A stretch of 64,000 bases of DNA from positions 124,001 through 188,000 of the forward strand of contig JBEWZL010000030.1 of the NCBI GenBank assembly GCA_045837725.1, written 5' to 3'. The position numbers were made by a program, and so were the translations under genes. Positions 1 to 64,000 of this stretch are shown here, in pieces; within the stretch, counting starts at the first letter, position 1; every line of letters begins with the position of its first letter. The DNA is from Vermamoeba vermiformis (taxonomy: Eukaryota). The notes under the pieces were generated by a model, which saw only the letters and a list, made by a program, of their open reading frames with translations, did not search any database and was not told the DNA's origin.

Positions 1-217
1 CTTTCAGCGAGCATTTAGTATGCTTCTTCACGTCATCCATAGTATACATTTCTTCAGGGCAAGTCTTCTTTGTCTTTACATTATTCTCTTCTTGCGTCGG
101 ATGCTCCTCGATCACCTTCTTCTTCTTTGAGCTGCCCGTAGGGATAACAGCCAAGTAGAAGAACAAGAAGACGATGAACCCGGCAACAATAGTACGAAGG
201 GTTTTTGCTGAAGCCAT
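1..217 (-). CDS. Cytochrome b5-like heme/steroid-binding domain protein with N-terminal membrane anchor (5' part only; continues past the window edge)
   Basis: Hand translation from ATG at 217: MASAKTLRTIVAGFIVFLFFYLAVIPTGSSKKKK...EEMYTMDDVKKHTK. A hydrophobic anchor precedes the cytochrome b5-type 'YT.DDV.KH' start motif. Confidence 0.6.
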   Translation of the reverse strand, partial: MASAKTLRTIVAGFIVFLFFYLAVIPTGSSKKKKVIEEHPTQEENNVKTKKTCPEEMYTMDDVKKHTKCSLK

Positions 218-454
218 TCGTGGTGTTGCGTATCAGTATTAGCTACGATTGAAATTTTTTGACTGAGCTAAAAATAACTGAGTTCAAAAAACGTTTGCCG
301 ACGTACGCTGGACTCAAAATTGTAATTCTGTTGTACCAGGTACTTACTTGAGTCTGACCAGAGCGTAGAATACGAGCGGAGGAGAAAAAGAAGGAAAGAA
401 ATTTGGTTGGGAACTCGATCTGATTCACAAAGTTAAAAAAACGAAGTTCTTGCG

Positions 455-3400
455 ATGCAGAATAATAATCAAGCTTCAGCTGACGAGTCGAATAGTGGCA
501 AGAGAGCATCTTTCACGAAGAGAATCGCTGCCATGTCTTCACGAGAACCCAGTGCAGCTGAACCGAGCTTTTCAGGCTCATCTGGCTTGTTAACTCCAAG
601 CTCGCACAGAAGAAACAAAAGCGATGATTACAAGAACCTCGATAGACAATCTTCCTCTGCACTTATTAACAACTCAGAGCAAACGTTCCCAAAGTTTGAA
701 GGACAATTATATAAGTGGACTAATTATGTAAAAGGTAACAAAATCGTTCAAAATCTTTTTATATGTGATCACATATGAATAATGTATTGGATTGATTCAT
801 AATATTATGGCAGTTAATTTTTGAATTCAAGAAAAAAATTTCGTTTTTCAGGGGAGATTGCGGAAAAGATTCTCAAAAAATAAGAAAACCGGAAGATTTT
901 AATTAACTTAATTATTAATAGGATGGAGAAAGCGATATTTCGTCCTCGAAAATGCAGTTTTGATGTATTTTATGAGCGAAAGAAGTTTGAATAGCCGAGG
1001 ATCTATCAACCTTTTGACAGCCGTAATTTGCGTCACCAAAAAGCACAAAACTCGCTTGGAGATTGATACTGGCGAGGGAGTTTTCCATTTAAGAGCTAAG
1101 GTAGAGTTGATTTCTTATTCTTGGTTTAGCCGAACGGGTCTTATCATTCTGCAGAGAACGAACAAATTTTTATTCTTACCGAATATGGAATGCCTAATAT
1201 TAATTACTATTATTGCGCCTTTAGACTAAAGAAGACCGAAACCGATGGGTTGACGCTTTGACTAAATCCAAGGAAATGCTCTCGCAGTTGTCGAGAACTG
1301 AAGAGAACATCAACAAGCACATCAAGTCTTTGGGCTCACCTGTCGATACGTTGAAGAAGACTTTGAGCTTGACTCAGTCCTTCGCTGGCGTCTTGAAAAA
1401 GGAGCTGGATCTTCTTGAAAGCACCGAGTAAGTATTGGGATTATACTTTATTCCATTATAAAAATGGTGCTAAGCACGATTTTATAGGAAAAAAGAAGAT
1501 AAAGACAATAAGGACAAAGACAAGGACAAGCACAAGAAAAAGAAGAAGGAAGGGGATGAAAAGGCTGATTTTGTCTCGCAGGCCAGTCAATTCCATCAAA
1601 ATGCATTGAAGCTGATCTCAGCCGTTGAGTCTGCTTTGCTTGCTGTGAACAAATTTGACGAAGAGCGCACTGCTATTCAAAGAGACTACGAGGCATTCGC
1701 TCGTCAACAAACTCAACTCAAGGAAACTGTCAGAATCTTGAAGGCTGAAAACGCTATTTTGAAGCGTAAATTAGCCCTGTCTGGAACCCACGGCGACGAT
1801 GTTAGCGATGGTGAAGCCTCAGTTGAAGAGGGCGTGCCTACCATGAAGGTGCCTTTGACTCCCACCGTCTCCAACACCGTTTCTCCCGCTATTCCTAGAG
1901 CCAACGAAGAGCGCGAAGAGATCTCTAACATTATTACTGGCACGCACACCATTGACTCCGACAGCGATGACGAGAGCGACGACAGCACAATGTACTTCGA
2001 CCCCGAAGAGGCTGAACAACAGGGCGATCGCTCTGACGACAGTGACCACGCTGTTAGCAAGCCTCGCTCTATCACTAACTCGAAGAAGGCTAATGCCGGT
2101 GATGACTTGCAGTTGGTCTCCTCGCCTAGCCGTCGCTTGCTGATGTTGAGCCAATCGGCCAAGAACACCGCTCCTCCTGAGCCTACTTTGAACAACCTCG
2201 AGGAGACATTTAAGTCTGTGCCCACCACATGGAAGCGCCGTGCTGAATTACCTGCCGACAAGGATCCCAAGGCCAAGATCAGCTTGGTGAAGATTCTCAA
2301 GGACGCCGTAAGTAAAGCAAAAAAATCTCAAGAAGATCACCATCTAATTTCGATGTCAGATCGGCAAAGATATTTCGAAGATTACTTTGCCCGTGCAACT
2401 TTGCGAACCTTTGTCTTTGTTGCAGCGTCTCGTAGAAGACTTTGAATACTGCGACCTGTTGAACCAAGCGGCCACCATTGCCGATCCAATGTTGCGAATG
2501 GTTTACGTTGGTTGTTTCGCAGTCTCTGGCTACTCTTCTACCTACGACCGTTTGTCTAAACAGTTCAACTCCATTCTTGGTGAGACTTATGAGTTGGTGC
2601 GTGAAGACAAGGGATTCCGTATCTTCACCGAGCAAGTCAGCCATCACCCTCCAATTTCCGCTGCCGTTGCTGAAGGTCGTGAATGGCACTTCTGGGGTCA
2701 TGCTCACGTCAAGGTTAGTTTCATTGGTGCTAGTTCTTAATATTCTCGTAATAACGTGTTGTGTTTAGAACAAGTTCTGGGGTAAGAGCTTGGAAATTTA
2801 TCCATCTGGTGTGCTCAGCTTGGCATTCCCTAAATATGGCGATCACTTCGTCTGGAGTCGGTGCACTACTTGCGTCCACAACGTGCTTGTTGGAAACAAG
2901 TGGATCGAGCAGTAAGTTGGATCTGATCATGTTTAGCACCTGTTCTAACTTTGATTATAGCTACGGTGAGATCGAAATCATGAACAATGGCAAGAACGAA
3001 CGTGTCGTGATGGAGTTGAAGAAGAAGGGTTGGTTCAGCTCTGGAGGCAATGAAGTGTTTGGCACTGTTTACGACGCCAACAACAAGGTCCGCTATCGCA
3101 TTGAAGGCAAATGGACCGAGAGCTTGTCTGCCTATCCTGTCGACGATGCTGGTCAAGCCATCAAGGAGAAGGGATTCCTCGTCTGGAAGATGAATCCTTT
3201 GCCTCCTAAGTCCGCTCAACAGTTCAAGTTCACTAGCGTAAGATCTGCCCTATCAATCATCTAGACAAGTTATTAACGGTTAACCTTAGTTCTCTATGGG
3301 CTTGAACGAAATGCCCGACTGGTTAGTCCCTATCTTGCCCCGCTCAGACAGCCGCTTCAGAACAGATCAACGTGCTCTGGAGAATGGTGACGTCGATCTT

Positions 3401-3586
3401 GCAGGCACCGAAAAGACCCGCTTGGAAGAAAAGCAACGTGCTGCTCGTAAGAAGAGAGAGCAAGAAGGCATCGAACACAAGCCTCGCTGGTTCGATAAGT
3501 CCGCTGATGGCGTATGGACGTACAAGGGCGGCTACTGGGAGACTCGCTTGAAGGGAGAATGGACTGACATTCCTGACTTGTACTAA
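455..3586 (+). CDS. Oxysterol-binding protein with N-terminal PH domain (multi-exon)
   Basis: PH start EGQLYKWTNYVKG/WRKRYFVL; FFAT-like DDSTMYFDPEE; OSBP signature EQVSHHPP; C-terminal DSRFRTDQRALENGD...KTRLEEKQR. GT-AG introns join the ORF fragments. Confidence 0.93.
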
Positions 3587-3761
3587 ACCAATTAATATAG
3601 TTCGATATGAAAGTTACTTACAATAAGACTGTAATAAATATACTTAGTTTCGGTACCTGTTCGAGCTGAGAGGCAACAAAATTATTTTTTTGGCGCTTTG
3701 CTATAATTGTTCGTTGTTAAGTAACAAAGCACCAGACCACATATTATATATAACGATAACA

Positions 3762-5842
3762 ATGAGTCAATTCTTGGTAAGCATCGTTCAGAGGAAGACA
3801 CGATCCAAATCCTGATCAAACAAACCAATTACAGCCAGAATATTTTAAAAAAATAGAATCATGGCCACTCATTATAATAACCGATCAAATAATAATTCTA
3901 CAACAATATTCGTTGGCAAATCAATTATACAAATGGATTTGGAGTTATTATAATTTTCTAATATTATTTTATTATTAGCAACCCACTATTATCCTTCTCA
4001 AGGATGGTACCGACACTTCACAAGGTGTTCCTCAAATTATTAGCAATATTAATGCTTGCTCTATTGTCGGTGACATCGTTAGAACCACATTAGGTCCTCG
4101 TGGTATGGACAAGCTGATCTATGAAGGAAACAATAAGGCTATTATTTCAAATGACGGTGCTACTATTTTGAGACAATTGGATATTGTCCACCCTGCTGCC
4201 AGAACCTTGGTCGATATTGCTAAATCGCAAGATGAGGAGGTAACTATTCTTAATTTCGATCAAGAATGATTATTTACGTATACAAAAAATATTTATGTGC
4301 AAACAACAAATTGACCTGCTTTGCTATTGTCGATCTGAGATTCGCGATCGCGCAGAAAGTTTCTTTGTTATTAGGTCTGACAAGCGTTGTTTTTTTATTA
4401 GGTCGGCGACGGTACTACCAGTGTTGTAGTTCTTGCTGTCGAACTCTTGAACCTGTGCAAGAGCTTCGTCGAAGAAGGAATCCACTCACAGATCATTCAA
4501 CGCGGTCTTCGCCGTGCTTGCACTTTGTCCAAGCAAAAGATCCGCGAGCTCTCTGTCAAGCTTGGCAACAAGGATGCCGCGTAAGTTTTGGCAACAGTGC
4601 ACGCGTCAGAAGTCAATTTCTAATGAATAATTTGCAGCGAGAAGCGCAGTTTGTTGGAGAAGTGTGCCACGACCTCATTGAACTCCAAGTTGATTTCCGA
4701 TCAGTCTGCTTTCTTCTCTAAGATGGCTGTCGATGCTGTGTTGAAGTTGGAAGATGATTTGGACCTCAACATGGTTGGCATTAAGAAGGAACAAGGTGGC
4801 TCAGTTCAAGATTCAATGTTCATCGAGGGTGTTGCTTTCAAGAAGACTTTCTCATACGCTGGTTTCGAACAACAACCCAAGTCTTTCACCAACCCCAAGA
4901 TTTTGTTATTGAACGTCGAATTGGAGTTGAAGCGCGAGAAGGAAAACGCCGAAGTTCGTGTTGAAAGCACTGAAGAATATCAACGTATTGTGGACGCCGA
5001 GTGGAAGATTATTTACGAAAAGTTGGAGAACTGCGTTAAGACTGGAGCTCAAATCGTTTTGTCTCGTTTGGCTATTGGTGATTTGGGTACTCAATACTTC
5101 GCTGACAGAGGAATTTTCTGCGCTGGTCGTGTTCCTGACGAGGACCTTAAGCGTGTCTCTAAGGCTACTGGTGCTTCTATTCAAACCACAACTAACAACT
5201 TGACCGAAAAGAGTAAGTCGATCCGTGCTCTATTTTGTCGGTTACTAACTTTACGTAGTTTTGGGCAGTTGCGCTAAATTCGAAGAACGTCAAATCGGAG
5301 GACACCGATACAACTTGTTTACTGGTTGCCCCAACGGCAAGACTGCCACTATTATTTTGCGTGGTGGTGGTGAACACTTTATTGAAGAGGCTGATCGCTC
5401 TCTCCACGACGCCATCATGGTCGTCAAGCGCGCCGTGAAGCACAGCGACATTGTTGCTGGTGGTGGTGCCATCGAAGCCGAGTTGAGCAAATATTTACAC
5501 GAGTTCAGCAAGACTATTGCTGGCAAGGAACAAATGATCGTTGCTGCCTTCGCCAAGGCTCTCGAAGTTATCCCTCGTCAATTGGCTCAAAACGCTGGCA
5601 TCGACTCAACAGACGTGATCAACCAATTGCGCAAGAAGCACACTGAAGGAGGTGTGTGGTGGGGTGTTGACCTCGCTAACGGAGGCATCTGCGACTGCAT
5701 GGCCTCATTTGTCTGGGAGCCCGCTCTTGTCAGACTCAACGCCTTGGAAGCTGCCACTGAAGCAGCCTGCTTGATTTTGTCTGTCGACGAGACTGTGCAC
5801 AACCCTGCTGCTCAAGAGCAACAACAAGGAGGAAGAATGTAA
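3762..5842 (+). CDS. CCT7: T-complex protein 1 subunit eta (CCT7), multi-exon
   Basis: [58 protein letters not shown] and [29 protein letters not shown] are characteristic of CCT-eta. Confidence 0.96.
4257..4350 (+). ncRNA. Candidate box C/D snoRNA in CCT7 intron 2
   Basis: The intron (4240-4401) is longer than typical. It has a box C-like ATGATTA at 4266, box D CTGA at 4335 and a flanking stem (CGATC..GAA / TTC..GATCG). No rRNA target recognised. Confidence 0.3.
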
Positions 5843-6094
5843 AGACAGTACCTAATCGCTAGTTGTCTTTGTATCACTCCTTAAATAAATTCAAAAGTTA
5901 AATTACTCTTAGATGCATTCTCCCGGGTCTGGTTTGGCGGCGCGGTTCCACCGGAAATTTCACTAGGACCCTGGTGGATGTGCTTTTTAAATAACCAACA
6001 CCCATACTAGCATTACGACCGAGCCCCAAGAGCACAACCACTTATGTTTATTTCAGTTATGTATTATTAGATATTCAACCGCATTTAAAATACA

Positions 6095-9000
6095 ATGGAG
6101 GAGCAATTAGCCAAATCCAGCAGCGTGGATGAGACGAAAAAACTCGCGGATCTACTGCTTAAAATTGATGGCGGAAAGCCCTCGTCTAAATTAATATCGT
6201 TGCTTTTTGATATGGTAACTACATGAATTTTGTTTTTTTTTTTTCGAATTGATTTTTAAATATTGGCACAATTTCTTCACTATTAAGTTAGAAAAATAGC
6301 ATGTGATGCAATTAATACCGCAGGTTTTCTGCTTTCAAATTGTACATTGTAAATTTAAATTGCTTCTACGGAATCTAACTATCACCGAGCTCTTTACGAG
6401 CAAATTATCAACCAAACTGCGTAACAAATTAAATCATAATTTTTCGTGTTCTATTTAATTTTTACCTTTGATTGATGTCCTTTTTCAGATGGTGTCACCA
6501 GCTAGCCTCAAGCCAGAAAGCAGCAATTCAATATATAAAAAACAAAGAGGCATTAATATTGATAGTAACGCTATTCCCACGATGTTCAATCAGCTTGCAA
6601 TTGGAGATCTTGAACAAAATTACCCGACTTGCCGAACAATCCCAAAGAAATCTCGAGACGTGCCGAAGCTCGAACTTACTTAACACGTGCATAGAACTGT
6701 TATTTAGAGTCGAGAATGATGCATTATTCGGTACGCAAGAAGATTTTCGAATCTTTTTTTGACGCGAGATATTATTTTATAACTGACACTTTGACTTGCT
6801 GCAGATAAATTGCTGAAATTGACGGAAGTAATGGCACGACACAGTTTTTCAGTGACAGACATGCGGAATTATTTCCGATTACTGCGTGACACTTTTGAAA
6901 AGAAGAACATGCCGCACCTCGAGAAACTACTTCGTTCATTTCAATCAATGTGCTACAAACGAGGGCCAGCAGCCGTGTTCGATTTTGATGGCGAGAAGAG
7001 TTGCGTAAGTAACTACTTTCATACCTCGTTTAATTGAATTTCAGTCGAATATAACACTTTAATAAGGGCTTGTCAATTCCGGCTTTTAAAATGCCAGCAG
7101 GAGGATATTCATTCTGCACGTGGCTCAGAGCTGAAGATTTTCAAGATCAGCTGGCTCCTGGTGTGGAACCGAAGATATACAGGCACGTAATAATAACTCA
7201 ATAGTGCTTAGGCTAATAATGCGTTGTAGTTTTTTGAGTGCTGAAAATGTCGGCGTGTCATGCTATTTTTCACGAAATAATTTGACAGTCGCTCATCACA
7301 ACGGCAGCAGCGTGACATCACATTCATTTCAAGAGTTTATATTTCAAGCAAAAACGTGGTATTTTATAACCCTCGTCCACGTACCGAAGCTGTTTGGACG
7401 AAGTGAAATTAAGTTATTCGTCAACGGAAAACAAGTTGGAGCCGCTAGTTTGGCATATCCTCCCGCGAATATGGTACGGTTGACTATTATCGTAATGTTT
7501 GGAATTAACAATTCGACTTCAGATGGCGAAAAGTTGCATTGGTTCAGATACAGCTAGCAATCAATACAGCACTCAAATTAGCTTTAAAGGGCAGTTAGGA
7601 TCGATCTGCTTATTTTCAGAGCAACTTACCAACGAAAGAATTGCAAAATTATTTGATATCGGAGATGACTCCGAACAAATTAGATCTATCACGTCAGACA
7701 GTGTAGTGTTTATTTATTATCCAAGGGTAAGAGTATTCAATAATCAATGCATTATAGATGCTAATGAATCTTGCAGGCATTTAGCAAAGATATTTTCTTC
7801 GACGTCGCGAACAATTTGCACGCTGTTAAACTGGGCTCGTTGCAAGCCATTTTGACTGAGACCGTAAAGGACGCACTGCACTGCGTTGGAGGTCTGAAAA
7901 CACTGTTTTTATTGTTCCACCACGCAATTGACGCACCTTCACGGCCAACAATGTCCTCCTCACAAAAATTATTGGCACAACCAAGTTTCACGCCCCTGCA
8001 CTCACAACTGTTGGCTCTGTTGCTTTCATTGGTCGCATCGCTGTTAGAAGGCAGTCCTGACAACCAACAAGAAATGCTCAAAACTAACGGGTAAGTGATC
8101 GTGTTTCGCACAAAAAGGCTACAAGTGTCAGGCCGTGGAAGTAGTGACCCGAACACGATGTTGCAAAACGTCTCGGGCACGACCACACTAACAAGAATGC
8201 ACCGCTTCCCGTCCGATCAGCGAAGTTAAGCTTGTTCAGGCCTTCTTAGTACTGGGGTAGGAGACTACCTGGGAATCGGAGGTGTTGTGCTCTTTTCTTT
8301 TTTTTTTGCTTCGGATTGCTTTATTTCTTCGTTCTTATAAGTGCTAATCTTTTTGTCAGAATGGCTGTCCTGTCGTACGTGTTGGAGTCTCGTTGGAAGG
8401 ATATCATCGATGTCAACTGTTTCACTTCACTTGAAAATATTGTCGCTGCCTTGTCTAGCTCTCGTATGTTTAGCAAGTATAATGAATGTTAATAACATTT
8501 TTTGTAGCCGGCAGCGAGAAGTTGCGCGATGAAGCATACACGCATTTGTTCTTCAATTTCAAGTTCTGGACTTCAACGAGTTTCGCTATTCAAAAGCAGT
8601 TTTTGTTGATGTTACTGCGCACAACAATGAGCTTGCCATTGGTACGTGTTCATTAGTTGCTATTGAGTACTTTGCTAACGGCTTACAGCCCTTAATGAAG
8701 CAACTTTTTGGAGTTCAAAAGTTCTTGGATGTGTTGCAGACATATTATTGTTTCCCTGATGAGAACAAGACTCCGAGCCGTGACAAGCTGGTGTCATCAA
8801 CACCTTCACTTGGCACGTCCATGTTGACTGTCCTGAACTCGAACAGATCATTGTTAAAAGATGCAGAGTTGGTTGAACTACGCTCAATTGTGTTGAATAT
8901 GATGCGCCATTTAGTCAATCAATCAATCGAGGACCATGAAATGCAATCAGTATTGGCTCTCTTGCAACATCCACAAACAAAAGCGCGTCATCTGATCGAC

Positions 9001-12000
9001 ATTGAGAACTTCTTACTGTATATATTGTATAAACCTGTAAATAAGGCTCAGGAGGCGTTTAATAACGCTAAAGGTAAGTGAGCGAAGATATGATAGAATT
9101 AACAACTACTAACGAGCATTTAGGATTAAACGTAGTTCTCAATTTAATGAATCACGACGACGAAATTGTACGGCTAAATGCGCTAAAGTAAGTCCAGAGA
9201 TTGCTTCAACGATATTATGTACTGATCGTTGTTGTAGAATTACTACACGATACTTGGAACTCATCGAAGAAAAGAAAAGGAAAAAGCTTCTTACGCAACA
9301 AATCAATCCGTGGCTGCTCGATACTTTGTCAGCGCGACCCTTCACCATCACAACATACTCAGTCCTCTGTTGCATCATGTTCGCTATTCCAATCGAATCC
9401 TTGGCCATTGACCATTCGAACAGTCTACGAAAGCTCGAAGTCGATGGATTGCAACGGGTGTTTTGTCCAGGTAAGTGATGATTTGACATGCCTTTCATGA
9501 ATTGAAACTGACGTGGCCTTCAGAAATGCTTGAAGTTGTGTTCAAACTTATTCGCACAGCGTCATTGGAGGTGAAGCGTGTTGTCTTGCAAGACATTACC
9601 ATTCTAATGTCGCACTCGCATGAAGACAACATCAATTTGTGCAGTGTTTTGCTCAATCAATTTGGCTGGCCCGAGTGGTTCTTGGGTCTGCTCGCTCAGG
9701 TCACGCAACAAGTCAAGTCACCCATCGCCATGAACACAAAGGACAAAGACGATGCACTTGCAATCAAAGACATGCTCACTAACTTCTTCTCAACACTGCT
9801 CCACTATTCATTCACGCACACTCGTGACGGGTGGCGCGTGTTGCCTGACATCGAGACGTATTTGCTGTCGTACAAAGTGTCACTCAACACCGTCAACTTG
9901 ATGAGGAACCTCTATCACAACTTGATTGTCAGCTTGACCTCTGACATCAAACAGCTGTTACAGAACTCGACGAAAGAGGGTCAACAGGTACTTTACTTGA
10001 AACTCATTGCTAGCCCTTATCTAACAACTATTTAGACCTTGAAGAACGTGTTCTTCGAGAACATTGCCCATTTGATTCTGTTTGTCGAAGAGTTCATTTT
10101 CGTTCATCCAAAGCATGAAGCCATCAAGCTCGACGACCCTAAGGACCGCAACAAACTTGATCTGAATCGCCATCATTTACACATTCACATGCACCGTTCG
10201 AAGAAGCACCGTGGCGGTCTTGAACTGACCTCTGATTCTCTTGGCAGTGAGTCCGAGCACTCGAGTCACCGAGCAGTCTCTGGCAAGTGGAAAGACTTCC
10301 AGCTCTGCAAGGACTTAATCGAGCTCGCTGAGCTGTTGATGAAAGATCCGTATATTGATTGGCTCTGGACATGCGACACAACGTCTTATTTTGGTTCGAA
10401 GAAACATCACGTGTTCCACTCAATTTTGCGCCAACTATTGGCTCTCTTACGTGAGTCTGAGAACCATCTCGATCGCGCTAAGATTCGTGATAAGCAAACC
10501 GACTTAGAGCAAGCAGAAATGTTGCTTTTGGGTATCAACTCGCAGCTCATTAAAATTGAAGAGAATCGAAGTCGTTTGTTGCAGTACATTACTGGTAAGT
10601 TAGACTTGGCAACTGTAAGCAGCGTATTAATCTATTATAGTTCTGAACAATCGAGAAACTGAGGAGATGAAGCAAGTGGATCAATTCTTTGTGAAGACAA
10701 TGGACCGCGTCAAATTCATTATCTCTGTCACTGTGAAGCGAAACAACAATTCATTCAACAATCAGAAGTCACAACAACAGAACGTCGAAGTGCTCCTTTA
10801 CACACTGCATCATTTGTTTAGAGTGTTCAAGAAATCACAAAAGCACGGCGATTCTATTCACATCGTGATCTTCCCTGCCTTGAAAGACATCATTCGAACA
10901 CATCTCACGCCGTTCTTGACCAACTGTTTGGACGAGGGCCTTGAAGAGACCAATCCTTTCATTTCACATCGCAAGGCATTCGAGTTCGAATCATCGTTGC
11001 AAGACTTTGTCACTTTCATTGAAGACTGCGAATGGAAGATGCCACTGCAGCACAAGATCACCAAGTGCAAAGACAGTGTTGACTACGGATTGCTCAGATC
11101 TGTGCGCACGGTACTCAAGCGAAGAGAACAGAAATTGCTCGATCTGCAAAACTCAATCGACATGAACAAGAATCAACAAGCTGAGTACCTTAAAAGGCTA
11201 CAGACCGAGAACTACACCTTGGCGCACAAACTTAATTACAAAGAGACCGCGCGTAGATTGCGACAGCTGCAGAACGAGCACAAGCGACACTTGTTGACAA
11301 TGAAGCGATGGAACAGAATATGGCGCGAGCTAAATACACCGAGATCTGTTTGGAAGGTAAGTGAAAGTCGGTCTAACACTAGAACTGACGCATATTTTGT
11401 AGTTTGATCGTGAGAACGACGAATTTGTGTTCTGGAAGCTAGACAAGACCGAACAAAACAATCGTGAGCGAAGAAAATTGAAGAGAAATTACGAGGGCAG
11501 TCACCACACTGAAGCATCTTTCACCTACTTGAAACTGAAGTGGGAGAAAGAATTAGAGCAAGAGCGCCTTGAAAAAGAGAAGAAGGCCGCGGCAACTGTC
11601 TCGACAACTGACGGCGGTGAGGTTAAGATTAAAACACGCCCTAGAAGAAAATCTGTTGCAACCACACCGATTGCAGCCAACAATACGCAAAAGAAGAGAA
11701 AGAAGCGAAATTCGGCTAAGCGCATTGAAAAAGAGAAAGAGCGTGAGATTGAATTGTTAAGTTCTCCTCGATCTAAAATTGACGGCGAAGCAGAAATCAA
11801 TGCCTTGTTGGCTGAAGCTGATGCTGAGGACTTTGAGATTATGGAGTCTCAGCACGAAGACGAGGCACAACACACGGGCAAATCTGACCGCGAAGTGATC
11901 TTTTCAACGACCTGCGAGCTGATTTATCCCGAGATTGCAGTCCCTGGTCGAGTGGAAGTCACGCGCACTCAGATCTTGTTCACTTTTGATCGTGAAGCAC

Positions 12001-14720
12001 CAACAAAGTTCTTACAACAAACACTGCAATCGCCAACATCAATTTCTGAGGCCGAGAATCCAGAGAATTTCCATTTTTGGACCCGAAAACTGTTCGGCAA
12101 GAAGCGCAAAGATCGTGAGTGGAAGTTACATCACTTGACTGAGATTTACTCTCGCCGATATTTGCTCAATTGGACTGCGATTGAAATGTTCTTTGACAAC
12201 AGAAGGTACATTAATAGTTTCAATAATAACACTTCATCGTATTGACTTGTCGTTAGAAACTTCTTGCTCAACTTTGCAAACCGTCAACAATGCGAACTGT
12301 TCCACAAGCACGTCGTTGGACAAAAGCCCAAACAATTGCAACAAAGCTTCTTCGGACACGCCAGAGACTTGTTCAAGAAGGTTAGTTAAATAAAACTCAC
12401 GAACAAAGGCTGCGAGTACTAACGCTTGTTTAGAATGCCTACATTACCGAGCTGTGGAGGACGAGACAGATCAGCAATTTTGACTACTTGATGTTCCTCA
12501 ACAAGGTCGCTGGTCGCACTTACAATGACTTGACGCAGTACCCCGTGTTCCCGTGGATCATATCGAACTACGAGACTGAGAAGTTAGACTTGAACGATCC
12601 GAGCAATTACCGTGATTTGAGCAAGCCTGTTGGTGCCTTGGACGAGGTTCGATTGCAAAAGTTCCAAGAGCGTTACGACAACTTTATCGATGACAACATT
12701 CCACCCTTCTACTATGGCTCGCACTACTCGACGGCAGGCGCAGTGTTGTTCTATTTGATCAGAATGGAACCTTTCACCAGTCAGTTCTTGTGTCTGCAGG
12801 GAGGCAAGTTCGACTACCCCGACAGAATCTTTGACTCAATTCCTGGCACGTGGGAGAACTGTCTCAAGAGCACGACGGACGTAAAAGAATTGATCCCTGA
12901 ATTCTTTTACTTGCCCGAGTTCTTGACCAACAACAATCAATTCGATTTGGGCACGAAGCAGAACGGTAACAAGATTGGAAACATTGGTCTGCCTCCTTGG
13001 GCCAAGAACGAATTCGAATTCATTCGCATTCAGCGCGAGGCGTTAGAGTCAGACTACGTGTCACAACACTTGCACGAGTGGATTGACTTGATCTTTGGCT
13101 ACAAACAGCGCGGCGAGGAAGCAATCAAAGCCAAGAACACGTTCTACTTCTTGACGTACGAAGGTGCTATTGATTTGAACAGTCTTCAAGACCCCGTGCA
13201 GAAGCAAGCTGTCATCGATCAGATCCAGAACTTTGGTCAGACCCCTGCACAGCTCTTGATAGCTCCTCATCCTCCTCGCGATCCACCCAGTCCTAATACG
13301 ATCTTGTAAGTTATGACAGCTCTGTCATATCCGTACTAACACCTCACCAGCTACAGCTTGGCACAGCCCATTCCACCCACTGTGTTTGAAGGCACGTTGG
13401 CCATGACCCTTCAACTTCCATTCAGCACGGGATACTCGCTGATTGCTTACAAAGACAGTGTAATTGCCGTCAATAGAAACGGCGAGTATTTGATGAACAA
13501 GTGGACTTGGAAGTCTCCCAGTATGTAATACAACCAATCACGTTTGTTCTTACTAACACAGTGTGTTACAGAGGAATTGAAGGCCGAGTCTTCAGGTGAC
13601 TTGCGTGGCCTGTCAGCACCTCAAATCAATTTGCCCTTCGAAATTGATCTCGATCACGACTACAGCACTTCATCAGCCATCTCATTCACACCGCTCACCA
13701 ACTCGCAAAACGATTGGAAACAAAAGCTCAAGTTCATTGAACGCATTCAAAACAGCATCACTAGCGGACATGAGAACAAACGTTTGCCCACAGTGACAAT
13801 GCCCTCGCATGATGCTCCTGAACACTTGAGTTCTGCTCCGTTCTTGGTACGATTCAACAGTGTTTCACTCGACCTTACTTGCTAATATGTTGTTTCTGCA
13901 GCTCTTAGACGAGGATCCGTACATGGTTATCACTTACGGCTATTGGGACAACAGCTTTAAAGTCACGAAGATTGGCGAGTTTGACACGTCCAAGATGACA
14001 CGTGTCTTGCAATCAATTGTCGCGCACAAACGTCCAGTGACTGTGTGCGACGCTGCTGGCTCGTATTTGGTGACTGGTTCCATTGACGCCACTCTTCGTG
14101 TCTTCAAGATTGATCACCGCAGAAGAGACAAGCGCGAAGGATTTTACGTGAAAGATGAGTATGAACACGTCTTGTACGGTCATTACGATCCCATCACGGC
14201 TGTCAAGCTGAACTCAGATCTGGACATTGCCGTGTCGAGCTCATCGCGCGGCATCTGTCTCATCCACACTTTGACCAAGGGCCGTTTAATTCGGTCACTG
14301 CCATTGCCAGCGGACCGTGACAGCACAATTGACTTGATTCAAATCTCACGCGAGGGTCTCATTGTGTTGTACAGCACTGCTTGTCGCACACTGTGGTTGT
14401 TCTCGCTCAACGGTCAGTTACTCGCACAACGCAGCCAAGACGAAGAAATTGACGTCACTGAGCACGGCCGCTATGTCATCTCGAGCATGTTGCTGACCAA
14501 GAATGGCAAGTTCCTGATCACTGGTGGTGACAAGCACGTGACCGTGTGGAGCATGAACGATCTGACAATTGTGCACCGCTACGACCCTGTCAGCGAGAAC
14601 GTTGTCGCCATCAATTTTGCACACGACGAGCGCGCTTTGTTGGTAGCCCTGCAGAACGGCCAACTGACTATCATTTACAAACCCAACATTGGCAGTCAAC
14701 TCATCCCTGGCAATGTTTAA
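6095..14720 (+). CDS. BEACH-domain protein (ConA-like, PH, BEACH, WD40); neurobeachin/Lvs family
   Basis: [15 protein letters not shown] '[16 protein letters not shown]', BEACH '[15 protein letters not shown]...YGSHYS...[13 protein letters not shown]...[12 protein letters not shown]...FGQTPAQL', C-terminal WD40 repeats. Many short introns. Confidence 0.95.
8175..8293 (+). rRNA. 5S ribosomal RNA gene inside BEACH intron 8091-8359
   Basis: GGGCACGAC...GTGTTGTGCTC helix I ends pair. Conserved eukaryotic 5S motifs GCACCGCTTCCCGTCCGATC, GAAGTTAAGC and TTAGTACTGGGGTAGGAGACTACCTGGGAA are present. Length about 119 nt. Confidence 0.97.
8293..8307 (+). terminator. RNA polymerase III oligo-T terminator of the 5S gene
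   Basis: TTTTC plus a further run of about 10 T directly after the 5S 3' end. Confidence 0.85.
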
Positions 14721-14907
14721 AAGCTCACCAGAACTAGACCCTCCAATATTTATTTGCACCACGCACTTCAACCTTGTAAATTTTGAAACAATAAAACCAA
14801 GAGTTATCGACAAATACTGGATTTATTATTACAGGTATATAAGATGGCATTAAATCGATATGTACATTTGGTGCGCAATTACATTATTAACAAGAATAAA
14901 TAACGTT

Positions 14908-15690
14908 TTAATAGCCGTACCTAAAGAAGTCGATTGTTAGTTAATATTTAATATTAATTCTCAGCCGAACACTTACATAGCCCAATATTCAACAAATTCA
15001 CGCTCGCTGAGTCTGCCAGAACGATCACGATCGATCATTTGGAAGAGACGAATAGCATCCATGGGGTTCATGTAATAGCCGAGCTGACCCATGGCTGTGA
15101 GCCACTCGTTGTAGTCCAAGCTGCCTGAAAAGTCACTGCAATAAAATGTGTTAGACAATGGCAATCAAGATCAAGTGCAGAGGGAATTGCGCCGCGCTAA
15201 CTTACCGATCGAACATGCGGAAAATGTTAGAAGCGTTCATCATTTTCTGGGCAATGTGAGGAGGAACACCCAATGGGATCATAAACGGTTGATAACGGTT
15301 GTACATCGTGGTGTATTGATAAGCTGAAGGCGAGTACATTTGAGGAACGCTCACGTAAGAGTGGTCGTTGTCACTAAAATCAGATAATTAATTCTTTGAT
15401 CAATTGTAAATAGTAATAAGATCGAGGTTGTATACACCTCGAAATACTGAACATTTGAGAATTTAATTTTTTTTAGATTTCGAGTTTGAAAATTGGAAAA
15501 GACTGCCAAGGGACAGCAAATGTTGCGATCTTTATGATCTTGATATTGATAATGTTAGTTGCAACTAATGATGCTTACTGGGAGCGCCAGGATAAACGCC
15601 AGGCATAGATGGGTAGCCACCGGGATAACCAGGAGGGGGATAACCACCAGGAGCAGGGTAACCGCCAGGGGGAGGATAGCCGCCGTACAT
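14908..15690 (-). CDS. EF-hand calcium-binding protein with Gly/Pro/Tyr-rich N-terminus (sorcin/peflin-like architecture)
   Basis: N-terminus MYGGYPPPGGYPAPGG. EF loops D.DFSGSLDYNEW and DRDRSGRLSEREF. The last exon splices to ...WAMYGY*. Confidence 0.8.
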
Positions 15691-15849
15691 TTTAGTTGTG
15701 TTGTTGTGTAAGGTGAGGTTAGTGTTATGAAAAATAAGCTGCGAACTTTTTTTGTCTTTGATCCGTCCCTTCACAAAATTGGACCAATCGTGGAACGCGA
15801 GAAAAGGGAATTCAAGCTGTTCAGAGAAGCAATTCACAGTGCGTAATTT

Positions 15850-18293
15850 TTAATGGTAATCCTCGTAGGGCATGAAATAGATGTTCAGCACGCCACGGTG
15901 TACTTCGATCGCCGTTCTTACGCCTTCGCCAAGCATTTCTCCATCCAGATCAACAATTCCTTTCTTCTTGCCGATCGGCTCCATAATTAATGCACGGACC
16001 TTGTCGTGATTGGCATAATCATCGTGCAGGTATTCTCCTGTTTCAAAGTCACCTGCAAAAGCGCCAAGAATTTTCATTTTCTCTGACCAGTTCAACGTGT
16101 AGATCAGATCCAAGCTACCGTCAGAAAAGTGTGCGTAGGGAGCAGGGCACATATCACCACTATTGTATATTAGACCTCGGTGTGATAATTTCTATTAAAG
16201 TATTACCTTGCGTGGGCGATATTCATGGCACCAAAGTAAGCGACATGTCCGCTGATCGCGTACCAAGGCTGTGGCAGATCTAACTTCTCGAGAACATCAG
16301 AAGGTAAATGAATGAAATTTCCCTTCTTTTCCTTCTTTGTAGCGGTTTCTTCGATGTACTGTGTGCGAATACGATTCAATCGGTCGAGATAATAGTCCGG
16401 ATCAATGTTGATCTGCGTCTGCAAGCCAGGAGCGAGACCGAGCACTTTGAACGGACCTGACTCTTGTTCTACTGGCTCCACGGACTCTTTTCTCTCTTCC
16501 ACCACGGTTGTTGTTATTATTGTTGACTTCAATATCAACTTCCTCAACTGTTTTGACTTCAGTCACGCCTTCACTGTCCTCGACACGGCAGTAAGTGCAG
16601 CGCGTGGCATGTAAACATCGCGGGAATGAGTCTGATTTGACCTTAGTCTTGTCCAACACTCTACCATTGCGATACTCGTCAAATGTTACGTTGGGCAGTG
16701 CGATCATATTCACTTCGTACTGTCGCAAGTCGAGAATGCGAATCAGACCACCGAGGATCAATCTGACACGCGAGTCAGTTGGGTTATATAGTGGCAATTT
16801 CGAGCATCAGAAGTACTTACCGAGCATCACCCATCCATCTCCATCGCTCACTTTCAATGTCAACTGGCGCACGTGTCAATACGAATACAGTGAATGGTTA
16901 GTGATACGTACCATCGGCCATCAGACCCCACAACAGGCCCATGAAGCCGTAACGCACCAACTTCCAGGGTTCATTCTGTGGCTCTATGTTATTGTTCTCA
17001 GGCTTATTTTCTTTCGTTTCAGCTTCAGTCGTGTTATTCTTGTTCTTCTGTTTTTTGTCTTCTTTTCCGTGTTTCCAAGTGATTTTGGAAGCCGGTTGGT
17101 AGAGCGCGATCAGATCCAACGGTCTGCTCTCACCTGTGGTTGTTAGATCAATTGAAACCATGCAACAAATGACGTACCTTTAATAATAGCCAACGCTGCA
17201 CGAATCGGATGCACGCCACCAACTTCAGCTGCCAGCGCATTGCCCGTGCCACCAGGGACTGTACCGACCTTGACGCGCTTGAGTACCTTGACAGCGTCCT
17301 CACGGCCCATCAAGCCGTTAATACACTCGTTCAGCAAGCCATCACCACTCACCGTGAAGACACCGTCAACATCGTCAAGTGACACCTGTCAACAAAGTGT
17401 CAACTACGCAAGTACGTCGATTTAACACTTACCTGTCGCACATCATCTTCACAGTGGCCTGCATATTGTGTGGCTACATTGATAGTGAGTAAAGAGGAAC
17501 TCAATATGCTTTAGCTGCACTTACTAACGATGGTCAATTTGTGGCCGGCTGCTTCGAACAGCGGACGAATCAAGTTGCACACTTTGGGCGCTTTTTTCTT
17601 TCCACCAAACGGATTGACGTAGCATCGGAATCGTTGTCCGCGCTCTACACGCAACGAGGTTAACACTGGTATACTTCAATGTTCCAGCCACTTACTTTGT
17701 CCTCGCTTCTCGAGTTCACCATTGATTTTGTTCATCCAAGCTGTGGCTGTGGCTGTGTCTTTGCAGGTGAATTTGAAATTGAGAATTTTGAATTCGGGTT
17801 GTTTTGGGATCTTGATAAGTTTCTTGTTGGGCGGCGTTGATTTTTTGAGTGGCAGTGCTTCGATGTGTCCGCAGCGTACAATAAATATTGACGACAAATC
17901 TACCGCTGATTTTTTGTCCTCTTTGTCCTTGACTGGTGGCGGGGCTGTGTTCTGATTCGTGTTCTGTTCGAGAGTATCATCGTCGGGGTTGTGTCGTGCG
18001 TGCGCAATCGGATCTGAAGCGAGAAATGCACCAGCAACATAATGCCATGGTACTAAGTATCCTTTTTTGCTTGCATACAGATCTACAGTTGGCCTGTCAA
18101 AGATCGCGGGATCAGCCAAAAATAAATGAAAATAAGCTTTGATTAATCGCATAATAATCGTGCGATTGCAGTTATTCGTTTTATTAAAATAAGTATGAGG
18201 GTGAATTAAAAAAAAAGAGAATCAATTAAATGTGATATTATAAAGCAGCTTCTAATATTATTTATTGCTTACCCTCGAGTCAACAAATGCCAT
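15850..18293 (-). CDS. Sphingosine kinase / DAGK catalytic-domain lipid kinase
   Basis: NPFGGKK, SGDGLLNECINGL, PGGTGNALA, FSDGSLDL and VDLDGE motifs. Short first exon MAFVDSR at 18293. Confidence 0.88.
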
Positions 18294-18540
18294 TGCAATC
18301 CCTCGGCCAATAAATTTAATGCCACCTGTTTGTTCAAATAAGTTGGCGGATCCAAGACAACGGATTCAGCCTCGGGGCTAAGTTGAACAAGCTTTTCTTC
18401 GGCACTCATTGTAATGGAGTCTGAGTTGTTGATATACTATCCGCTGTTTCTCGATCTGTTCAGGCTGAAAAAAAAAACAGACTCGGAAAATTGCTTCATA
18501 AGCCTTGGCTCCAAATTTCATCATATCATTTTGTCGTCGC

Positions 18541-20442
18541 ATGGCCTCACTGTACAAGCCGCTTGCTAGGAGTTTTTCAGTGTTAGGTAGCCGAATAAGC
18601 AAGGCAGGCCTTCTCAACAAAAAATTATTCTATTCTACGCGCAAGATGAGCAACACTCCGGTCAAAGTAAGGGTGCTCATATTATTTAATAACTATATTC
18701 TTACTCCCGTCGTTATATAGTTTGATGCAAGCGCCGCTGAGGCTGATCGTGTCAGACCTTTCGCTCAAACCGTGTGGCATGGTAAATACGCTATTAATAA
18801 TTATAAAAATTACTACACTACTTGTGGATACAAAATATAAGGGTTGCGTGCGATATTGAGAATTGTTTACTGATTTTCATACCACAGAGTTTTCTCCTTT
18901 GGCTTTGAAATACAACGCATGCAATCTTGGACAAGGTATGAAATAGAAGAAATTCACGAGTATCTTGAATCAATCAAATAACCATTTTCAGGTTTTCCTA
19001 ACTGGAATCCACCTGCGTTTATTACCAAAGCCGCACACGACGCTCACGATGAAATCACTACAGGTAGTATTAATACATATATCAGAGATACGATTATGGA
19101 TCTAATCATATCATGCGTGTAGTGCCCGGTGGCAAGTTGAATCAATATGCCCGCAGTGCTGGTCACATGCGCTTAGTGAATGCCATTGCCAAGATGTACT
19201 CACCACTGTTGGGACAACAACTCAACGGCGCGACTGACGTCTGCGTGTCAGCTGGTGCCTCGGAGGGTACGTCATTAACAAATATTTGACAGGTGTATTG
19301 AACTAACCGGCGTCAATTAGCTATCTTCTTGGTGGTCTCGGCCTTTGTGAACCCTGGTGATGAAGTGAGTACTGTGATAGGTGCTGTAAAGGCATGACAT
19401 TAATCCTGTGAATCTCGAAGGTAATTTTGCTCGAGCCGTTCTTTGACATTTATCTCGGTGCTATTACACTGTGCGGTGGTGTGCCCCGTTATGTCTCGTT
19501 GAAGCCTCCTAAGGACGTGACTGGCGAACACAACTCATCGGACTGGACCCTCGATGAGAACGAACTGCGACAAGCGATGACTGACAAGACGAAGTTGATC
19601 ATTCTCAACACTCCTCACAATCCTCTTGGCAAAGTTTACAGCAAATCTGAACTCGAAATGATCTCGCGTGTTGTTATGGTAAGCAACATGTGCCTGTAGT
19701 TAGTTGATCTGGACTGACAGGTGTCAATTATCAGGAACATCCGCGCTGCATCATGTTGAGCGATGAGGTCTATGAATGGCTCACTTTTGACGGCACTAAG
19801 CACGAGCGTATTGCCACAGTACCGGGCATGTGGGAGCGCACAGTGACCGTCTCATCCGCTAGCAAGACCTTCTCGATCACTGGCTGGAAGATTGGTTGGA
19901 CTGTTGGTCCCGCGAACTTGATCTCAGCCATCATGAAAGTGCAGGCCTTTGTCTGCTTCAGCATTGCCACTCCGCTGCAAGAGGCTGTGGCTGTTGCACT
20001 CGAGCAGTCGATGACCTCCAATTACTTCAACGAATTCCGTGCCGATTACCAACGCAGACGAGACTTCTTATTGCAAACTCTGCGCGACAGTGGTCTCGAG
20101 CCTATTGTGCCTCAAGGCTCGTTCTTTATTCTCGTGGATATCGGCAAAGTAAAACTGCCCGAAGGAGCAGGCACTGAGAAGACTATCACGGGTCAAAATA
20201 TGCACTTGAAGGACTGGAACTTCTGCCGCTGGCTCACCACTGAGATGGGTGTCGCAGCTATTCCTGTCTCGGCATTCTACAGGTGCGTATTGTACACGCC
20301 TCGATTTACGAACTAACTTGACATTCACAGCGAGGAGCACATGCCCAACAATGTCATTCGTCTTGCTTTCTGCAAAACCGATGATATTTTGAACAGAGCT
20401 CGCGAGAACTTGCTCAAGTTGAAGGATTTAATCCAAAAATAG
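18541..20442 (+). CDS. Kynurenine/glutamine aminotransferase (class I/II PLP), with probable mitochondrial presequence
   Basis: NLGQGFPNW, LNTPHNPLGKV, SDEVYEWL and SASKTFSITGWKIGW (PLP lysine). Arg/Ser/Leu-rich N-terminal 35 aa without acidic residues. Confidence 0.92.
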
Positions 20443-20957
20443 AAGCCCAATGAATAAATTGTTTATATTGCTGAACTGATGACGTCAAGATAATACTTTT
20501 ACTCACCTAGCTGGAATCGTGTAGTATATTTCTTCGGTGAAGCTCCGAAAGTAACGGAAGACGTTCAGCAAATTGGGACACCAAGCAGCACGCAGTCCTG
20601 CTCCGCACCGACCAGTGTGTTGTGATATTAGCTCCAGGCGTTCCTCAAATCTGCCCCGACGGCACCACTACCACCACAAAAGAAATTATGTACCCTTGCA
20701 AGGTTCAAGACGATTAGTTAGAAGGTACATTTCCTGAGTGTACATCCTAAAACTAGTACAATATGTTGAATACAATACAATACAATTATAAATTTAAACT
20801 TTAAGGGAACGGTGCAATGTCTTGTATTCTGCTCAGAATAGCAGGGAAATTCTGTTCGCTGAATCACGTGCTCAAAATTGCTCCTTTGGAAGGCTACCGA
20901 ACATTCTATTAGTTCAACTCTAATTGAATACCACAACACCACTCCTATTGTAACACA

Positions 20958-22497
20958 ATGGAAGCCTCATCCGGATTATCGAAGCTGCTTGGTGGTCATC
21001 TATTGAACCAGAAGCACGAACAAGTCCCTTTGAGCGAAGTTGTTAAAGACAAGAAATATGTTGGTCTTTACTTCTCAGCCAGTAAGTCTCAAGCCTGCGT
21101 GTTTGAAAGCTCTGACAAATTTTCGTGAATCCAAAATATTGACGTCTTTTAATTCTGTAATAATTGTTTAATAATTTAAAATGTTACAGGCTGGTGCCCT
21201 CCTTGCAGAATGTTCACTCCCATGCTTAAGGAATTTTACGATAAATACCACGCTGAGAAAGGTCTTGAATTAGTCTTTGTTAGCAGTGACAAGGAAGAGG
21301 GTAGCTTCAAAGAATACTTCTCGCACATGTCTTGGTACGCACTGCCATTCGCTGATAGAGACAGAAAGAATAAGGTATGCAAAGAATAATGCTGTTAAAT
21401 GTGTCATTCGATCTAATTTTGCCACAAAGCTTTCTCGCCGCTTTAAGATTGAAGGCATTCCTTCTCTCATTATTGTCGACGCAGACGGCAAGACAGTGTC
21501 AACCAGTGGTCGTGAACGCTTGATGAACGACCAAGAGGGCAAAGACTTCCCTTGGATCCCAAAGCCTTTGTGGGTTCAACTCGGCGACACTGTTGTCAAC
21601 CACAAAGACGAGGAGACTACCATCGAGAGCTTGAAGCAGAATGACGTGATTGGCATTTACTTCAGCGCCAGCTGGGTACGCGTTCAGTGAAAATTTGTGT
21701 TGTGACTGACATGTGCTGACGTCCTCGTTTGCCAGTGTGGTCCGTGCCGCGCCTTCACCCCCTTGTTGGTCGAAGTTTACAAGAAGCTCAAGGCTGAGGG
21801 CAAGAAGTTCGAAGTTATCTTTGCCAGCAATGACAACAACGAGATGGGCTTCAAGCAGTACTACGGACACATGCCCTGGCTCGCCTTCCCCTTCGGTGAT
21901 GATCGCATCACTGAGCTGGGTGAGGTCTTTGGTGTCGAAGGCATTCCCACCCTCGTGTTGATTGACGGCAAGACCGGTCAAGTCATCACTGACGACGGTC
22001 GTTCAGCCATTGCTAGCGACCCTGAAGGCAAAGAGTTCCCTTGGATTCCCAAGCCCGTGCAAGAACTCTCGCCCATGAGCACTTCATTGCTCAACGATCC
22101 TTGCTTGATCTTGTTGCAGGTGAGTAGCAGAACTATTATTTGGTAGCATCGACTAACAATTGTTATTCAGAAAGGAGCAGCTGATGCTGACAAGAACGTG
22201 GAGAGCATCAAGCAAGTCGGTGAAAGCTTGTCTGCCAAGTGGAAGGCTGATGCACCTGACGAGCCTGCTCCACTCAACTTCGTGTACACCACAGCTGAGG
22301 AGCATGAGCTTGGCGACCGTATCCGTGGCTTGCTGGCTATTGGCGACAAATCACCTGTGCTCTTCATCATGGACTTGGCCACTGGTGTCAAGTACGTGCA
22401 CCAAGGCGAGATCAACGCTGACTCAGTGCGCGACTTTGTGACTAAGTTTGTTGCCGGGGAGTTGAAAGCTGAAGCGATTCAACCTTCAAACCATTAG
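20958..22497 (+). CDS. Nucleoredoxin / tryparedoxin-like multi-thioredoxin protein
   Basis: Two duplicated domains, YFSASWCPPC and YFSASWCGPC (both assembled across introns), each followed by GIP(S/T)L...FPWIPKP. A third Trx-like domain lacks CxxC. Confidence 0.92.
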
Positions 22498-22621
22498 ATT
22501 GATCCTAATAACGCACCTGTTATTACATGTAAATAAACTCGGTGCCTCGTGCACGAGTTCAACCCAAACAACGACTTCTTCTTACTGAAGACCCATTTTC
22601 AGCTAAGCTAAGCTTCCAACA

Positions 22622-22736
22622 TTTTAAGGTCGGGTTAGACTGTTTCTACGCTCGAGTATTTGAGCTACAAAGTAGCGCACATTACTTGTTCCTCAGGGAG
22701 TAGCTATCCATTTTTACGCCGAGTTCGACCTTAAAA
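22622..22736. repeat. 11-bp inverted repeat bounding a 115-bp intergenic segment
   Basis: TTTTAAGGTCG (22622-22632) and CGACCTTAAAA (22726-22736). Confidence 0.6.
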
Positions 22737-22760
22737 CAATATGTATTGAGCGCAGTTCCA

Positions 22761-23706
22761 ATGGAGCACAACGACAAGGCAGAGGTAGGTCAAATACCAA
22801 TACCAATCCAAATGTTAGCACCGGTTGAGCTTTCTCTTAGCCACATCTAGCTTCCCAGTTTCCTACAAATGATCGAGTGAAGCTGAATGTAGGTGGAATA
22901 CGCTACGAAACTACCACTACTACGCTGCTAAAGTACCCTGAGACTTTACTCGGAGTAATGTTTCAACCACAAAATAAGCGGCTGTTAAAATTCGATAGCA
23001 ATGGCGAAGTATTTATTGATAGAGATGGGGATGTATTTTCGGTAAGAATTTAACAATACAAAAAATTTGTACCGCTAACCTGATCTGGAGGTAATTTTGA
23101 ATTTCTATCGGAATGGAAATATAATCTTGCCGCCCACTATGTCCCAACAAATGGTCGAACAAGAGTTGGAATTCTTTCAAATCCCTAGTCCATTCAAGCA
23201 GCCGAGGACAGGCGAAACATTGTACGAGAAACTCCGAGCGGTTAAAGAAAGGTTTGCGCGCGAAGAAAGAGCGAAGTTTGAAGGAAAATACGTACGTCAT
23301 AATCTAAAGCCAAATAATTGCTCACGTTGCATAGGTGCCTATTTGGGATAATTTCTTAAGCAAAGTAGCACCAATGCTGATTGATGTAGCTAACAAAGGA
23401 CAAGAGGACTGTCAGATTAGAGTTACAGAACAAATGTACCCAATATTTGAGAACAAATACAACAGCATCTCCAAGGAGAAAGTGCTTTACGTGCGAGATC
23501 CTGCTGTCGAACAATTTGTCAGATCCAACTTCATTAACTACGAATCAAACGAAGTCTATCTAAGAATGAAATTAGCAGTTAAAAATTACGTCGAAGAGAG
23601 GTACAAACTGCACGTCGATTACTTTCCACAGAACAACAACGCGATTTACATCAGTTTGAGCTGGAAAATTAACGTGAATGACTTGACAAATGGAACTGTA
23701 CTGTAA
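22761..23706 (+). CDS. KCTD-type BTB/POZ domain protein
   Basis: DRVKLNVGGIRYETTTTTLLKYPETLLGVMF...FIDRDGDVF...ILNFYRNG...ELEFFQI. Confidence 0.88.
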
Positions 23707-23761
23707 AATAGAAACTTTAAAACTTGAAAAACGCAAAAATACACTGTTACATCAACGGTAA

Positions 23762-26700
23762 TTAGTTGTGATCACTGAGGGAGTTGGATCTGGAAGAGAC
23801 ACTCAAGTTCGGATTGGACATTGGTGAGAGCAGCGGTGAGGCTTGAGGATTGGGACTGTGGCCACCAGTCTCTTTGTCCTTACTGGGCTCAGGTTCAGAC
23901 GAGTCGAGATCAGCCCACAAACAAATAGTGCGGTCCACAGAGCCTGACCACACAATGTTCATGTCACGTCCTTCTTGCTTCTCGCTCAGCACTGCCATGC
24001 CCAGCACTGCGTCGTTGTGTTCGAAGCAGAGCTCGTTGAGCATTTCACCAGTCTTCGTGCTCCAAATGATGAGTGACTTGTCGTCTGAGCACGACCACAC
24101 ATTGTTGCCAACGGCTTGCAGCAAGTTCACTGGATCGCTGTGCCCTTGCATGGTACGCACTTGATCGCATCGTACCTGCTGAGAATTGTTAGCACAACGG
24201 TCAGAGATTCGAATACTTATAGCTACTCACCCCGACACTCCAGACAATGATGTTGGAGTCACTTGATGCAGTCCACACTTGATCACCGACGACTAACATG
24301 CTAGTAATGATGCCTTGATGGGCCTCGAAGATGTCGACAAACTTGAATTTGTTGGTGATGCGCACGAGAATGCGATCAGAGCCAAGCCAGATCTGACCTT
24401 GCTCTTTCAACTCGACGATAGAGTTGACCGAGTGCAGCACGATCTCTTTGGGCAATTTGATCTCTTTCTTCAACTTGCACTTCTTGGCATTGTACAAGCG
24501 CAGTCTGCCGAAAGAAGTGCCTGCGAGAATGTGCTTGTTTGTGGACAACAAGGTGAGGGACAAGACCTCTTCGCCGTCAGCACTCTTCCAGAACGATTCT
24601 TTGTCCTTGTTCTGAGTGTGCCGTGTCAATAATTGAGCATAGAACACACACAACATGGCGATACTTACGGTAACGTTCCACACGGCCAAGGAGCCATCGG
24701 CTGCGGCAGACCAAACATGAGTGCCGGTGCAGATCATTAAGTGCACGCGATTGGAGTGAGCCCTGAAGACAAGTAGTTAGTAGGACACTAGTAAAGCAAT
24801 TGCACCAGTAACATACTTGAATGACTTGTTGAATGTACCACGAGAGCTCCACACGGAGATTGAGCCATTAGTAGCTCCGACCCACACTTCAGCTTCGCCA
24901 TTAGGTAGCGGCACTTTGACTAGCGATGTAATGCCAGCATCAAGATTGAGCTCAGTGTCCAATCGACCCAAGAACTGCGAAGAGCTGCGCGTGTCAACAT
25001 CAGTACTTTCGCGCACAGGAGCTACAAGCTGCAATATTGGCTCGCTCTTCTCGCGGTCGGTAATGGGGGCAGGGGGCAAGAGCACTTCAGGGAAGTATTT
25101 GTCGCGAATGTCACGCAGTCTCTTGTAGACTTGCTCGAATGTAGGACGTTTGGTGCTGTCACCGACCCAACAGTCCTTGACCACTTGAATGTACTCGGGG
25201 ACGCGTTGATATTCAGGGCCTTCAGGGATTGGTGGACGATGGCCAGCAATGATCTTCTCTTCAATGTCACTCAAGAACTTGAAGTCACCAAAGTACTGTT
25301 GACGGGTCAGCAGCTCGTACAAGATGACACCAAATGAGTAGACGTCTGCTTTTTCAGTGTACTCTTCTTCGCGCAGCACTTCGGGTGCTAACCAAACTGG
25401 ATTGTCGACTTCACGACCAGCGAGTGTTGGTGCCAAACCCGAAAGACCAAAGTCTGTAACCTTGGCGACGATTGGTGCATTTTCACGCTCCTCGTTCGAT
25501 TTGTGAATCAACAGAACGTTTGGAGACTTCAAGTCGCGGTGAATGATTGGCGGGTGCGAGCTGTGCAAGAACTCGAGACCAGCTGCCATGTCGAGTGCGA
25601 TCTTGATGCGCAGAGGCCAAGAGATTTCGTTGACTTTGCTTGAAATGTCATTGCCGTCACTGCCTTCACGGACATCGTGAATGAACTCGTAGAGATTTCC
25701 ACCAGCCAAGTACTCAGTGACGACACAGAGCGGGTCCATGACAAGACCCTTGAGCTGCACAATGCAGGGGTGACTCAATGTGCTCATAATCCAGACCTCG
25801 CGACGGAACTCGGCGAAAGCTTTGGAAAGCGTGTCTTCATCGAGTGACATGCCAATCATGTCTTCAGCCTTGATGCGCAACTTCTTCACGGCCACGTGAT
25901 TGGTGTTCCATTTGCCGCGGAACACAACTGCAGCACCACCTTCACCAATCTTCTCGGCAAGTTCGATTTCAGAGAATTCAATCTTCTTGCCCTCAAAGTA
26001 GGTCATCGACAGGTCAGGTACCAAGTTCTCGATACGGATTGGACGCACGGCGTGACAGTACACGAATGACCCCTTCATGGCAGCTTCTTCGCACTGTTCT
26101 TTCGGGAAGTAGAAGGGATTGAACGTCTTCTCGCGCATGCAATGAATGCACGGCACTTGCACATTGACGTTGATCTTGAAGATGCGAATCAAGGTCTCAA
26201 TGGTGGCAATGACGTCGCGGTACAAGTTGACTTCACCTGCAGCACGCACAGTCACATCGAGCACTTTGATGTGCGGGAACACTTCAACGAGCATTGCTTC
26301 GCGCTTGTCTGGCGTTTGAATCAAAATACCATTGCGCCAGTAGATGTTGGTTTCGCAGAAGTGCAACAAGCGCACCATGAGACGCGAGAAGAAGCCTTGA
26401 GGAATGAAAGAGAAGCTGAATCGACGGCCATATTGCGGACCATCAATGAAGCGGGGCCACAATGTATCCAACTCCACGGGACGCTTTTCAGGCAACAAAG
26501 CAGGGATCAAGCTTTGACCGTCCTTGTAGAAGTCAGGTTCTTGCGAGCTGTTGCCGCCTTGTTCGCTCAACTTCTTGCGATAGCGCGCTGCTGTCAAGTT
26601 GAACGAAATTTCAAACTTCTCGAACAGCGCGACAAACTGCTTGTGCAAGTACTCGGGGAACTCTGGCGGCCTCCAGATTTGCTTCAAGTGAATGTGATAG

Positions 26701-29700
26701 AGAATACCTTCTCTGGCAAAGTTGTGCTTGGTGGTGATGATGCTGGACATGAACTTGGTCAAGTACTGCGGATCCAGAATGACAATCTTGTTCAAGCTCT
26801 CCTCCTCTTCAAAGTAGATCAGCGAGCCAGTTTCGTGCAAGAAGCGCGTTGCTCGCTTCAAACTCTCTTCAGACCGAATGTTGCACGACTTGGCCAACAG
26901 CGCATATTCGTCCCAAGCAATGGTTGGTGGACTGCGCTTTGAACGCTCCTTCTCAACCAATTCTTCGAGCAACAAATAAGATTGCGGCAATTCCTCGCCC
27001 ATGTGACTTTGTTGCGCAACAATGCGCTCAATATCGCTCTTGAGCTGCGAGATGTTCTTGCCCGTCAAGGTGGACACCACGGCAATTGTCTTTATGTTGG
27101 GGAATCTCTTCTTGTACTTGCTCTGCAGTTTAGCCATGACAGTCTTGACATTGACATCCTTAGGCAAGCAGTCAAGATGCGTGCCAACGAGCACAATAGG
27201 GGCAGAGCTGACACGTGACTTGACCGACTGCAGCCAGAACTCCACTTTGGAGAGCTCTTCGTCTTGTGCCAGATTCCACACGACCAAATAAATGGCTCGC
27301 GCTGACAAGAAGAACTGATGTGTCGTGTAGTAAATCTCTTGGCCGGCAAAGTCCCACACGCTCAATGTGACTGTGTTGGTCGTCGGTCGCAAGTTGGGCG
27401 TGTTGATTTGGAACGACCAGTTCTCGATATCAATGCCGTCCGTGGAGAGCGGAGGCTTGACTGCTACCTTAGTCACCGCTTGGACAGTGTTTTTCTTGGT
27501 CTTCTTGAGTGCACCCAACAAACTCGTCTTGCCGACGTTCTCTTGACCAACAAGCATCAGTTTCATTCTGAAGCAGGGACGAGTGCCGTCCAACATATCA
27601 GTCAAGTGCTTCAGAATGGCGTCCTTGTCCTTGAGATGTGGCGGGTAGTTCAGCTTGTTGCCCTCAAGTTCTAATCGCTCCAAGCTCTCGCTCAGAATGC
27701 CCAGTGTTGAAGGCAGGGCTGTGATGCCGTTGTCTTTGAGACTGAGCAGTTTGAGCTTGGTCAACTGACCCAGAGAGTGCACATTGGCCAGTGTAACAAT
27801 TTTGTTCTTGCTCACGGTCAACTCCTCCAAATTGACCAAGTTACCAATGTCTTGGTGCAGCTCGTCAAGAGAGGCGTTGTCCAAATACAGTCGCTTCAAG
27901 GTACGCATCTGAGTGACGCAGTCGGGAATGACGTGCAAGTTGTTGGTGTCGAGCTTGAGTTCTTCAATCTGTTTGAGGTCCTTGAACTCGGCAGGCAAAG
28001 TGGTCAATTTGTTAGTGCTCAACACCAGTTTCCTATAATCGGTTAGCCATGCTTTGAAACACCTGTTGTAACACTTACTTGATATTGCTCAATTTGCCAA
28101 TTTCAACAGGTAGTTCGGTCAAACCACACTCTTCGAGACTGAGCACTTCCAACTTGCTCAACTCGCCAATCTTCGGTGAGATGTACTCGATTCGTTGACT
28201 GCCCATCAACAGCTTCACTAGACCGGTGAGCTCGCCAATTCGATCGGGAATATTTGAGAAGTCGTTCTTGCTCAAGTCCAGCACCTCCAAGGAGTTCATT
28301 TGGAAGAAGTCTTCGGGCAGAACTTGCAAACAGTTGGTGCCGAGGCCTAACACGCGCAAGTTCTTCAGCTTGGAGAAGCCCTTGGGCAAGACATTGATCT
28401 TGTTGCAACGAGCGTCCAACACCTCCAAGTTGGCCAAACGTTCAATGCTCGCTGGCAGCTCAGAAATGTTGTTGTTTCGCACACGCAAGATACGAAGTGA
28501 GGGGAACTTGGTGATGGCCTTGGGCAACACTCTCAGCTTGGTGAAGTTGAGATTGAGCTCTTGCAAGCCAATCAAACTCTGTGCCAGCATAGCCATGTAC
28601 TCCTCGTGAATGTGGAAGATTGGATTGTGACTCAAAATCAAGCTTCGAATGGTTGTCATATAGATGAGATGATACGGCAGTCTGTTCAACTGATTGCGTG
28701 CCATATTCAACTCTTGCAGTGCATTGTATCGCAGCACTTCAATGGGCAAGGAGAACAACTCGGCTCCAGCGAACTCCAATTGCGGGTTGGAGATGCCATT
28801 GTTCGCCATGTGATAGTTCATCTTCTTCAACTGTCGCTTGGCACGTTGATTGTAGCGCAAGTAGTACTCATTCCACACCTTGTAGTTGTAGAGATCAATG
28901 ACGGGCTCCAATTGTAAGTCCCGAGAGGTCTCGCGATAGAAGGGATTGATGAAGTCCTCGGGGTTGTAATTGACGGAGTGCCATATCGAGGGCGTGACTG
29001 TCTTTAAGACCTCACGATCTCTGTCGTTGTTGCACAAGAAAGTGCCAAACTGACAGCTGTACATCTCGTCGAGCAGGTGCATCAAGAATCGCTCGTTGAA
29101 TTCAAAGTGGCGCGGGTACTGCAACATCAACTGCCACAGTGCTTCAATGAACTGCAAGAAGATGGGCGACTTTTCGTTGGCTACTGGATCATCCGACTTC
29201 AAGTGCCCGAGAGATCGTGCGAATGGGAAGCTGCCAATAGTGTTAGCTGCTATGTCGATTGTACCTTCATAGTCTTTACATACCCGTAAGCGATCCATTC
29301 CTTCTCAATCAGCACTTCAAAGCCCTCCAGTGTGCGGTAGTAACCGTCGCTGAGAATGAGTGCCAGCGATGCAATGATGAAGTCCGTGTCGTTGTTCACT
29401 GGATGCGTCAACACGACATTGCCTCGCTCGAGTAACTTGCTGGTCTGTGAGGCAGCGTCCATGAGCCTCAACATGACATCAGCCCACTGATTGTTGTTCA
29501 ATTCAATGGGTCGGTTCTTGTTGGCGGCACCGTTGATCAGCGGATTGTATTGGAATGTGTTGAACAGATCGGTCATTTCTTTGTTGTTGGGCAGTTTGAA
29601 GAACTCGGTCTTGATACCGGGATAGCCTGCCTCGTATGTGCGTGCATCCCCGGGATCAACCATGCACAATATGCTCGATGTGCTGCACTCGAGGACAGTC

Positions 29701-31601
29701 TCGAACAGCTTCATGTCGTCAAATCGTTTCTTGGAGACATCACCGCTGTTCACGAGGTCGTAAGTGTAGTCGGGCTCATCAGCTCGCAACAGATATGTTT
29801 CGCGACGAGGATTGCGCCACGACACGACTGGAAATCTATTGCGTGAACGGCAGCGAGAGAAGCGCTTCAAATCGTCTTCAGTGATGTTTGACGGCACAAT
29901 GATTTTGCCGGGGTACGAGTAACACAACTTGTAGCTGCTGTTAGCTGTGGACACCTTCCACTGTCCCTCGTTGCTCATAAAGCCTTGACGACGCCACTCG
30001 CGCTCGCAATCATACACGTCCCAGCCAACACTGTCACCAAAGTCTCGTCTAATGAACATATTAATATCGATGTGGCATGGCCTTGAAGTCTTACTTGTTG
30101 TGGAATGCAAACAGCTGCGCGATGTTCGTGCACATGCGTTGACAGTGCGTGATGAACAGCTGCAGTGAAGGTGTGGCATCGAACTCAAATGTGCGGGTCT
30201 GAAAGTCCTTGCAGTGCAATTTGAGTGAAATCGCTTTGGGTCTGTTCGAGCGCGGTGTAGTCGTGTGTCCGACCCACTCCTGCGAGTTGATTGCACTCAA
30301 TGGCACCCAGCTGAGCCATGGACCAACAAAGTCCGTGTTGTTCACTTTCTTGTTCTCAATGCGCACTGCATTCTCGTAAAACAAGCGCAAGTTGGTGAGC
30401 CACAAGTTGCCACCGACAATCGGAATTTCACCCCACGACACGCGGTACTCGCGGTGAATTATCTTCTCGCCTGGATATAATTGTGGCAGTTGAGGTTCAT
30501 GCAGCTATTAAACTTGGTAAGTACTTGTATGGTGCATATGACAGATGCACTTACACAGCCCATGAAACTGTCTTCGTCGGTGCTGTCAACCTCTTGGATC
30601 AAGTACTGCAGCACTGCGATGACCATGAATTGATCGCGACTGACATCACCCTGAGAGCGCAAGATGATTGGTCGGAAGAACTTTGCAATCTCATAGAAGT
30701 TGCTGTCAGCTGGCTGTTTGTAGCGCCAATGTCGCATGAGATCCAACAATCTTCGCAAAACGGATTTGTTTTCTTGCGGCAATTTATCCAAGACAGACAC
30801 TAACTTCGTGGCTACGTGCAATCTGTTAGTACTGAGCATTATTATTGAACTATTCGATGACTTACTAGCATTAGAATTGAATTCATAATAGAGACTTGAC
30901 AGGATCACTGGCTCGGGCAGAGCTTCAAGATAGCTCTTTAATACTGCTGCCACTACGCGTGCATCTGACTTGTCTGTAAATATGGCTCCTATTTTGACTG
31001 TTAACACTCTACTCGTCGACATCTGTCTGCCAACGTACCTTGCTTGCTTTCATATTTACGAATAGCTTTCTCGACACTTTTTTCGGAAGGTTCGCCATTC
31101 AACACAGTTTCCAGAGAGTATTCTATTAATAAAACAATTGACAAGGGAACAAACGTTAAAAATCGCCCATCCGTAAATTTCAATTAAAAAATCAAATAAA
31201 ATTTAAATAACCTTACCATGACTCAATAACCATGACACTGTATCTTCTATTACAATAGGCACATCTAAAGCTGGATTGCCAATATTTATGGCGAGTAATA
31301 AACTTGAACCGAACAATTTTTCTTTTTCCTCATCAGCTTGCGCGGCACTAACTATGCTATTAGTGGACGCTATTTTTTTTGTGTTCGCTAATGATGACAA
31401 ATCATTCGCTGAAGATGAGGGTGTCATAGAAGTCGGATTCTGATTTGCTTTTTTAATTTTGATAGCTGCAGCTGGAGTTATTTTTGGTGGAGGGTTCTTC
31501 TTTGGCTTATCTGTTCCTTTAGTAGTATATGTGACTGGGGGAACTAGCTTGCTACTCGAGTCAGTAGACGGTTTGAGCTTTGTAAGATCCCCCTCTGACA
31601 T
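23762..31601 (-). CDS. Pats1-like Roco protein: RhoGAP-like, GRAM/myotubularin, LRR, Roc GTPase, COR, TKL kinase, WD40-like
   Basis: Roc GQENVGKT and WDFAGQ; COR LDPQYL; kinase GEGG, HRDLKSPN, DFG; many LxxLxLxxN repeats; myotubularin LIEKEWIAYG and SPIFLQFIEALWQL; RhoGAP-like LKSYLEALPEPV. Confidence 0.92.
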
Positions 31602-31784
31602 GGCGGACTACAGTTCTATATACCAAATATAAGTGTATCAAGAACTGCCTGTAAGTCCTCTCGTTGTCAGATTGATTGAGCTCTTTAAACAACTGTTTAT
31701 TAATTTTGTGACACAACCAAATAACGGCGCTCACGTGTCACCAACCAAAGGTAAGCACAAAAGGTATGTTTTTCTTTAGTGAAG

Positions 31785-33742
31785 TCAAATCTGTACAATG
31801 CCTTGACAACCGACAGCGACTATGCAACCAATTAGCTAACGTTATATAATTGTTATGTACTAACCTCCTTCTTTCGTTGCTAATCCACTCACTTTTCCTT
31901 CGCTAACTGACTTTGTTGTGCAAAGAATTGCAGTAATTTCGGAGGTCCATGACAGCGGGACAGAACTTCGATGAACGGACCAAAGCCAATGCACGACTTG
32001 ATGGACACCCCGAAGAATCCCTAGCGAAGTGAATTAGCATCCCCTTTGTACTAGCTAGTGATGATAGCCCTCTTACTCTATGTTCAACCAATTGTTTCAC
32101 GCCATTCCAATCTTTAGCACGTGATCGAGCTAGCAACGAAGTGTACAAATAGCGCTTCTCGGTCACTTTAATTGCTTTTTTCAGCGCGAGGGGTGATCCC
32201 ACACGCTCCACTGGGTCGTTGGGGTGATAAAACAAGACGTAGAACAGCGTGTTGGCGAGAGGTTTGTGGATCACTGTCTCGCGCGGGTATCGTTGAAACA
32301 CTCGGTCTGTGTGCGCCAATTGCGAGTCTACGTTCTGTTGCAGGACATTAGTGACACCAAAACATACGATGGGCTCGTCATTACCTCAATTTTAGCTTGA
32401 CGAGTCAACAACTCAATTTGATCCTTCACTGCAGGGATGTGGCTCTTAAACAGTGCGGCGTGTTTGTTGAAGAAATCGAGACACGATTGCAGCGAGGTTA
32501 CACGTGCTGAGGTCTGTGGGATAATTAGTAACGCCATTGTAGTGACGCCCACTACTCACGTGCTGTTGCATGTAGGCCTGCAGCAACATCGTTTTGCCTT
32601 GATTGTAGGGCTGATTGAGCGAGTGATAGATCCATATTAGCTCGGTGTAGTTGAAGCGTGCTTTGAGGAAGTTGAGATACATGTGCAGCGCTGCTTGTTT
32701 CTCATTCAACAAGCCGATGAACAGTGACATGGACAAGGTGCGCTGTTGCGGATTAGATCTGAGGAGCATTCAAAGGGCGCTCAATATTACCTTCAAATAG
32801 AGTACGGTGTTTAACAGTGTGTTCGAGTCCTGTGCACGCACTGCAGCATCGAGCAGCCGTGCCTTGGCAGAGTAACTCTTCAAGTGATCGATCGGATACA
32901 CTGCACCCTTGCGCATCAATTTGATGACTGTTGTGGGACTGGCCAAGTCCAAGTCACTCAGCTCGTCTTCTAGGCGTTGCTTGTCCGCTAAGAAGTAGAA
33001 CAGTCAATGACCACAAGCAGTCATATTTAATGATCTTAAACGCACCTTGCAGCTCGTGTATCATTGCTATCAGCTGCTCCTTGCTGAGTGCGTTCAAATC
33101 GCCGTCACTCGTCGGCACTTCACTGCTCGAAGTGTCGTGTTTGGAGCCACGGCGCCGTTCATCTTCAGGACTAGCCGCCATGGCTGAATAGAGCTGTGCC
33201 TCTTGTGCGCTAAGTGTTGCAATCAGCTCGTGTGTGGGTGTCATTTCATCGCTCGTACTCGTCTCTGCTACTTGTTCCTCTGCAGTGTCAGCAGCACCAA
33301 CCTCAGCTCTTGAGGGTTCAGGTGTTGAGGGCTCATCATTAGCTGCAAGCTCAGGCAATGGTTCAACGGACTCCTCGCGCTTCGTGGTGTGCAAATGTCG
33401 CTTCAAATCGAGCTTTGGTGTGTCCAGTAACGGCGAAAAAAATGCTTTGAGATCTGGGATCTGATTCTGCGAGTAATCCAAATTTTCTTGTGATATTGAT
33501 GTGCTTAATATATTTGGATTATTTGTGCTATTATTGGTGCTAGTTGGAGCTGGGGTTGTTGCCTGTTTGCTGGTGGAAGTTGTATTGCTTGCTTTATTTG
33601 AGGTGCTGTCAGTCAGTTTAGCTGTGCCATTGCTCTTAGCTAAATTATATAATTAGTTAGGTTAATAATTCGAGATGAATTCAGATCTCTTTGTAATTGC
33701 GTGTCACTAACGAAACTTGCCTAAAGCACCAAGCGGATCCAT
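31785..33742 (-). CDS. VIPAS39/SPE-39 (VPS16B)-like protein
   Basis: SPTTVIKLMRKGAVYPIDHLKS...LLDAAVRAQDSNTLLNTVLYLK and LKKAIKVTEKRYLYTSLLARSRAKDW resemble the SPE-39/Vps16_C region. The 3' end is approximate. Confidence 0.7.
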
Positions 33743-33878
33743 TAGCACTTGTCTATACAAATGTACCTAATGCACCTGCATACTATAATTATGGTAGTAA
33801 GTCTTGTATGGAGTGGCGAACGAGATTGAAAGAAAATGACGAGACAATCTCCAGTTGGAAATTAGCGCCAGTCGAGCA

Positions 33879-35960
33879 ATGAGCACTACCACAGAACAAG
33901 CAGGATTGAACAATTCGAGTGCTCAAGTAGCAAATAAAGAGGCTAATGCGGCTACTGAGGGCCAAGATCTCTGGCGCCAGCTGTTAACTGATTCGACCAC
34001 TACAAGGGATGCAATCGCGCAAAAACATTTATCGCTGTTAGGTATGCATATTTATTGTCCATTATGTCTATTTGTAGTCGATAACAATAGTCATTAATTT
34101 AAATTGTAATTTTTAAAAAAATGTAATTTACCAAATATCTTCGATTAAATAACAATACTGACAATACTAAACATTAATAATTATTGTGTTATAATAGGCA
34201 CCAATAACAGCGGCAAATCCTCCTTGCTCGCCAAATTGCAAGGTTTAGATGAAACAGAAAGGACAAAACCAGTGGCCCTCGATTACAATTATATTGACGT
34301 ATTCGCCGATGAAGTTGATGGTGCGTGCATGAATATGAATTTATAATTAAGTGCTTGGCTATTGAATATTGACTCGTTTTGTTGCGAAATTTAACCGTTC
34401 TTAGCCGTAATGTTCATAATTATAAGACGAATTAATGCAAGTCTGTCAATGCTAAGTATGATCTGTTATTAGACGATCCTATCACGCGCATTCACGTGTG
34501 GCAAGCTGAAGGTGATCCAGAGCGATTAGATCTGCTCAAATTCGGTCTCAACGAAGAGAATGTCGATCACGCAGCAGTGTTGATATGTCTCGACTACTCC
34601 TCGCCCTGGACACTGCATCAACAGCTCACGCAATGGCTCGGCGTTGTCAAGCAACACATTGCCTCGCTCAACCTGCCTGAAGATCGACTTGAACTCGCTA
34701 AAAAACGAGGTAATACGGCTGACTGATTATGCAACGCATTGCATACGATACACGTTGTGTTTTGACATCTGTCACACCAATGTTGTGCGAGTGACATCTT
34801 GACTGACACTTTTGACACTTTACAGTGGCGCTGCAGTTTCAACAATACGCCGAACAAGGCGAGGGCAAGAAGAAAGGCCCCGTGCGCACTGATGTGGTGA
34901 GTAGAGCTGTTGAACTGTCGGTAGTGGTGGTGGTACTAATCGTCATTAGCCGCTACAACCTCTGCCTGAAGGTGTGTTGACGCACAACCTCGGCGTGCCA
35001 GTGGTCGTCGTGTGCACGAAGAGCGATGCCGTGGAGAGCTTGGAGAAAGACTACGGCTACAAAGACAGTCACTTTGAGTTCATTCAACAACACCTGCGCC
35101 GCACTTGTTTGCAATGTGAGTGCGACACATGTCTTCAATAGCACTAGTATTAACAGACACACAGACGGTGCTAGTTTGATATATTCATCGATCCGCAAAG
35201 AAATCAACGTGGATCTGTTGCTGCAGTACTTGCAATATCTCTTGTTTGGCATGGAGTTCAATCACAATCCACAGCTCATTCAGCGCGATGCAATTTTTGT
35301 GCCTGCTGGCTGGGACTCGCTTAACAAAATTGAGGTATGAAGTGTTAATATACTGATACTAGACTTGTCATAGTTCTAACTCTGAAGCAGATTGACTTTA
35401 AAAATCAAAAGTTGACCACCAATCCAAACGAAGAGTTTGAAAAGATTATCACAGTGCCCCTCGCACACAACCCAATCGAATCAGCGCGTGACACGAGTGT
35501 GTTAATCACGTGCGATGAAGATCAACAGTTTTTACAGCGCAATCTGGACTACATCGAGAAAGAAGACGCGGGCTTGAAGGGCTCAGGCGGCGCTAAGAAA
35601 CCAGTTGGTGATCTGTTTGACTCGCTCAAGAAGTTTGGTGGCATTTTGAACCAATCCACGGTAAGAATGATTGTTTTTAATTGTGGAAGTGACATTTCTG
35701 ATCTGTCTCCGCAGCCACAAACTGGCGCGAGTGAAGAGACCCCTGCCCCAAGTGAACAACCAGCTGCTGCACCACAACACGCGCGTCGAGAAAGTGACGC
35801 GTCAGCGAAGAACGAGCACGCAGTTCTGGCGAGCTTCTTCAACAGTCTGATCAACAAAAAGAAACCCGATGCCAAGTCCGCTGAAACACGATCTAATGCT
35901 GAGCAAGAGCTATCTAAACTCACGCGTCCTCGTGGTCAGTCCAAGACGACACAACAGTAA
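33879..35960 (+). CDS. Cytoplasmic dynein 1 light intermediate chain
   Basis: DLWRQLL, P-loop [55 protein letters not shown] and C-terminal helix [10 protein letters not shown]. Confidence 0.93.
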
Positions 35961-36061
35961 TGCGGATGACTTTTTTAACAGCTGTCAAATGCACTTTTGT
36001 AAATAAGGTTCTGTTTTAATACGATGCTCTTGCGTTTATTTACAGAGTCGAGGAGACGATG

Positions 36062-37512
36062 TTATTTTACAATGCACTGCTCAGTGAATGATTTGACGAG
36101 CTTGTCACGATCGAGATTGACACCTGTCATCGCCCAGCGGTTGACACGCGGCACATCACCCCAGGGCAAGGAGGTAGGCCGCACATCGAGTGCTGAGTGC
36201 ACTGCTTGCGCGAGACAAGGTGACTCGTGACCCTTGACTGCGAGCCTGGCCTTAGCACGCCAGACAGTGCCATTGGTGGACTGCTCGTCCTGCGCCCAGG
36301 ACCACTCACCGAGCCATGCTGCAACGACCTCTTCGCTGATCACCTCGCCAGGCACTTCAAAAGCTACTGCATTGACTTCGCGAGCTGTGTGCGACTCGTG
36401 TTTGTGGTCGTGATGATGCTCTTCAGCCTCCAACGCTTTGGCGAGTTGTGGATCTACTTCAGTCAGCCTAGCACACCGTTAGCCATGGATACTAGTGCAC
36501 CGGCACAACTACATACCGATCAAAGCTGAATGCCCCCACACTGGTGATGAGCTCTAGTGGCACTCGCGACCTCACTGACTCTAATACCGTCGCTGCAGGG
36601 TTGATGTCAGCGATGGTCTCTCTGAGGCGCGCAATATCTTCGCGCGTCAACAAATCACACTGCAAGCACGTCAGTTAATTGTGCAATGCAGTCACTCTCT
36701 CACCTTATTCAACAGCACTCTGTCTGCGAAGGCTATTTGTCTGCGCGCTTCAAAGCCTGCCTCACTCGTCAGCTCACGCTCAAAGTTCTTGCCGTCGACC
36801 ACTGTCTGACACGTGTCAATCCGAGTGCACCACTAGTCAGTACTTACAATAATGCTGTCGAGATAGATGTCACTCTCTAACTCGTCGTCAAGCCACAATG
36901 AAGCTGCAAGTGGTCCTGGATCTGATGACGGGCTTAGCCACGAAGACCTATTTAAATAAGCGACGCACCTGCTAGTCCTGTAGTCTCTATAAACACGTGC
37001 TCAAACTTCTCTTTGCTTTGCACTAACTTTTCAAGCGCTTGAACGAGTTCGGTACTGTTGTATTGATTAATAACAAGACACGCCCTTGCAATGCTTAAGC
37101 AAGCTAGCTATGAAATTTCGTACCGCACAGTACAACACACGCAACCTGTCCCAGTACATTAGCAACACGCACAATTATTGCATATCGTGCGTACCATTAG
37201 GGAGTTCCATCCACTCAGGTCCTGTCTCGCCCTTCTTTTCAAACAAAAATTTTCCTTCGCCGACAGCTGTCGATCCAACAATTGGTATCATATATCACAA
37301 TAATAATACGTCTTACTCTCTCCAAATTCGTTCAAAATTATCGCATATTTTTTCCCGTGATTTTCTGTGATCAAGTAATTGAGGAAAGTCGTCTGTCAAG
37401 TGGATCTGTCAATTCTACGCTAGTACAAAAGGCTGCGATTTATCATTACCTTGCCGGCACCAAGAAATCCAGTGAGCAATGTCACAGGTACTCGTTTGTT
37501 GTTGTCTTCCAT
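36062..37512 (-). CDS. COG0523/CobW family GTPase (ZNG1/CBWD-like zinc chaperone)
   Basis: VPVTLLTGFLGAGK, WMELPNGCVCCTVR (CxCC), ETTGLA/DPGP, His-rich HHHDHKHESH and a CobW_C-like end. Confidence 0.92.
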
Positions 37513-37575
37513 TTCAAAATTGTAAACAAAAACTTACGTCACGATCCACAACAACACTGCTTAACTAAAAATTTA

Positions 37576-38628
37576 ATGACCGAACCAAAAGCTACAAAGG
37601 ATGATATTTCCAAGGTATTTAACCATAACCCCATTGAATGTGGCACTAAGCTAAGACCCCAGCAAATTTACTTAATTTACAATTATTAATTATTATTGAA
37701 GGATATCATCCACAATTATTGTTTATAAATATGCCATATTTTAAAATTATTGTTGGACTGTAACTCACCGAGCATATGTGCTCATAGTATTTTTTTAGAC
37801 ACCAAGTGCTTATCAGCCCAACGAAGACGATTCAAAACGACGTAAAATTGAACCAAACACAGAAGTTAAAAATGGCGAGCGAGAGAATGATGACTCAGAC
37901 AGAAATGAACGTCGCGAAGACAAATTGAAATCACGAGAAGACAAAGAGCGCACTGAAGACAGGCACAGAGACAAGTCACGTGATCACCATCGAGACCGCG
38001 ATTACGACAGAGACAGGGACCGCCGCGACAGAGATCGAGACAGGAGACGCGATGAAGATCGAGACAGAGACCGTGACTACGACCGTGACAGACGCAAAGA
38101 CAGGGACAGACGACGTGACGAAGACAGAGACAGAGATCGTGAATACAATCGCGACAGAGACCGTAATCGCAATAGAGAGCGCGATTATGACCGCGATCGA
38201 CGAGAGAGAGACAACACCAGTCGACACAGTCGCGACAGAACTGAGCGCGAGGAGAGAAAAGAGATCGCTCCTGCCGCACCACAGCCACAAGAGCAAAAAC
38301 AACAAGTGGAACAGAAGCGCAAATTGCTCTGGGCCAACAAGTCCACGAATGTAAGCCACTATCTGTCAGGTAAAATTCGTGCTAATGATCGAATCGACAG
38401 GCTAACAAAGTGAATCTTATGACATCAATGGCTGCTAGTCTCGGAGACAAGGGAGACAAGTTCTTAAAGCTGACAGGCGTCAAAAAACTCGAAGCCACTG
38501 CAAATATAACTGCGCCCGAAGTGAGCCAACCAGACATTGCGCAGAAGACAGCTGCAGTGTGGACTGATTTGGAGAAACAATATCAGCAAGGTCTGCATTA
38601 CAACCTCGAGAAGAAAGGTCTGTCGTAA
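37576..38628 (+). CDS. Arg/Asp-rich protein with C-terminal SMAP domain (RSRC2-like)
   Basis: Long RD-dipeptide tract, then KRKLLWANK, DKFLKLTGVK and DLEKQYQQG. Confidence 0.7.
37955..38215 (+). repeat. Low-complexity RD-coding repeat (GACAGA/GACCGT/GATCGA units)
   Basis: Encodes RDRDYDRDRDRRD... Confidence 0.85.
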
Positions 38629-39363
38629 ATAAATGTTCGCATAGAGATAGTCGTGTGGGAGGATCAAGGACGCCACGACAAGTGGCGAGACTTTATTACA
38701 AGGCATTCTCTTTCGACTTTTAAAGAGTCGACAACTTCGCAAGATTATACAAATGAACAATTACAAAGGGTGAAATTAACAACGGCAATAATGTTGGAAG
38801 AGGAAAGCACCAAGTAGTGCAATAACTGCTTGTTGCTCCTCTTGTGATTTTCCAGGCCACCAATGTGCCACAAGGACACGTCAAGTAGCTGGACGGACTT
38901 CCGCGCTGGTCACCGAGCAGCGAGTGCACCAATAGTGTGATGATGACATGCACTGCTCGGTACGCACGGACACCAAAAAAAGATGAGGGGTGAAGGGTAG
39001 ATGTGAGGGCAAGTGAAGGGAGGGTACTGATGTTCACACAGCCAGGCAGTGGAGACAACGATAACTGTCACGAAGCACGGCGAAGAAATGAGCAGGGAAC
39101 GAGAGAGCACGGGGTGTAGCGTCATCGACTTTACAGCAGAGGGTTGTGGTACGTGCGGCGGCCAATGTTATAATGTAAATGAAGCGTGGGTGTGCTGGTT
39201 CTCGTTGTGTTCGTTCTGCGTTGTGTTCAAACAGCTCGTCGTAACACCAAAGTGAGCGATGCAAACATAGTTGAAGTGGCCCAAGTGGGTCACTTGATGT
39301 TCGTCTCTCAAACAACATCGGTTGCTTAACGAGAGGCGAAAAAAATGGTGGTGGGAGTGGCGC

Positions 39364-41148
39364 CTAATCCAACATGAAGTGCACTTGTTGTTGGTGTTGG
39401 CGCACAAACTCGGGGTCTTGAAGAGCAGCTCGCCAAATAGCAGCAGTGGGCGTGGGGATCATGACTTGTCCGAGTTGGATGTATTGGTCCGGGAAGCCGG
39501 GGATTGTGTTATTATTGTTATTATTGGGGGTAATATTCATATCGCTATTGTTATTATTACATCGTGCATTATTGTTGGTATTGACATTGTTATTTACAGC
39601 ATTTGTAGGATATGGCACAGTGAATTGAGGAGTTGTCTTGCGAAGTTCAAGCTTCTCTTTTGAGGGTGAAGAGCCGAGACCATTGGAATCGATGAGCAGA
39701 TTTGGGTTCTCGGCAATAAACTTGGCGATTTCCTCTTGGCGCATTTGCCAGTTCTTTTGCGCTTCCATGTACTCGCGCTTAGAAATTTCGACCCAACTGG
39801 GAGGATCAAGACTCTTCTTGAGTTCAATCTTGTTGAAGTCAATCTTCTCAGCAAATGCGGGGATCATTGTGTTGCGAGGCCAAGGGGGGTTGTATATCTC
39901 GCTTGGAGGTCCACCAAGTTTCTTCTTGTGTGAGTGTTCGTTGTCGTCTTCGATCTCGATCACATTCTGAGGGATTTGTGAGATTTGAGGGGAGTGTACC
40001 TCCATAGAGCTGAGAGGTGTTTGTGGTTCTGAGGACATTGACAACGGTGTTTGAGGCGGAGTACGCGACTCGAGGATCCGTAACATCTGCTCCAAACGCT
40101 GTCGCTTTTCATTGATGCTTTCTTGGTTATCCATAACGGGCAACCCTTGCAACATCATCAATCTCATCTGTTGCTCTTCGTTGACAATCTGTTGTTGCAA
40201 CAATTGTACTTGAAGCTCGATCATTGTTCGTTCTTTGTTGCCAAGATCTTCACGCAACTTCTGACACTCGCTTTCACTGAGAGCAAGCTTGTTCATGAGG
40301 TCTTGAAACGAAGGTTAATAAATGTCGCACATCACAGCCAAACTAGACAAGGAGATTTCAAAAGATATTTTGCGATCGAAACTTGCGATCAAAATGTGAC
40401 CGTTGTTAAAATTAAGTAAAAAGATTTTTTATAACACCCTGACATTCGCACGATTATGTGGGAGATACGATAATCGTTAGTAGGTGAAAAGGAAACAAAT
40501 AAACATGATAAGAGAAAAATTAAATATTTTTCCTTTCTTACCAGATGTTACACGGCGAGAGATTTTGCCAGGGAGAAAGTGTCCGTGAGCGTCTCTTGGA
40601 CGAGCATTAGCCACTCGACTTTTATCTTGGTCGACAGGGCGATTGAAATTGCGCTTTTGTCTCTTCAATCTGTATTTCTGAAGCTTTGATTCTCTGATAG
40701 CAGCAGGTGAGATAGTGAGTTCTATTGGTTGCTGAGGTGTTTGTGGTTCGATAGTAGGGATAGGAGCCGCAGCTTGAGGTAGAGGCGGTCTTTGAGATGG
40801 GGGTAAGTGAGGTGATGTAGGTCGTGCTTGGGGTTGTTGCACGACTTGCGAGATTATTTGCTGATTTAAAGAGGTATTCTGTAACAGCGTTTGTACATGT
40901 CTTTCAATATAGGGTGTTAGGAGCTGAGCGTAAACTTGTTTTAGGAGATTAGGGTCAACGGGTTGTTGAACTGCTGGGTTTTGGGCTATAATATCTGCTT
41001 GTGGTTGGAATCCAGCTGGAGGATTTGATGTTGGAAGTTCGAATGATAGTTCTCCAATAGGATCTAAATCTTGACCGAGGATATCTACGGTATCTGGGTT
41101 GAATAATTCTTGATCGAAAGCCAACACATTATTGTGAAAAAAAGACAT
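39364..41148 (-). CDS. Putative transcription factor with CCT/NF-YA-like basic motif, Q/P-rich and coiled-coil regions
   Basis: IRESKLQKYRLKRQKRNFNRPVDQDKSRVANARPRDAHGHFL resembles the CCT motif. Two ORFs are joined by an AT-rich intron (about 40300-40540). Confidence 0.65.
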
Positions 41149-41353
41149 AATACAAAAATAAATAAGGGTAAAAATAAGGGTATTGTTGGGTTAAGGAACG
41201 GCCGCACAAAAATTTAAAAGTTCATTTTCGGTTCGTGTAGGCTGAACTGCCTCCCAAAGGAAAAATTCAAGGGAGGAAATTATTATTGCGGCCGATAATT
41301 TCCGCGATTTTACGAGAAGGGCATTAGCATGCTAAGACTAAAATTAACATGTT

Positions 41354-43105
41354 TTATTGCAAAAATACAACCATTGACCCAATAATACGCTTTGATACTG
41401 CCTGGTCCTGCAGCAAAAACGTTAGTATGAGATCTGGCGTACTAATGCGCTCCGAGCAGTTTACCTTGGTGTCTCTGTACATGAACCCATATGAGGGTGC
41501 TTGGCGCAATGATCCGCGTCGACTATACATGATAGCAAGGCTGAGCATACACAGGTGAGTTGTTTATCGATTAAACAAGACTGCTGGGTACGTACCAATT
41601 TACCTCGCCTGGTTGCGCTTGAACGAAGAGTTTCCGGTGCGTGTTGTGTCACCTACAAAACTAGATGAGCGTGAAAACTCATTTTTGTTATTTCGACTTC
41701 ACTCGATTCACTTACCATCATTGCTGGTACGCGACGAAGTCAGCGGTGCGGCAGTGGCTGAGTTCTGTCGGACCATCTGTACAACGATTAGTTCTATGTA
41801 ATCATTGCAATGAGACTGCTACTCACCTTATCAGTGTTGTCTTCGTGCTTGCTGTTGCTGTACCAGTCCCAGACATAGTCGTATTGGAAGTTGTTGCGAT
41901 AGAACAAGTCGCGGAACAACTTGCGCAAGTACTTGTAATCAGGCTTCTCTTCAAACTTGAGCGAGCGACAGTACTGAATGTACTTGATGAACTCTTCGGG
42001 CACTCCGTCACACAGCACGTAGACATCGGTGCGCAACTTCTTGTCGGTGATGCGCTGATACTTTTGCGACTTGGTGTTAGCTTGCAGTCCTTGCCAGGGC
42101 AGTTGACCCTTGATGAAATACATCAACACGTAGCCCAAGGACTCTAAGTCATCTCTGCGCGACTGTTCAATGCCCAAGTGCGTGTTGATTGAGGCATAAC
42201 GAGCAGTACCGGTTAGTTGTTTGTTCTCTCTGTAAGGTATATGTTGCTGTCATACTGGTCAGTACGTAGTCATGTTAAGATCGTGAATTCGTCTCTTACA
42301 AAAGTGCGGGAATCACGGAACTTCTTAGCGAGACCGAAGTCAATCAAGTGCACTCGATTGCGATGTCTGCCAACACCCATCAGAAAATTGTCCGGCTTTA
42401 CGTCGCGATGAACAAAGTTGCGGTTGTGTACGAACTCCAAGCGTCGGATCTGCCAAAAAAGAACTTGTTAAAAACCTCATGTAGAGATTGGATCAACGAC
42501 TTGTGCGTACCAATTGATCGGCTAACATCAACACAGTCTTCAAACTGAACTTGCGATTGCAAAAATTGAACAGATCTTCCAGACTAGGGCCTAACATGTC
42601 CATAATCATAACGTTGTAATCCCCTTCAGTATTGAAATAACGGACATTCGGTAATCCGACTAGGCAAGTTAATGTTATTTTGGTTCACAACATTATATAT
42701 AGAATCATTACCTGACCCGCCGAGTATCTTGTACAGTTTAGATTCGTAAAGTAATTGCGGATGTTTCGTTTTTGTTGGTTCCTAAAAATAGTTAGCTGGA
42801 TTCCGCGCAATAATATTAATAATTGATCTATCACTTACCAATTTTATAGCTACTTCTTCATTTGTAACGGTATGTTGGCCTGAAAAAAAATTTGAATATT
42901 GAGCAAAATAAATTTACAAAATATCAGCTAGTTACTTTATGAGATAATTTACAACTTGAGGTGCTATTATTATATGATTGAAAGAGGATATTTAAAATTC
43001 ATAACCAAATTAATTAACGAGGTGGTTACCTTGATAGATGTCGCCAAACGAACCACTACCAATCTTTTTGATTAATTTGAATTTCTGTCCGACTCTAATG
43101 TCCAT
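41354..43105 (-). CDS. Casein kinase I
   Basis: [73 protein letters not shown]. The C-terminal exons are approximate. Confidence 0.96.
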
Positions 43106-43480
43106 TGATAATTGATAGCGCTTGCTAATTAACGATGATTTGGTCGGTCAATTCAGGCTCAGATGCGTCAACAATTGGTTCAACCTAGCCTACGTGAATT
43201 CGGTGATCTCTATATGCCTGATCACCTTAGGTTTGCTTTATTGAGCTTGCAAAGTAGACTGAACTATTTTTACAGCAACACAAAGAGGTGGCTCTGGTCC
43301 CACAACAAATTCTGCAGGCAAACTACTGGTGCGCTGCTCCTACACGAAACGAAATGCATAAATATGTAACTATCGGCCTGTATTTTCTTTGTCTATTCAT
43401 AACCTTTGACTCTTCATTTCTTTAGCTTACGAAGTTAGCGTTATTAGACAGGTCATTCTGTTGTCAGATTCCAGATCTAG

Positions 43481-46400
43481 ATGGATTCACGGCTAGACAG
43501 GCTTTTTAGCTTGTTGGATTGTATCCTTTAATTATTGCAATTTTTCGCCTGATTTTTAATGGCGGTATTTTTGTTTTGGCAGAGATCAAGAATAATTAAC
43601 TTTTCAGATTGGCAAAAAGTGGTAAATTACTGCCTGGCGTCTGATTACATTTATGCATAATAATCTATTTACTAAAATTACCAATAACACCCCTTAACTC
43701 TCGATCGAAGCCGGTACAACAGCGGTAACCAGAAAAGCAGCAGCACAACAAATAGGAGAAATTCAAAAGTATCACCCGTACACGCTGTACAATCTCTTAG
43801 AACGGGTACGTAACGCGCTTGTGGTGCTGCAGTGCTTAGGACTGACAATTGACAGGCGCGTATCTTCTTGCACAACAAAAACTGGGACACACGTGCAGCG
43901 GCAGGCGAGGCTATTGAATGCATTGCCAACAATGTGCCGCTGTGGCGTCCATCGACTGAAGGTGAGTGCACGCGTACGAGTAGTGCCGAGGAGTGCTAAT
44001 CAATGCGTGTGACAGCAAGTGCCATGAAAGAGGCCGAGAAGAAAGAAGAGGGCGAAGAACAGAGTCTGTTCAACTTTGCAGACTTTGATATTGAGAAGGT
44101 GATGAAGCGCGGGGCTGTGCTCGTGGCCTCTGGTGGACAGGTGCGTGCAGTGTGACACCTGTCGTGGCACTCACTGACATGTTGGCAACAGGAATTCGAT
44201 GACGACGAGGCAGTGGATGACAAGACACGACTGGCCAATCAGCGCAAGCAATTGAAACAAAAGTTGGGCTTCACAGCACAGTTCAGCGAAGACGGACTGG
44301 TGGAGGACGATGATCTGATCGCCATGAAGAGCAAAGAGGAGATCGATCGACAGCGCCGCGAAGAAGAAGAGGCCAAGCGCAAGGCAGAGGAGATGCAGGC
44401 AGAGATGCAGCTCAAGGGACTGAGTGCTCGACAGCGCATTCAGGCCAAGAGAAAGCTGCGTCAGTCGGGCAAGGGTGAGCCAGATCCCAGTCGCAAGAAA
44501 CAGAAGACTGAAGACACGAGTGGTACGTGCGCAGGTGTGTGACTAGCAGCGGTGTACTGACGCGCGTGCAGACAAGAAGAAGCTGAAGACCGTAGTGACC
44601 GCACAGCCCTCCACGAGTGACAAGGTGGTGGTCGAGTCCGTGGTGGACACTGAGCGCACCTTTGACGATGAGAGCGAGTGGCCTCTGGAACGCTTCTGTG
44701 CCGAGCTGTTTGTGGACCTGTTCGAGTACGTACGCGGTGTGTGCCGTACATTTGACACTAACTTCTCGTGCAGCACGCGGTGGGAGGTCAGACACGGTGC
44801 TGCGATTGGTCTGCGCAGTGTGTTGAAGCGACACATCAATTCAGCGGGCAGACGAGGTACGTGAGACTAATGGCCATTGATAGGACTAATGTCTCGTCGC
44901 AGCGGAGACCAATCTCGAGGATCAGATGCGCGATCACTTGAAGTGGCGCGAGGATGCCACCATTCGCTGCTTGTGCGTGCTGGCACTGGATCGATTCAAC
45001 GACTTTTTGACGGACCGTGCGGTGGCACCAGTGCGCGAGACAGTCGCGCAAGTGCTGGCCATGCTGCTGCGGCACGTGGAGAAAGAAGAGAAGACGGAGA
45101 TCAAGTACGAGACCAAAGTGAAGCACGAGGAGAGCGGCGAGCACATGTGGACCGACAAACAGGTCTACGGGCCTGTCGTCCAGCTCGTGCAGAACACACT
45201 CCAATCGCTCTACGTGCTCACTAACCGCGCCACGTGGGAGGAGCGATTGAGTGGCTTCTTGGGCATCAAGTACTTGATGGCAACGCGCCACGACCTCGTG
45301 CACGAATTGTTGCCACTCGTGCTGCCTGCTGTCATTCAGGGGTGAGTGTTTGCAACTATTTACCGCGACAGTATTGTGCTGACACGTGTCACCAGCATTC
45401 AGGACAAAGAGGACGATGTGCGCATGGTGGCAGCAGAGGCCCTCGTGCCACTGATCAGCACCATCAGCGATCGATCGAGTGACGCAGAGATCAGTGCGCT
45501 GCTCGCCATTCTCTGGAACACCTTGCTCGATCTCGACGACTTGACTGCCTCCACCAGCAGTGTCATGACGCTGTTAGGTAACACTGTCCCTATCACACTC
45601 GCACCCCTCACTCACTCACTCTTCGTGCAGCGGAGTTCTATTCCATACCGCGTGTAGCCGCCATGCAGCCCGCGCAGCTCGGCACGCTCGATCAGCTGGT
45701 GCCACGACTGTGGCCCTTCTTCCGACACAACGTGCAGTCCGTGCGCAAGTGTGCGCTGCAGACCCTGGACAAGCTGCTGTCACTCAATCAAGAGGCGTGG
45801 AGTACCTGGGTGCCGCAGCTGTTGAGCGAGACACTGCAGATCTTGTATCAGAATGTGCTGCTGGAGCCGAGCGAGGACTTGGTGCGTGACTCGCAGCAGG
45901 TGTGGCAGAGGATACTCGAGCGCATTGATCCGCAGCTCGGTGTCAGTGCCACGCACGCACTGCTCGGCACGTGGTTCAAGCTGTTGTGCACACCCCGTGG
46001 CGTGCCGTTTGATCGCAGTGTCATGTTGATTGTCGAGCACCCCTCGCACAAGCAGCACAACGGCGCGGGGACCAATCAGAACAGCGCACAGCCCTCGCAA
46101 CAGGCGGGTGTGATTGACAACATCGAGGCCAGCACTGCTATTCGTGTAGCTGCAGCGAGGACCATGGCACACCTGATGAAGCTCTACTGTCACACCGAGG
46201 TAAGGCGACACTAGTGCCATATAAATGAGTACTCATCTTGGTGCAGCACGCGCCTGTGTACATCAATGTGGTGCTCGAACAGCTCAAAGCCAATGCCGCG
46301 AGCAAGCGACTGAGTTTGGCGATATTGATCGCTGAGTGGACGCAGCTCGTCACTGAGACCGCACGTGATCAGTTCCCTGCCACTGTGCGCGATCAGCTGC

Positions 46401-49400
46401 TCGACCTGCTGGCGGTGCGCAATGACAGCACACTGTACTACGACGAGGTGTTGGGACTGCTCACACATCTCAGCAACGACTGTCGCGTGCTCGTCAAGAG
46501 CTTTCAGAACATTGGCGTGCCCGTGCAGAGTCCGATCGATCTCTCGCCCACCTCGCTCATCTCCGTGGAGCTCGCTGCCTCCCTCGCGACTGCGTGGTAC
46601 GAGCAACAGATTGCACTCGTCACCGATCAGTCGGCTGCAGTCAAGGGACAGCCCACGGTGCGCGACAAGTTGGAGGCACGACGCAAGCGACTGATCACCA
46701 CCATGGGACACTTGGAGAGCGTGCAGACTGAGCTGCACATCTCTGTGCTGGCCTCACTCGCAGCTGCAGTCATTGCACTCGCACAACTGCCGCCCAAGCT
46801 GAATGCCATCATCAATCCACTCATGAAGAGCATCAAGGTAAGCAGCACAGGTGTGCGTAGTATTGCAGCACTCACCTCGCACAGACCGAACAAGAAGCAC
46901 CGCTGCAGCAACGATCAGGCCGCGCACTGGCACAGCTCATGTTGTTGAGTTCACGCCGCGAGCCCAATCCCAACACGATGATCACGCAGAATGTGATCAA
47001 AGCTCTGTGCGCGGAGGGACATCACAAGCTCGCTGCTCTCACGCGCGCTGCAGCCCCCGCAGCGAGTGTCACCGAGAGTGAGGACGGCGACGAGAAGAAG
47101 AAGCGTGGCCGCAAGAAAGAGAGCAGCGAAGTCAAGCCCGATGAGGACAATGCAGCTGTCAAAGAGGCGCGCTTGAGTGTGCGCGGTGCTCAATACACGC
47201 TGCAGGCCCTGGCAGAGGTGTTCCGCGGCACTCTGTTCGCGAGTCTGACGCGGCTGTGGGAACTGATCAGCGCGCCCTTCAAGAGTGCACTGATGAGTGC
47301 GCAGATCAGCACTGACCTCGATCAGCAGCTGATTGACGCGCTGCACGTGATCAGCACCGTGATTGGTCACGTGGATCAGTCGCTGTGGAGCGAGATCACG
47401 GAGCTGATGAAGATGATGATACAACTCATTCCCAAGCTGAGTGCCGAGACACGTGAACTGAATGCTGTCGCACTGGCACACATCTGTCACGTGCTCGGTG
47501 TGGAGGCCATGAAGATTGTGCTCGATCAGCTCGTGCCACTCTTGCAGCACCAGACCAATATCGACGCCAGATTGGGTGCTGCCGTTGCATTGCATCGTAA
47601 GTTGCCTAATTAGGCTATTTTGTGCCATCACGTGACTGACAATGTGCCACCAGACATCATCGATCGCCTCGGCTTCGACATAGTGCCGTACGTGATCTTC
47701 TTGATCATTCCTATCATGGGCCGCATGAGTGATCAGAGCATACAAGTGCGCAAGACAGTCACGTTCAGCTTCGCCACGCTCATTCGACTCATGCCCCTCG
47801 AGCGCGGCATACCAGATCCGCAGGGCTTCAGCGAGGAGTTGATCAAGCAGAAGCAGAAGGAGCGCCACTTCTTGGAACAGCTGCTCGATGGCAACAAGCT
47901 GGACAACTACGACCTGCCCATCAAGATCAACGGTGAACTGCGCCAGTACCAGCAGGAGGGTGTGAATTGGATGGCCTTCCTCAACAAGTACAACCTGCAC
48001 GGCATATTGTGCGACGACATGGGACTCGGCAAGACACTGCAAGCCATCTGCATCCTCGCCAGCGACGACATTGAGCGGCGGCGTCGGTACCGCGAGACCC
48101 CGAGTCCCGAGTGCATTCCCCTGCCCTCGCTGGTGATCTGTCCGCCCACGCTGATTGGTCACTGGGAGGACGAAGTGCTGCGGTTCTGCGGTCCCGGCAC
48201 CAAGACGCTGCAGTACCTCGGTCCCCCTGCTGAGCGTGCACGACTGCGCAGCATCTTCAACGAGCACCAGTTCATCATCATGTCGTACGACATTGTGCGC
48301 AACGACATTGACACCTTGGAGAAGCTGCAGTTCAACTACGCGGTGCTGGACGAGGGGCACATCATCAAGAACGCCAAGACCAAGATCACACAGGCAGTCA
48401 AGCGTATCCGCGCCCATCACCGCCTCATTCTCTCGGGCACACCGATTCAGAACAACGTGCTCGAGCTCTGGTCGCTGTTTGACTTCTTGATGCCAGGCTT
48501 CCTCGGCGATGAGAAGCAGTTCAACGACCTCTATTCCAAGCCCATTCTAGCCTCGCGCGATGCCAAGGCCTCGTCCAAGGAGCAAGAGGCCGGTGAACTG
48601 GCCCTCGAAGCACTGCATCGTCAAGTACTGCCCTTCGTGCTGCGGCGCGTCAAAGAAGATGTGCTGCACGATCTGCCGCCCAAGATCATTCAGGACTATC
48701 ACTGCGAGCTCAGTCCGCTGCAGGTAAGTGTGATGCGTGGCACTGCTGGCACCTGGCACTCACGCACCCCATGTAGGCACGCTTGTACGAAGACTTCTCC
48801 AAGACGGGCATGAAGCGCGAAGTGGAAGGTGAGATCAAGCACGATGCGGAGAGCGGTCAGGCGGAGAAGAGCAATCACATCTTCCAAGCGCTGCAATATC
48901 TGCGCAAGTTGTGCAGTCATCCGTGTCTGGTGCTCGACGAGAATCACCCCGAGTACCCGCAACTCACGCACGAGCTGCAGCAGTCGGGCTCGCATCTGCA
49001 CGACATTCAACACGCACCCAAACTGCTCGCCCTCAAGTACGTGCCTCTATGTCATGCGTGATTGTAGCGCTATCAGTACTGACCGCGCACTAGGGAACTG
49101 CTGCACGAGTGTGGCATTGGTGTGACGAGCAAGACAGCGCACGACAAGACCGAGCTCGTGGAGTCGGTGGTGTGTCAACATCGCGTGCTCATCTTCTGTC
49201 AGATGAAGACCATGCTCGACATTATCGAACAGGATCTCTTCAAGGCACACATGCCCACCGTCACCTACATGCGCTTGGACGGCACGGTGCCCACCAATCA
49301 GCGCACGCAGCTCGTGTCGCGCTTCAACAACGACATCTCCATCGACTGCATGCTGCTCACCACCGCCGTGGGTGGGTTGGGCCTCAATTTGCAGACTGCA

Positions 49401-49832
49401 GACACGGTGATCTTTGTGGAGCACGACTGGAACCCGATGAAAGATCTGCAAGCGATGGACCGCGCACACCGCATCGGCCAGAAGAAGACGGTGAATGTGT
49501 ATCGACTGATCACACGCGGCACCTTGGAGGAGAAGATTATGAGTCTGCAGAAGTTCAAGCTGAACATTGCCAACAGTGTGGTCAACAAGGACAATCAGAG
49601 CTTCCAATCGATGGACACCTCGCAGCTGCTCGATCTGTTCAACTACAACAACGCCGCACCGCACACGCAGCACAAGAGCGAGGTGAGTGACAGCGAGGCC
49701 AGTGTGCAGGCTGTCAACTCGGCCACGCAGCACAAGGGCATTGGCGCTCTGCTCAATTCACTCGGCGAGCTCTGGGACGAGTCGCAGTACGAGGAGTACG
49801 ACCTCAACTCGTTCATTAAGAGTCTCAAATAG
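43481..49832 (+). CDS. BTAF1: TBP-associated SNF2 ATPase BTAF1/MOT1
   Basis: [30 protein letters not shown] N-terminus, HEAT region, GILCDDMGLGKT, DEGH, LSGTPIQNN and QAMDRAHRIGQ. Confidence 0.96.
43521..43710 (+). other. U12-type (minor spliceosome) GT-AG intron 1 of BTAF1
   Basis: 5' splice site GTATCCTTT; branch site CCCTTAAC ending 12 nt before the 3' end. Removal restores the conserved LLD-S-GTT. Confidence 0.9.
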
Positions 49833-49900
49833 GCACCGGCCTGTCTCGCGCACCACATCCAACATGTAAAATAAAATACAGTTATATATATAGCACAACT

Positions 49901-50746
49901 TTACAGGAGTCGAGTCTCAGTGACACATATCAGATCTGCGCACTTGAGAGTGAGTGGCGTGTGGTCCGATTGATATTGTACTGCTAGCTCGCCTAGTCGC
50001 AGGAGTTGCGCGATGACAGTGGATGTGCTCTGTGCGTCCTGCGCAATGCTGTCAGCCACTAGCACTAGGGGGTGTACTATATAGACATACCTCTGTATCG
50101 CAGTAATGAATCGCCAAGTCAAACAAGTCCTCCATCGTATCAATTTCGTGGATCAGGCCCGTGGACAACTGGGACGGATCCTCTTCTGCACAACAATGCG
50201 TCAGCTATCACCCAACAACAGCATATTCGTGCGCACTTACTGGTAACTACGACGAGAGATGTTCTACCGATGAAGTACTCGAAGCTTATTTTCGTGAACT
50301 GGGATCGGAGCCAAGCGAAATCGATGGTAACAGGATCGAGCAGGATAATTAAATAATCGATGCGTGGTCGTGGCTTAGAACGTGCTTTTTCGAAGGGCAG
50401 ATGGTCAATAGTGCGCCTGGAAGAGGTTCAGTACTCGATCGATAATAAAAGTGCTTCGTTTGTCCTCGTGCTCCGTGTGAACGGCGAGATAATAGGCGAT
50501 ATATTGAGCACTTACACTTGGAAATTAATCGCATGCGCCCTTTGAGAAGCTGCGGCAGAGATGCGCGCCACCATGTCATCTCGCAATTTGGACTTCGGTG
50601 CAATCAACTAAAAAGAGGAGAAATATTAATGCGCGCTCTTATTGATAGTATAACAACGCGTTAGTAATTTAATTGCTCGATCTGCTCACCAAGTAAGTTA
50701 CACAAGGCGTGCTTTGACGCAGCGGAAAGTCATCGACAGCCAGCAT
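49901..50746 (-). CDS. CENPM: Centromere protein M (CENP-M), 5 exons
   Basis: Hand-spliced: MLAVDDFPLRQSTPCVTYLLIAPKSKLRDDMVARI...QVRTIDHLPFEKARSKPRPRIDYLIILLD...EYFIGRTSLVVV...IHYCDTEDAQSTSTVIAQLLRL. The RPRID and 'F.G+' motifs and the length fit CENP-M. Confidence 0.8.
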
Positions 50747-50966
50747 GGAGAAGAAGGAAGTGTGAATATGTACAAGATAGGGAGTCAAGTAGCGAACACT
50801 GGACGGGTTTGTTGTGTTCGCAGCCCTTCGATAATTATTTGAGAAAAGTGCCTTTGATGCTTCACCGACCGTGAAAAATTCAATTTGAAATTCACTGAAT
50901 AAAAGACAACAGTGACACGAGGCGATGGTACAATAACAATTTATTACAGGTCATACTACAAGTACT

Positions 50967-52659
50967 CTATTGTTGAGTGTCGGGGTTGCCTTGCGGTTGT
51001 TGGTTGATCAAGTTTTGCACATCCGGATTCTGCGCGAGATTTTGGGCACTAAATATAGCAGCACATCAGACACACAGCACAAGGGACCACTGCACCGAGC
51101 AGTACTTACATGTTCATGATCTGCGGATTGTTCATCATCTGTTGCATCATCATGTTCATCATGCCCGGATCGTTCATCATCTGCATCATTTGCGGGTTGT
51201 TCATCATTTGCTGAATGGCGGGATTGTTCAGCAGCCCTGCGAGACCACCGCCACCGCCCTGACCGAGATTCTGCGCAAAGTTCTGAAAGGCGTTTTGGAA
51301 GCCAGGGTTGTTGAACATGGCCCCGAGGTCTGGCATGCCACCAGCAGCAGGATTGGCCCCTCCCATATTAGGCATTGCTGGCATACCTCCCATGCTTCCC
51401 ATATTTGGCATGGGGCTGACATTTTGCTGTCAAAGGTGTCAGTACATGTCTCAGCGGTGACAAATTGACAGGTGTCATTACCAGCTCTCGGATCTTCGCT
51501 TCAGCAGCACTCAGCGACTCTTTCACGGCAGTGTTGCTCGGCTCAATCTCCAGCGCCTTCTTGTAGCCCTGCTCCACGGCCTCTTTGTACTTGCCCAGCG
51601 AGAAGTAGGCCAAGCTGCGCACAACACCGATGAGTGACTGAGTCGTGACAGGTGTGACATGTGACACGTACCCGAGTCTGCTGTAGGCCTTGACGTAGAG
51701 CGGATCAATCTTGATGGCCTGTTTGCAGTCCTCAATGGCCTTGACGTGCTGGCCAATGTGACTGTACGCCGCAGCTCTGTTCGAGTAGTAGATCGCATTC
51801 GTGTTGTTCAGCGCGATGGCCTGGCTGTAGCTGGCAATGGCCTCTTGATATTTCTTGTTGGCCAATCGCTCGTTGCCTGTCAGCGTCGTGTCAGTGCACC
51901 GAATGACACCTGTCAGTGCGTGACTCACCTTCAACTTTGTGTTGTTCCGCTAATTTCAAGCGCTCTTCATCTGACAGCGCAGGTGTCGTGTTGACAGGTG
52001 TTGCTGTCGCTGTGTTGACAGGTGTCACACTCTGACTCGCATTTTCTTGTGGATTTTCCTGTGCATAACGCGCTGCAAATCGCTTCTTGGCATTCTCGAC
52101 GCGCTCCTGATATGCAGGTGTGTTCTCTTCGACGCCGTTGAAATAACCACGTGATCGAATGAGCTCTAAATAGGCACGGAATTTTTCTTCGAGATTGGGA
52201 TCTGATCGGATCCACATTAACACTATTCAATAACTGGCTAATTAACTTACCATTAAATCCGTACTCTTGTCTCTTAGGTGCAGGTACTTGCGGTGCTTGT
52301 TCAGCCTTATTCTTTAAAACAAATTGCAAATTAGAATAATTACAAATATATTTCCATAGTCATGGTACTGCACGTACTAAGTGGCCAATCGCCTGCTCTA
52401 ATTGTTCTTTGCGTGCCAAGCCAAGACCAAAAATATTCGTCAGCGACATGGGTTTAATAGAGTACTTCTGAACGTGCTCGGGATTCGCCAACGACAGACC
52501 GCTAACATGGCTCAACAAGTCCTCTGCGATAGAGATATTGTCGACTTGAAAGCCTAATTGCAGGGCCAGATCACCCTCGCCGAGTGAATGCAAGTACTCG
52601 ACAATCGCAAACAAGAGGCGCTTGTGTGTTTCAACGTCCGCGGGTTGATTGTTCTCCAT
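50967..52659 (-). CDS. SGTA: SGTA/Sgt2 TPR co-chaperone
   Basis: N-terminal KRLLFAIVEYL; TPRs AEQHKVEGNE...YYSNRAAAYS...YVKAYSRLG; C-terminal M/N/Q-rich STI1-like region. Confidence 0.88.
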
Positions 52660-52850
52660 ATTGCCTGTGGTGTTACTACTACAATAGGCCAGGTGTGTGT
52701 CTGGGACCACGCGTAACTACAACGTCGTTGCTGTTCAGTGTGACGTCACCGTGAAAATTGGTTTGCCGCTCAATCAATTCAAATATTGTCAACGAGCACA
52801 CCACAGCACTAGTCCTGACCACTAACTCAATAGACACTGTTCATATCAAT

Positions 52851-53569
52851 ATGGAGAACAATGATTATTTCAGGACTTATCGCCTGTTAATTGAATAGTA
52901 AGCGAGTGTTCAACGGCTAGATGGATGAGTAATTAAGTGCCAGCTTATTAATTGATTGAACAGCAAGCAACTCTTGCAGGCACCGATTGACGGTACATAT
53001 ATATTGCCCTCTATACATCCCACGCATGGTAAGTGCTGTGCTCATTCAGCAGCCACATCTCACATCTGCGCAGTGCTGCACGGTGTGCTCTCAGTGCGCG
53101 AGGGACTCTATCAGGGCCTGCACAGCTTCACTGTCACCTTGCCACCGCTCTATCCTGCACATGAGCCGCAGCTCTCCCTGGCCTGTGCAGTGCCACATCC
53201 GCTGATTGGCAGCGATGGTCGTGTCAGCACTACGAGTCAATGCACTTCACTGCGCGCATGTTTAGAGCATCTGCAGCACATTATGCACGTGACTGATCTC
53301 GCGGCACTCTGTCGCACTAGTCTCGCGCCGATTGTTAATCCAGCAGCGCACGACTTGTAAGACACATCCGGCTCTAATGCACTCTATTAACTGATCTTGC
53401 ATCTAGATGGCTCCACAATAAGATCAAATTCCGAGAACAACTCGCGCTCGCACTGCACTCTGCTTCTCTACACCTGCAACAAGCGGATCTGACTCTGTTT
53501 CATCCTGCCAGTGCCCCCGTCTCAGATGATACGTTAGCGCAGTTTCGACGTGATCTGCTCGCTATGTAA
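52851..53569 (+). CDS. AKTIP/FTS-like UBC-variant protein
   Basis: YRLLIEYKQLLQAPIDGTYILPS...LHGVLSVREGLYQG...FTVTLPPLYP...HPLIGSDG resembles AKTIP. 4 exons. Confidence 0.7.
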
Positions 53570-53731
53570 TATACCACCACGCACCATGTACATACCAAGT
53601 CCTATTTATGTTGATAAAAGCATTAAAATTTAACGCGTTGTGATTTGAATCATATTCGCGTGCCAGTTGGTATTGAATAGCACGAGAGGCACTGTTAGTA
53701 ACTTGAATGCTCTGCTAGTCGTATTGTCATT

Positions 53732-56700
53732 ATGAGCAGTCCTGAAGATCACGAGACCCACCACGACGAAGAAGGTGAATATTACAATCCGCCAGATCCA
53801 GTGCTGCGTGTTGCGCGTCGATTGTACGGTCGATTACTCAAAAGCGGCGAAGTCATACGCGAAGAGGGCTTTGTATCGCGCACTAGTCTCATGAAGCACT
53901 TGCATCAGCTCGGCGTGGTAGGGAATTGAAACAGATCGGCTTTACAAACTTTCGTGTTTTTTAAATTATAAGAATAGTTTACTGCGACTAATAGGAAAAC
54001 ATTTTGATATCAGTTGTAATTATCAATGCGTGTTTAATTCTTTTAAAATAGAAAATTTCCAAAGAAGAGTTGGATGCAGCGATAGCGAGTCAGAGTGTTG
54101 AAGAAGAAGAGCCGGGAGGACGTGTCGACATTGAAGAATTTCAGCAGCGATGTGTACCATTGCTATGCGAGCTCGATAAGAATGTTTCAGAACCAGATTC
54201 ACCGAGCCCACATCCCGCGTCACCTCAAGTCCAAACACCCGCACAAATGGACGCTAATCCCGAGGTACATGTATACACATTGCACGTATTAACAGTACTA
54301 ATCGCACCACAGCTGCGCACACTCGCTCAGTTGATGACTGCAGTCGGGATCGAAGGAGCGCACGAGAACAGTCCCGAAGTGGCAGCAGTGGCACGTGCAC
54401 TGCGCGATCTGACCAGCCCTAAAAATAGAAGTCCATTCCGTCCTCTGCCGCCACGTCTCGCGCAAGTGCTGAATGGTCACAGCGACAGCGAGCACGTGAT
54501 TGAAGACCACGTGACCGAGTCGAGCGATCACGTGCTGGAGAGTGACAGCGAGCACGACGTGAATGCGCTCAAAGACAAGTTGAAGCGCGTCAAAGACGAG
54601 AATCACGTGCTCACCCTCGTAAGTGCGCGGTACTTGCCTGATGTAGCCCCACTCACCGATCGATCGCGCAGAAAGTGAACATGCTGGAGAGTCGCGTGAG
54701 TCAACAGGAGCAGCAGCACGACGAGGTGGTGCGTCAACAGCGCGAGAGCAGCGAGGAGATTGAGCGACTGAAGAAAGTGAGCAAGCACAAGCAAGAGCTC
54801 GAGCACGACAAGCACCTCTTGATCGAACAGGTCGAGGCCCTCAAAGCGGAGCTGTTGAGCAGCAGCGAGGTGATCAAAGAGCTCAAGCGCAAGGAGGGCG
54901 AGTGGAGCACTGAGAAGGATGACATGCGCAGTGAGTAGCGGTGTGCTGGCACTCTGCCACATGAGGTACTAACGCGTTAGTTGTGCCCCCAGACGACATC
55001 TTCACCAAGATGAAGGAGTTGAATGACATGCAGGACGAGCTCACGCAGCTGCGGCAACACGCCAGCAAGAGTCAAGAGCTCACGCAGCACAATCAGTCGC
55101 AGCTCAAGGTACGTCATATACTCATGCATACCTGGCACTTCGACACTCACCAAGTCACGTGACAGTCGCTGGAGCAGGAGCAGCGTCAAGAGATTGAACG
55201 ACTGACACAAGAGCGCGATGAACTCGCCCTCAAGCTGAGTGTGCTGAGCGACGAGAAGCGCGAGATGGAAGTGCACGTGGAGGAGATGACGCGTCAATTG
55301 GAACACGTCAAACTCGATCTCAAGCACCTGCAGGAAGAGTATCCTAAATAGACCTGTGTTGGGCACTCATTTATCCCCCATATTAAAATCTCTGTAATTA
55401 ATTTCCTTAACGCTCTTGTCTCATTAGAAAGTTAATGACGAGCAGCACCATGTCTGACAGCGTGAGTATACTTTGTTGTACCATTCATCACGTGACACCG
55501 ATTGACATGTCCCACGACAGGTGTCACTGCAAGCAGAGCTGAAGATGGAAGAAGAGAAGAGCACACTGCGCGCACAACTCGCGGAGCGTGAGAGTGAATT
55601 GACCGCGCTCAAACAACAGCTCAGCGCACTCGACACGACCACGCAACAACTCCACGCACTGCAGCAACAGCACCACTCGCTGCTCGCTGCACACGAGTCA
55701 CTGCAACAGAGTCGCGCGCAGGATGAGAGTGCACGCGTCACTGAGCTGAGCGCTGAAGTGGCGCGCTTGAGCACGGAGCTGCAGAGCTTGCAGACACGCA
55801 GCCAGGCCCGCGAAGGGGAGCTGAGTGCGCAATTGACACTGCGCGAGCAGAGCTTGCAAGAACAGCTCACTGCACGCACTGACGAACTCGCACGTGCTAA
55901 CGAAGAGTTGACACGTGTCAAAGAGAGTGTTGCACAGCTCGCGCAAACACGTGCTGAGCTCACGAGTGCCCAAGAAGAGTTGCAATCACTGCGCGATCAG
56001 CTGCGTGCGAGCGAAGACAAGGCGCGTGAATCGAGTGCACAGTCCGCACGTGAGTTGGAACAGTTGCGCGCGTCACTGGCCGACAAAGAGCGCCAGTTGA
56101 GCGAGCAGAACAGTGTGCTCAGTGCGCGCGATCACAGCATTGAAGAGCTGCAGCGTGCACTCGAACAGCAGCGCGCTCTGCAGGCAGGCGAGCACGACAG
56201 CGTGGTGACTGAGCTGCGTGCTGCTAACAGTGTCCTGCAACAGAAGATTGACGAGCTGACACAGCGCGCGAGTGATCAGACGCGTGTTATTGATGAACTG
56301 ACAGCGAACAACAAGTCATTGAATGACTCACAGTCTGCGCATGGCAAGCACGTGGATGAATTGAACGCACAGCTCAGCGAGACACGTGCGCAGTTAGAGC
56401 AGTTCAAATCAGACAACACTGCACTCACTCAACAGTTGGAGCAGTTCAAATCAGACAACAGCACCTTGCAGCACACCATTGAATCGCTGCGTCAGAGTGC
56501 GAGTGAACAGAGCCGTGCAGTGGATGAGCTGACGCAGACCAGTGCCGCACACCTCCAGACCATTGCAGAGCTGACGCAGAGCAAGACTGAACTGCACGCC
56601 AGTCTCACAGAACTGCAACAGCGTCAACTCACTGCCTCGCAACAGAGTGCTGAGACGAGCAGCGATCAGGAGCGCGCGATGACTGAACTGCGTGCCCGCG

Positions 56701-57563
56701 CTGAGGAACAGGAGCGTGTGATCAGCGAACTGCGACACACACTGAACGAGCAGACCAGTCTCGTGCAGGACAAGGACAAGATCATTCACGGTCAGAACAA
56801 GGAGATCAGCGCTAAGGACGAGGTGATCAGTGAGCTGCGTGCAGGCATGGATGAGCAGAGCCAGAGCATGGCAGACAAGGACAAGATCATTCACGGTCAG
56901 AACAAGGAGATCAGTGCCAAGGACGAGGTGATCAGTGCACGCAATGCTGTGATTGAAGAGCACGAGCGTGCGATCAGTGAGCTGCGCAGTCGTGTGAGTG
57001 AGCTGCAGTCCTCTGTCGTGCCCACCACCCCCGTGCCCACCACCCCCGTGCCCAGTGTCTCCAGTGCAGAGCTCGAGGCCCAGCACCAATCAGCCCTCGC
57101 ACTGCTCACCAGCGAACACAACGCACAGCTCGCACAGCTGCGTCAGAGTGCCGCACAAGAGTCGCAACAGCTGCGCACTGAGCGCGATGATCTGTTGCGC
57201 CAAGTGCAGGTGGAGAGCAGTGCGCACAACGAGACGCGTCGCACCGTGCAGCAGTTGAGCGAGGAGTTGAAGGGCCTGCAACAGCGCATCAAGAGTGCTG
57301 CCCTCAGCGAGGAGAGTGAGGAGCGGGCCATGCTCGCTCAAGCCCTCAAAGAAGAGCGCGATCGTGCGCGCGAGTTGGAGAGTGAACTGAAGCGGATGCG
57401 TGATCAGCGCGTGCAGGGTCGCGAACTGGACGACATTGAGCCGCGGAGACGACAACGCGACTTGACTGATGAGCGCGAGGCACTGCTGCAGCCGATTGAA
57501 GACTCGTCGAACACGTGTGCTCCTTGTTGCGCACCGAAAAACTCGGGGTGCAATGTCATGTAG
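53732..57563 (+). CDS. Long coiled-coil protein with C-terminal CaaX box
   Basis: Extensive E/Q/L heptads, ending CAPCCAPKNSGCNVM*. Exons join in frame. Confidence 0.8.
55339..55427 (+). other. U12-type GT-AG intron in the coiled-coil gene
   Basis: 5' splice site GTATCCTAA; branch TTTCCTTAAC ending 16 nt before the 3' end. Removal keeps the frame (QEE-KLMTSS). Confidence 0.82.
56769..56937 (+). repeat. Near-identical 64-bp direct repeat with 105-bp period in coding sequence
   Basis: DKDKIIHGQNKEISAKDEVIS is encoded at both 56769 and 56874. Confidence 0.9.
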
Positions 57564-57813
57564 CGGATGTACTTACGGGCGAGTGGATGTGTATAAAAGT
57601 GCAATTTTGTGTAGGTGTTTGTTTAATAACGAACTCGGTCATCTCGGGGCAGCTGATGCGTAGTACAAGTATGATTAGTATTACACGCGATCGGTCTCCC
57701 AGGGTCGCTTTATCAGGTCGTCTGATGAAATTTCCGTTCACTGAACGATCATTATCAGGCATTCAATAGATCTGAACACCACAACTGCTTAATACTATCA
57801 ACACTCAGTATTG

Positions 57814-58967
57814 ATGGCGAAACAGGTGCTGGATGCAGTTGACAGACTGGTATATTTAGATCAGCAATTCGTGCCCATGAATGCAGCGCACATATCCATA
57901 TTCGACTACGGCTTTAACTACGGCATGGGTGTGTATGATGTGGCGCGTGTAGAGCAAGGTAAATGGAACTAGTGGCCGTGAGCGCAAATTAACATCGACG
58001 CCCAGGACGGATCTATCAGCTCGAAGAACACATAGCGCGCCTTTTGACGAATGCTAGTAAATTGAATATGACGCCTGTCGAGAGTGCGGAACAGTTGATG
58101 CAGATCTCGCAGCGACTAGTGCTCGAGACAGTCGGACCTCACGCGCCCACCACTCCTGCTGCCATCGTGTACTATCAGATATCGCTTGGACATTACGGTA
58201 CGCGATGGGGTGTATATATATATATATTATATGCCGCTATGAGCACTCACGCGTCGACTAGGACGGCGCAGTCACCGCTATCCCGACACACTGACAGCGC
58301 GCACACTCATCTACACGCAACGCCTCACACCGCTCAGCGACACAGTCTATCGCACTGGACTGCGCGTGACACTGGTAACACGTGACTGCCGTGCTGGTGC
58401 GTGTTTGACACATTTGACAGGTGTCAGATGATCGCTGGGACCACTGCGACATGAAAACCACAGCGCTGTGCTCGAATGTGATGCACTTCAACACGTGTCT
58501 CGCGGAGGGATTTGATGTAAGGATCGCTCCATCTCTTGCCTAATTTAGTAACCAAATTATTGCAGGACTTCATCTACGTGAACATGAGCAGCGATCACGT
58601 GCTCGAATTGTCCTCGAGTAATCTGTTCATTGTCACCGCCAATCACGCACTCCGCACACCACCGCTCGGAAATCACGTGCTGCCAGGCATCACCCGCGCC
58701 ACGTTGCTAAAAATAGCCGCAGGTGCCGGGTACAGTGTCGAAGAGGCCGACATTAGCCGCACTGATCTGCTCTCAGCGCGCGAAGTGTTTGCCACAGCGA
58801 CGACGAAAGAGATCGTGCCAGTGCGCGCTGTTGGCGAGCAGTGTTTGACACCTGTCCCGGGACCTGTCACGCGTCAGTTGATGCTGTTGCTCGCACAGCA
58901 CTTGGAACACGCACTCGGCATCACTCATCCTCGCCGCACTCTGCTCGACGAGTTGAACCTGAGCTAA
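57814..58967 (+). CDS. D-amino-acid transaminase (fold IV PLP, bacterial Dat-like), intron-containing
   Basis: DYGFNYGMGVYDV, EHIARL, YYQISLG, RSHRYP, DDRWDHCDMKT, ELSSSN, LPGITR, ATTKEIVPV. Confidence 0.85.
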
Positions 58968-59132
58968 GTTGCACTTGCCTAATTTGTACTGGTGTACTAA
59001 TGTAAAATTTCTGTCGAATTTTGGCAACATTTCTGCCTGATTTGTTGGCCAAAAAAACTTTTCGTGCAATAATGTCTATCAATCTTTCTTTATCGTCCGC
59101 AGAATAGCCACACTTAATAGTATCTTGACCGA

Positions 59133-61063
59133 ATGGACAACACTCCTACGTAAGTTCTGCTAGTTACGACAGGCGGTATAATCGAAGTTCCCTTGTGATT
59201 TAATACTCCATGCAATAGGGAGTCACTGATTGATGTTCTCAATCCGCCACGCGATTCGCTGACTGTAACTGACAATAGAACTGGTCAGCAATACTGCATC
59301 CCGATCAGAAACAATGCGGTGATGGCGGTAGATGTCAAAAAAATTAAACAAGGCAGTGAAGACCCTGGCTTACTGTAAGTAGCGTCCAAATTTCCAACAA
59401 TTATTTCCAAAATAATTATCTTATGCTATTGCAATTAGGGTTTACGATCCAGGTTATATGAACACTGCGTGCTGCACGTCGTCTATCTGCGAGATTGACG
59501 GTGATAAGGGAATGCTTACGTATCGAGGCTACGATATTGAGGAATTAGTTGAGAAGTCGAGTTTTCTCGAGGTTGCTTTCTTGCTCATCTACGGTCGATT
59601 GCCAGAGCGCGAGACATTACAAGCGTGGGAGACTAAGGTTATGCGACATACATTCATACACGAGAACTTGGTGCAGCTGATGAAGAATTTCCGTTACGAT
59701 GCACATCCGATGGGCATGCTCATCAGCTCTGTTTCTGCCATGGCGACGTTCTACCCCGAGGCCAATCCAGCCCTGCAAGTAGGTTACTGCGAGTACTAGA
59801 CATTGCAACTAATACTGTGGCATTATTATTAGGGTCCCAATATCTACAAAGACGCACAAATGCGCAACAAACAAATATTCCGCATTCTCGGAAAGATTCC
59901 GACCATTGCAGCGTGTGCGTACCGACATCGCATTGGTCGTCCTTACAACAATCCAGTGAACGAGTAAGTCAGAGTTTGACAGGTGTCATTCAATCGACTG
60001 ACAGGACCCTCGCAGCCTGAGCTACACAGAGAACTTCTTGTACATGTTGGACAGACTGAGCGAGACTGATTACCGACCACACCCCGTGCTCGTCAAGAGG
60101 TAAGAGTCCAGCTGGCAATGTGCCACCTCTAACTCAATGACAGTTTAGAAAAGATGTGGATACTTCACGCCGAACACGAGCTCAACTGCAGCACTGCCAC
60201 CATGCGTCAATTGAGCTCCACACTGGTAGACCCCTACACTGCAGTGGCTGGTGCTGCTGCGGCGCTGTACGGTCCGCTGCACGGTGGAGCCAATGAAGCA
60301 GTGTTGCGCATGTTGGAGCAGATTGGAGATGTGAAGAACATCCCCGCATTCATTGACGAGGTCAAAGCCAAGAAGCGCAAGTTGTTCGGCTTTGGTCACC
60401 GCGTCTACAAGAACTACGACCCTCGCGCCACGATCATGAAGCAGATTGCACGCGACATCTTCGAGTTGCTGGGCACATCTCCGCTCTGGGAGATTGCACT
60501 GGTCCTCGAACAGACTGCTCTCAATGACGAGTACTTTGTGACGCGCAAGTTGTATCCCAATGTAGACTTTTATTCGGGCATTATTTACAATGCCATGGGC
60601 TTCCCGACTGACATGTTTCCTGGTACGTGGATGACACGTGTCACATGTTGCTGTTCACGAACTAACTTGTTGCCCGTCAGTCTTGTTCACCATCCCGCGA
60701 GTAGTAGGCTGGCTCGCACACTGGGTCGAGGGCCTGCAAGAAGAGACGCGTATCTTCCGTCCACGTCAGATCTACCTCGGTGACTGTGGTCTGCCCTTCA
60801 TGGATATTAATCAGCGACAACCCATCAACAAACAGGATGAGCTGCGCAGTTCTGCTTCAGCAATGGCTCGTCGTCGTCAAGTGAGCTCAGATGATCGTCG
60901 CGCACTGGTCAGTTCGCAGTCGAGTGTACCGGCCGTGGAACAACACACTGCGCAGTCTGCTCCCTCGCATGGCACCAGCGACACACTCGCGGACAACAAA
61001 CGTAGCAGCTCGTATTATCTGCCAAAGACCATCAAGTTTGGTGTGGGCAATTCGGACAAATAA
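59133..61063 (+). CDS. Citrate synthase (bacterial/glyoxysomal-type)
   Basis: [55 protein letters not shown] and YPNVDFYSG. Confidence 0.95.
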
Positions 61064-61173
61064 CGATACTGTAAATGGGTCTGTAATATATAACTCATTA
61101 TCCAACACTCTGCTGTTTGTTGCGTCATTCTCGGAATTGTTATTGCGCGTGTTAATTCAAAAGTGTAGACCAC

Positions 61174-62652
61174 ATGTCAGCCCTGTTTGAATTCGTGGGG
61201 GAAAAAGACGATGAACCACCATTAGATGTGCTAATAGTTGACCAACACAAATCGCGAGATTTACAGTGCTGCATCTGCTTGAACATCTTGTCGCAACCAA
61301 GGCAATGCAAAAACGGACATTTATTTTGCCTAGAGTGCGCCAGAAAATGTATAGAAAGGAATCCACAGTGCCCTCAATGTAGATGTAATTTAACAGAGGA
61401 AGGCTTGTCGAGATCTTTGTTTGTCGAGAAGCATCTTCGTTCCGCGGAAGTATGGTGTCGCTACCATTTTGCTAAAGTGAAAAAAACAATTTCAGGAAAT
61501 ACTATAGTCGATAATGCGAATGGAGCACCAGGCTCTTTGCCTGCGTACGAGCTGATCGACTGGGAGGAAGATCTAGAAGGCTGCAAAGAAGTTTTGACGC
61601 TTGCTACAAAGTAGGTGCTCTGCTTTAATATTTCATCTCTTATTAATTCAGCAAGGATTAATTTGGGTGAATTCAATTTCAAAAGTCTGACTTTGAATGC
61701 AGAGAGAGGCACGAACTGACCTGTCCTTATGGCTGGGTTAAGTGTCCCTATGCCTTGCATTGTGGACCACAGCGCCGCTCACAACTCGATGCACATGCAG
61801 AGCACTGTCCCTGGCGACCCCTGGAGTGTCCACACTGCGCACTCGATGTGGCAGCTTGTCAACTCAGCACCCACGTGACTAATTGTCCGCGCAGACCAAT
61901 CTCGTGCGATCAATGCGGCACTTCACTGCTGCGCGCTGATGAAACGCAACACTTGGCCCGTGACTGCCCTCGCGCTCTCATCAAGTGCGAGTTTGGCTGT
62001 GCAGAACAAATAGAGCGTCATCACCTCGCAGAACACTTGCGCGACAACGTCACAGATCACATGTTGTTGCTCAAGAAGTCCATGGAGAAGCAGCTGATTG
62101 ATTTGCGCGAGACCTTTGACACGCAACTCAAGCTGCGCGATGATAAAATTCGACACTTGGAGCGGGCCTTGCGTGCTCAAGGTAAGTCTTAATGACCCTA
62201 ACAACCTCGGTGCTAATGCAATGGCAGACACAAAGGTCGTGTGGGAGATAGAAGACTGGCCCAATGCGCGACGCAAGAGCTATCTGCAAAGCAAGAAATT
62301 CACAATGGCCGATTTGACATGGTTCTTGGGCTGTTATCCGAATGGCGATGATGAAGAGACGCGAGGATTTGTATCATTTTATCTGTTCCTGGACTTGCAA
62401 TCAAGAACCTTACCGATCGGCAAACTTGTCAGCGTAGAATATCAGGTAACCTTCGTGAACCAGCGCAATGTGAAAGAATCTGTCAGAAAAGAGTTCTTCA
62501 CAACATTTCCGATCAAAGGAGGACAAGGCTGGGGCGACAGGAAAATATTGAAGCAGAATCTAGTCACTCAGGAATCTGGATTGCTCAACGCGCAAAATTC
62601 TCTCCGCATAGAAACTGATTTAACAATTTCTAAAGTGTTCTGGACCTTGTAA
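61174..62652 (+). CDS. TRAF-family protein (RING, zf-TRAF, coiled coil, MATH)
   Basis: CCICLNIL...CKNGHLFCLEC...CPQCR RING; HxxxCPxRPxxC repeats; MATH domain WFLGCYPNG...GWG. Confidence 0.92.
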
Positions 62653-62947
62653 ATTGTATATTGTAAATAAAGTGTTCAGCCGTGACTGGATTTAGCAAAC
62701 TTTCATCCGTAGATCCCAATTCATTTATGCAAGAAAATAGATTGTATGTTCTCAATACTGGCACAAGTAGTATCGTCGATCAAAGTAAAAGGCTGTACAG
62801 AAATCGCGAAATGAACTGACCGATGGTCAGACCTTTTTTTTTCGGGCCAAATTTTTTCTACAGAACGTGTCCGAAGGATTTTTCAAAACCGACTTTTGGG
62901 TCATCTTTATCGTGTCCCTCACGCAAGATCAACCATAAAAAAACAAA

Positions 62948-63642
62948 ATGAGCGGCTCAGGTAATTACCTATAATTGTTTACTAATTATTTATGCGTTAT
63001 TATTGATTGTGGACGATGGATTGAGGATTAAAAAATGATAACCAATTTGGAGGATTTAATAATAATTATTACCATCGCAGGACGTGGTAATACTTCTGGT
63101 TCTAAGTTCAAGATGACTTTGGGTCTCCCTGTTGGTGCTGTTATGAACTGCGCTGATAACACTGGTGCCAAGAACCTTTACGTCATCTCCGTCAAGGGCT
63201 ACAAGGGTAGATTGAACAAGCTCCCTGCCGCCGCTGTCGGTGATATGGTTATGGCTACCGTTAAGGATGGCAAGCCCGAGTTGCGAAAGAAAGGTAATTA
63301 TTATTATTATTGATTTTTTATTTTTTTAGATCGGTCATTCTAATGAACGTGTTTTTTAGTTTGGCCCGCTATTGTCATTCGTCAACGAAAGGCATGGAGA
63401 AGAAAGGACGGTGTTTACATTTACTTCGAAGGTAATAATTTATTTTCAGATCGTTTTTTTAAAAAACGTGGTGCGATTATTTTTTAAATAATTATCTAAC
63501 AATGCTATTGTAACTAGATAACGCTGGTGTTATTGTTAACCCCAAGGGTGAAATGAAGGGTTCAGCCATCACTGGTCCTGTCGGCAAAGAATCTGCTGAC
63601 TTGTGGCCCAAGATTGCCTCTGCTGCCGGAACCGTTTTGTAA
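62948..63642 (+). CDS. RPL23: 60S ribosomal protein L23 (uL14)
   Basis: [52 protein letters not shown]. 3 introns. Confidence 0.98.
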
Positions 63643-63715
63643 AAAAATAATACCTCAATAATAAACGTTCCTTCTCAATAATTGGTTGATCCATTGCAGC
63701 AAATGCCGTACATTT

Positions 63716-64000
63716 TTATTGATCCCAAGTTGAATTGGGCGAGGCTATAATACCACTATTCGCACTAACCAACTCTTTCAAGGCCCACGACTTGTCGCGA
63801 ATTTGATTCTGCAGACTGGCGTATTGCGCGACGAGTCGGTCAAAGCCCAAACCTGCGGCACTGTACGCCTCCAACTGCCTCATGATCTGTCGCAGTTCAT
63901 GCGATGAAGTGTTGATGGCCTTTTCTAAGAGTGCTCTGATCTGCTTGAATCCAGCGACACTATGTGCGGTATAGGTGTTGGTGAGGATCTGCTGTTGAAT
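63716..64000 (-). CDS. HAUS4: HAUS augmin-like complex subunit 4 (3' end only)
   Basis: Hand translation ...ILTNTYTAHSVAGFKQIRALL...LEAYSAAGLGFDRLVAQYASLQNQIRDKSWALKEL resembles the HAUS4 C-terminus (TY, FDRLV..Y, WAL.E). Confidence 0.8.
   Translation of the reverse strand: MQQQILTNTYTAHSVAGFKQIRALLEKAINTSSHELRQIMRQLEAYSAAGLGFDRLVAQYASLQNQIRDKSWALKELVSANSGIIASPNSTWDQ

Follow-up and report, generated by a model that had tools for sequence, protein, structure and literature searches.

The question raised by this locus is how a complete 5S rRNA gene comes to lie, on the same strand, between two coding segments of a long BEACH-family gene, and whether it works there as a gene. 5S genes usually occur in tandem arrays or within rDNA units. 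It is probable, in our view, that this one is an independent Pol III gene, belongs as a working copy to a dispersed 5S family, and is nested in sense in an intron of the BEACH gene transcribed by Pol II. The features on which the argument depends are listed below, by their positions in the window, i.e. the whole 64-kb stretch of DNA that was analysed.

6095 to 14720, plus strand: neurobeachin/LRBA-type BEACH host gene, about 2,450-2,500 amino acids (Pfam, tblastn and gene model; ends approximate)
7777 to 8090, plus strand: exon just before the 5S intron, ending in ...EMLKTNG with a split codon GG/A (DUF4704; homolog alignment)
8091 to 8359, plus strand: GT-AG intron of 269 nt holding the 5S unit (sequence; homolog alignment of the junction)
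8091 to 8096, plus strand: 5' splice site GTAAGT (sequence)
8140 to 8154, plus strand: AGTAGTGACCCGAAC, located at -35 to -21 relative to the start of the 5S, a putative upstream promoter element for Pol III (common to other 5S copies)
8175 to 8293, plus strand: full-length 5S rRNA gene (RF00001; 119/119 identical to the copy on metagenome contig L001)
8293 to 8307, plus strand: T4-C-T10 run, Pol III terminator-like (read in the sequence)
8344 to 8348, plus strand: CTAAT resembling a branch site, 12 nt ahead of the acceptor AG (sequence)
8357 to 8359, plus strand: 3' splice site CAG (sequence; homolog alignment)
8360 to 8463, plus strand: exon downstream of the 5S intron, followed by the introns 8464-8507 and 8642-8688 (homolog alignment)

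The identity of the host gene is given by its single-exon ORFs, in which Pfam has recognized DUF4704, DUF4800 (weak), DUF1088 (weak), PH_BEACH, Beach (E 6e-125) and NBCH_WD40, the last three of these being carried by ORFs downstream of the 5S intron. The tblastn matches of the homolog P0009 are colinear and span 6948 to 14675, while the first three and the last two introns of the gene model are doubtful. The DUF4704 domain is found on both sides of the 5S interval: ORF 7768-8094 matches profile positions 5-89 before it, and positions 169-285 are matched beyond the two small introns that follow. The identity of the BEACH domain does not exceed 71% with any match, or 69% with a named one (Arcella). 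As a separate observation, CCT-eta reaches no more than 72% with any match apart from a single one of 96%, and its named best matches are 66-67% identical and are scattered over Amoebozoa, Discoba and chytrid fungi.

Joining of position 8090 to position 8360 completes the split codon, and the protein then reads KTNG-MAVL, as the preliminary description of this DNA had proposed. The frame is kept, and the junction is free of gaps against all four displayed homologs (P0009, P0062, P0092 and P0090). This model scored 97.4 bits against P0009, compared to 80.1 bits for a model using the AG at 8260, and it outscored the latter for all 5 matching homologs in a database of 15. The acceptor at 8260, which lies inside the 5S gene and was chosen by the automatic model, has been rejected; it reads through the T-run, adds 33 low-complexity residues and makes every homolog alignment worse. 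The 5S gene is thus located wholly between donor and acceptor, with a single DUF4704 domain running across the interval, so that the nesting is supported by homology.

The splice signals themselves are of the local type. The hexamer GTAAGT begins 7 of the 21 introns in the host gene model, and CTAAC-type motifs are found close before the AG in most of them; position 8348 reads C in the DNA run X2, which gives the consensus branch motif CTAAC here as well. The 14 predicted introns with canonical donors, excluding the 5S intron and the next two, measure 43-62 nt, and the length of 269 nt is therefore about five to six times the usual one, in agreement with the roughly five-fold excess claimed in the preliminary description. 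The introns 8464-8507 (44 nt) and 8642-8688 (47 nt) were placed by hand after the automatic model had merged both, and are backed by homolog alignment. A regex scan for intron-like strings gave a modest, weakly supporting peak at 40-59 nt (31/80 and 20/86 vs 11/70 in one shuffle). No hidden exon was indicated within the 5S intron, the ORFs of the interval having no Pfam match beyond chance (E about 0.1, below the cut-off). The 5S body holds ACTAAC (8187-8192) and several AG dinucleotides, and since these could serve as cryptic branch and acceptor sites, some mis-splicing is possible.

The RNA data neither back nor contradict the splicing of this intron, as the host exons between 7400 and 9200 carry 0 reads in all three RNA runs. 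The depth is zero in all 27 bins outside the three bins covering 8132-8314, again in all three runs. The runs bear the same species label as the window, and the empty exons may reflect either a weak expression of the host gene or the origin of the runs from a strain that is more than 5% divergent. Among 1,303 transcript-derived proteins of close relatives (190-2000 amino acids), none crossed the junction at E<=1e-5. From the homolog alignment and the signals together, we infer splicing from 8090 to 8360.

The 5S rRNA gene is complete. The Rfam model RF00001 matches 8175-8293 on the plus strand over its full length (model positions 1-120 of 120) with 104.7 bits, well above the gathering score of 38, and an E-value of 6.6e-22, which places the gene in that family. 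Its paired ends, noted in the preliminary description, are borne out by a cmscan alignment in which helices I-V are standard and no 'v' marks, i.e. zero non-standard pairs, appear. The conserved blocks GAAGUUAAGC and UAGUACUGGGGU..GAC.ACCUGGGAA, segments of the internal control region, agree with the consensus, and we take them to be box A and box C. The promoter of 5S rRNA genes is of type 1 and TFIIIA-dependent. This gene is the sole Rfam match within the 64-kb window, at the gathering score as well as at E<=0.1; no other rRNA gene and no tRNA gene was detected there. The T-run terminator is present, as had been described, and its position 'just before' the branch point is to be read loosely, the two being about 36 nt apart. 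A-tailed reads join at 8291 and at 8294, with 2 reads each.

This gene is a member of a dispersed family with several hundred copies. The aligned RNA reads run on into unlike flanks in 77/95, 93/110 and 40/42 cases in the three RNA runs, the contigs of the DNA run X2 break off at 8139-8174 and 8295-8304, and word depths add up to about 257,000 over the 5S compared to 387-711 over the flanks. Together with the presence of one 5S gene in 64 kb, these breaks at the unit borders and the unlike flanks characterize a dispersed family. The similarity to other copies begins at about 8139-8141 and stops at about 8302-8304. The intron thus keeps roughly 50 nt of its own unique sequence to either side of the unit, and the splice donor, branch site and acceptor all lie in these flanks. 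Contigs of X2 (records 2 and 6) connect these unique flanks to the 5S unit on both sides, although X2 is possibly the sample behind the window assembly and would then give no independent support. Not every copy is intact, as one DNA contig lacks 48 nt internally (8220 to 8269).

The 119 nt of the window copy agree with the dominant 5S reads. The only variant is 8242 C>T, seen in 0/64, 2/72 and 3/31 reads, so the gene and the RNA reads differ at no fixed position over 8175-8293. The 5S reads are not assignable to a single copy among several hundred. Reads with the untranscribed upstream motif may be carry-over of genomic DNA, since trace DNA suffices at several hundred copies.

The upstream motif AGTAGTGACCCGAAC has one match in the whole window at up to 3 mismatches, where the chance mean is 1.14, and the window alone thus gives it no significance. 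Its support comes from the other 5S copies seen in reads and contigs rather than from the window. Reads and contigs from these copies start to match the locus at about 8139-8141, and GTGACyCGAAC is found at the same spacing in loose-end consensus sequences of other 5S copies; the metagenome contig L001 has AGTAGTGACCCGA at -78 to -66 of its 5S. A role as promoter is suggested for 8140-8154. The T4-C-T10 run and the upstream motif common to the copies point to an independent transcription of the window copy by Pol III, and the homolog alignment, the motif, the intact 5S and the T-run support the earlier proposal of a Pol III-type unit in sense inside the BEACH intron.

A second locus was obtained by searching public collections for exact matches to the initial 40 nt of the 5S, a search that any change within the 40 nt escapes. 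One metagenome contig (L001) was found, and no match in genome_contigs or viral_contigs. Its 5S is 119/119 identical to the window copy and its flanks differ. A gene for an M24 peptidase has a GTAAGT donor there, and the 5S and a tRNA-Ile gene lie downstream of it on the same strand; the Pfam match of the peptidase ends at profile position 96 of 208, the ORFs after the donor have no meaningful Pfam match that would indicate hidden exons, and the contig ends before any intron acceptor. The tRNA-Ile is located 256 nt upstream of the 5S, on the same strand, and has its own T-run. L001 is thus apparently a second case of a 5S gene in sense within an intron.

These observations have to be weighed against other readings of the locus. 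The most serious of them, which we nevertheless regard as unlikely, is that the copy is intact and recent but silent owing to its position: passage of Pol II or the local chromatin would block Pol III, and the gene would be a neutral passenger, likely to decay or to be lost. The reads cannot be tied to the window copy, the contig with the 48-nt deletion shows that defective copies occur, and individual members of large dispersed families turn over fast, as has been described for the nested tRNA and snRNA genes of Caenorhabditis (PMC3342880). Against silence stand the full identity to the copy of L001, the lack of fixed differences relative to the RNA reads, and the retention of both the T-run and the upstream motif at its usual spacing. 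The latter two also weigh on the idea that the 5S RNA is trimmed, like a snoRNA, from the excised intron of the Pol II transcript, because an RNA processed from an intron would have no use for an upstream motif or for a T-run exactly at the 5S 3' end. The sense orientation in both of the two introns fits such processing, but its chance probability at two loci is 0.25, and 5S reads are present in three RNA runs in which the host gene has none. This origin of the 5S RNA is hardly credible to us.

Equally hard to credit is the absence of any intron, with the 5S in a spacer between two genes for the N- and C-terminal BEACH parts, or as a repeat misplaced in the assembly. No RNA read spans the junction, the exon depth being zero, which leaves room for it. 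A single DUF4704 nevertheless continues over the interval, the split codon and gap-free alignment fit one mRNA, a stop-and-restart structure is absent, and donor, branch site and acceptor fit the local consensus; misplacement is opposed by the X2 contigs that tie both unique flanks to the unit. An origin as a mobile element is very improbable, though not quite to the same degree; such an element would be a 5S-derived SINE or retrocopy, or else an introner-like one whose insertion made the intron. The high copy number and dispersal of the family and the abrupt limits of its similarity, at about 8140 and 8302, would suit an element of this kind. Against this, the approximately 35 nt upstream of the transcription start that are common to the copies would be missing from a retrocopy of 5S RNA, and the DNA has no A-rich tail. 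The 5S is moreover whole and identical to the RNA reads, and not a 5S head on a foreign body as in a SINE. Roughly 50 nt separate the shared unit from either splice site, and the splice signals therefore lie outside the repeat, which argues against an introner-like element.

The preferred reading is thus that of a nested and independent 5S gene. The unit would be self-contained and about 170 nt long: the motif at -35 to -21 comes first, then the 5S itself, which includes the internal control region, and the T-run terminator closes it. Pol III would transcribe the 5S independently of the host gene, and upon transcription of the host by Pol II the entire 5S unit would leave with the spliced intron. 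The location is most likely one where a compact genome tolerates an insertion of about 170 nt; introns form much of the non-coding DNA in long, intron-rich genes, which may account for the placement.

In this reading the window 5S joins two known kinds of arrangement, the dispersed 5S families and the intron-nested Pol III genes. Dispersed 5S families have been described in Neurospora crassa, Schizosaccharomyces pombe and Acanthamoeba castellanii and rated rare (PMC1635290), and dispersed 5S genes also occur in Yarrowia lipolytica (PMC2911113), in line with the earlier statement that they are known from Acanthamoeba and some fungi. The present family resembles those of the four species in its many single 5S genes, neither arrayed in tandem nor linked to rDNA, with unrelated flanks and their own terminator, and differs in that the window copy, and apparently that of L001 too, sits in a spliceosomal intron within a protein-coding gene; intronic 5S copies in the four species are not mentioned in the available parts of PMC1635290 and PMC2911113. 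The window family also has a specific common motif at -35 to -21. The 5S genes of other species are known to rely on upstream TATA-like elements.

For intron-nested Pol III genes the closest comparison is Caenorhabditis elegans, where 264 of 608 tRNA genes are nested (PMC3342880, Table 1) or, by another count, 44% of 609, an intronic tRNA being influenced by the promoter of its host (PMC4999229). As in those tRNAs, a self-contained Pol III gene is found wholly within the intron of a Pol II gene, and in L001 a tRNA gene even shares the intron with the 5S gene. Unlike in C. elegans, the gene nested here codes for 5S rRNA, and the 5S insert enlarges about five-fold an intron in a host whose introns are otherwise about 45-60 nt. 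Dicistronic tRNA-5S genes are known in Yarrowia lipolytica (Acker et al. 2008, as cited in PMC2911113), and the tRNA upstream of the 5S on the same strand in L001 is reminiscent of them. The gap of 256 nt and the tRNA's own T-run argue against a fused transcription unit there, and the window has no tRNA gene. The 5S-derived SINEs and 5S retropseudogenes of vertebrates are dispersed and often intronic. The present gene resembles these as a dispersed 5S-related sequence in an intron, and is unlike them in being full length and matching the dominant 5S reads, in sharing untranscribed upstream sequence with other copies and in having no A-tail.

In the literature searched, no report of functional 5S genes located within spliceosomal introns was found. 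The location is unusual for a 5S gene and familiar as gene nesting, of which it gives a tidy example in a compact genome. For annotation, an intron several-fold above the 45-60 nt usual here can be taken as a cue for a nested RNA gene, and cryptic AGs within the 5S can mislead gene predictors, as the model with the acceptor at 8260 has shown. The further suggestion in the preliminary description, that introns are a general way of housing 5S genes in this genome, is only hinted at by a high-copy dispersed family and by two loci of two that are sense-intronic, the second of them apparently so. A broader proposal, that Pol III genes (several hundred 5S genes and the tRNAs) are housed preferentially and in sense in the tiny introns of genes encoding proteins, is speculative, and we would consider it rather doubtful. 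If true, it would imply an insertion directed to introns or a selection for co-orientation with Pol II, and the basis of such selection may possibly be open chromatin borrowed from the host, as reported for the intronic tRNAs of C. elegans. A strong intronic and sense-oriented bias throughout the genome would make this organism a useful model for the interplay of polymerases, and its lineage would then be a natural system in which Pol II and Pol III, and splicing over a structured, protein-bound RNA, could be studied together.

The RNA family (Rfam) model of 5S rRNA matched the window at 8175-8293 of the forward strand over its full length (model positions 1-120 of 120) with a score of 104.7 bits and an E value of 6.6e-22, the gathering score being 38, and no non-standard base pairs were flagged in this alignment. 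No further Rfam match was found in the 64-kb window, either at the gathering score or at E<=0.1, and ARAGORN detected no tRNA gene in it. The signals surrounding the gene and the domains of the host gene, called with Pfam on single-exon ORFs of the + strand, are as follows.

Features of the window around the 5S gene and in the BEACH gene
7768-8094, + strand, DUF4704 (neurobeachin alpha-solenoid), profile positions 5-89 (Pfam)
8091-8096, + strand, splice donor GTAAGT (sequence)
8293-8307, + strand, T4-C-T10 run, beginning on the final base of the 5S match (sequence)
8344-8348, + strand, CTAAT followed by a pyrimidine-rich stretch (sequence)
8357-8359, + strand, splice acceptor CAG (sequence)
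8533-9081, + strand, DUF4704, profile positions 169-285 (Pfam)
12434-13309, + strand, Beach domain, E 6e-125 (Pfam)
+ strand, PH_BEACH, on a single-exon ORF of the host gene (Pfam)
+ strand, NBCH_WD40, on a single-exon ORF of the host gene (Pfam)

These domains, together with colinear matches of the Physarum transcript-derived protein P0009 spanning 6948 to 14675, identify one long neurobeachin/LRBA-type BEACH gene, whose BEACH domain shares no more than 71% identity with any database match. A dynamic-programming gene model predicted 21 introns in it, three at the start and two at the end being doubtful, and the 14 introns with a canonical donor measured 43-62 nt; the 5S-bearing intron, at 269 nt, is about 5-6 times this local norm. 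The same model fused the two introns next to the 5S interval on its downstream side into one (8464-8563). It also chose the AG at 8260, within the 5S gene, as acceptor, which adds 33 low-complexity residues through the T-run, and this choice was rejected. A model with exons 7777-8090, 8360-8463, 8508-8641 and 8689-9073 (model A) was compared with one using the AG at 8260 (model B) against 15 DUF4704-bearing homologs, five of which gave matches, and model A scored higher in all five. With P0009, model A obtained 97.4 bits and 15 gap positions, whereas model B obtained 80.1 bits and 61 gap positions. The 8090|8360 junction was free of gaps in all four displayed homolog alignments, the P0009 counterpart being, for example, NQQEILRSRGIAVVGFLLQ. 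Since the homologs favour model A and ORFs within 8091-8359 have no meaningful Pfam match, this interval qualifies as an intron on grounds of homology. The preliminary description gave correct coordinates and features for the gene and its intron, and its claim of an intact 5S gene in a BEACH-gene intron is borne out by the Rfam match and the homolog alignments.

The 5S body also holds ACTAAC (8187-8192), which equals the branch-site consensus of the introns around it, and AG dinucleotides 3' of it (e.g. 8217-8218 and 8259-8260). Such motifs could serve as cryptic splice signals, and cryptic splicing is conceivable.

Reads of three raw RNA runs with the same species label (X21-X23) and of a DNA run (X2) were compared with positions 7400-9200. 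RNA depth was zero in 27 of 27 bins outside the three covering 8132-8314. As the host gene is not seen in these runs, the 8090|8360 junction is neither confirmed nor contradicted by reads. At a 5% share, 8242 C>T was the one variant reported within 8175-8293 (0/64, 2/72 and 3/31 RNA reads). The window copy matches the dominant 5S reads in sequence, contrary to the pseudogene unlike the expressed 5S that the preliminary description had considered. Most RNA reads (77/95, 93/110 and 40/42) ran on into varied flanks unlike the window locus and derive from other 5S copies. Reads holding the untranscribed upstream motif could be genomic DNA traces; at several hundred copies, a DNA carry-over of 0.06x would account for the observed 5S depth with the single-copy flanks still at zero. 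Three joints, of two reads each, carried 19-25 untemplated A at 8291 or 8294, the 3' end of the 5S. These reads are consistent with a 5S RNA whose 3' end lies where the T-run begins, and they suggest polyadenylation of the 5S RNA, which may be a surveillance tag or an artefact of oligo-dT capture.

In X2, the contigs break at 8139-8174 and 8295-8304, and the summed word depth, which is itself not a copy number, was ~257,000 on the 5S versus 387-711 on the flanks, which indicates hundreds of 5S copies. Two X2 contigs (records 2 and 6) join both unique intron flanks to the 5S unit, so the 5S-in-intron arrangement exists in these data, X2 being possibly the source of the window's assembly. About 1% of positions differ between X2 and the window in the flanking exons and the intron, including a C for T at 8348, by which the branch-like CTAAT becomes CTAAC, the consensus form; these differences point to a second haplotype or strain in which the arrangement is kept. 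Another X2 contig (depth 188) lacks 48 nt of the 5S body (8220-8269), which implies that one or more 5S pseudogenes with an internal deletion exist elsewhere in that genome.

Similarity between the copies starts about 35 nt 5' of the 5S, and GTGACyCGAAC occurs in the loose-end consensus sequences at a spacing equal to that of 8140-8154 in the window. The unit resembles a self-contained Pol III gene, with an upstream element common to the copies, a canonical 5S body holding an internal control region, and a T-run. On transcription of the BEACH gene, splicing of the intron would remove the whole unit. The repeat (~8140-8302) ends about 50 nt inside both splice sites, so the splice signals are those of the host intron and not of the repeat, and this placement of the signals outside the unit argues against an introner-like origin of the 5S-bearing intron. 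A retrocopy or SINE is likewise argued against, as the copies share untranscribed upstream sequence, the DNA has no A-tail and the 5S body is complete.

The first 40 nt of the window gene, used as a search string for other copies, matched one metagenome contig (L001, 3,732 nt) and nothing in the genome-contig or viral-contig collections.

Features of the metagenome contig L001
13-131, - strand, 5S gene, 119/119 identical to the window copy (sequence comparison)
388-461, - strand, tRNA-Ile(AAT) gene, then its own T-run
569-564, - strand, donor GTAAGT directly after ...SDITR (sequence)

Upstream, on the same strand as the 5S, lie exons of an aminopeptidase-P/prolidase-type gene, with AMP_N matching two ORFs and Peptidase_M24 matching at profile positions 44-96 of 208 and ending exactly at ...SDITR. 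The tRNA and the 5S follow the donor in succession, both on the - strand. No coding match was found between the donor and the contig end, so the remainder of that domain must lie past the 5S. Judged from this layout, a single intron, at least 569 nt long, appears to hold both Pol III genes in sense orientation, the contig stopping 12 nt past the 5S, before any acceptor. The motif AGTAGTGACCCGA lies at 197-209 (-) in L001, at -78 to -66 of the 5S, versus -35 in the window, so this putative promoter element has no fixed spacing; a looser look-alike, GCAAGTGAGGGGACCTGAAC, occurs further upstream at about 258-283 (-).

The window 5S belongs to two known kinds of genes, dispersed 5S families and intron-nested Pol III genes. 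Scattered 5S genes are termed rare in one review, being known in Neurospora, S. pombe and Acanthamoeba (PMC1635290), and Yarrowia has scattered 5S genes plus tRNA-5S fusions (PMC2911113). Nesting of Pol III genes in introns is well documented for tRNAs. For C. elegans, Table 1 of one paper gives 264 of 608 tRNA genes as nested (PMC3342880), and another gives 44% of 609, no different from chance, and an effect of the host promoter on an intronic tRNA (PMC4999229). Full-text searches of open-access papers, judged by listings and abstracts, gave no description of functional 5S genes within spliceosomal introns.

The CCT-eta (TCP-1 family) chaperonin gene lies upstream of the BEACH gene (4254-5842, + strand); it is 96% identical to the metagenome protein P0121 and at most 72% to every other match, its named best matches (66-67%) being scattered across Amoebozoa, Discoba and chytrids. 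From its ORF end (5839) to the modelled BEACH start (6095) there is a spacer of only about 250 nt, pointing to a gene-dense genome. Compared with roughly 1 kb of intron in the BEACH gene, this makes introns a large share of the DNA able to take a 170-nt insertion without harm, and an intronic placement of 5S in such a compact genome is not surprising. Of the interpretation in the preliminary description, a Pol III-type unit nested in an intron has the support of homology, whereas intronic housing as the general habit of this genome for its 5S genes is hinted at by two of two loci, the L001 acceptor lying beyond the contig. A 5S gene in an intron is also a clear annotation pitfall, the gene model having been misled by an AG inside the 5S itself.

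Follow-up and report, generated by a model that had tools for sequence, protein, structure and literature searches.

Within the 64-kb window, i.e., the whole stretch of DNA that was analysed, the 12-bp palindrome TGACASSTGTCA constitutes a discrete, exact and strand-symmetric word, which is explained neither by low-order Markov composition nor by codon usage nor by the branch or acceptor consensus. We regard this word as a candidate site at which a symmetric protein, most probably a homodimer, would bind double-stranded DNA, a reading to which we assign a probability of roughly 40%, based on this one window.

The exact pattern count yields 12 matches, and these are precisely the copies claimed in a preliminary description of the same DNA, with none in addition (Table 1). 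The expectation of far fewer than one copy per 64 kb, also put forward there, holds under all composition models: 100 dinucleotide shuffles contain 0.07 copies on average and 1 at most, and Markov models fitted to the window (200 simulations per order) yield on average 0.05 copies at order 3, 0.305 at order 5 and 0.765 at order 6, the order-6 simulations reaching 3 at most. Within the window, this corresponds to an about 170-fold excess over the dinucleotide shuffles and to a density of about one exact copy per 5 kb. Among all dyads built from 4-6-mers, TGACA-N2-TGTCA ranks first (13 copies vs. 0.25 expected), while the same two arms give no copy at spacings of 0, 1, 3, 5 and 7 bp, one copy at 4 bp and two copies at 6 bp, and the everted arrangement TGTCA-N-TGACA is absent from the window at every spacing examined. 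When 5-mer arms are compared at a spacer of 2 bp, the runner-up to TGACA is found in only 3 copies, and palindromes of this form show no general excess in the window.

Concerning the centre of the exact copies, GG is found in five, CG in four and CC in three of them, whereas GC does not occur; read on the sense strand, the asymmetric centres are GG in six copies and CC in two, i.e., they are of mixed orientation relative to the gene. The flanks of the exact copies are unrelated to one another and the word ends abruptly at 12 bp, the symmetry reaching 14 bp in a single copy. Copies with 0, 1 and 2 mismatches number 12, 8 and 15, compared to about 0.07, 1.0 and 11.8 by chance (derived from cumulative shuffle means of 0.07, 1.09 and 12.91). 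The ten variants listed in the preliminary description are all present, seven of them with one mismatch and three with two, but a further one-mismatch copy, at 35976, had been missed. Exact copies are between 112 and 16403 bp apart, with no periodic spacing seen in the window; seven of the 12 share their gene with another exact copy, and four of the 11 gaps are shorter than 700 bp (P = 0.037).

Table 1. Location of the exact and variant copies of the palindrome in the window (strand of the gene or intron in brackets).
Position	Match	Placement	Gene	RNA evidence
13996	one mismatch			
17380..17391	exact, GG on sense strand	3' splice site at centre, between TGACAG and GTGTCA; predicted 47-nt intron 17386-17432 (-)	diacylglycerol-kinase-like	
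19287	two mismatches			
19715..19726	exact	position 37 of predicted 56-nt intron 19679-19734 (+)	class I/II aminotransferase	
29051	two mismatches			
34763..34774	one mismatch, TGACATCTGTCA	predicted 116-nt intron 34710-34825 (+)		
35976	one mismatch			
36118..36129	exact	coding (-), reads M-T-G-V-N, 22 codons ahead of stop	CobW_C-domain gene	
36807..36818	exact	1 nt short of 3' end of predicted 42-nt intron 36806-36847 (-)		
38471	one mismatch			
44153	one mismatch			
45380..45391	exact	4 nt short of 3' end of 54-nt intron 45342-45395 (+)	Mot1/BTAF1-like	contig loose end
51466..51477	exact	position 5 of 55-nt intron 51427-51481 (-)	SGT-like TPR gene	splice joint, 3 of 4 runs
51646..51657	one mismatch	57-nt intron 51615-51671 (-)		intron confirmed
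51904..51915	exact	position 14 of 52-nt intron 51877-51928 (-)	SGT-like TPR gene	splice joint, 4 of 4 runs
51992	two mismatches			
52016..52027	exact	coding exon, reads V-T-P-V-N, low-complexity linker	SGT-like TPR gene	unbroken contig piece 51928-52201
55515	one mismatch			
55909..55920	exact, symmetry 14 bp	coding, reads L-T-R-V-K	685-aa open frame	unbroken contig piece 55521-56798
58415..58426	exact	3' splice site at centre, between TGACAG and GTGTCA; intron most likely 58212-58420 (+)		
58846	one mismatch			
59977..59988	exact	position 14 of 52-nt intron 59964-60015 (+)	citrate synthase	splice joint, 4 of 4 runs
60632..60643	exact	position 10 of 58-nt intron 60623-60680 (+)	citrate synthase	splice joint, 4 of 4 runs

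Of the exact copies, seven are situated inside introns, two span 3' splice sites and three are coding, a division already given in the preliminary description and reproduced here from RNA joints, open reading frames and Pfam domains. Seven of these placements are backed by RNA contigs (splice joints or contig pieces from four RNA runs), the other five by reading frames and Pfam domains. Introns, with their 3' splice sites, hold nine of the 12 exact copies in about 9.3% of the sequence (P about 9e-8), whereas about 17 kb of non-genic DNA contain none vs. about 26 expected at the intron rate. On the gene map, which is approximate, all 12 lie in predicted gene bodies and none in promoters, as had been noted, or elsewhere outside predicted transcribed regions.

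In the diacylglycerol-kinase-like gene, the ORF 17143-17388 (-) starts directly past the in-frame TGA of the palindrome, and its DAGK_cat match begins at residue 3. Equally, the TGA of the copy at 58415 is an in-frame stop immediately upstream of the downstream exon; the intron ending there is most likely 209 nt long and thus not short, and its splice joint is not among the joints listed (15 of 46). In the aminotransferase intron, the left half CTGACAG is the sole good branch candidate, 8 nt ahead of the intron end, and the predicted intron 36806-36847 terminates with the letters TGACACGTGTCAG. The intron of the Mot1/BTAF1-like gene (DUF3535, SNF2, Helicase_C) is backed by an RNA contig whose loose end at 45341 runs on with the letters downstream of 45395. 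Concerning the coding copies, predicted CDS contains two of them vs. 0.035 expected from 1000 synonymous-codon shuffles, and the third lies in the CobW_C exon according to its Pfam match (residues 60-132 of ORF 36062-36478). All three are read in the pattern xTG ACA SSN GTC Axx, the one frame that avoids the TGA stop.

That the word arose by chance, from base composition or as an assembly artefact is extremely improbable. TGACA and CACGTG are indeed both frequent words in the window, but neither the shuffles nor the order-6 simulations come near the observed count, and the expectations from codon shuffling and from a third-order Markov model trained on introns (0.033) are equally low; with these, the high-order Markov and codon-shuffle comparisons suggested in the preliminary description have been carried out for the window. 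Both RNA-covered exonic copies are present in RNA contigs from four other studies, and four motif introns are spliced out exactly in the contigs of these studies. Within the window, the shuffle, Markov and codon nulls and the RNA contigs together refute such an origin.

The word overlaps in its letters with the local splice signals. TGACA is the branch and acceptor word of these genes, in the forms TGACAC and TGACAG, and TGACAC-N3-5-TGACAG recurs directly at intron 3' ends. In 58 introns of together 4.57 kb (16 RNA-supported, 5 curated, 37 predicted), TGACA occurs 34 times on the sense strand; outside the palindromes, there are 25 copies of TGACA vs. 13 of TGTCA, and CTGAC occurs 20 times vs. 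7 times for its complement GTCAG. Five of the nine intronic copies have their left half at a likely branch site or at the acceptor; those at 51466, 51904, 59977 and 60632 lie close to the 5' splice site, clear of any branch site or acceptor in use. The position within the intron ranges from +5 to the very end. Independent half-sites predict 0.09 palindromes in these introns, and the intron-trained Markov model 0.033, compared to the nine seen, and the plain branch-point/acceptor consensus, which the preliminary description had named as a possible sole cause of the count, is rejected.

Two inverted TGACA half-sites, fixed 2 bp apart around an S-S centre, would seat a symmetric dimer. The strict dyad, the sharp edges, the lack of a general palindrome excess and the dominance of exact copies argue for a site on double-stranded DNA, as do the mixed orientation of the centres, the coding copies, the insufficiency of the splice words and the unremarkable RNA folds described below. 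The best candidate reader would be a TALE-class homeodomain dimer of the MEIS/PKNOX/TGIF type: TGACA had been named as a TALE half-site, and this agrees with TGACAGGTGTCA, the human MEIS3 consensus given in PMC5449588, to which the GG/CC form (8 of the 12 copies) corresponds letter for letter. Half-sites and 2-bp spacing are alike in both, whereas the CG centre of the other four copies departs from this consensus; TALE homeobox genes are reported for Amoebozoa in PMC6219170, which likewise favours the reading. As a second possibility, a symmetric E-box reader may be considered, since CASSTG is present in every copy, i.e., each contains CACGTG, CAGGTG or CACCTG, which are forms of the E-box (CANNTG) of bHLH dimers. 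Conservation, however, concerns the outer TGA...TCA rather than the centre; CACGTG occurs 53 times in the window vs. about 14 from base composition, and CAGCTG occurs 41 times, yet no exact palindrome has that centre. The GC centre, which is the optimum of TGIF, is thus absent from the exact copies. In plants, KNOX proteins recognise TGACAG(G/C)T.

From the word, with its observed exactness, symmetry, edges and placement, we infer binding by a protein, the kind of protein and an effect of binding, and selection would preserve the exact sites within transcribed regions. The bound protein might mark gene bodies, or might slow RNA polymerase at weak short introns. The pile-up in short, GC-richer introns would be due to the lack of coding constraint together with a half-site that pre-exists there: as TGACAC and TGACAG already serve as branch and acceptor words, only the second half must arise, and the left half is then expected to match a branch site or acceptor, as it does in five of the nine intronic copies. 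The four intronic copies away from these signals, the CG centres and the missing GC centre speak against a double-stranded DNA site of this kind. Moreover, transcription-factor sites are usually situated in promoters and are degenerate, whereas here exact copies dominate and, unlike the TALE sites of promoters, none of the 12 is intergenic: introns and their 3' splice sites account for nine, CDS for three. With no non-genic copy, relaxed constraint is insufficient and a need specific to gene bodies must be assumed, and the extreme intron enrichment makes splicing or intron origin at least as natural an explanation as a DNA site.

A cis-element acting in the pre-mRNA is possible, though on the whole rather unlikely. 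Its left half would be the branch or acceptor word UGACAC or UGACAG and its right half the exact complement, such that any two copies, or one copy and a real branch site, can pair; this could mask or present splice signals, order intron removal, or loop out exons. The concentration in introns and at 3' splice sites, the sense bias of TGACA, the left halves that match splice signals and the clustering of copies within genes agree with such a function, as does the sense GG of five of the six intronic copies with asymmetric centre, although this 5:1 bias is not significant. Model folds give a mean pairing probability of two copies of 0.96 in the SGT gene and 0.91 in the CobW gene (0.02 in citrate synthase), but they mostly restate the complementarity of two 12-mers, and long-range model pairs are unreliable. 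A single-stranded signal does not need perfect two-fold symmetry, adjacent halves are unable to fold together over a 2-nt centre, and the ten motif introns fold unremarkably (z from -2.35 to +1.09, mean about -0.1, one of ten below -2). In addition, the three copies in coding exons would place a branch- or acceptor-like word where it is a liability, and the variable intron position does not fit. ACTAACACACAG, the fused branch-acceptor motif of Trichomonas and Giardia introns, is an extended conserved intron word similar to the TGACAC-N3-5-TGACAG observed here; it is, however, one-stranded, non-palindromic and at a fixed distance to the acceptor, whereas the 12-mer is symmetric, variably placed and not predicted by splice words. 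Also unlikely is a legacy of intron origin, in which the palindrome was carried by a short intron that moved or was copied, either like an introner or through reverse splicing, or represents the insertion target or the joined ends of an element. The introns 51877-51928 (SGT) and 59964-60015 (citrate synthase) are alike in that both measure 52 nt, carry the palindrome at +14 and share TTC past it as well as ACTGACA at the matching place, 37 of 52 letters being identical (counted by eye). Among the 903 pairs of 43 introns of 40-70 nt, this pair has the top alignment score of 24, ahead of 12 for the second-best pair; in 30 shuffled sets, the highest scores lie between 4 and 12. Exact copies outnumber decayed ones, as expected of young insertions, and in the two RNA-supported genes the motif introns are the GC-richer 3' ones, the 5' introns being AT-rich. 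Nevertheless, it is a single pair, whose score drops to the null range without the 12 shared motif letters; the other copies have no common flanks and differ in their position, inspection of the ten motif introns by eye showed neither terminal repeats nor target-site duplications, and the three in-frame exonic copies have unrelated flanks. Neutral insertions should also survive between genes, where the word is lacking. Introners, which are intron families derived from transposons in Micromonas, Aureococcus and others, are likewise short sequences in introns of many unrelated genes, but their copies align over the full length with terminal repeats and target duplications, whereas here only the 12-mer is shared, apart from the one pair, and copies are also exonic; whole-intron alignment of the 43 introns did not reveal an introner family. 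Public metagenome contigs gave no hit to the shared intron architecture, in a collection that seems not to include the organism (best citrate synthase identity 70%), so that this negative carries little weight, and no close relative was found in the public collections scanned.

Very unlikely, finally, is a target of a DNA-modifying or recombination enzyme instead of a regulator site, comparable to HIP1 as a target of cyanobacterial methylases. An exact, symmetric word with sharp edges fits enzyme sites better than typical factor sites, and the core holds GAC-N4-GTC, with ACGT in four copies. Enzyme sites with 12 specified base pairs are unusual, however, the confinement to gene bodies is left unexplained, and neither a methylase nor periodic spacing was seen in the window. 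The excess lies within the 15- to 300-fold over-representation given for HIP1 in PMC5861425, and this article together with PMC4390886 and PMC13756078 links HIP1 to two methylases. HIP1 (GCGATCGC) and the 12-mer are both exact short palindromes of unsettled function, far over-represented and present both within genes and outside coding sequence, and in this statistical respect the precedent claimed in the preliminary description stands. Word and host differ, though: HIP1 comprises 8 bp, belongs to cyanobacteria and can surpass one copy per gene, whereas the present word comprises 12 bp with a variable centre, occurs about once per 5 kb in the window, is concentrated in spliceosomal introns and is found in nuclear DNA of eukaryotic, amoebozoan gene content. 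It is not HIP1 itself, and the parallel is a statistical analogy, not membership.

In cyanobacteria, exact iterated palindromes have long been puzzling, and the literature search found none described in eukaryotic introns and nothing relevant on introners in Amoebozoa; the three exact 12-mers appear in six papers, of which none concerns amoebae or introns. A eukaryotic counterpart of HIP1, i.e., a 12-bp palindrome under selection in amoeba gene bodies, recognised on DNA by a homeodomain dimer of TALE type or a different symmetric factor and connected with how very short introns are handled or born, is a doubtful, quite unlikely combination; for example, it might pause the polymerase at weak GC-rich introns or mark introns copied between genes. 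Should the word be recognised on DNA, gene bodies would carry a signal whose letters overlap with the splicing code, and an ancient homeodomain dimer site would have acquired a new role. Under the RNA reading, the word would amount to a compact splicing element that is complementary to itself; as a leftover of intron spread, it would be informative on the multiplication of introns. As a 12-letter word can be mutated, pulled down and counted, the question is directly testable under each of these readings. Concerning the variant copies, the confirmed intron 51615-51671 contains, besides its one-mismatch copy, three TGTCAC words.

An exact pattern search of the whole window with TGACASSTGTCA finds 12 copies of the palindrome TGACA-SS-TGTCA, i.e., all 12 coordinates that the preliminary description had picked out by eye and no further exact match. 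Their centres are CC in three, GG in five, CG in four, and GC in none; TGACA-N2-TGTCA occurs a thirteenth time at 34763, where the centre is TC. Dinucleotide shuffles predict 0.07 copies, and sequences simulated from window-trained Markov models average 0.05 (order 3), 0.305 (order 5), and 0.765 (order 6) copies, none of 200 runs exceeding 3, such that the excess over chance claimed from inspection is borne out within the window. Low-order composition is ruled out by the shuffles and by these Markov means, and chance in any form is extremely improbable. All palindrome statistics refer to this single 64-kb window.

Every 4-, 5-, and 6-mer of the window was also compared with its own reverse complement at spacings of 0-8, and TGACA-N2-TGTCA ranks first in this dyad scan (13 copies vs 0.25 expected). 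The TGACA/TGTCA arms occur 0-2 times at each of the other spacings and not once in everted order in the window, and the 10-bp core GACA-NN-TGTC is found 20 times compared to 1.9 expected. Sequences with 0, 1, and 2 mismatches number 12, 8, and 15, whereas chance would give about 0.07, 1.0, and 11.8, so that the excess is carried mostly by perfect copies. The symmetry reaches 14 bp in only one of the 12 copies, and their flanks are mutually unrelated, which rules out a long repeat or a MITE. Among 5-mer arms the runner-up to TGACA has three copies, palindromes are generally without enrichment, and a general palindrome-making process is rejected since no arm besides TGACA is enriched. The window contains 32 palindromes of 12 bases versus about 16 expected, the surplus consisting of the four CG-centred copies and of TA runs.

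Concerning their placement, nine copies are intronic or straddle an acceptor and the other three are coding; intergenic DNA has none. This agrees with the preliminary description, which had seen the word in introns, across acceptors, and in coding sequence, and none in promoters. With introns constituting about 9% of the window, the nine intronic copies of 12 correspond to P of about 9e-8, where intron and coding totals are rough, as the home-made gene predictor found no more than 9 of the 16 introns with RNA support; its use was limited to sizing compartments and building nulls, and introns supported by RNA or curated by hand were imposed on it. RNA contigs of four runs from four studies, aligned to 44001-64000 (15 of the 46 joints listed), splice out short GT..AG introns, and these independent data carry the word, which rules out an assembly artefact; the remaining placements derive from reading frames and Pfam domains.

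Exact copies of the palindrome and further features of the window (a slash marks the splice site)
Position (strand)	Feature	Basis
17380	3' splice site exactly at palindrome centre, TGACAG/GTGTCA	Frames/Pfam
19715	3' end of predicted 56-nt intron	Frames/Pfam
36118	Inside CobW_C exon	Frame/Pfam
36807	3' end of predicted 42-nt intron	Frames/Pfam
45380	Intron	Loose end of RNA contig
51466	Intron, SGT-like TPR gene	RNA splice joint
51904	Intron, SGT-like TPR gene	RNA splice joint
52016	Exon, SGT-like TPR gene	RNA contigs continuous
55909	Exon	RNA contigs continuous
58415	3' splice site exactly at palindrome centre, TGACAG/GTGTCA	Frames/Pfam
59977	Intron, citrate synthase gene	RNA splice joint
60632	Intron, citrate synthase gene	RNA splice joint
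8175-8293 (+)	5S rRNA gene, full-length	Rfam RF00001, 104.7 bits
13306-13350 (+)	Predicted 45-nt intron with ATGACAGCTCTGTCAT	
24777-30296 (-)	ROCO-family kinase gene: myotubularin-like phosphatase domain, LRRs, Roc, COR-A/B, kinase domain	
51427-52377 (-)	Stretch with AT-rich 5' and GC-richer 3' introns of SGT-like gene	
51877-51928 (-)	52-nt intron, word at +14	
55109-55165	Intron with 10-bp palindrome GTCACGTGAC at 55154	
57017	15 bases missing, within proline/valine-rich repeat of 685-aa frame	Two RNA runs
58212-58232 (+)	(TA)n run GTATATATATATATATTATATG, start of likely 209-nt intron ending in the 58415 palindrome	
59375-60680 (+)	Stretch with AT-rich 5' and GC-richer 3' introns of citrate synthase gene	
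59964-60015 (+)	52-nt intron, word at +14	
62677-64000 (+)	Gene with three AT-rich introns, palindrome-free	

In the two copies split by a 3' splice site, the TGA of the palindrome is an in-frame stop immediately upstream of the next exon, and all three exonic copies are read in the frame xTG ACA SSN GTC Axx, which avoids TGA. On the sense strand the asymmetric centres are GG in six copies and CC in two. Codon usage is excluded as the source, since 1000 synonymous shuffles of the predicted coding sequence give 0.035 copies versus two observed there, the third exonic copy being situated in a gene missed by the predictor.

In a set of 58 introns (16 RNA-supported, five curated, and 37 predicted; 4.57 kb), TGACA occurs 34 times and CTGAC 20 times, versus 7 for the complement of the latter, and many introns end in TGACAC-N3-5-TGACAG/. 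TGACA is the branch and acceptor word of the organism, and half-sites are therefore common in introns; this leaves the palindrome itself unexplained, as independent placement of half-sites predicts 0.09 and an intron-trained Markov model of order 3 predicts 0.033 intronic palindromes, compared to nine observed. Splice-word density is thus ruled out, and neither the splice consensus nor a low-order Markov model alone, the two explanations that the preliminary description had set against its own reading, accounts for the count in the window. The left half is a likely branch or acceptor in five of the nine intronic copies. Stable intron hairpins are unsupported, ten motif introns folding with z-scores of -2.35 to +1.09. 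Two kinds of introns are present, AT-rich ones (20-37% GC) with CTAAC-type branch words and GC-richer ones (45-58% GC) filled with TGACA/GTCAC; the SGT-like and citrate synthase genes both carry the AT-rich kind toward the 5' end and the GC-richer kind toward the 3' end.

Judged from the sequence, the 12-mer may be a double-stranded DNA site recognised by a symmetric dimer, a tentative reading to which we assign a probability of roughly 0.4. Such recognition agrees with the perfect dyad symmetry and invariant spacing of the word, with its abrupt edges at 12 bp and the mixed orientation of its centres, and with its occurrence in introns as well as exons. Since every copy contains an E-box, a bHLH-like reader is possible as well. 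Plant KNOX proteins bind TGACAGGT; a literature search for the KNOX site in this form yielded nothing useful. The nearest sequence precedent is the site of TALE homeodomain dimers: the published human MEIS3 consensus is letter-identical to the GG/CC form of the 12-mer (PMC5449588), and TALE homeobox genes are reported from Amoebozoa (PMC6219170). Introns would gather such sites because they are free of coding constraint and one half-site is already in place. This reading is weakened by the lack of copies in promoters and by a degree of perfection atypical of factor sites. Moreover, non-genic DNA, if populated as densely as introns, should contain about 26 copies, but has none.

An element acting at the RNA level, which we consider rather unlikely, would agree with the bias toward introns, with the identity of the left half to the splice words, and with the mild clustering of the copies (seven of the 12 share a gene with another copy; gap test P = 0.037). 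Model folds pair two copies at a probability of 0.96 and 0.91 in two genes and 0.02 in a third, but this pairing largely restates the complementarity of the copies. It is doubtful that the word is a legacy of intron birth, as might be suggested by the two 52-nt introns of unrelated genes that carry it at the same position: aligned without gaps, they agree by eye in 37 of their 52 letters, and their score of 24 is the highest of 903 pairs (runner-up 12, null maxima 4-12), but the remaining copies are alike in the word alone. The shared 52-nt architecture has no match in public metagenome contigs. A role as the target of an enzyme, on the model of HIP1, the highly iterated palindrome of cyanobacteria and the nearest statistical precedent, is improbable.

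A comparison of a citrate synthase exon with metagenome contigs yields 80 loci at 59-70% identity, a bacterial origin being suggested by the continuity of the matches and the length of the contigs; these loci contain no copy of the palindrome, which is a weak negative control only. The six papers of the searched literature in which the three exact 12-mers occur concern neither amoebae nor introns, and further searches on related subjects gave nothing relevant. Concerning related words, CACGTG occurs 53 times in the window versus about 14 expected from base composition, mostly outside the 12-mer and with varied flanks, and CACGTGAC occurs nine times. GTCACGTGAC is found once, and ATGACAGCTCTGTCAT, a related palindrome with 7-bp arms and a CT centre, is the sole TGACA-N4-TGTCA of the window.

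The window is amoebozoan nuclear DNA, and its genes include those of a ROCO kinase, a Mot1-like SNF2 ATPase, and a BEACH protein. Among named sequences, those closest to the ROCO exon come from dictyostelids (identity at most 45%); among prokaryote genome contigs the exon matches a single Roc homologue, which is cyanobacterial and 27% identical. The ROCO gene contains one unbroken open frame of 1103 codons, stop to stop, and its protein has a 95%-identical counterpart in a public assembly. The 5S rRNA gene is solitary, its neighbours being protein-coding genes, with the BEACH-domain gene close by; prokaryote genome contigs, searched for exact matches, do not contain it. In 44001-64000, the RNA contigs of the four studies exhibit 183 differences from the window (40 of them listed; 95-99% alike), which indicates several strains or close species among the public data. 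DNA sequencing runs covering this stretch are available too. The contig word depth of the gene at the end of the window is 240-420 in three runs and 19 in the fourth, compared to about 5-25 elsewhere.
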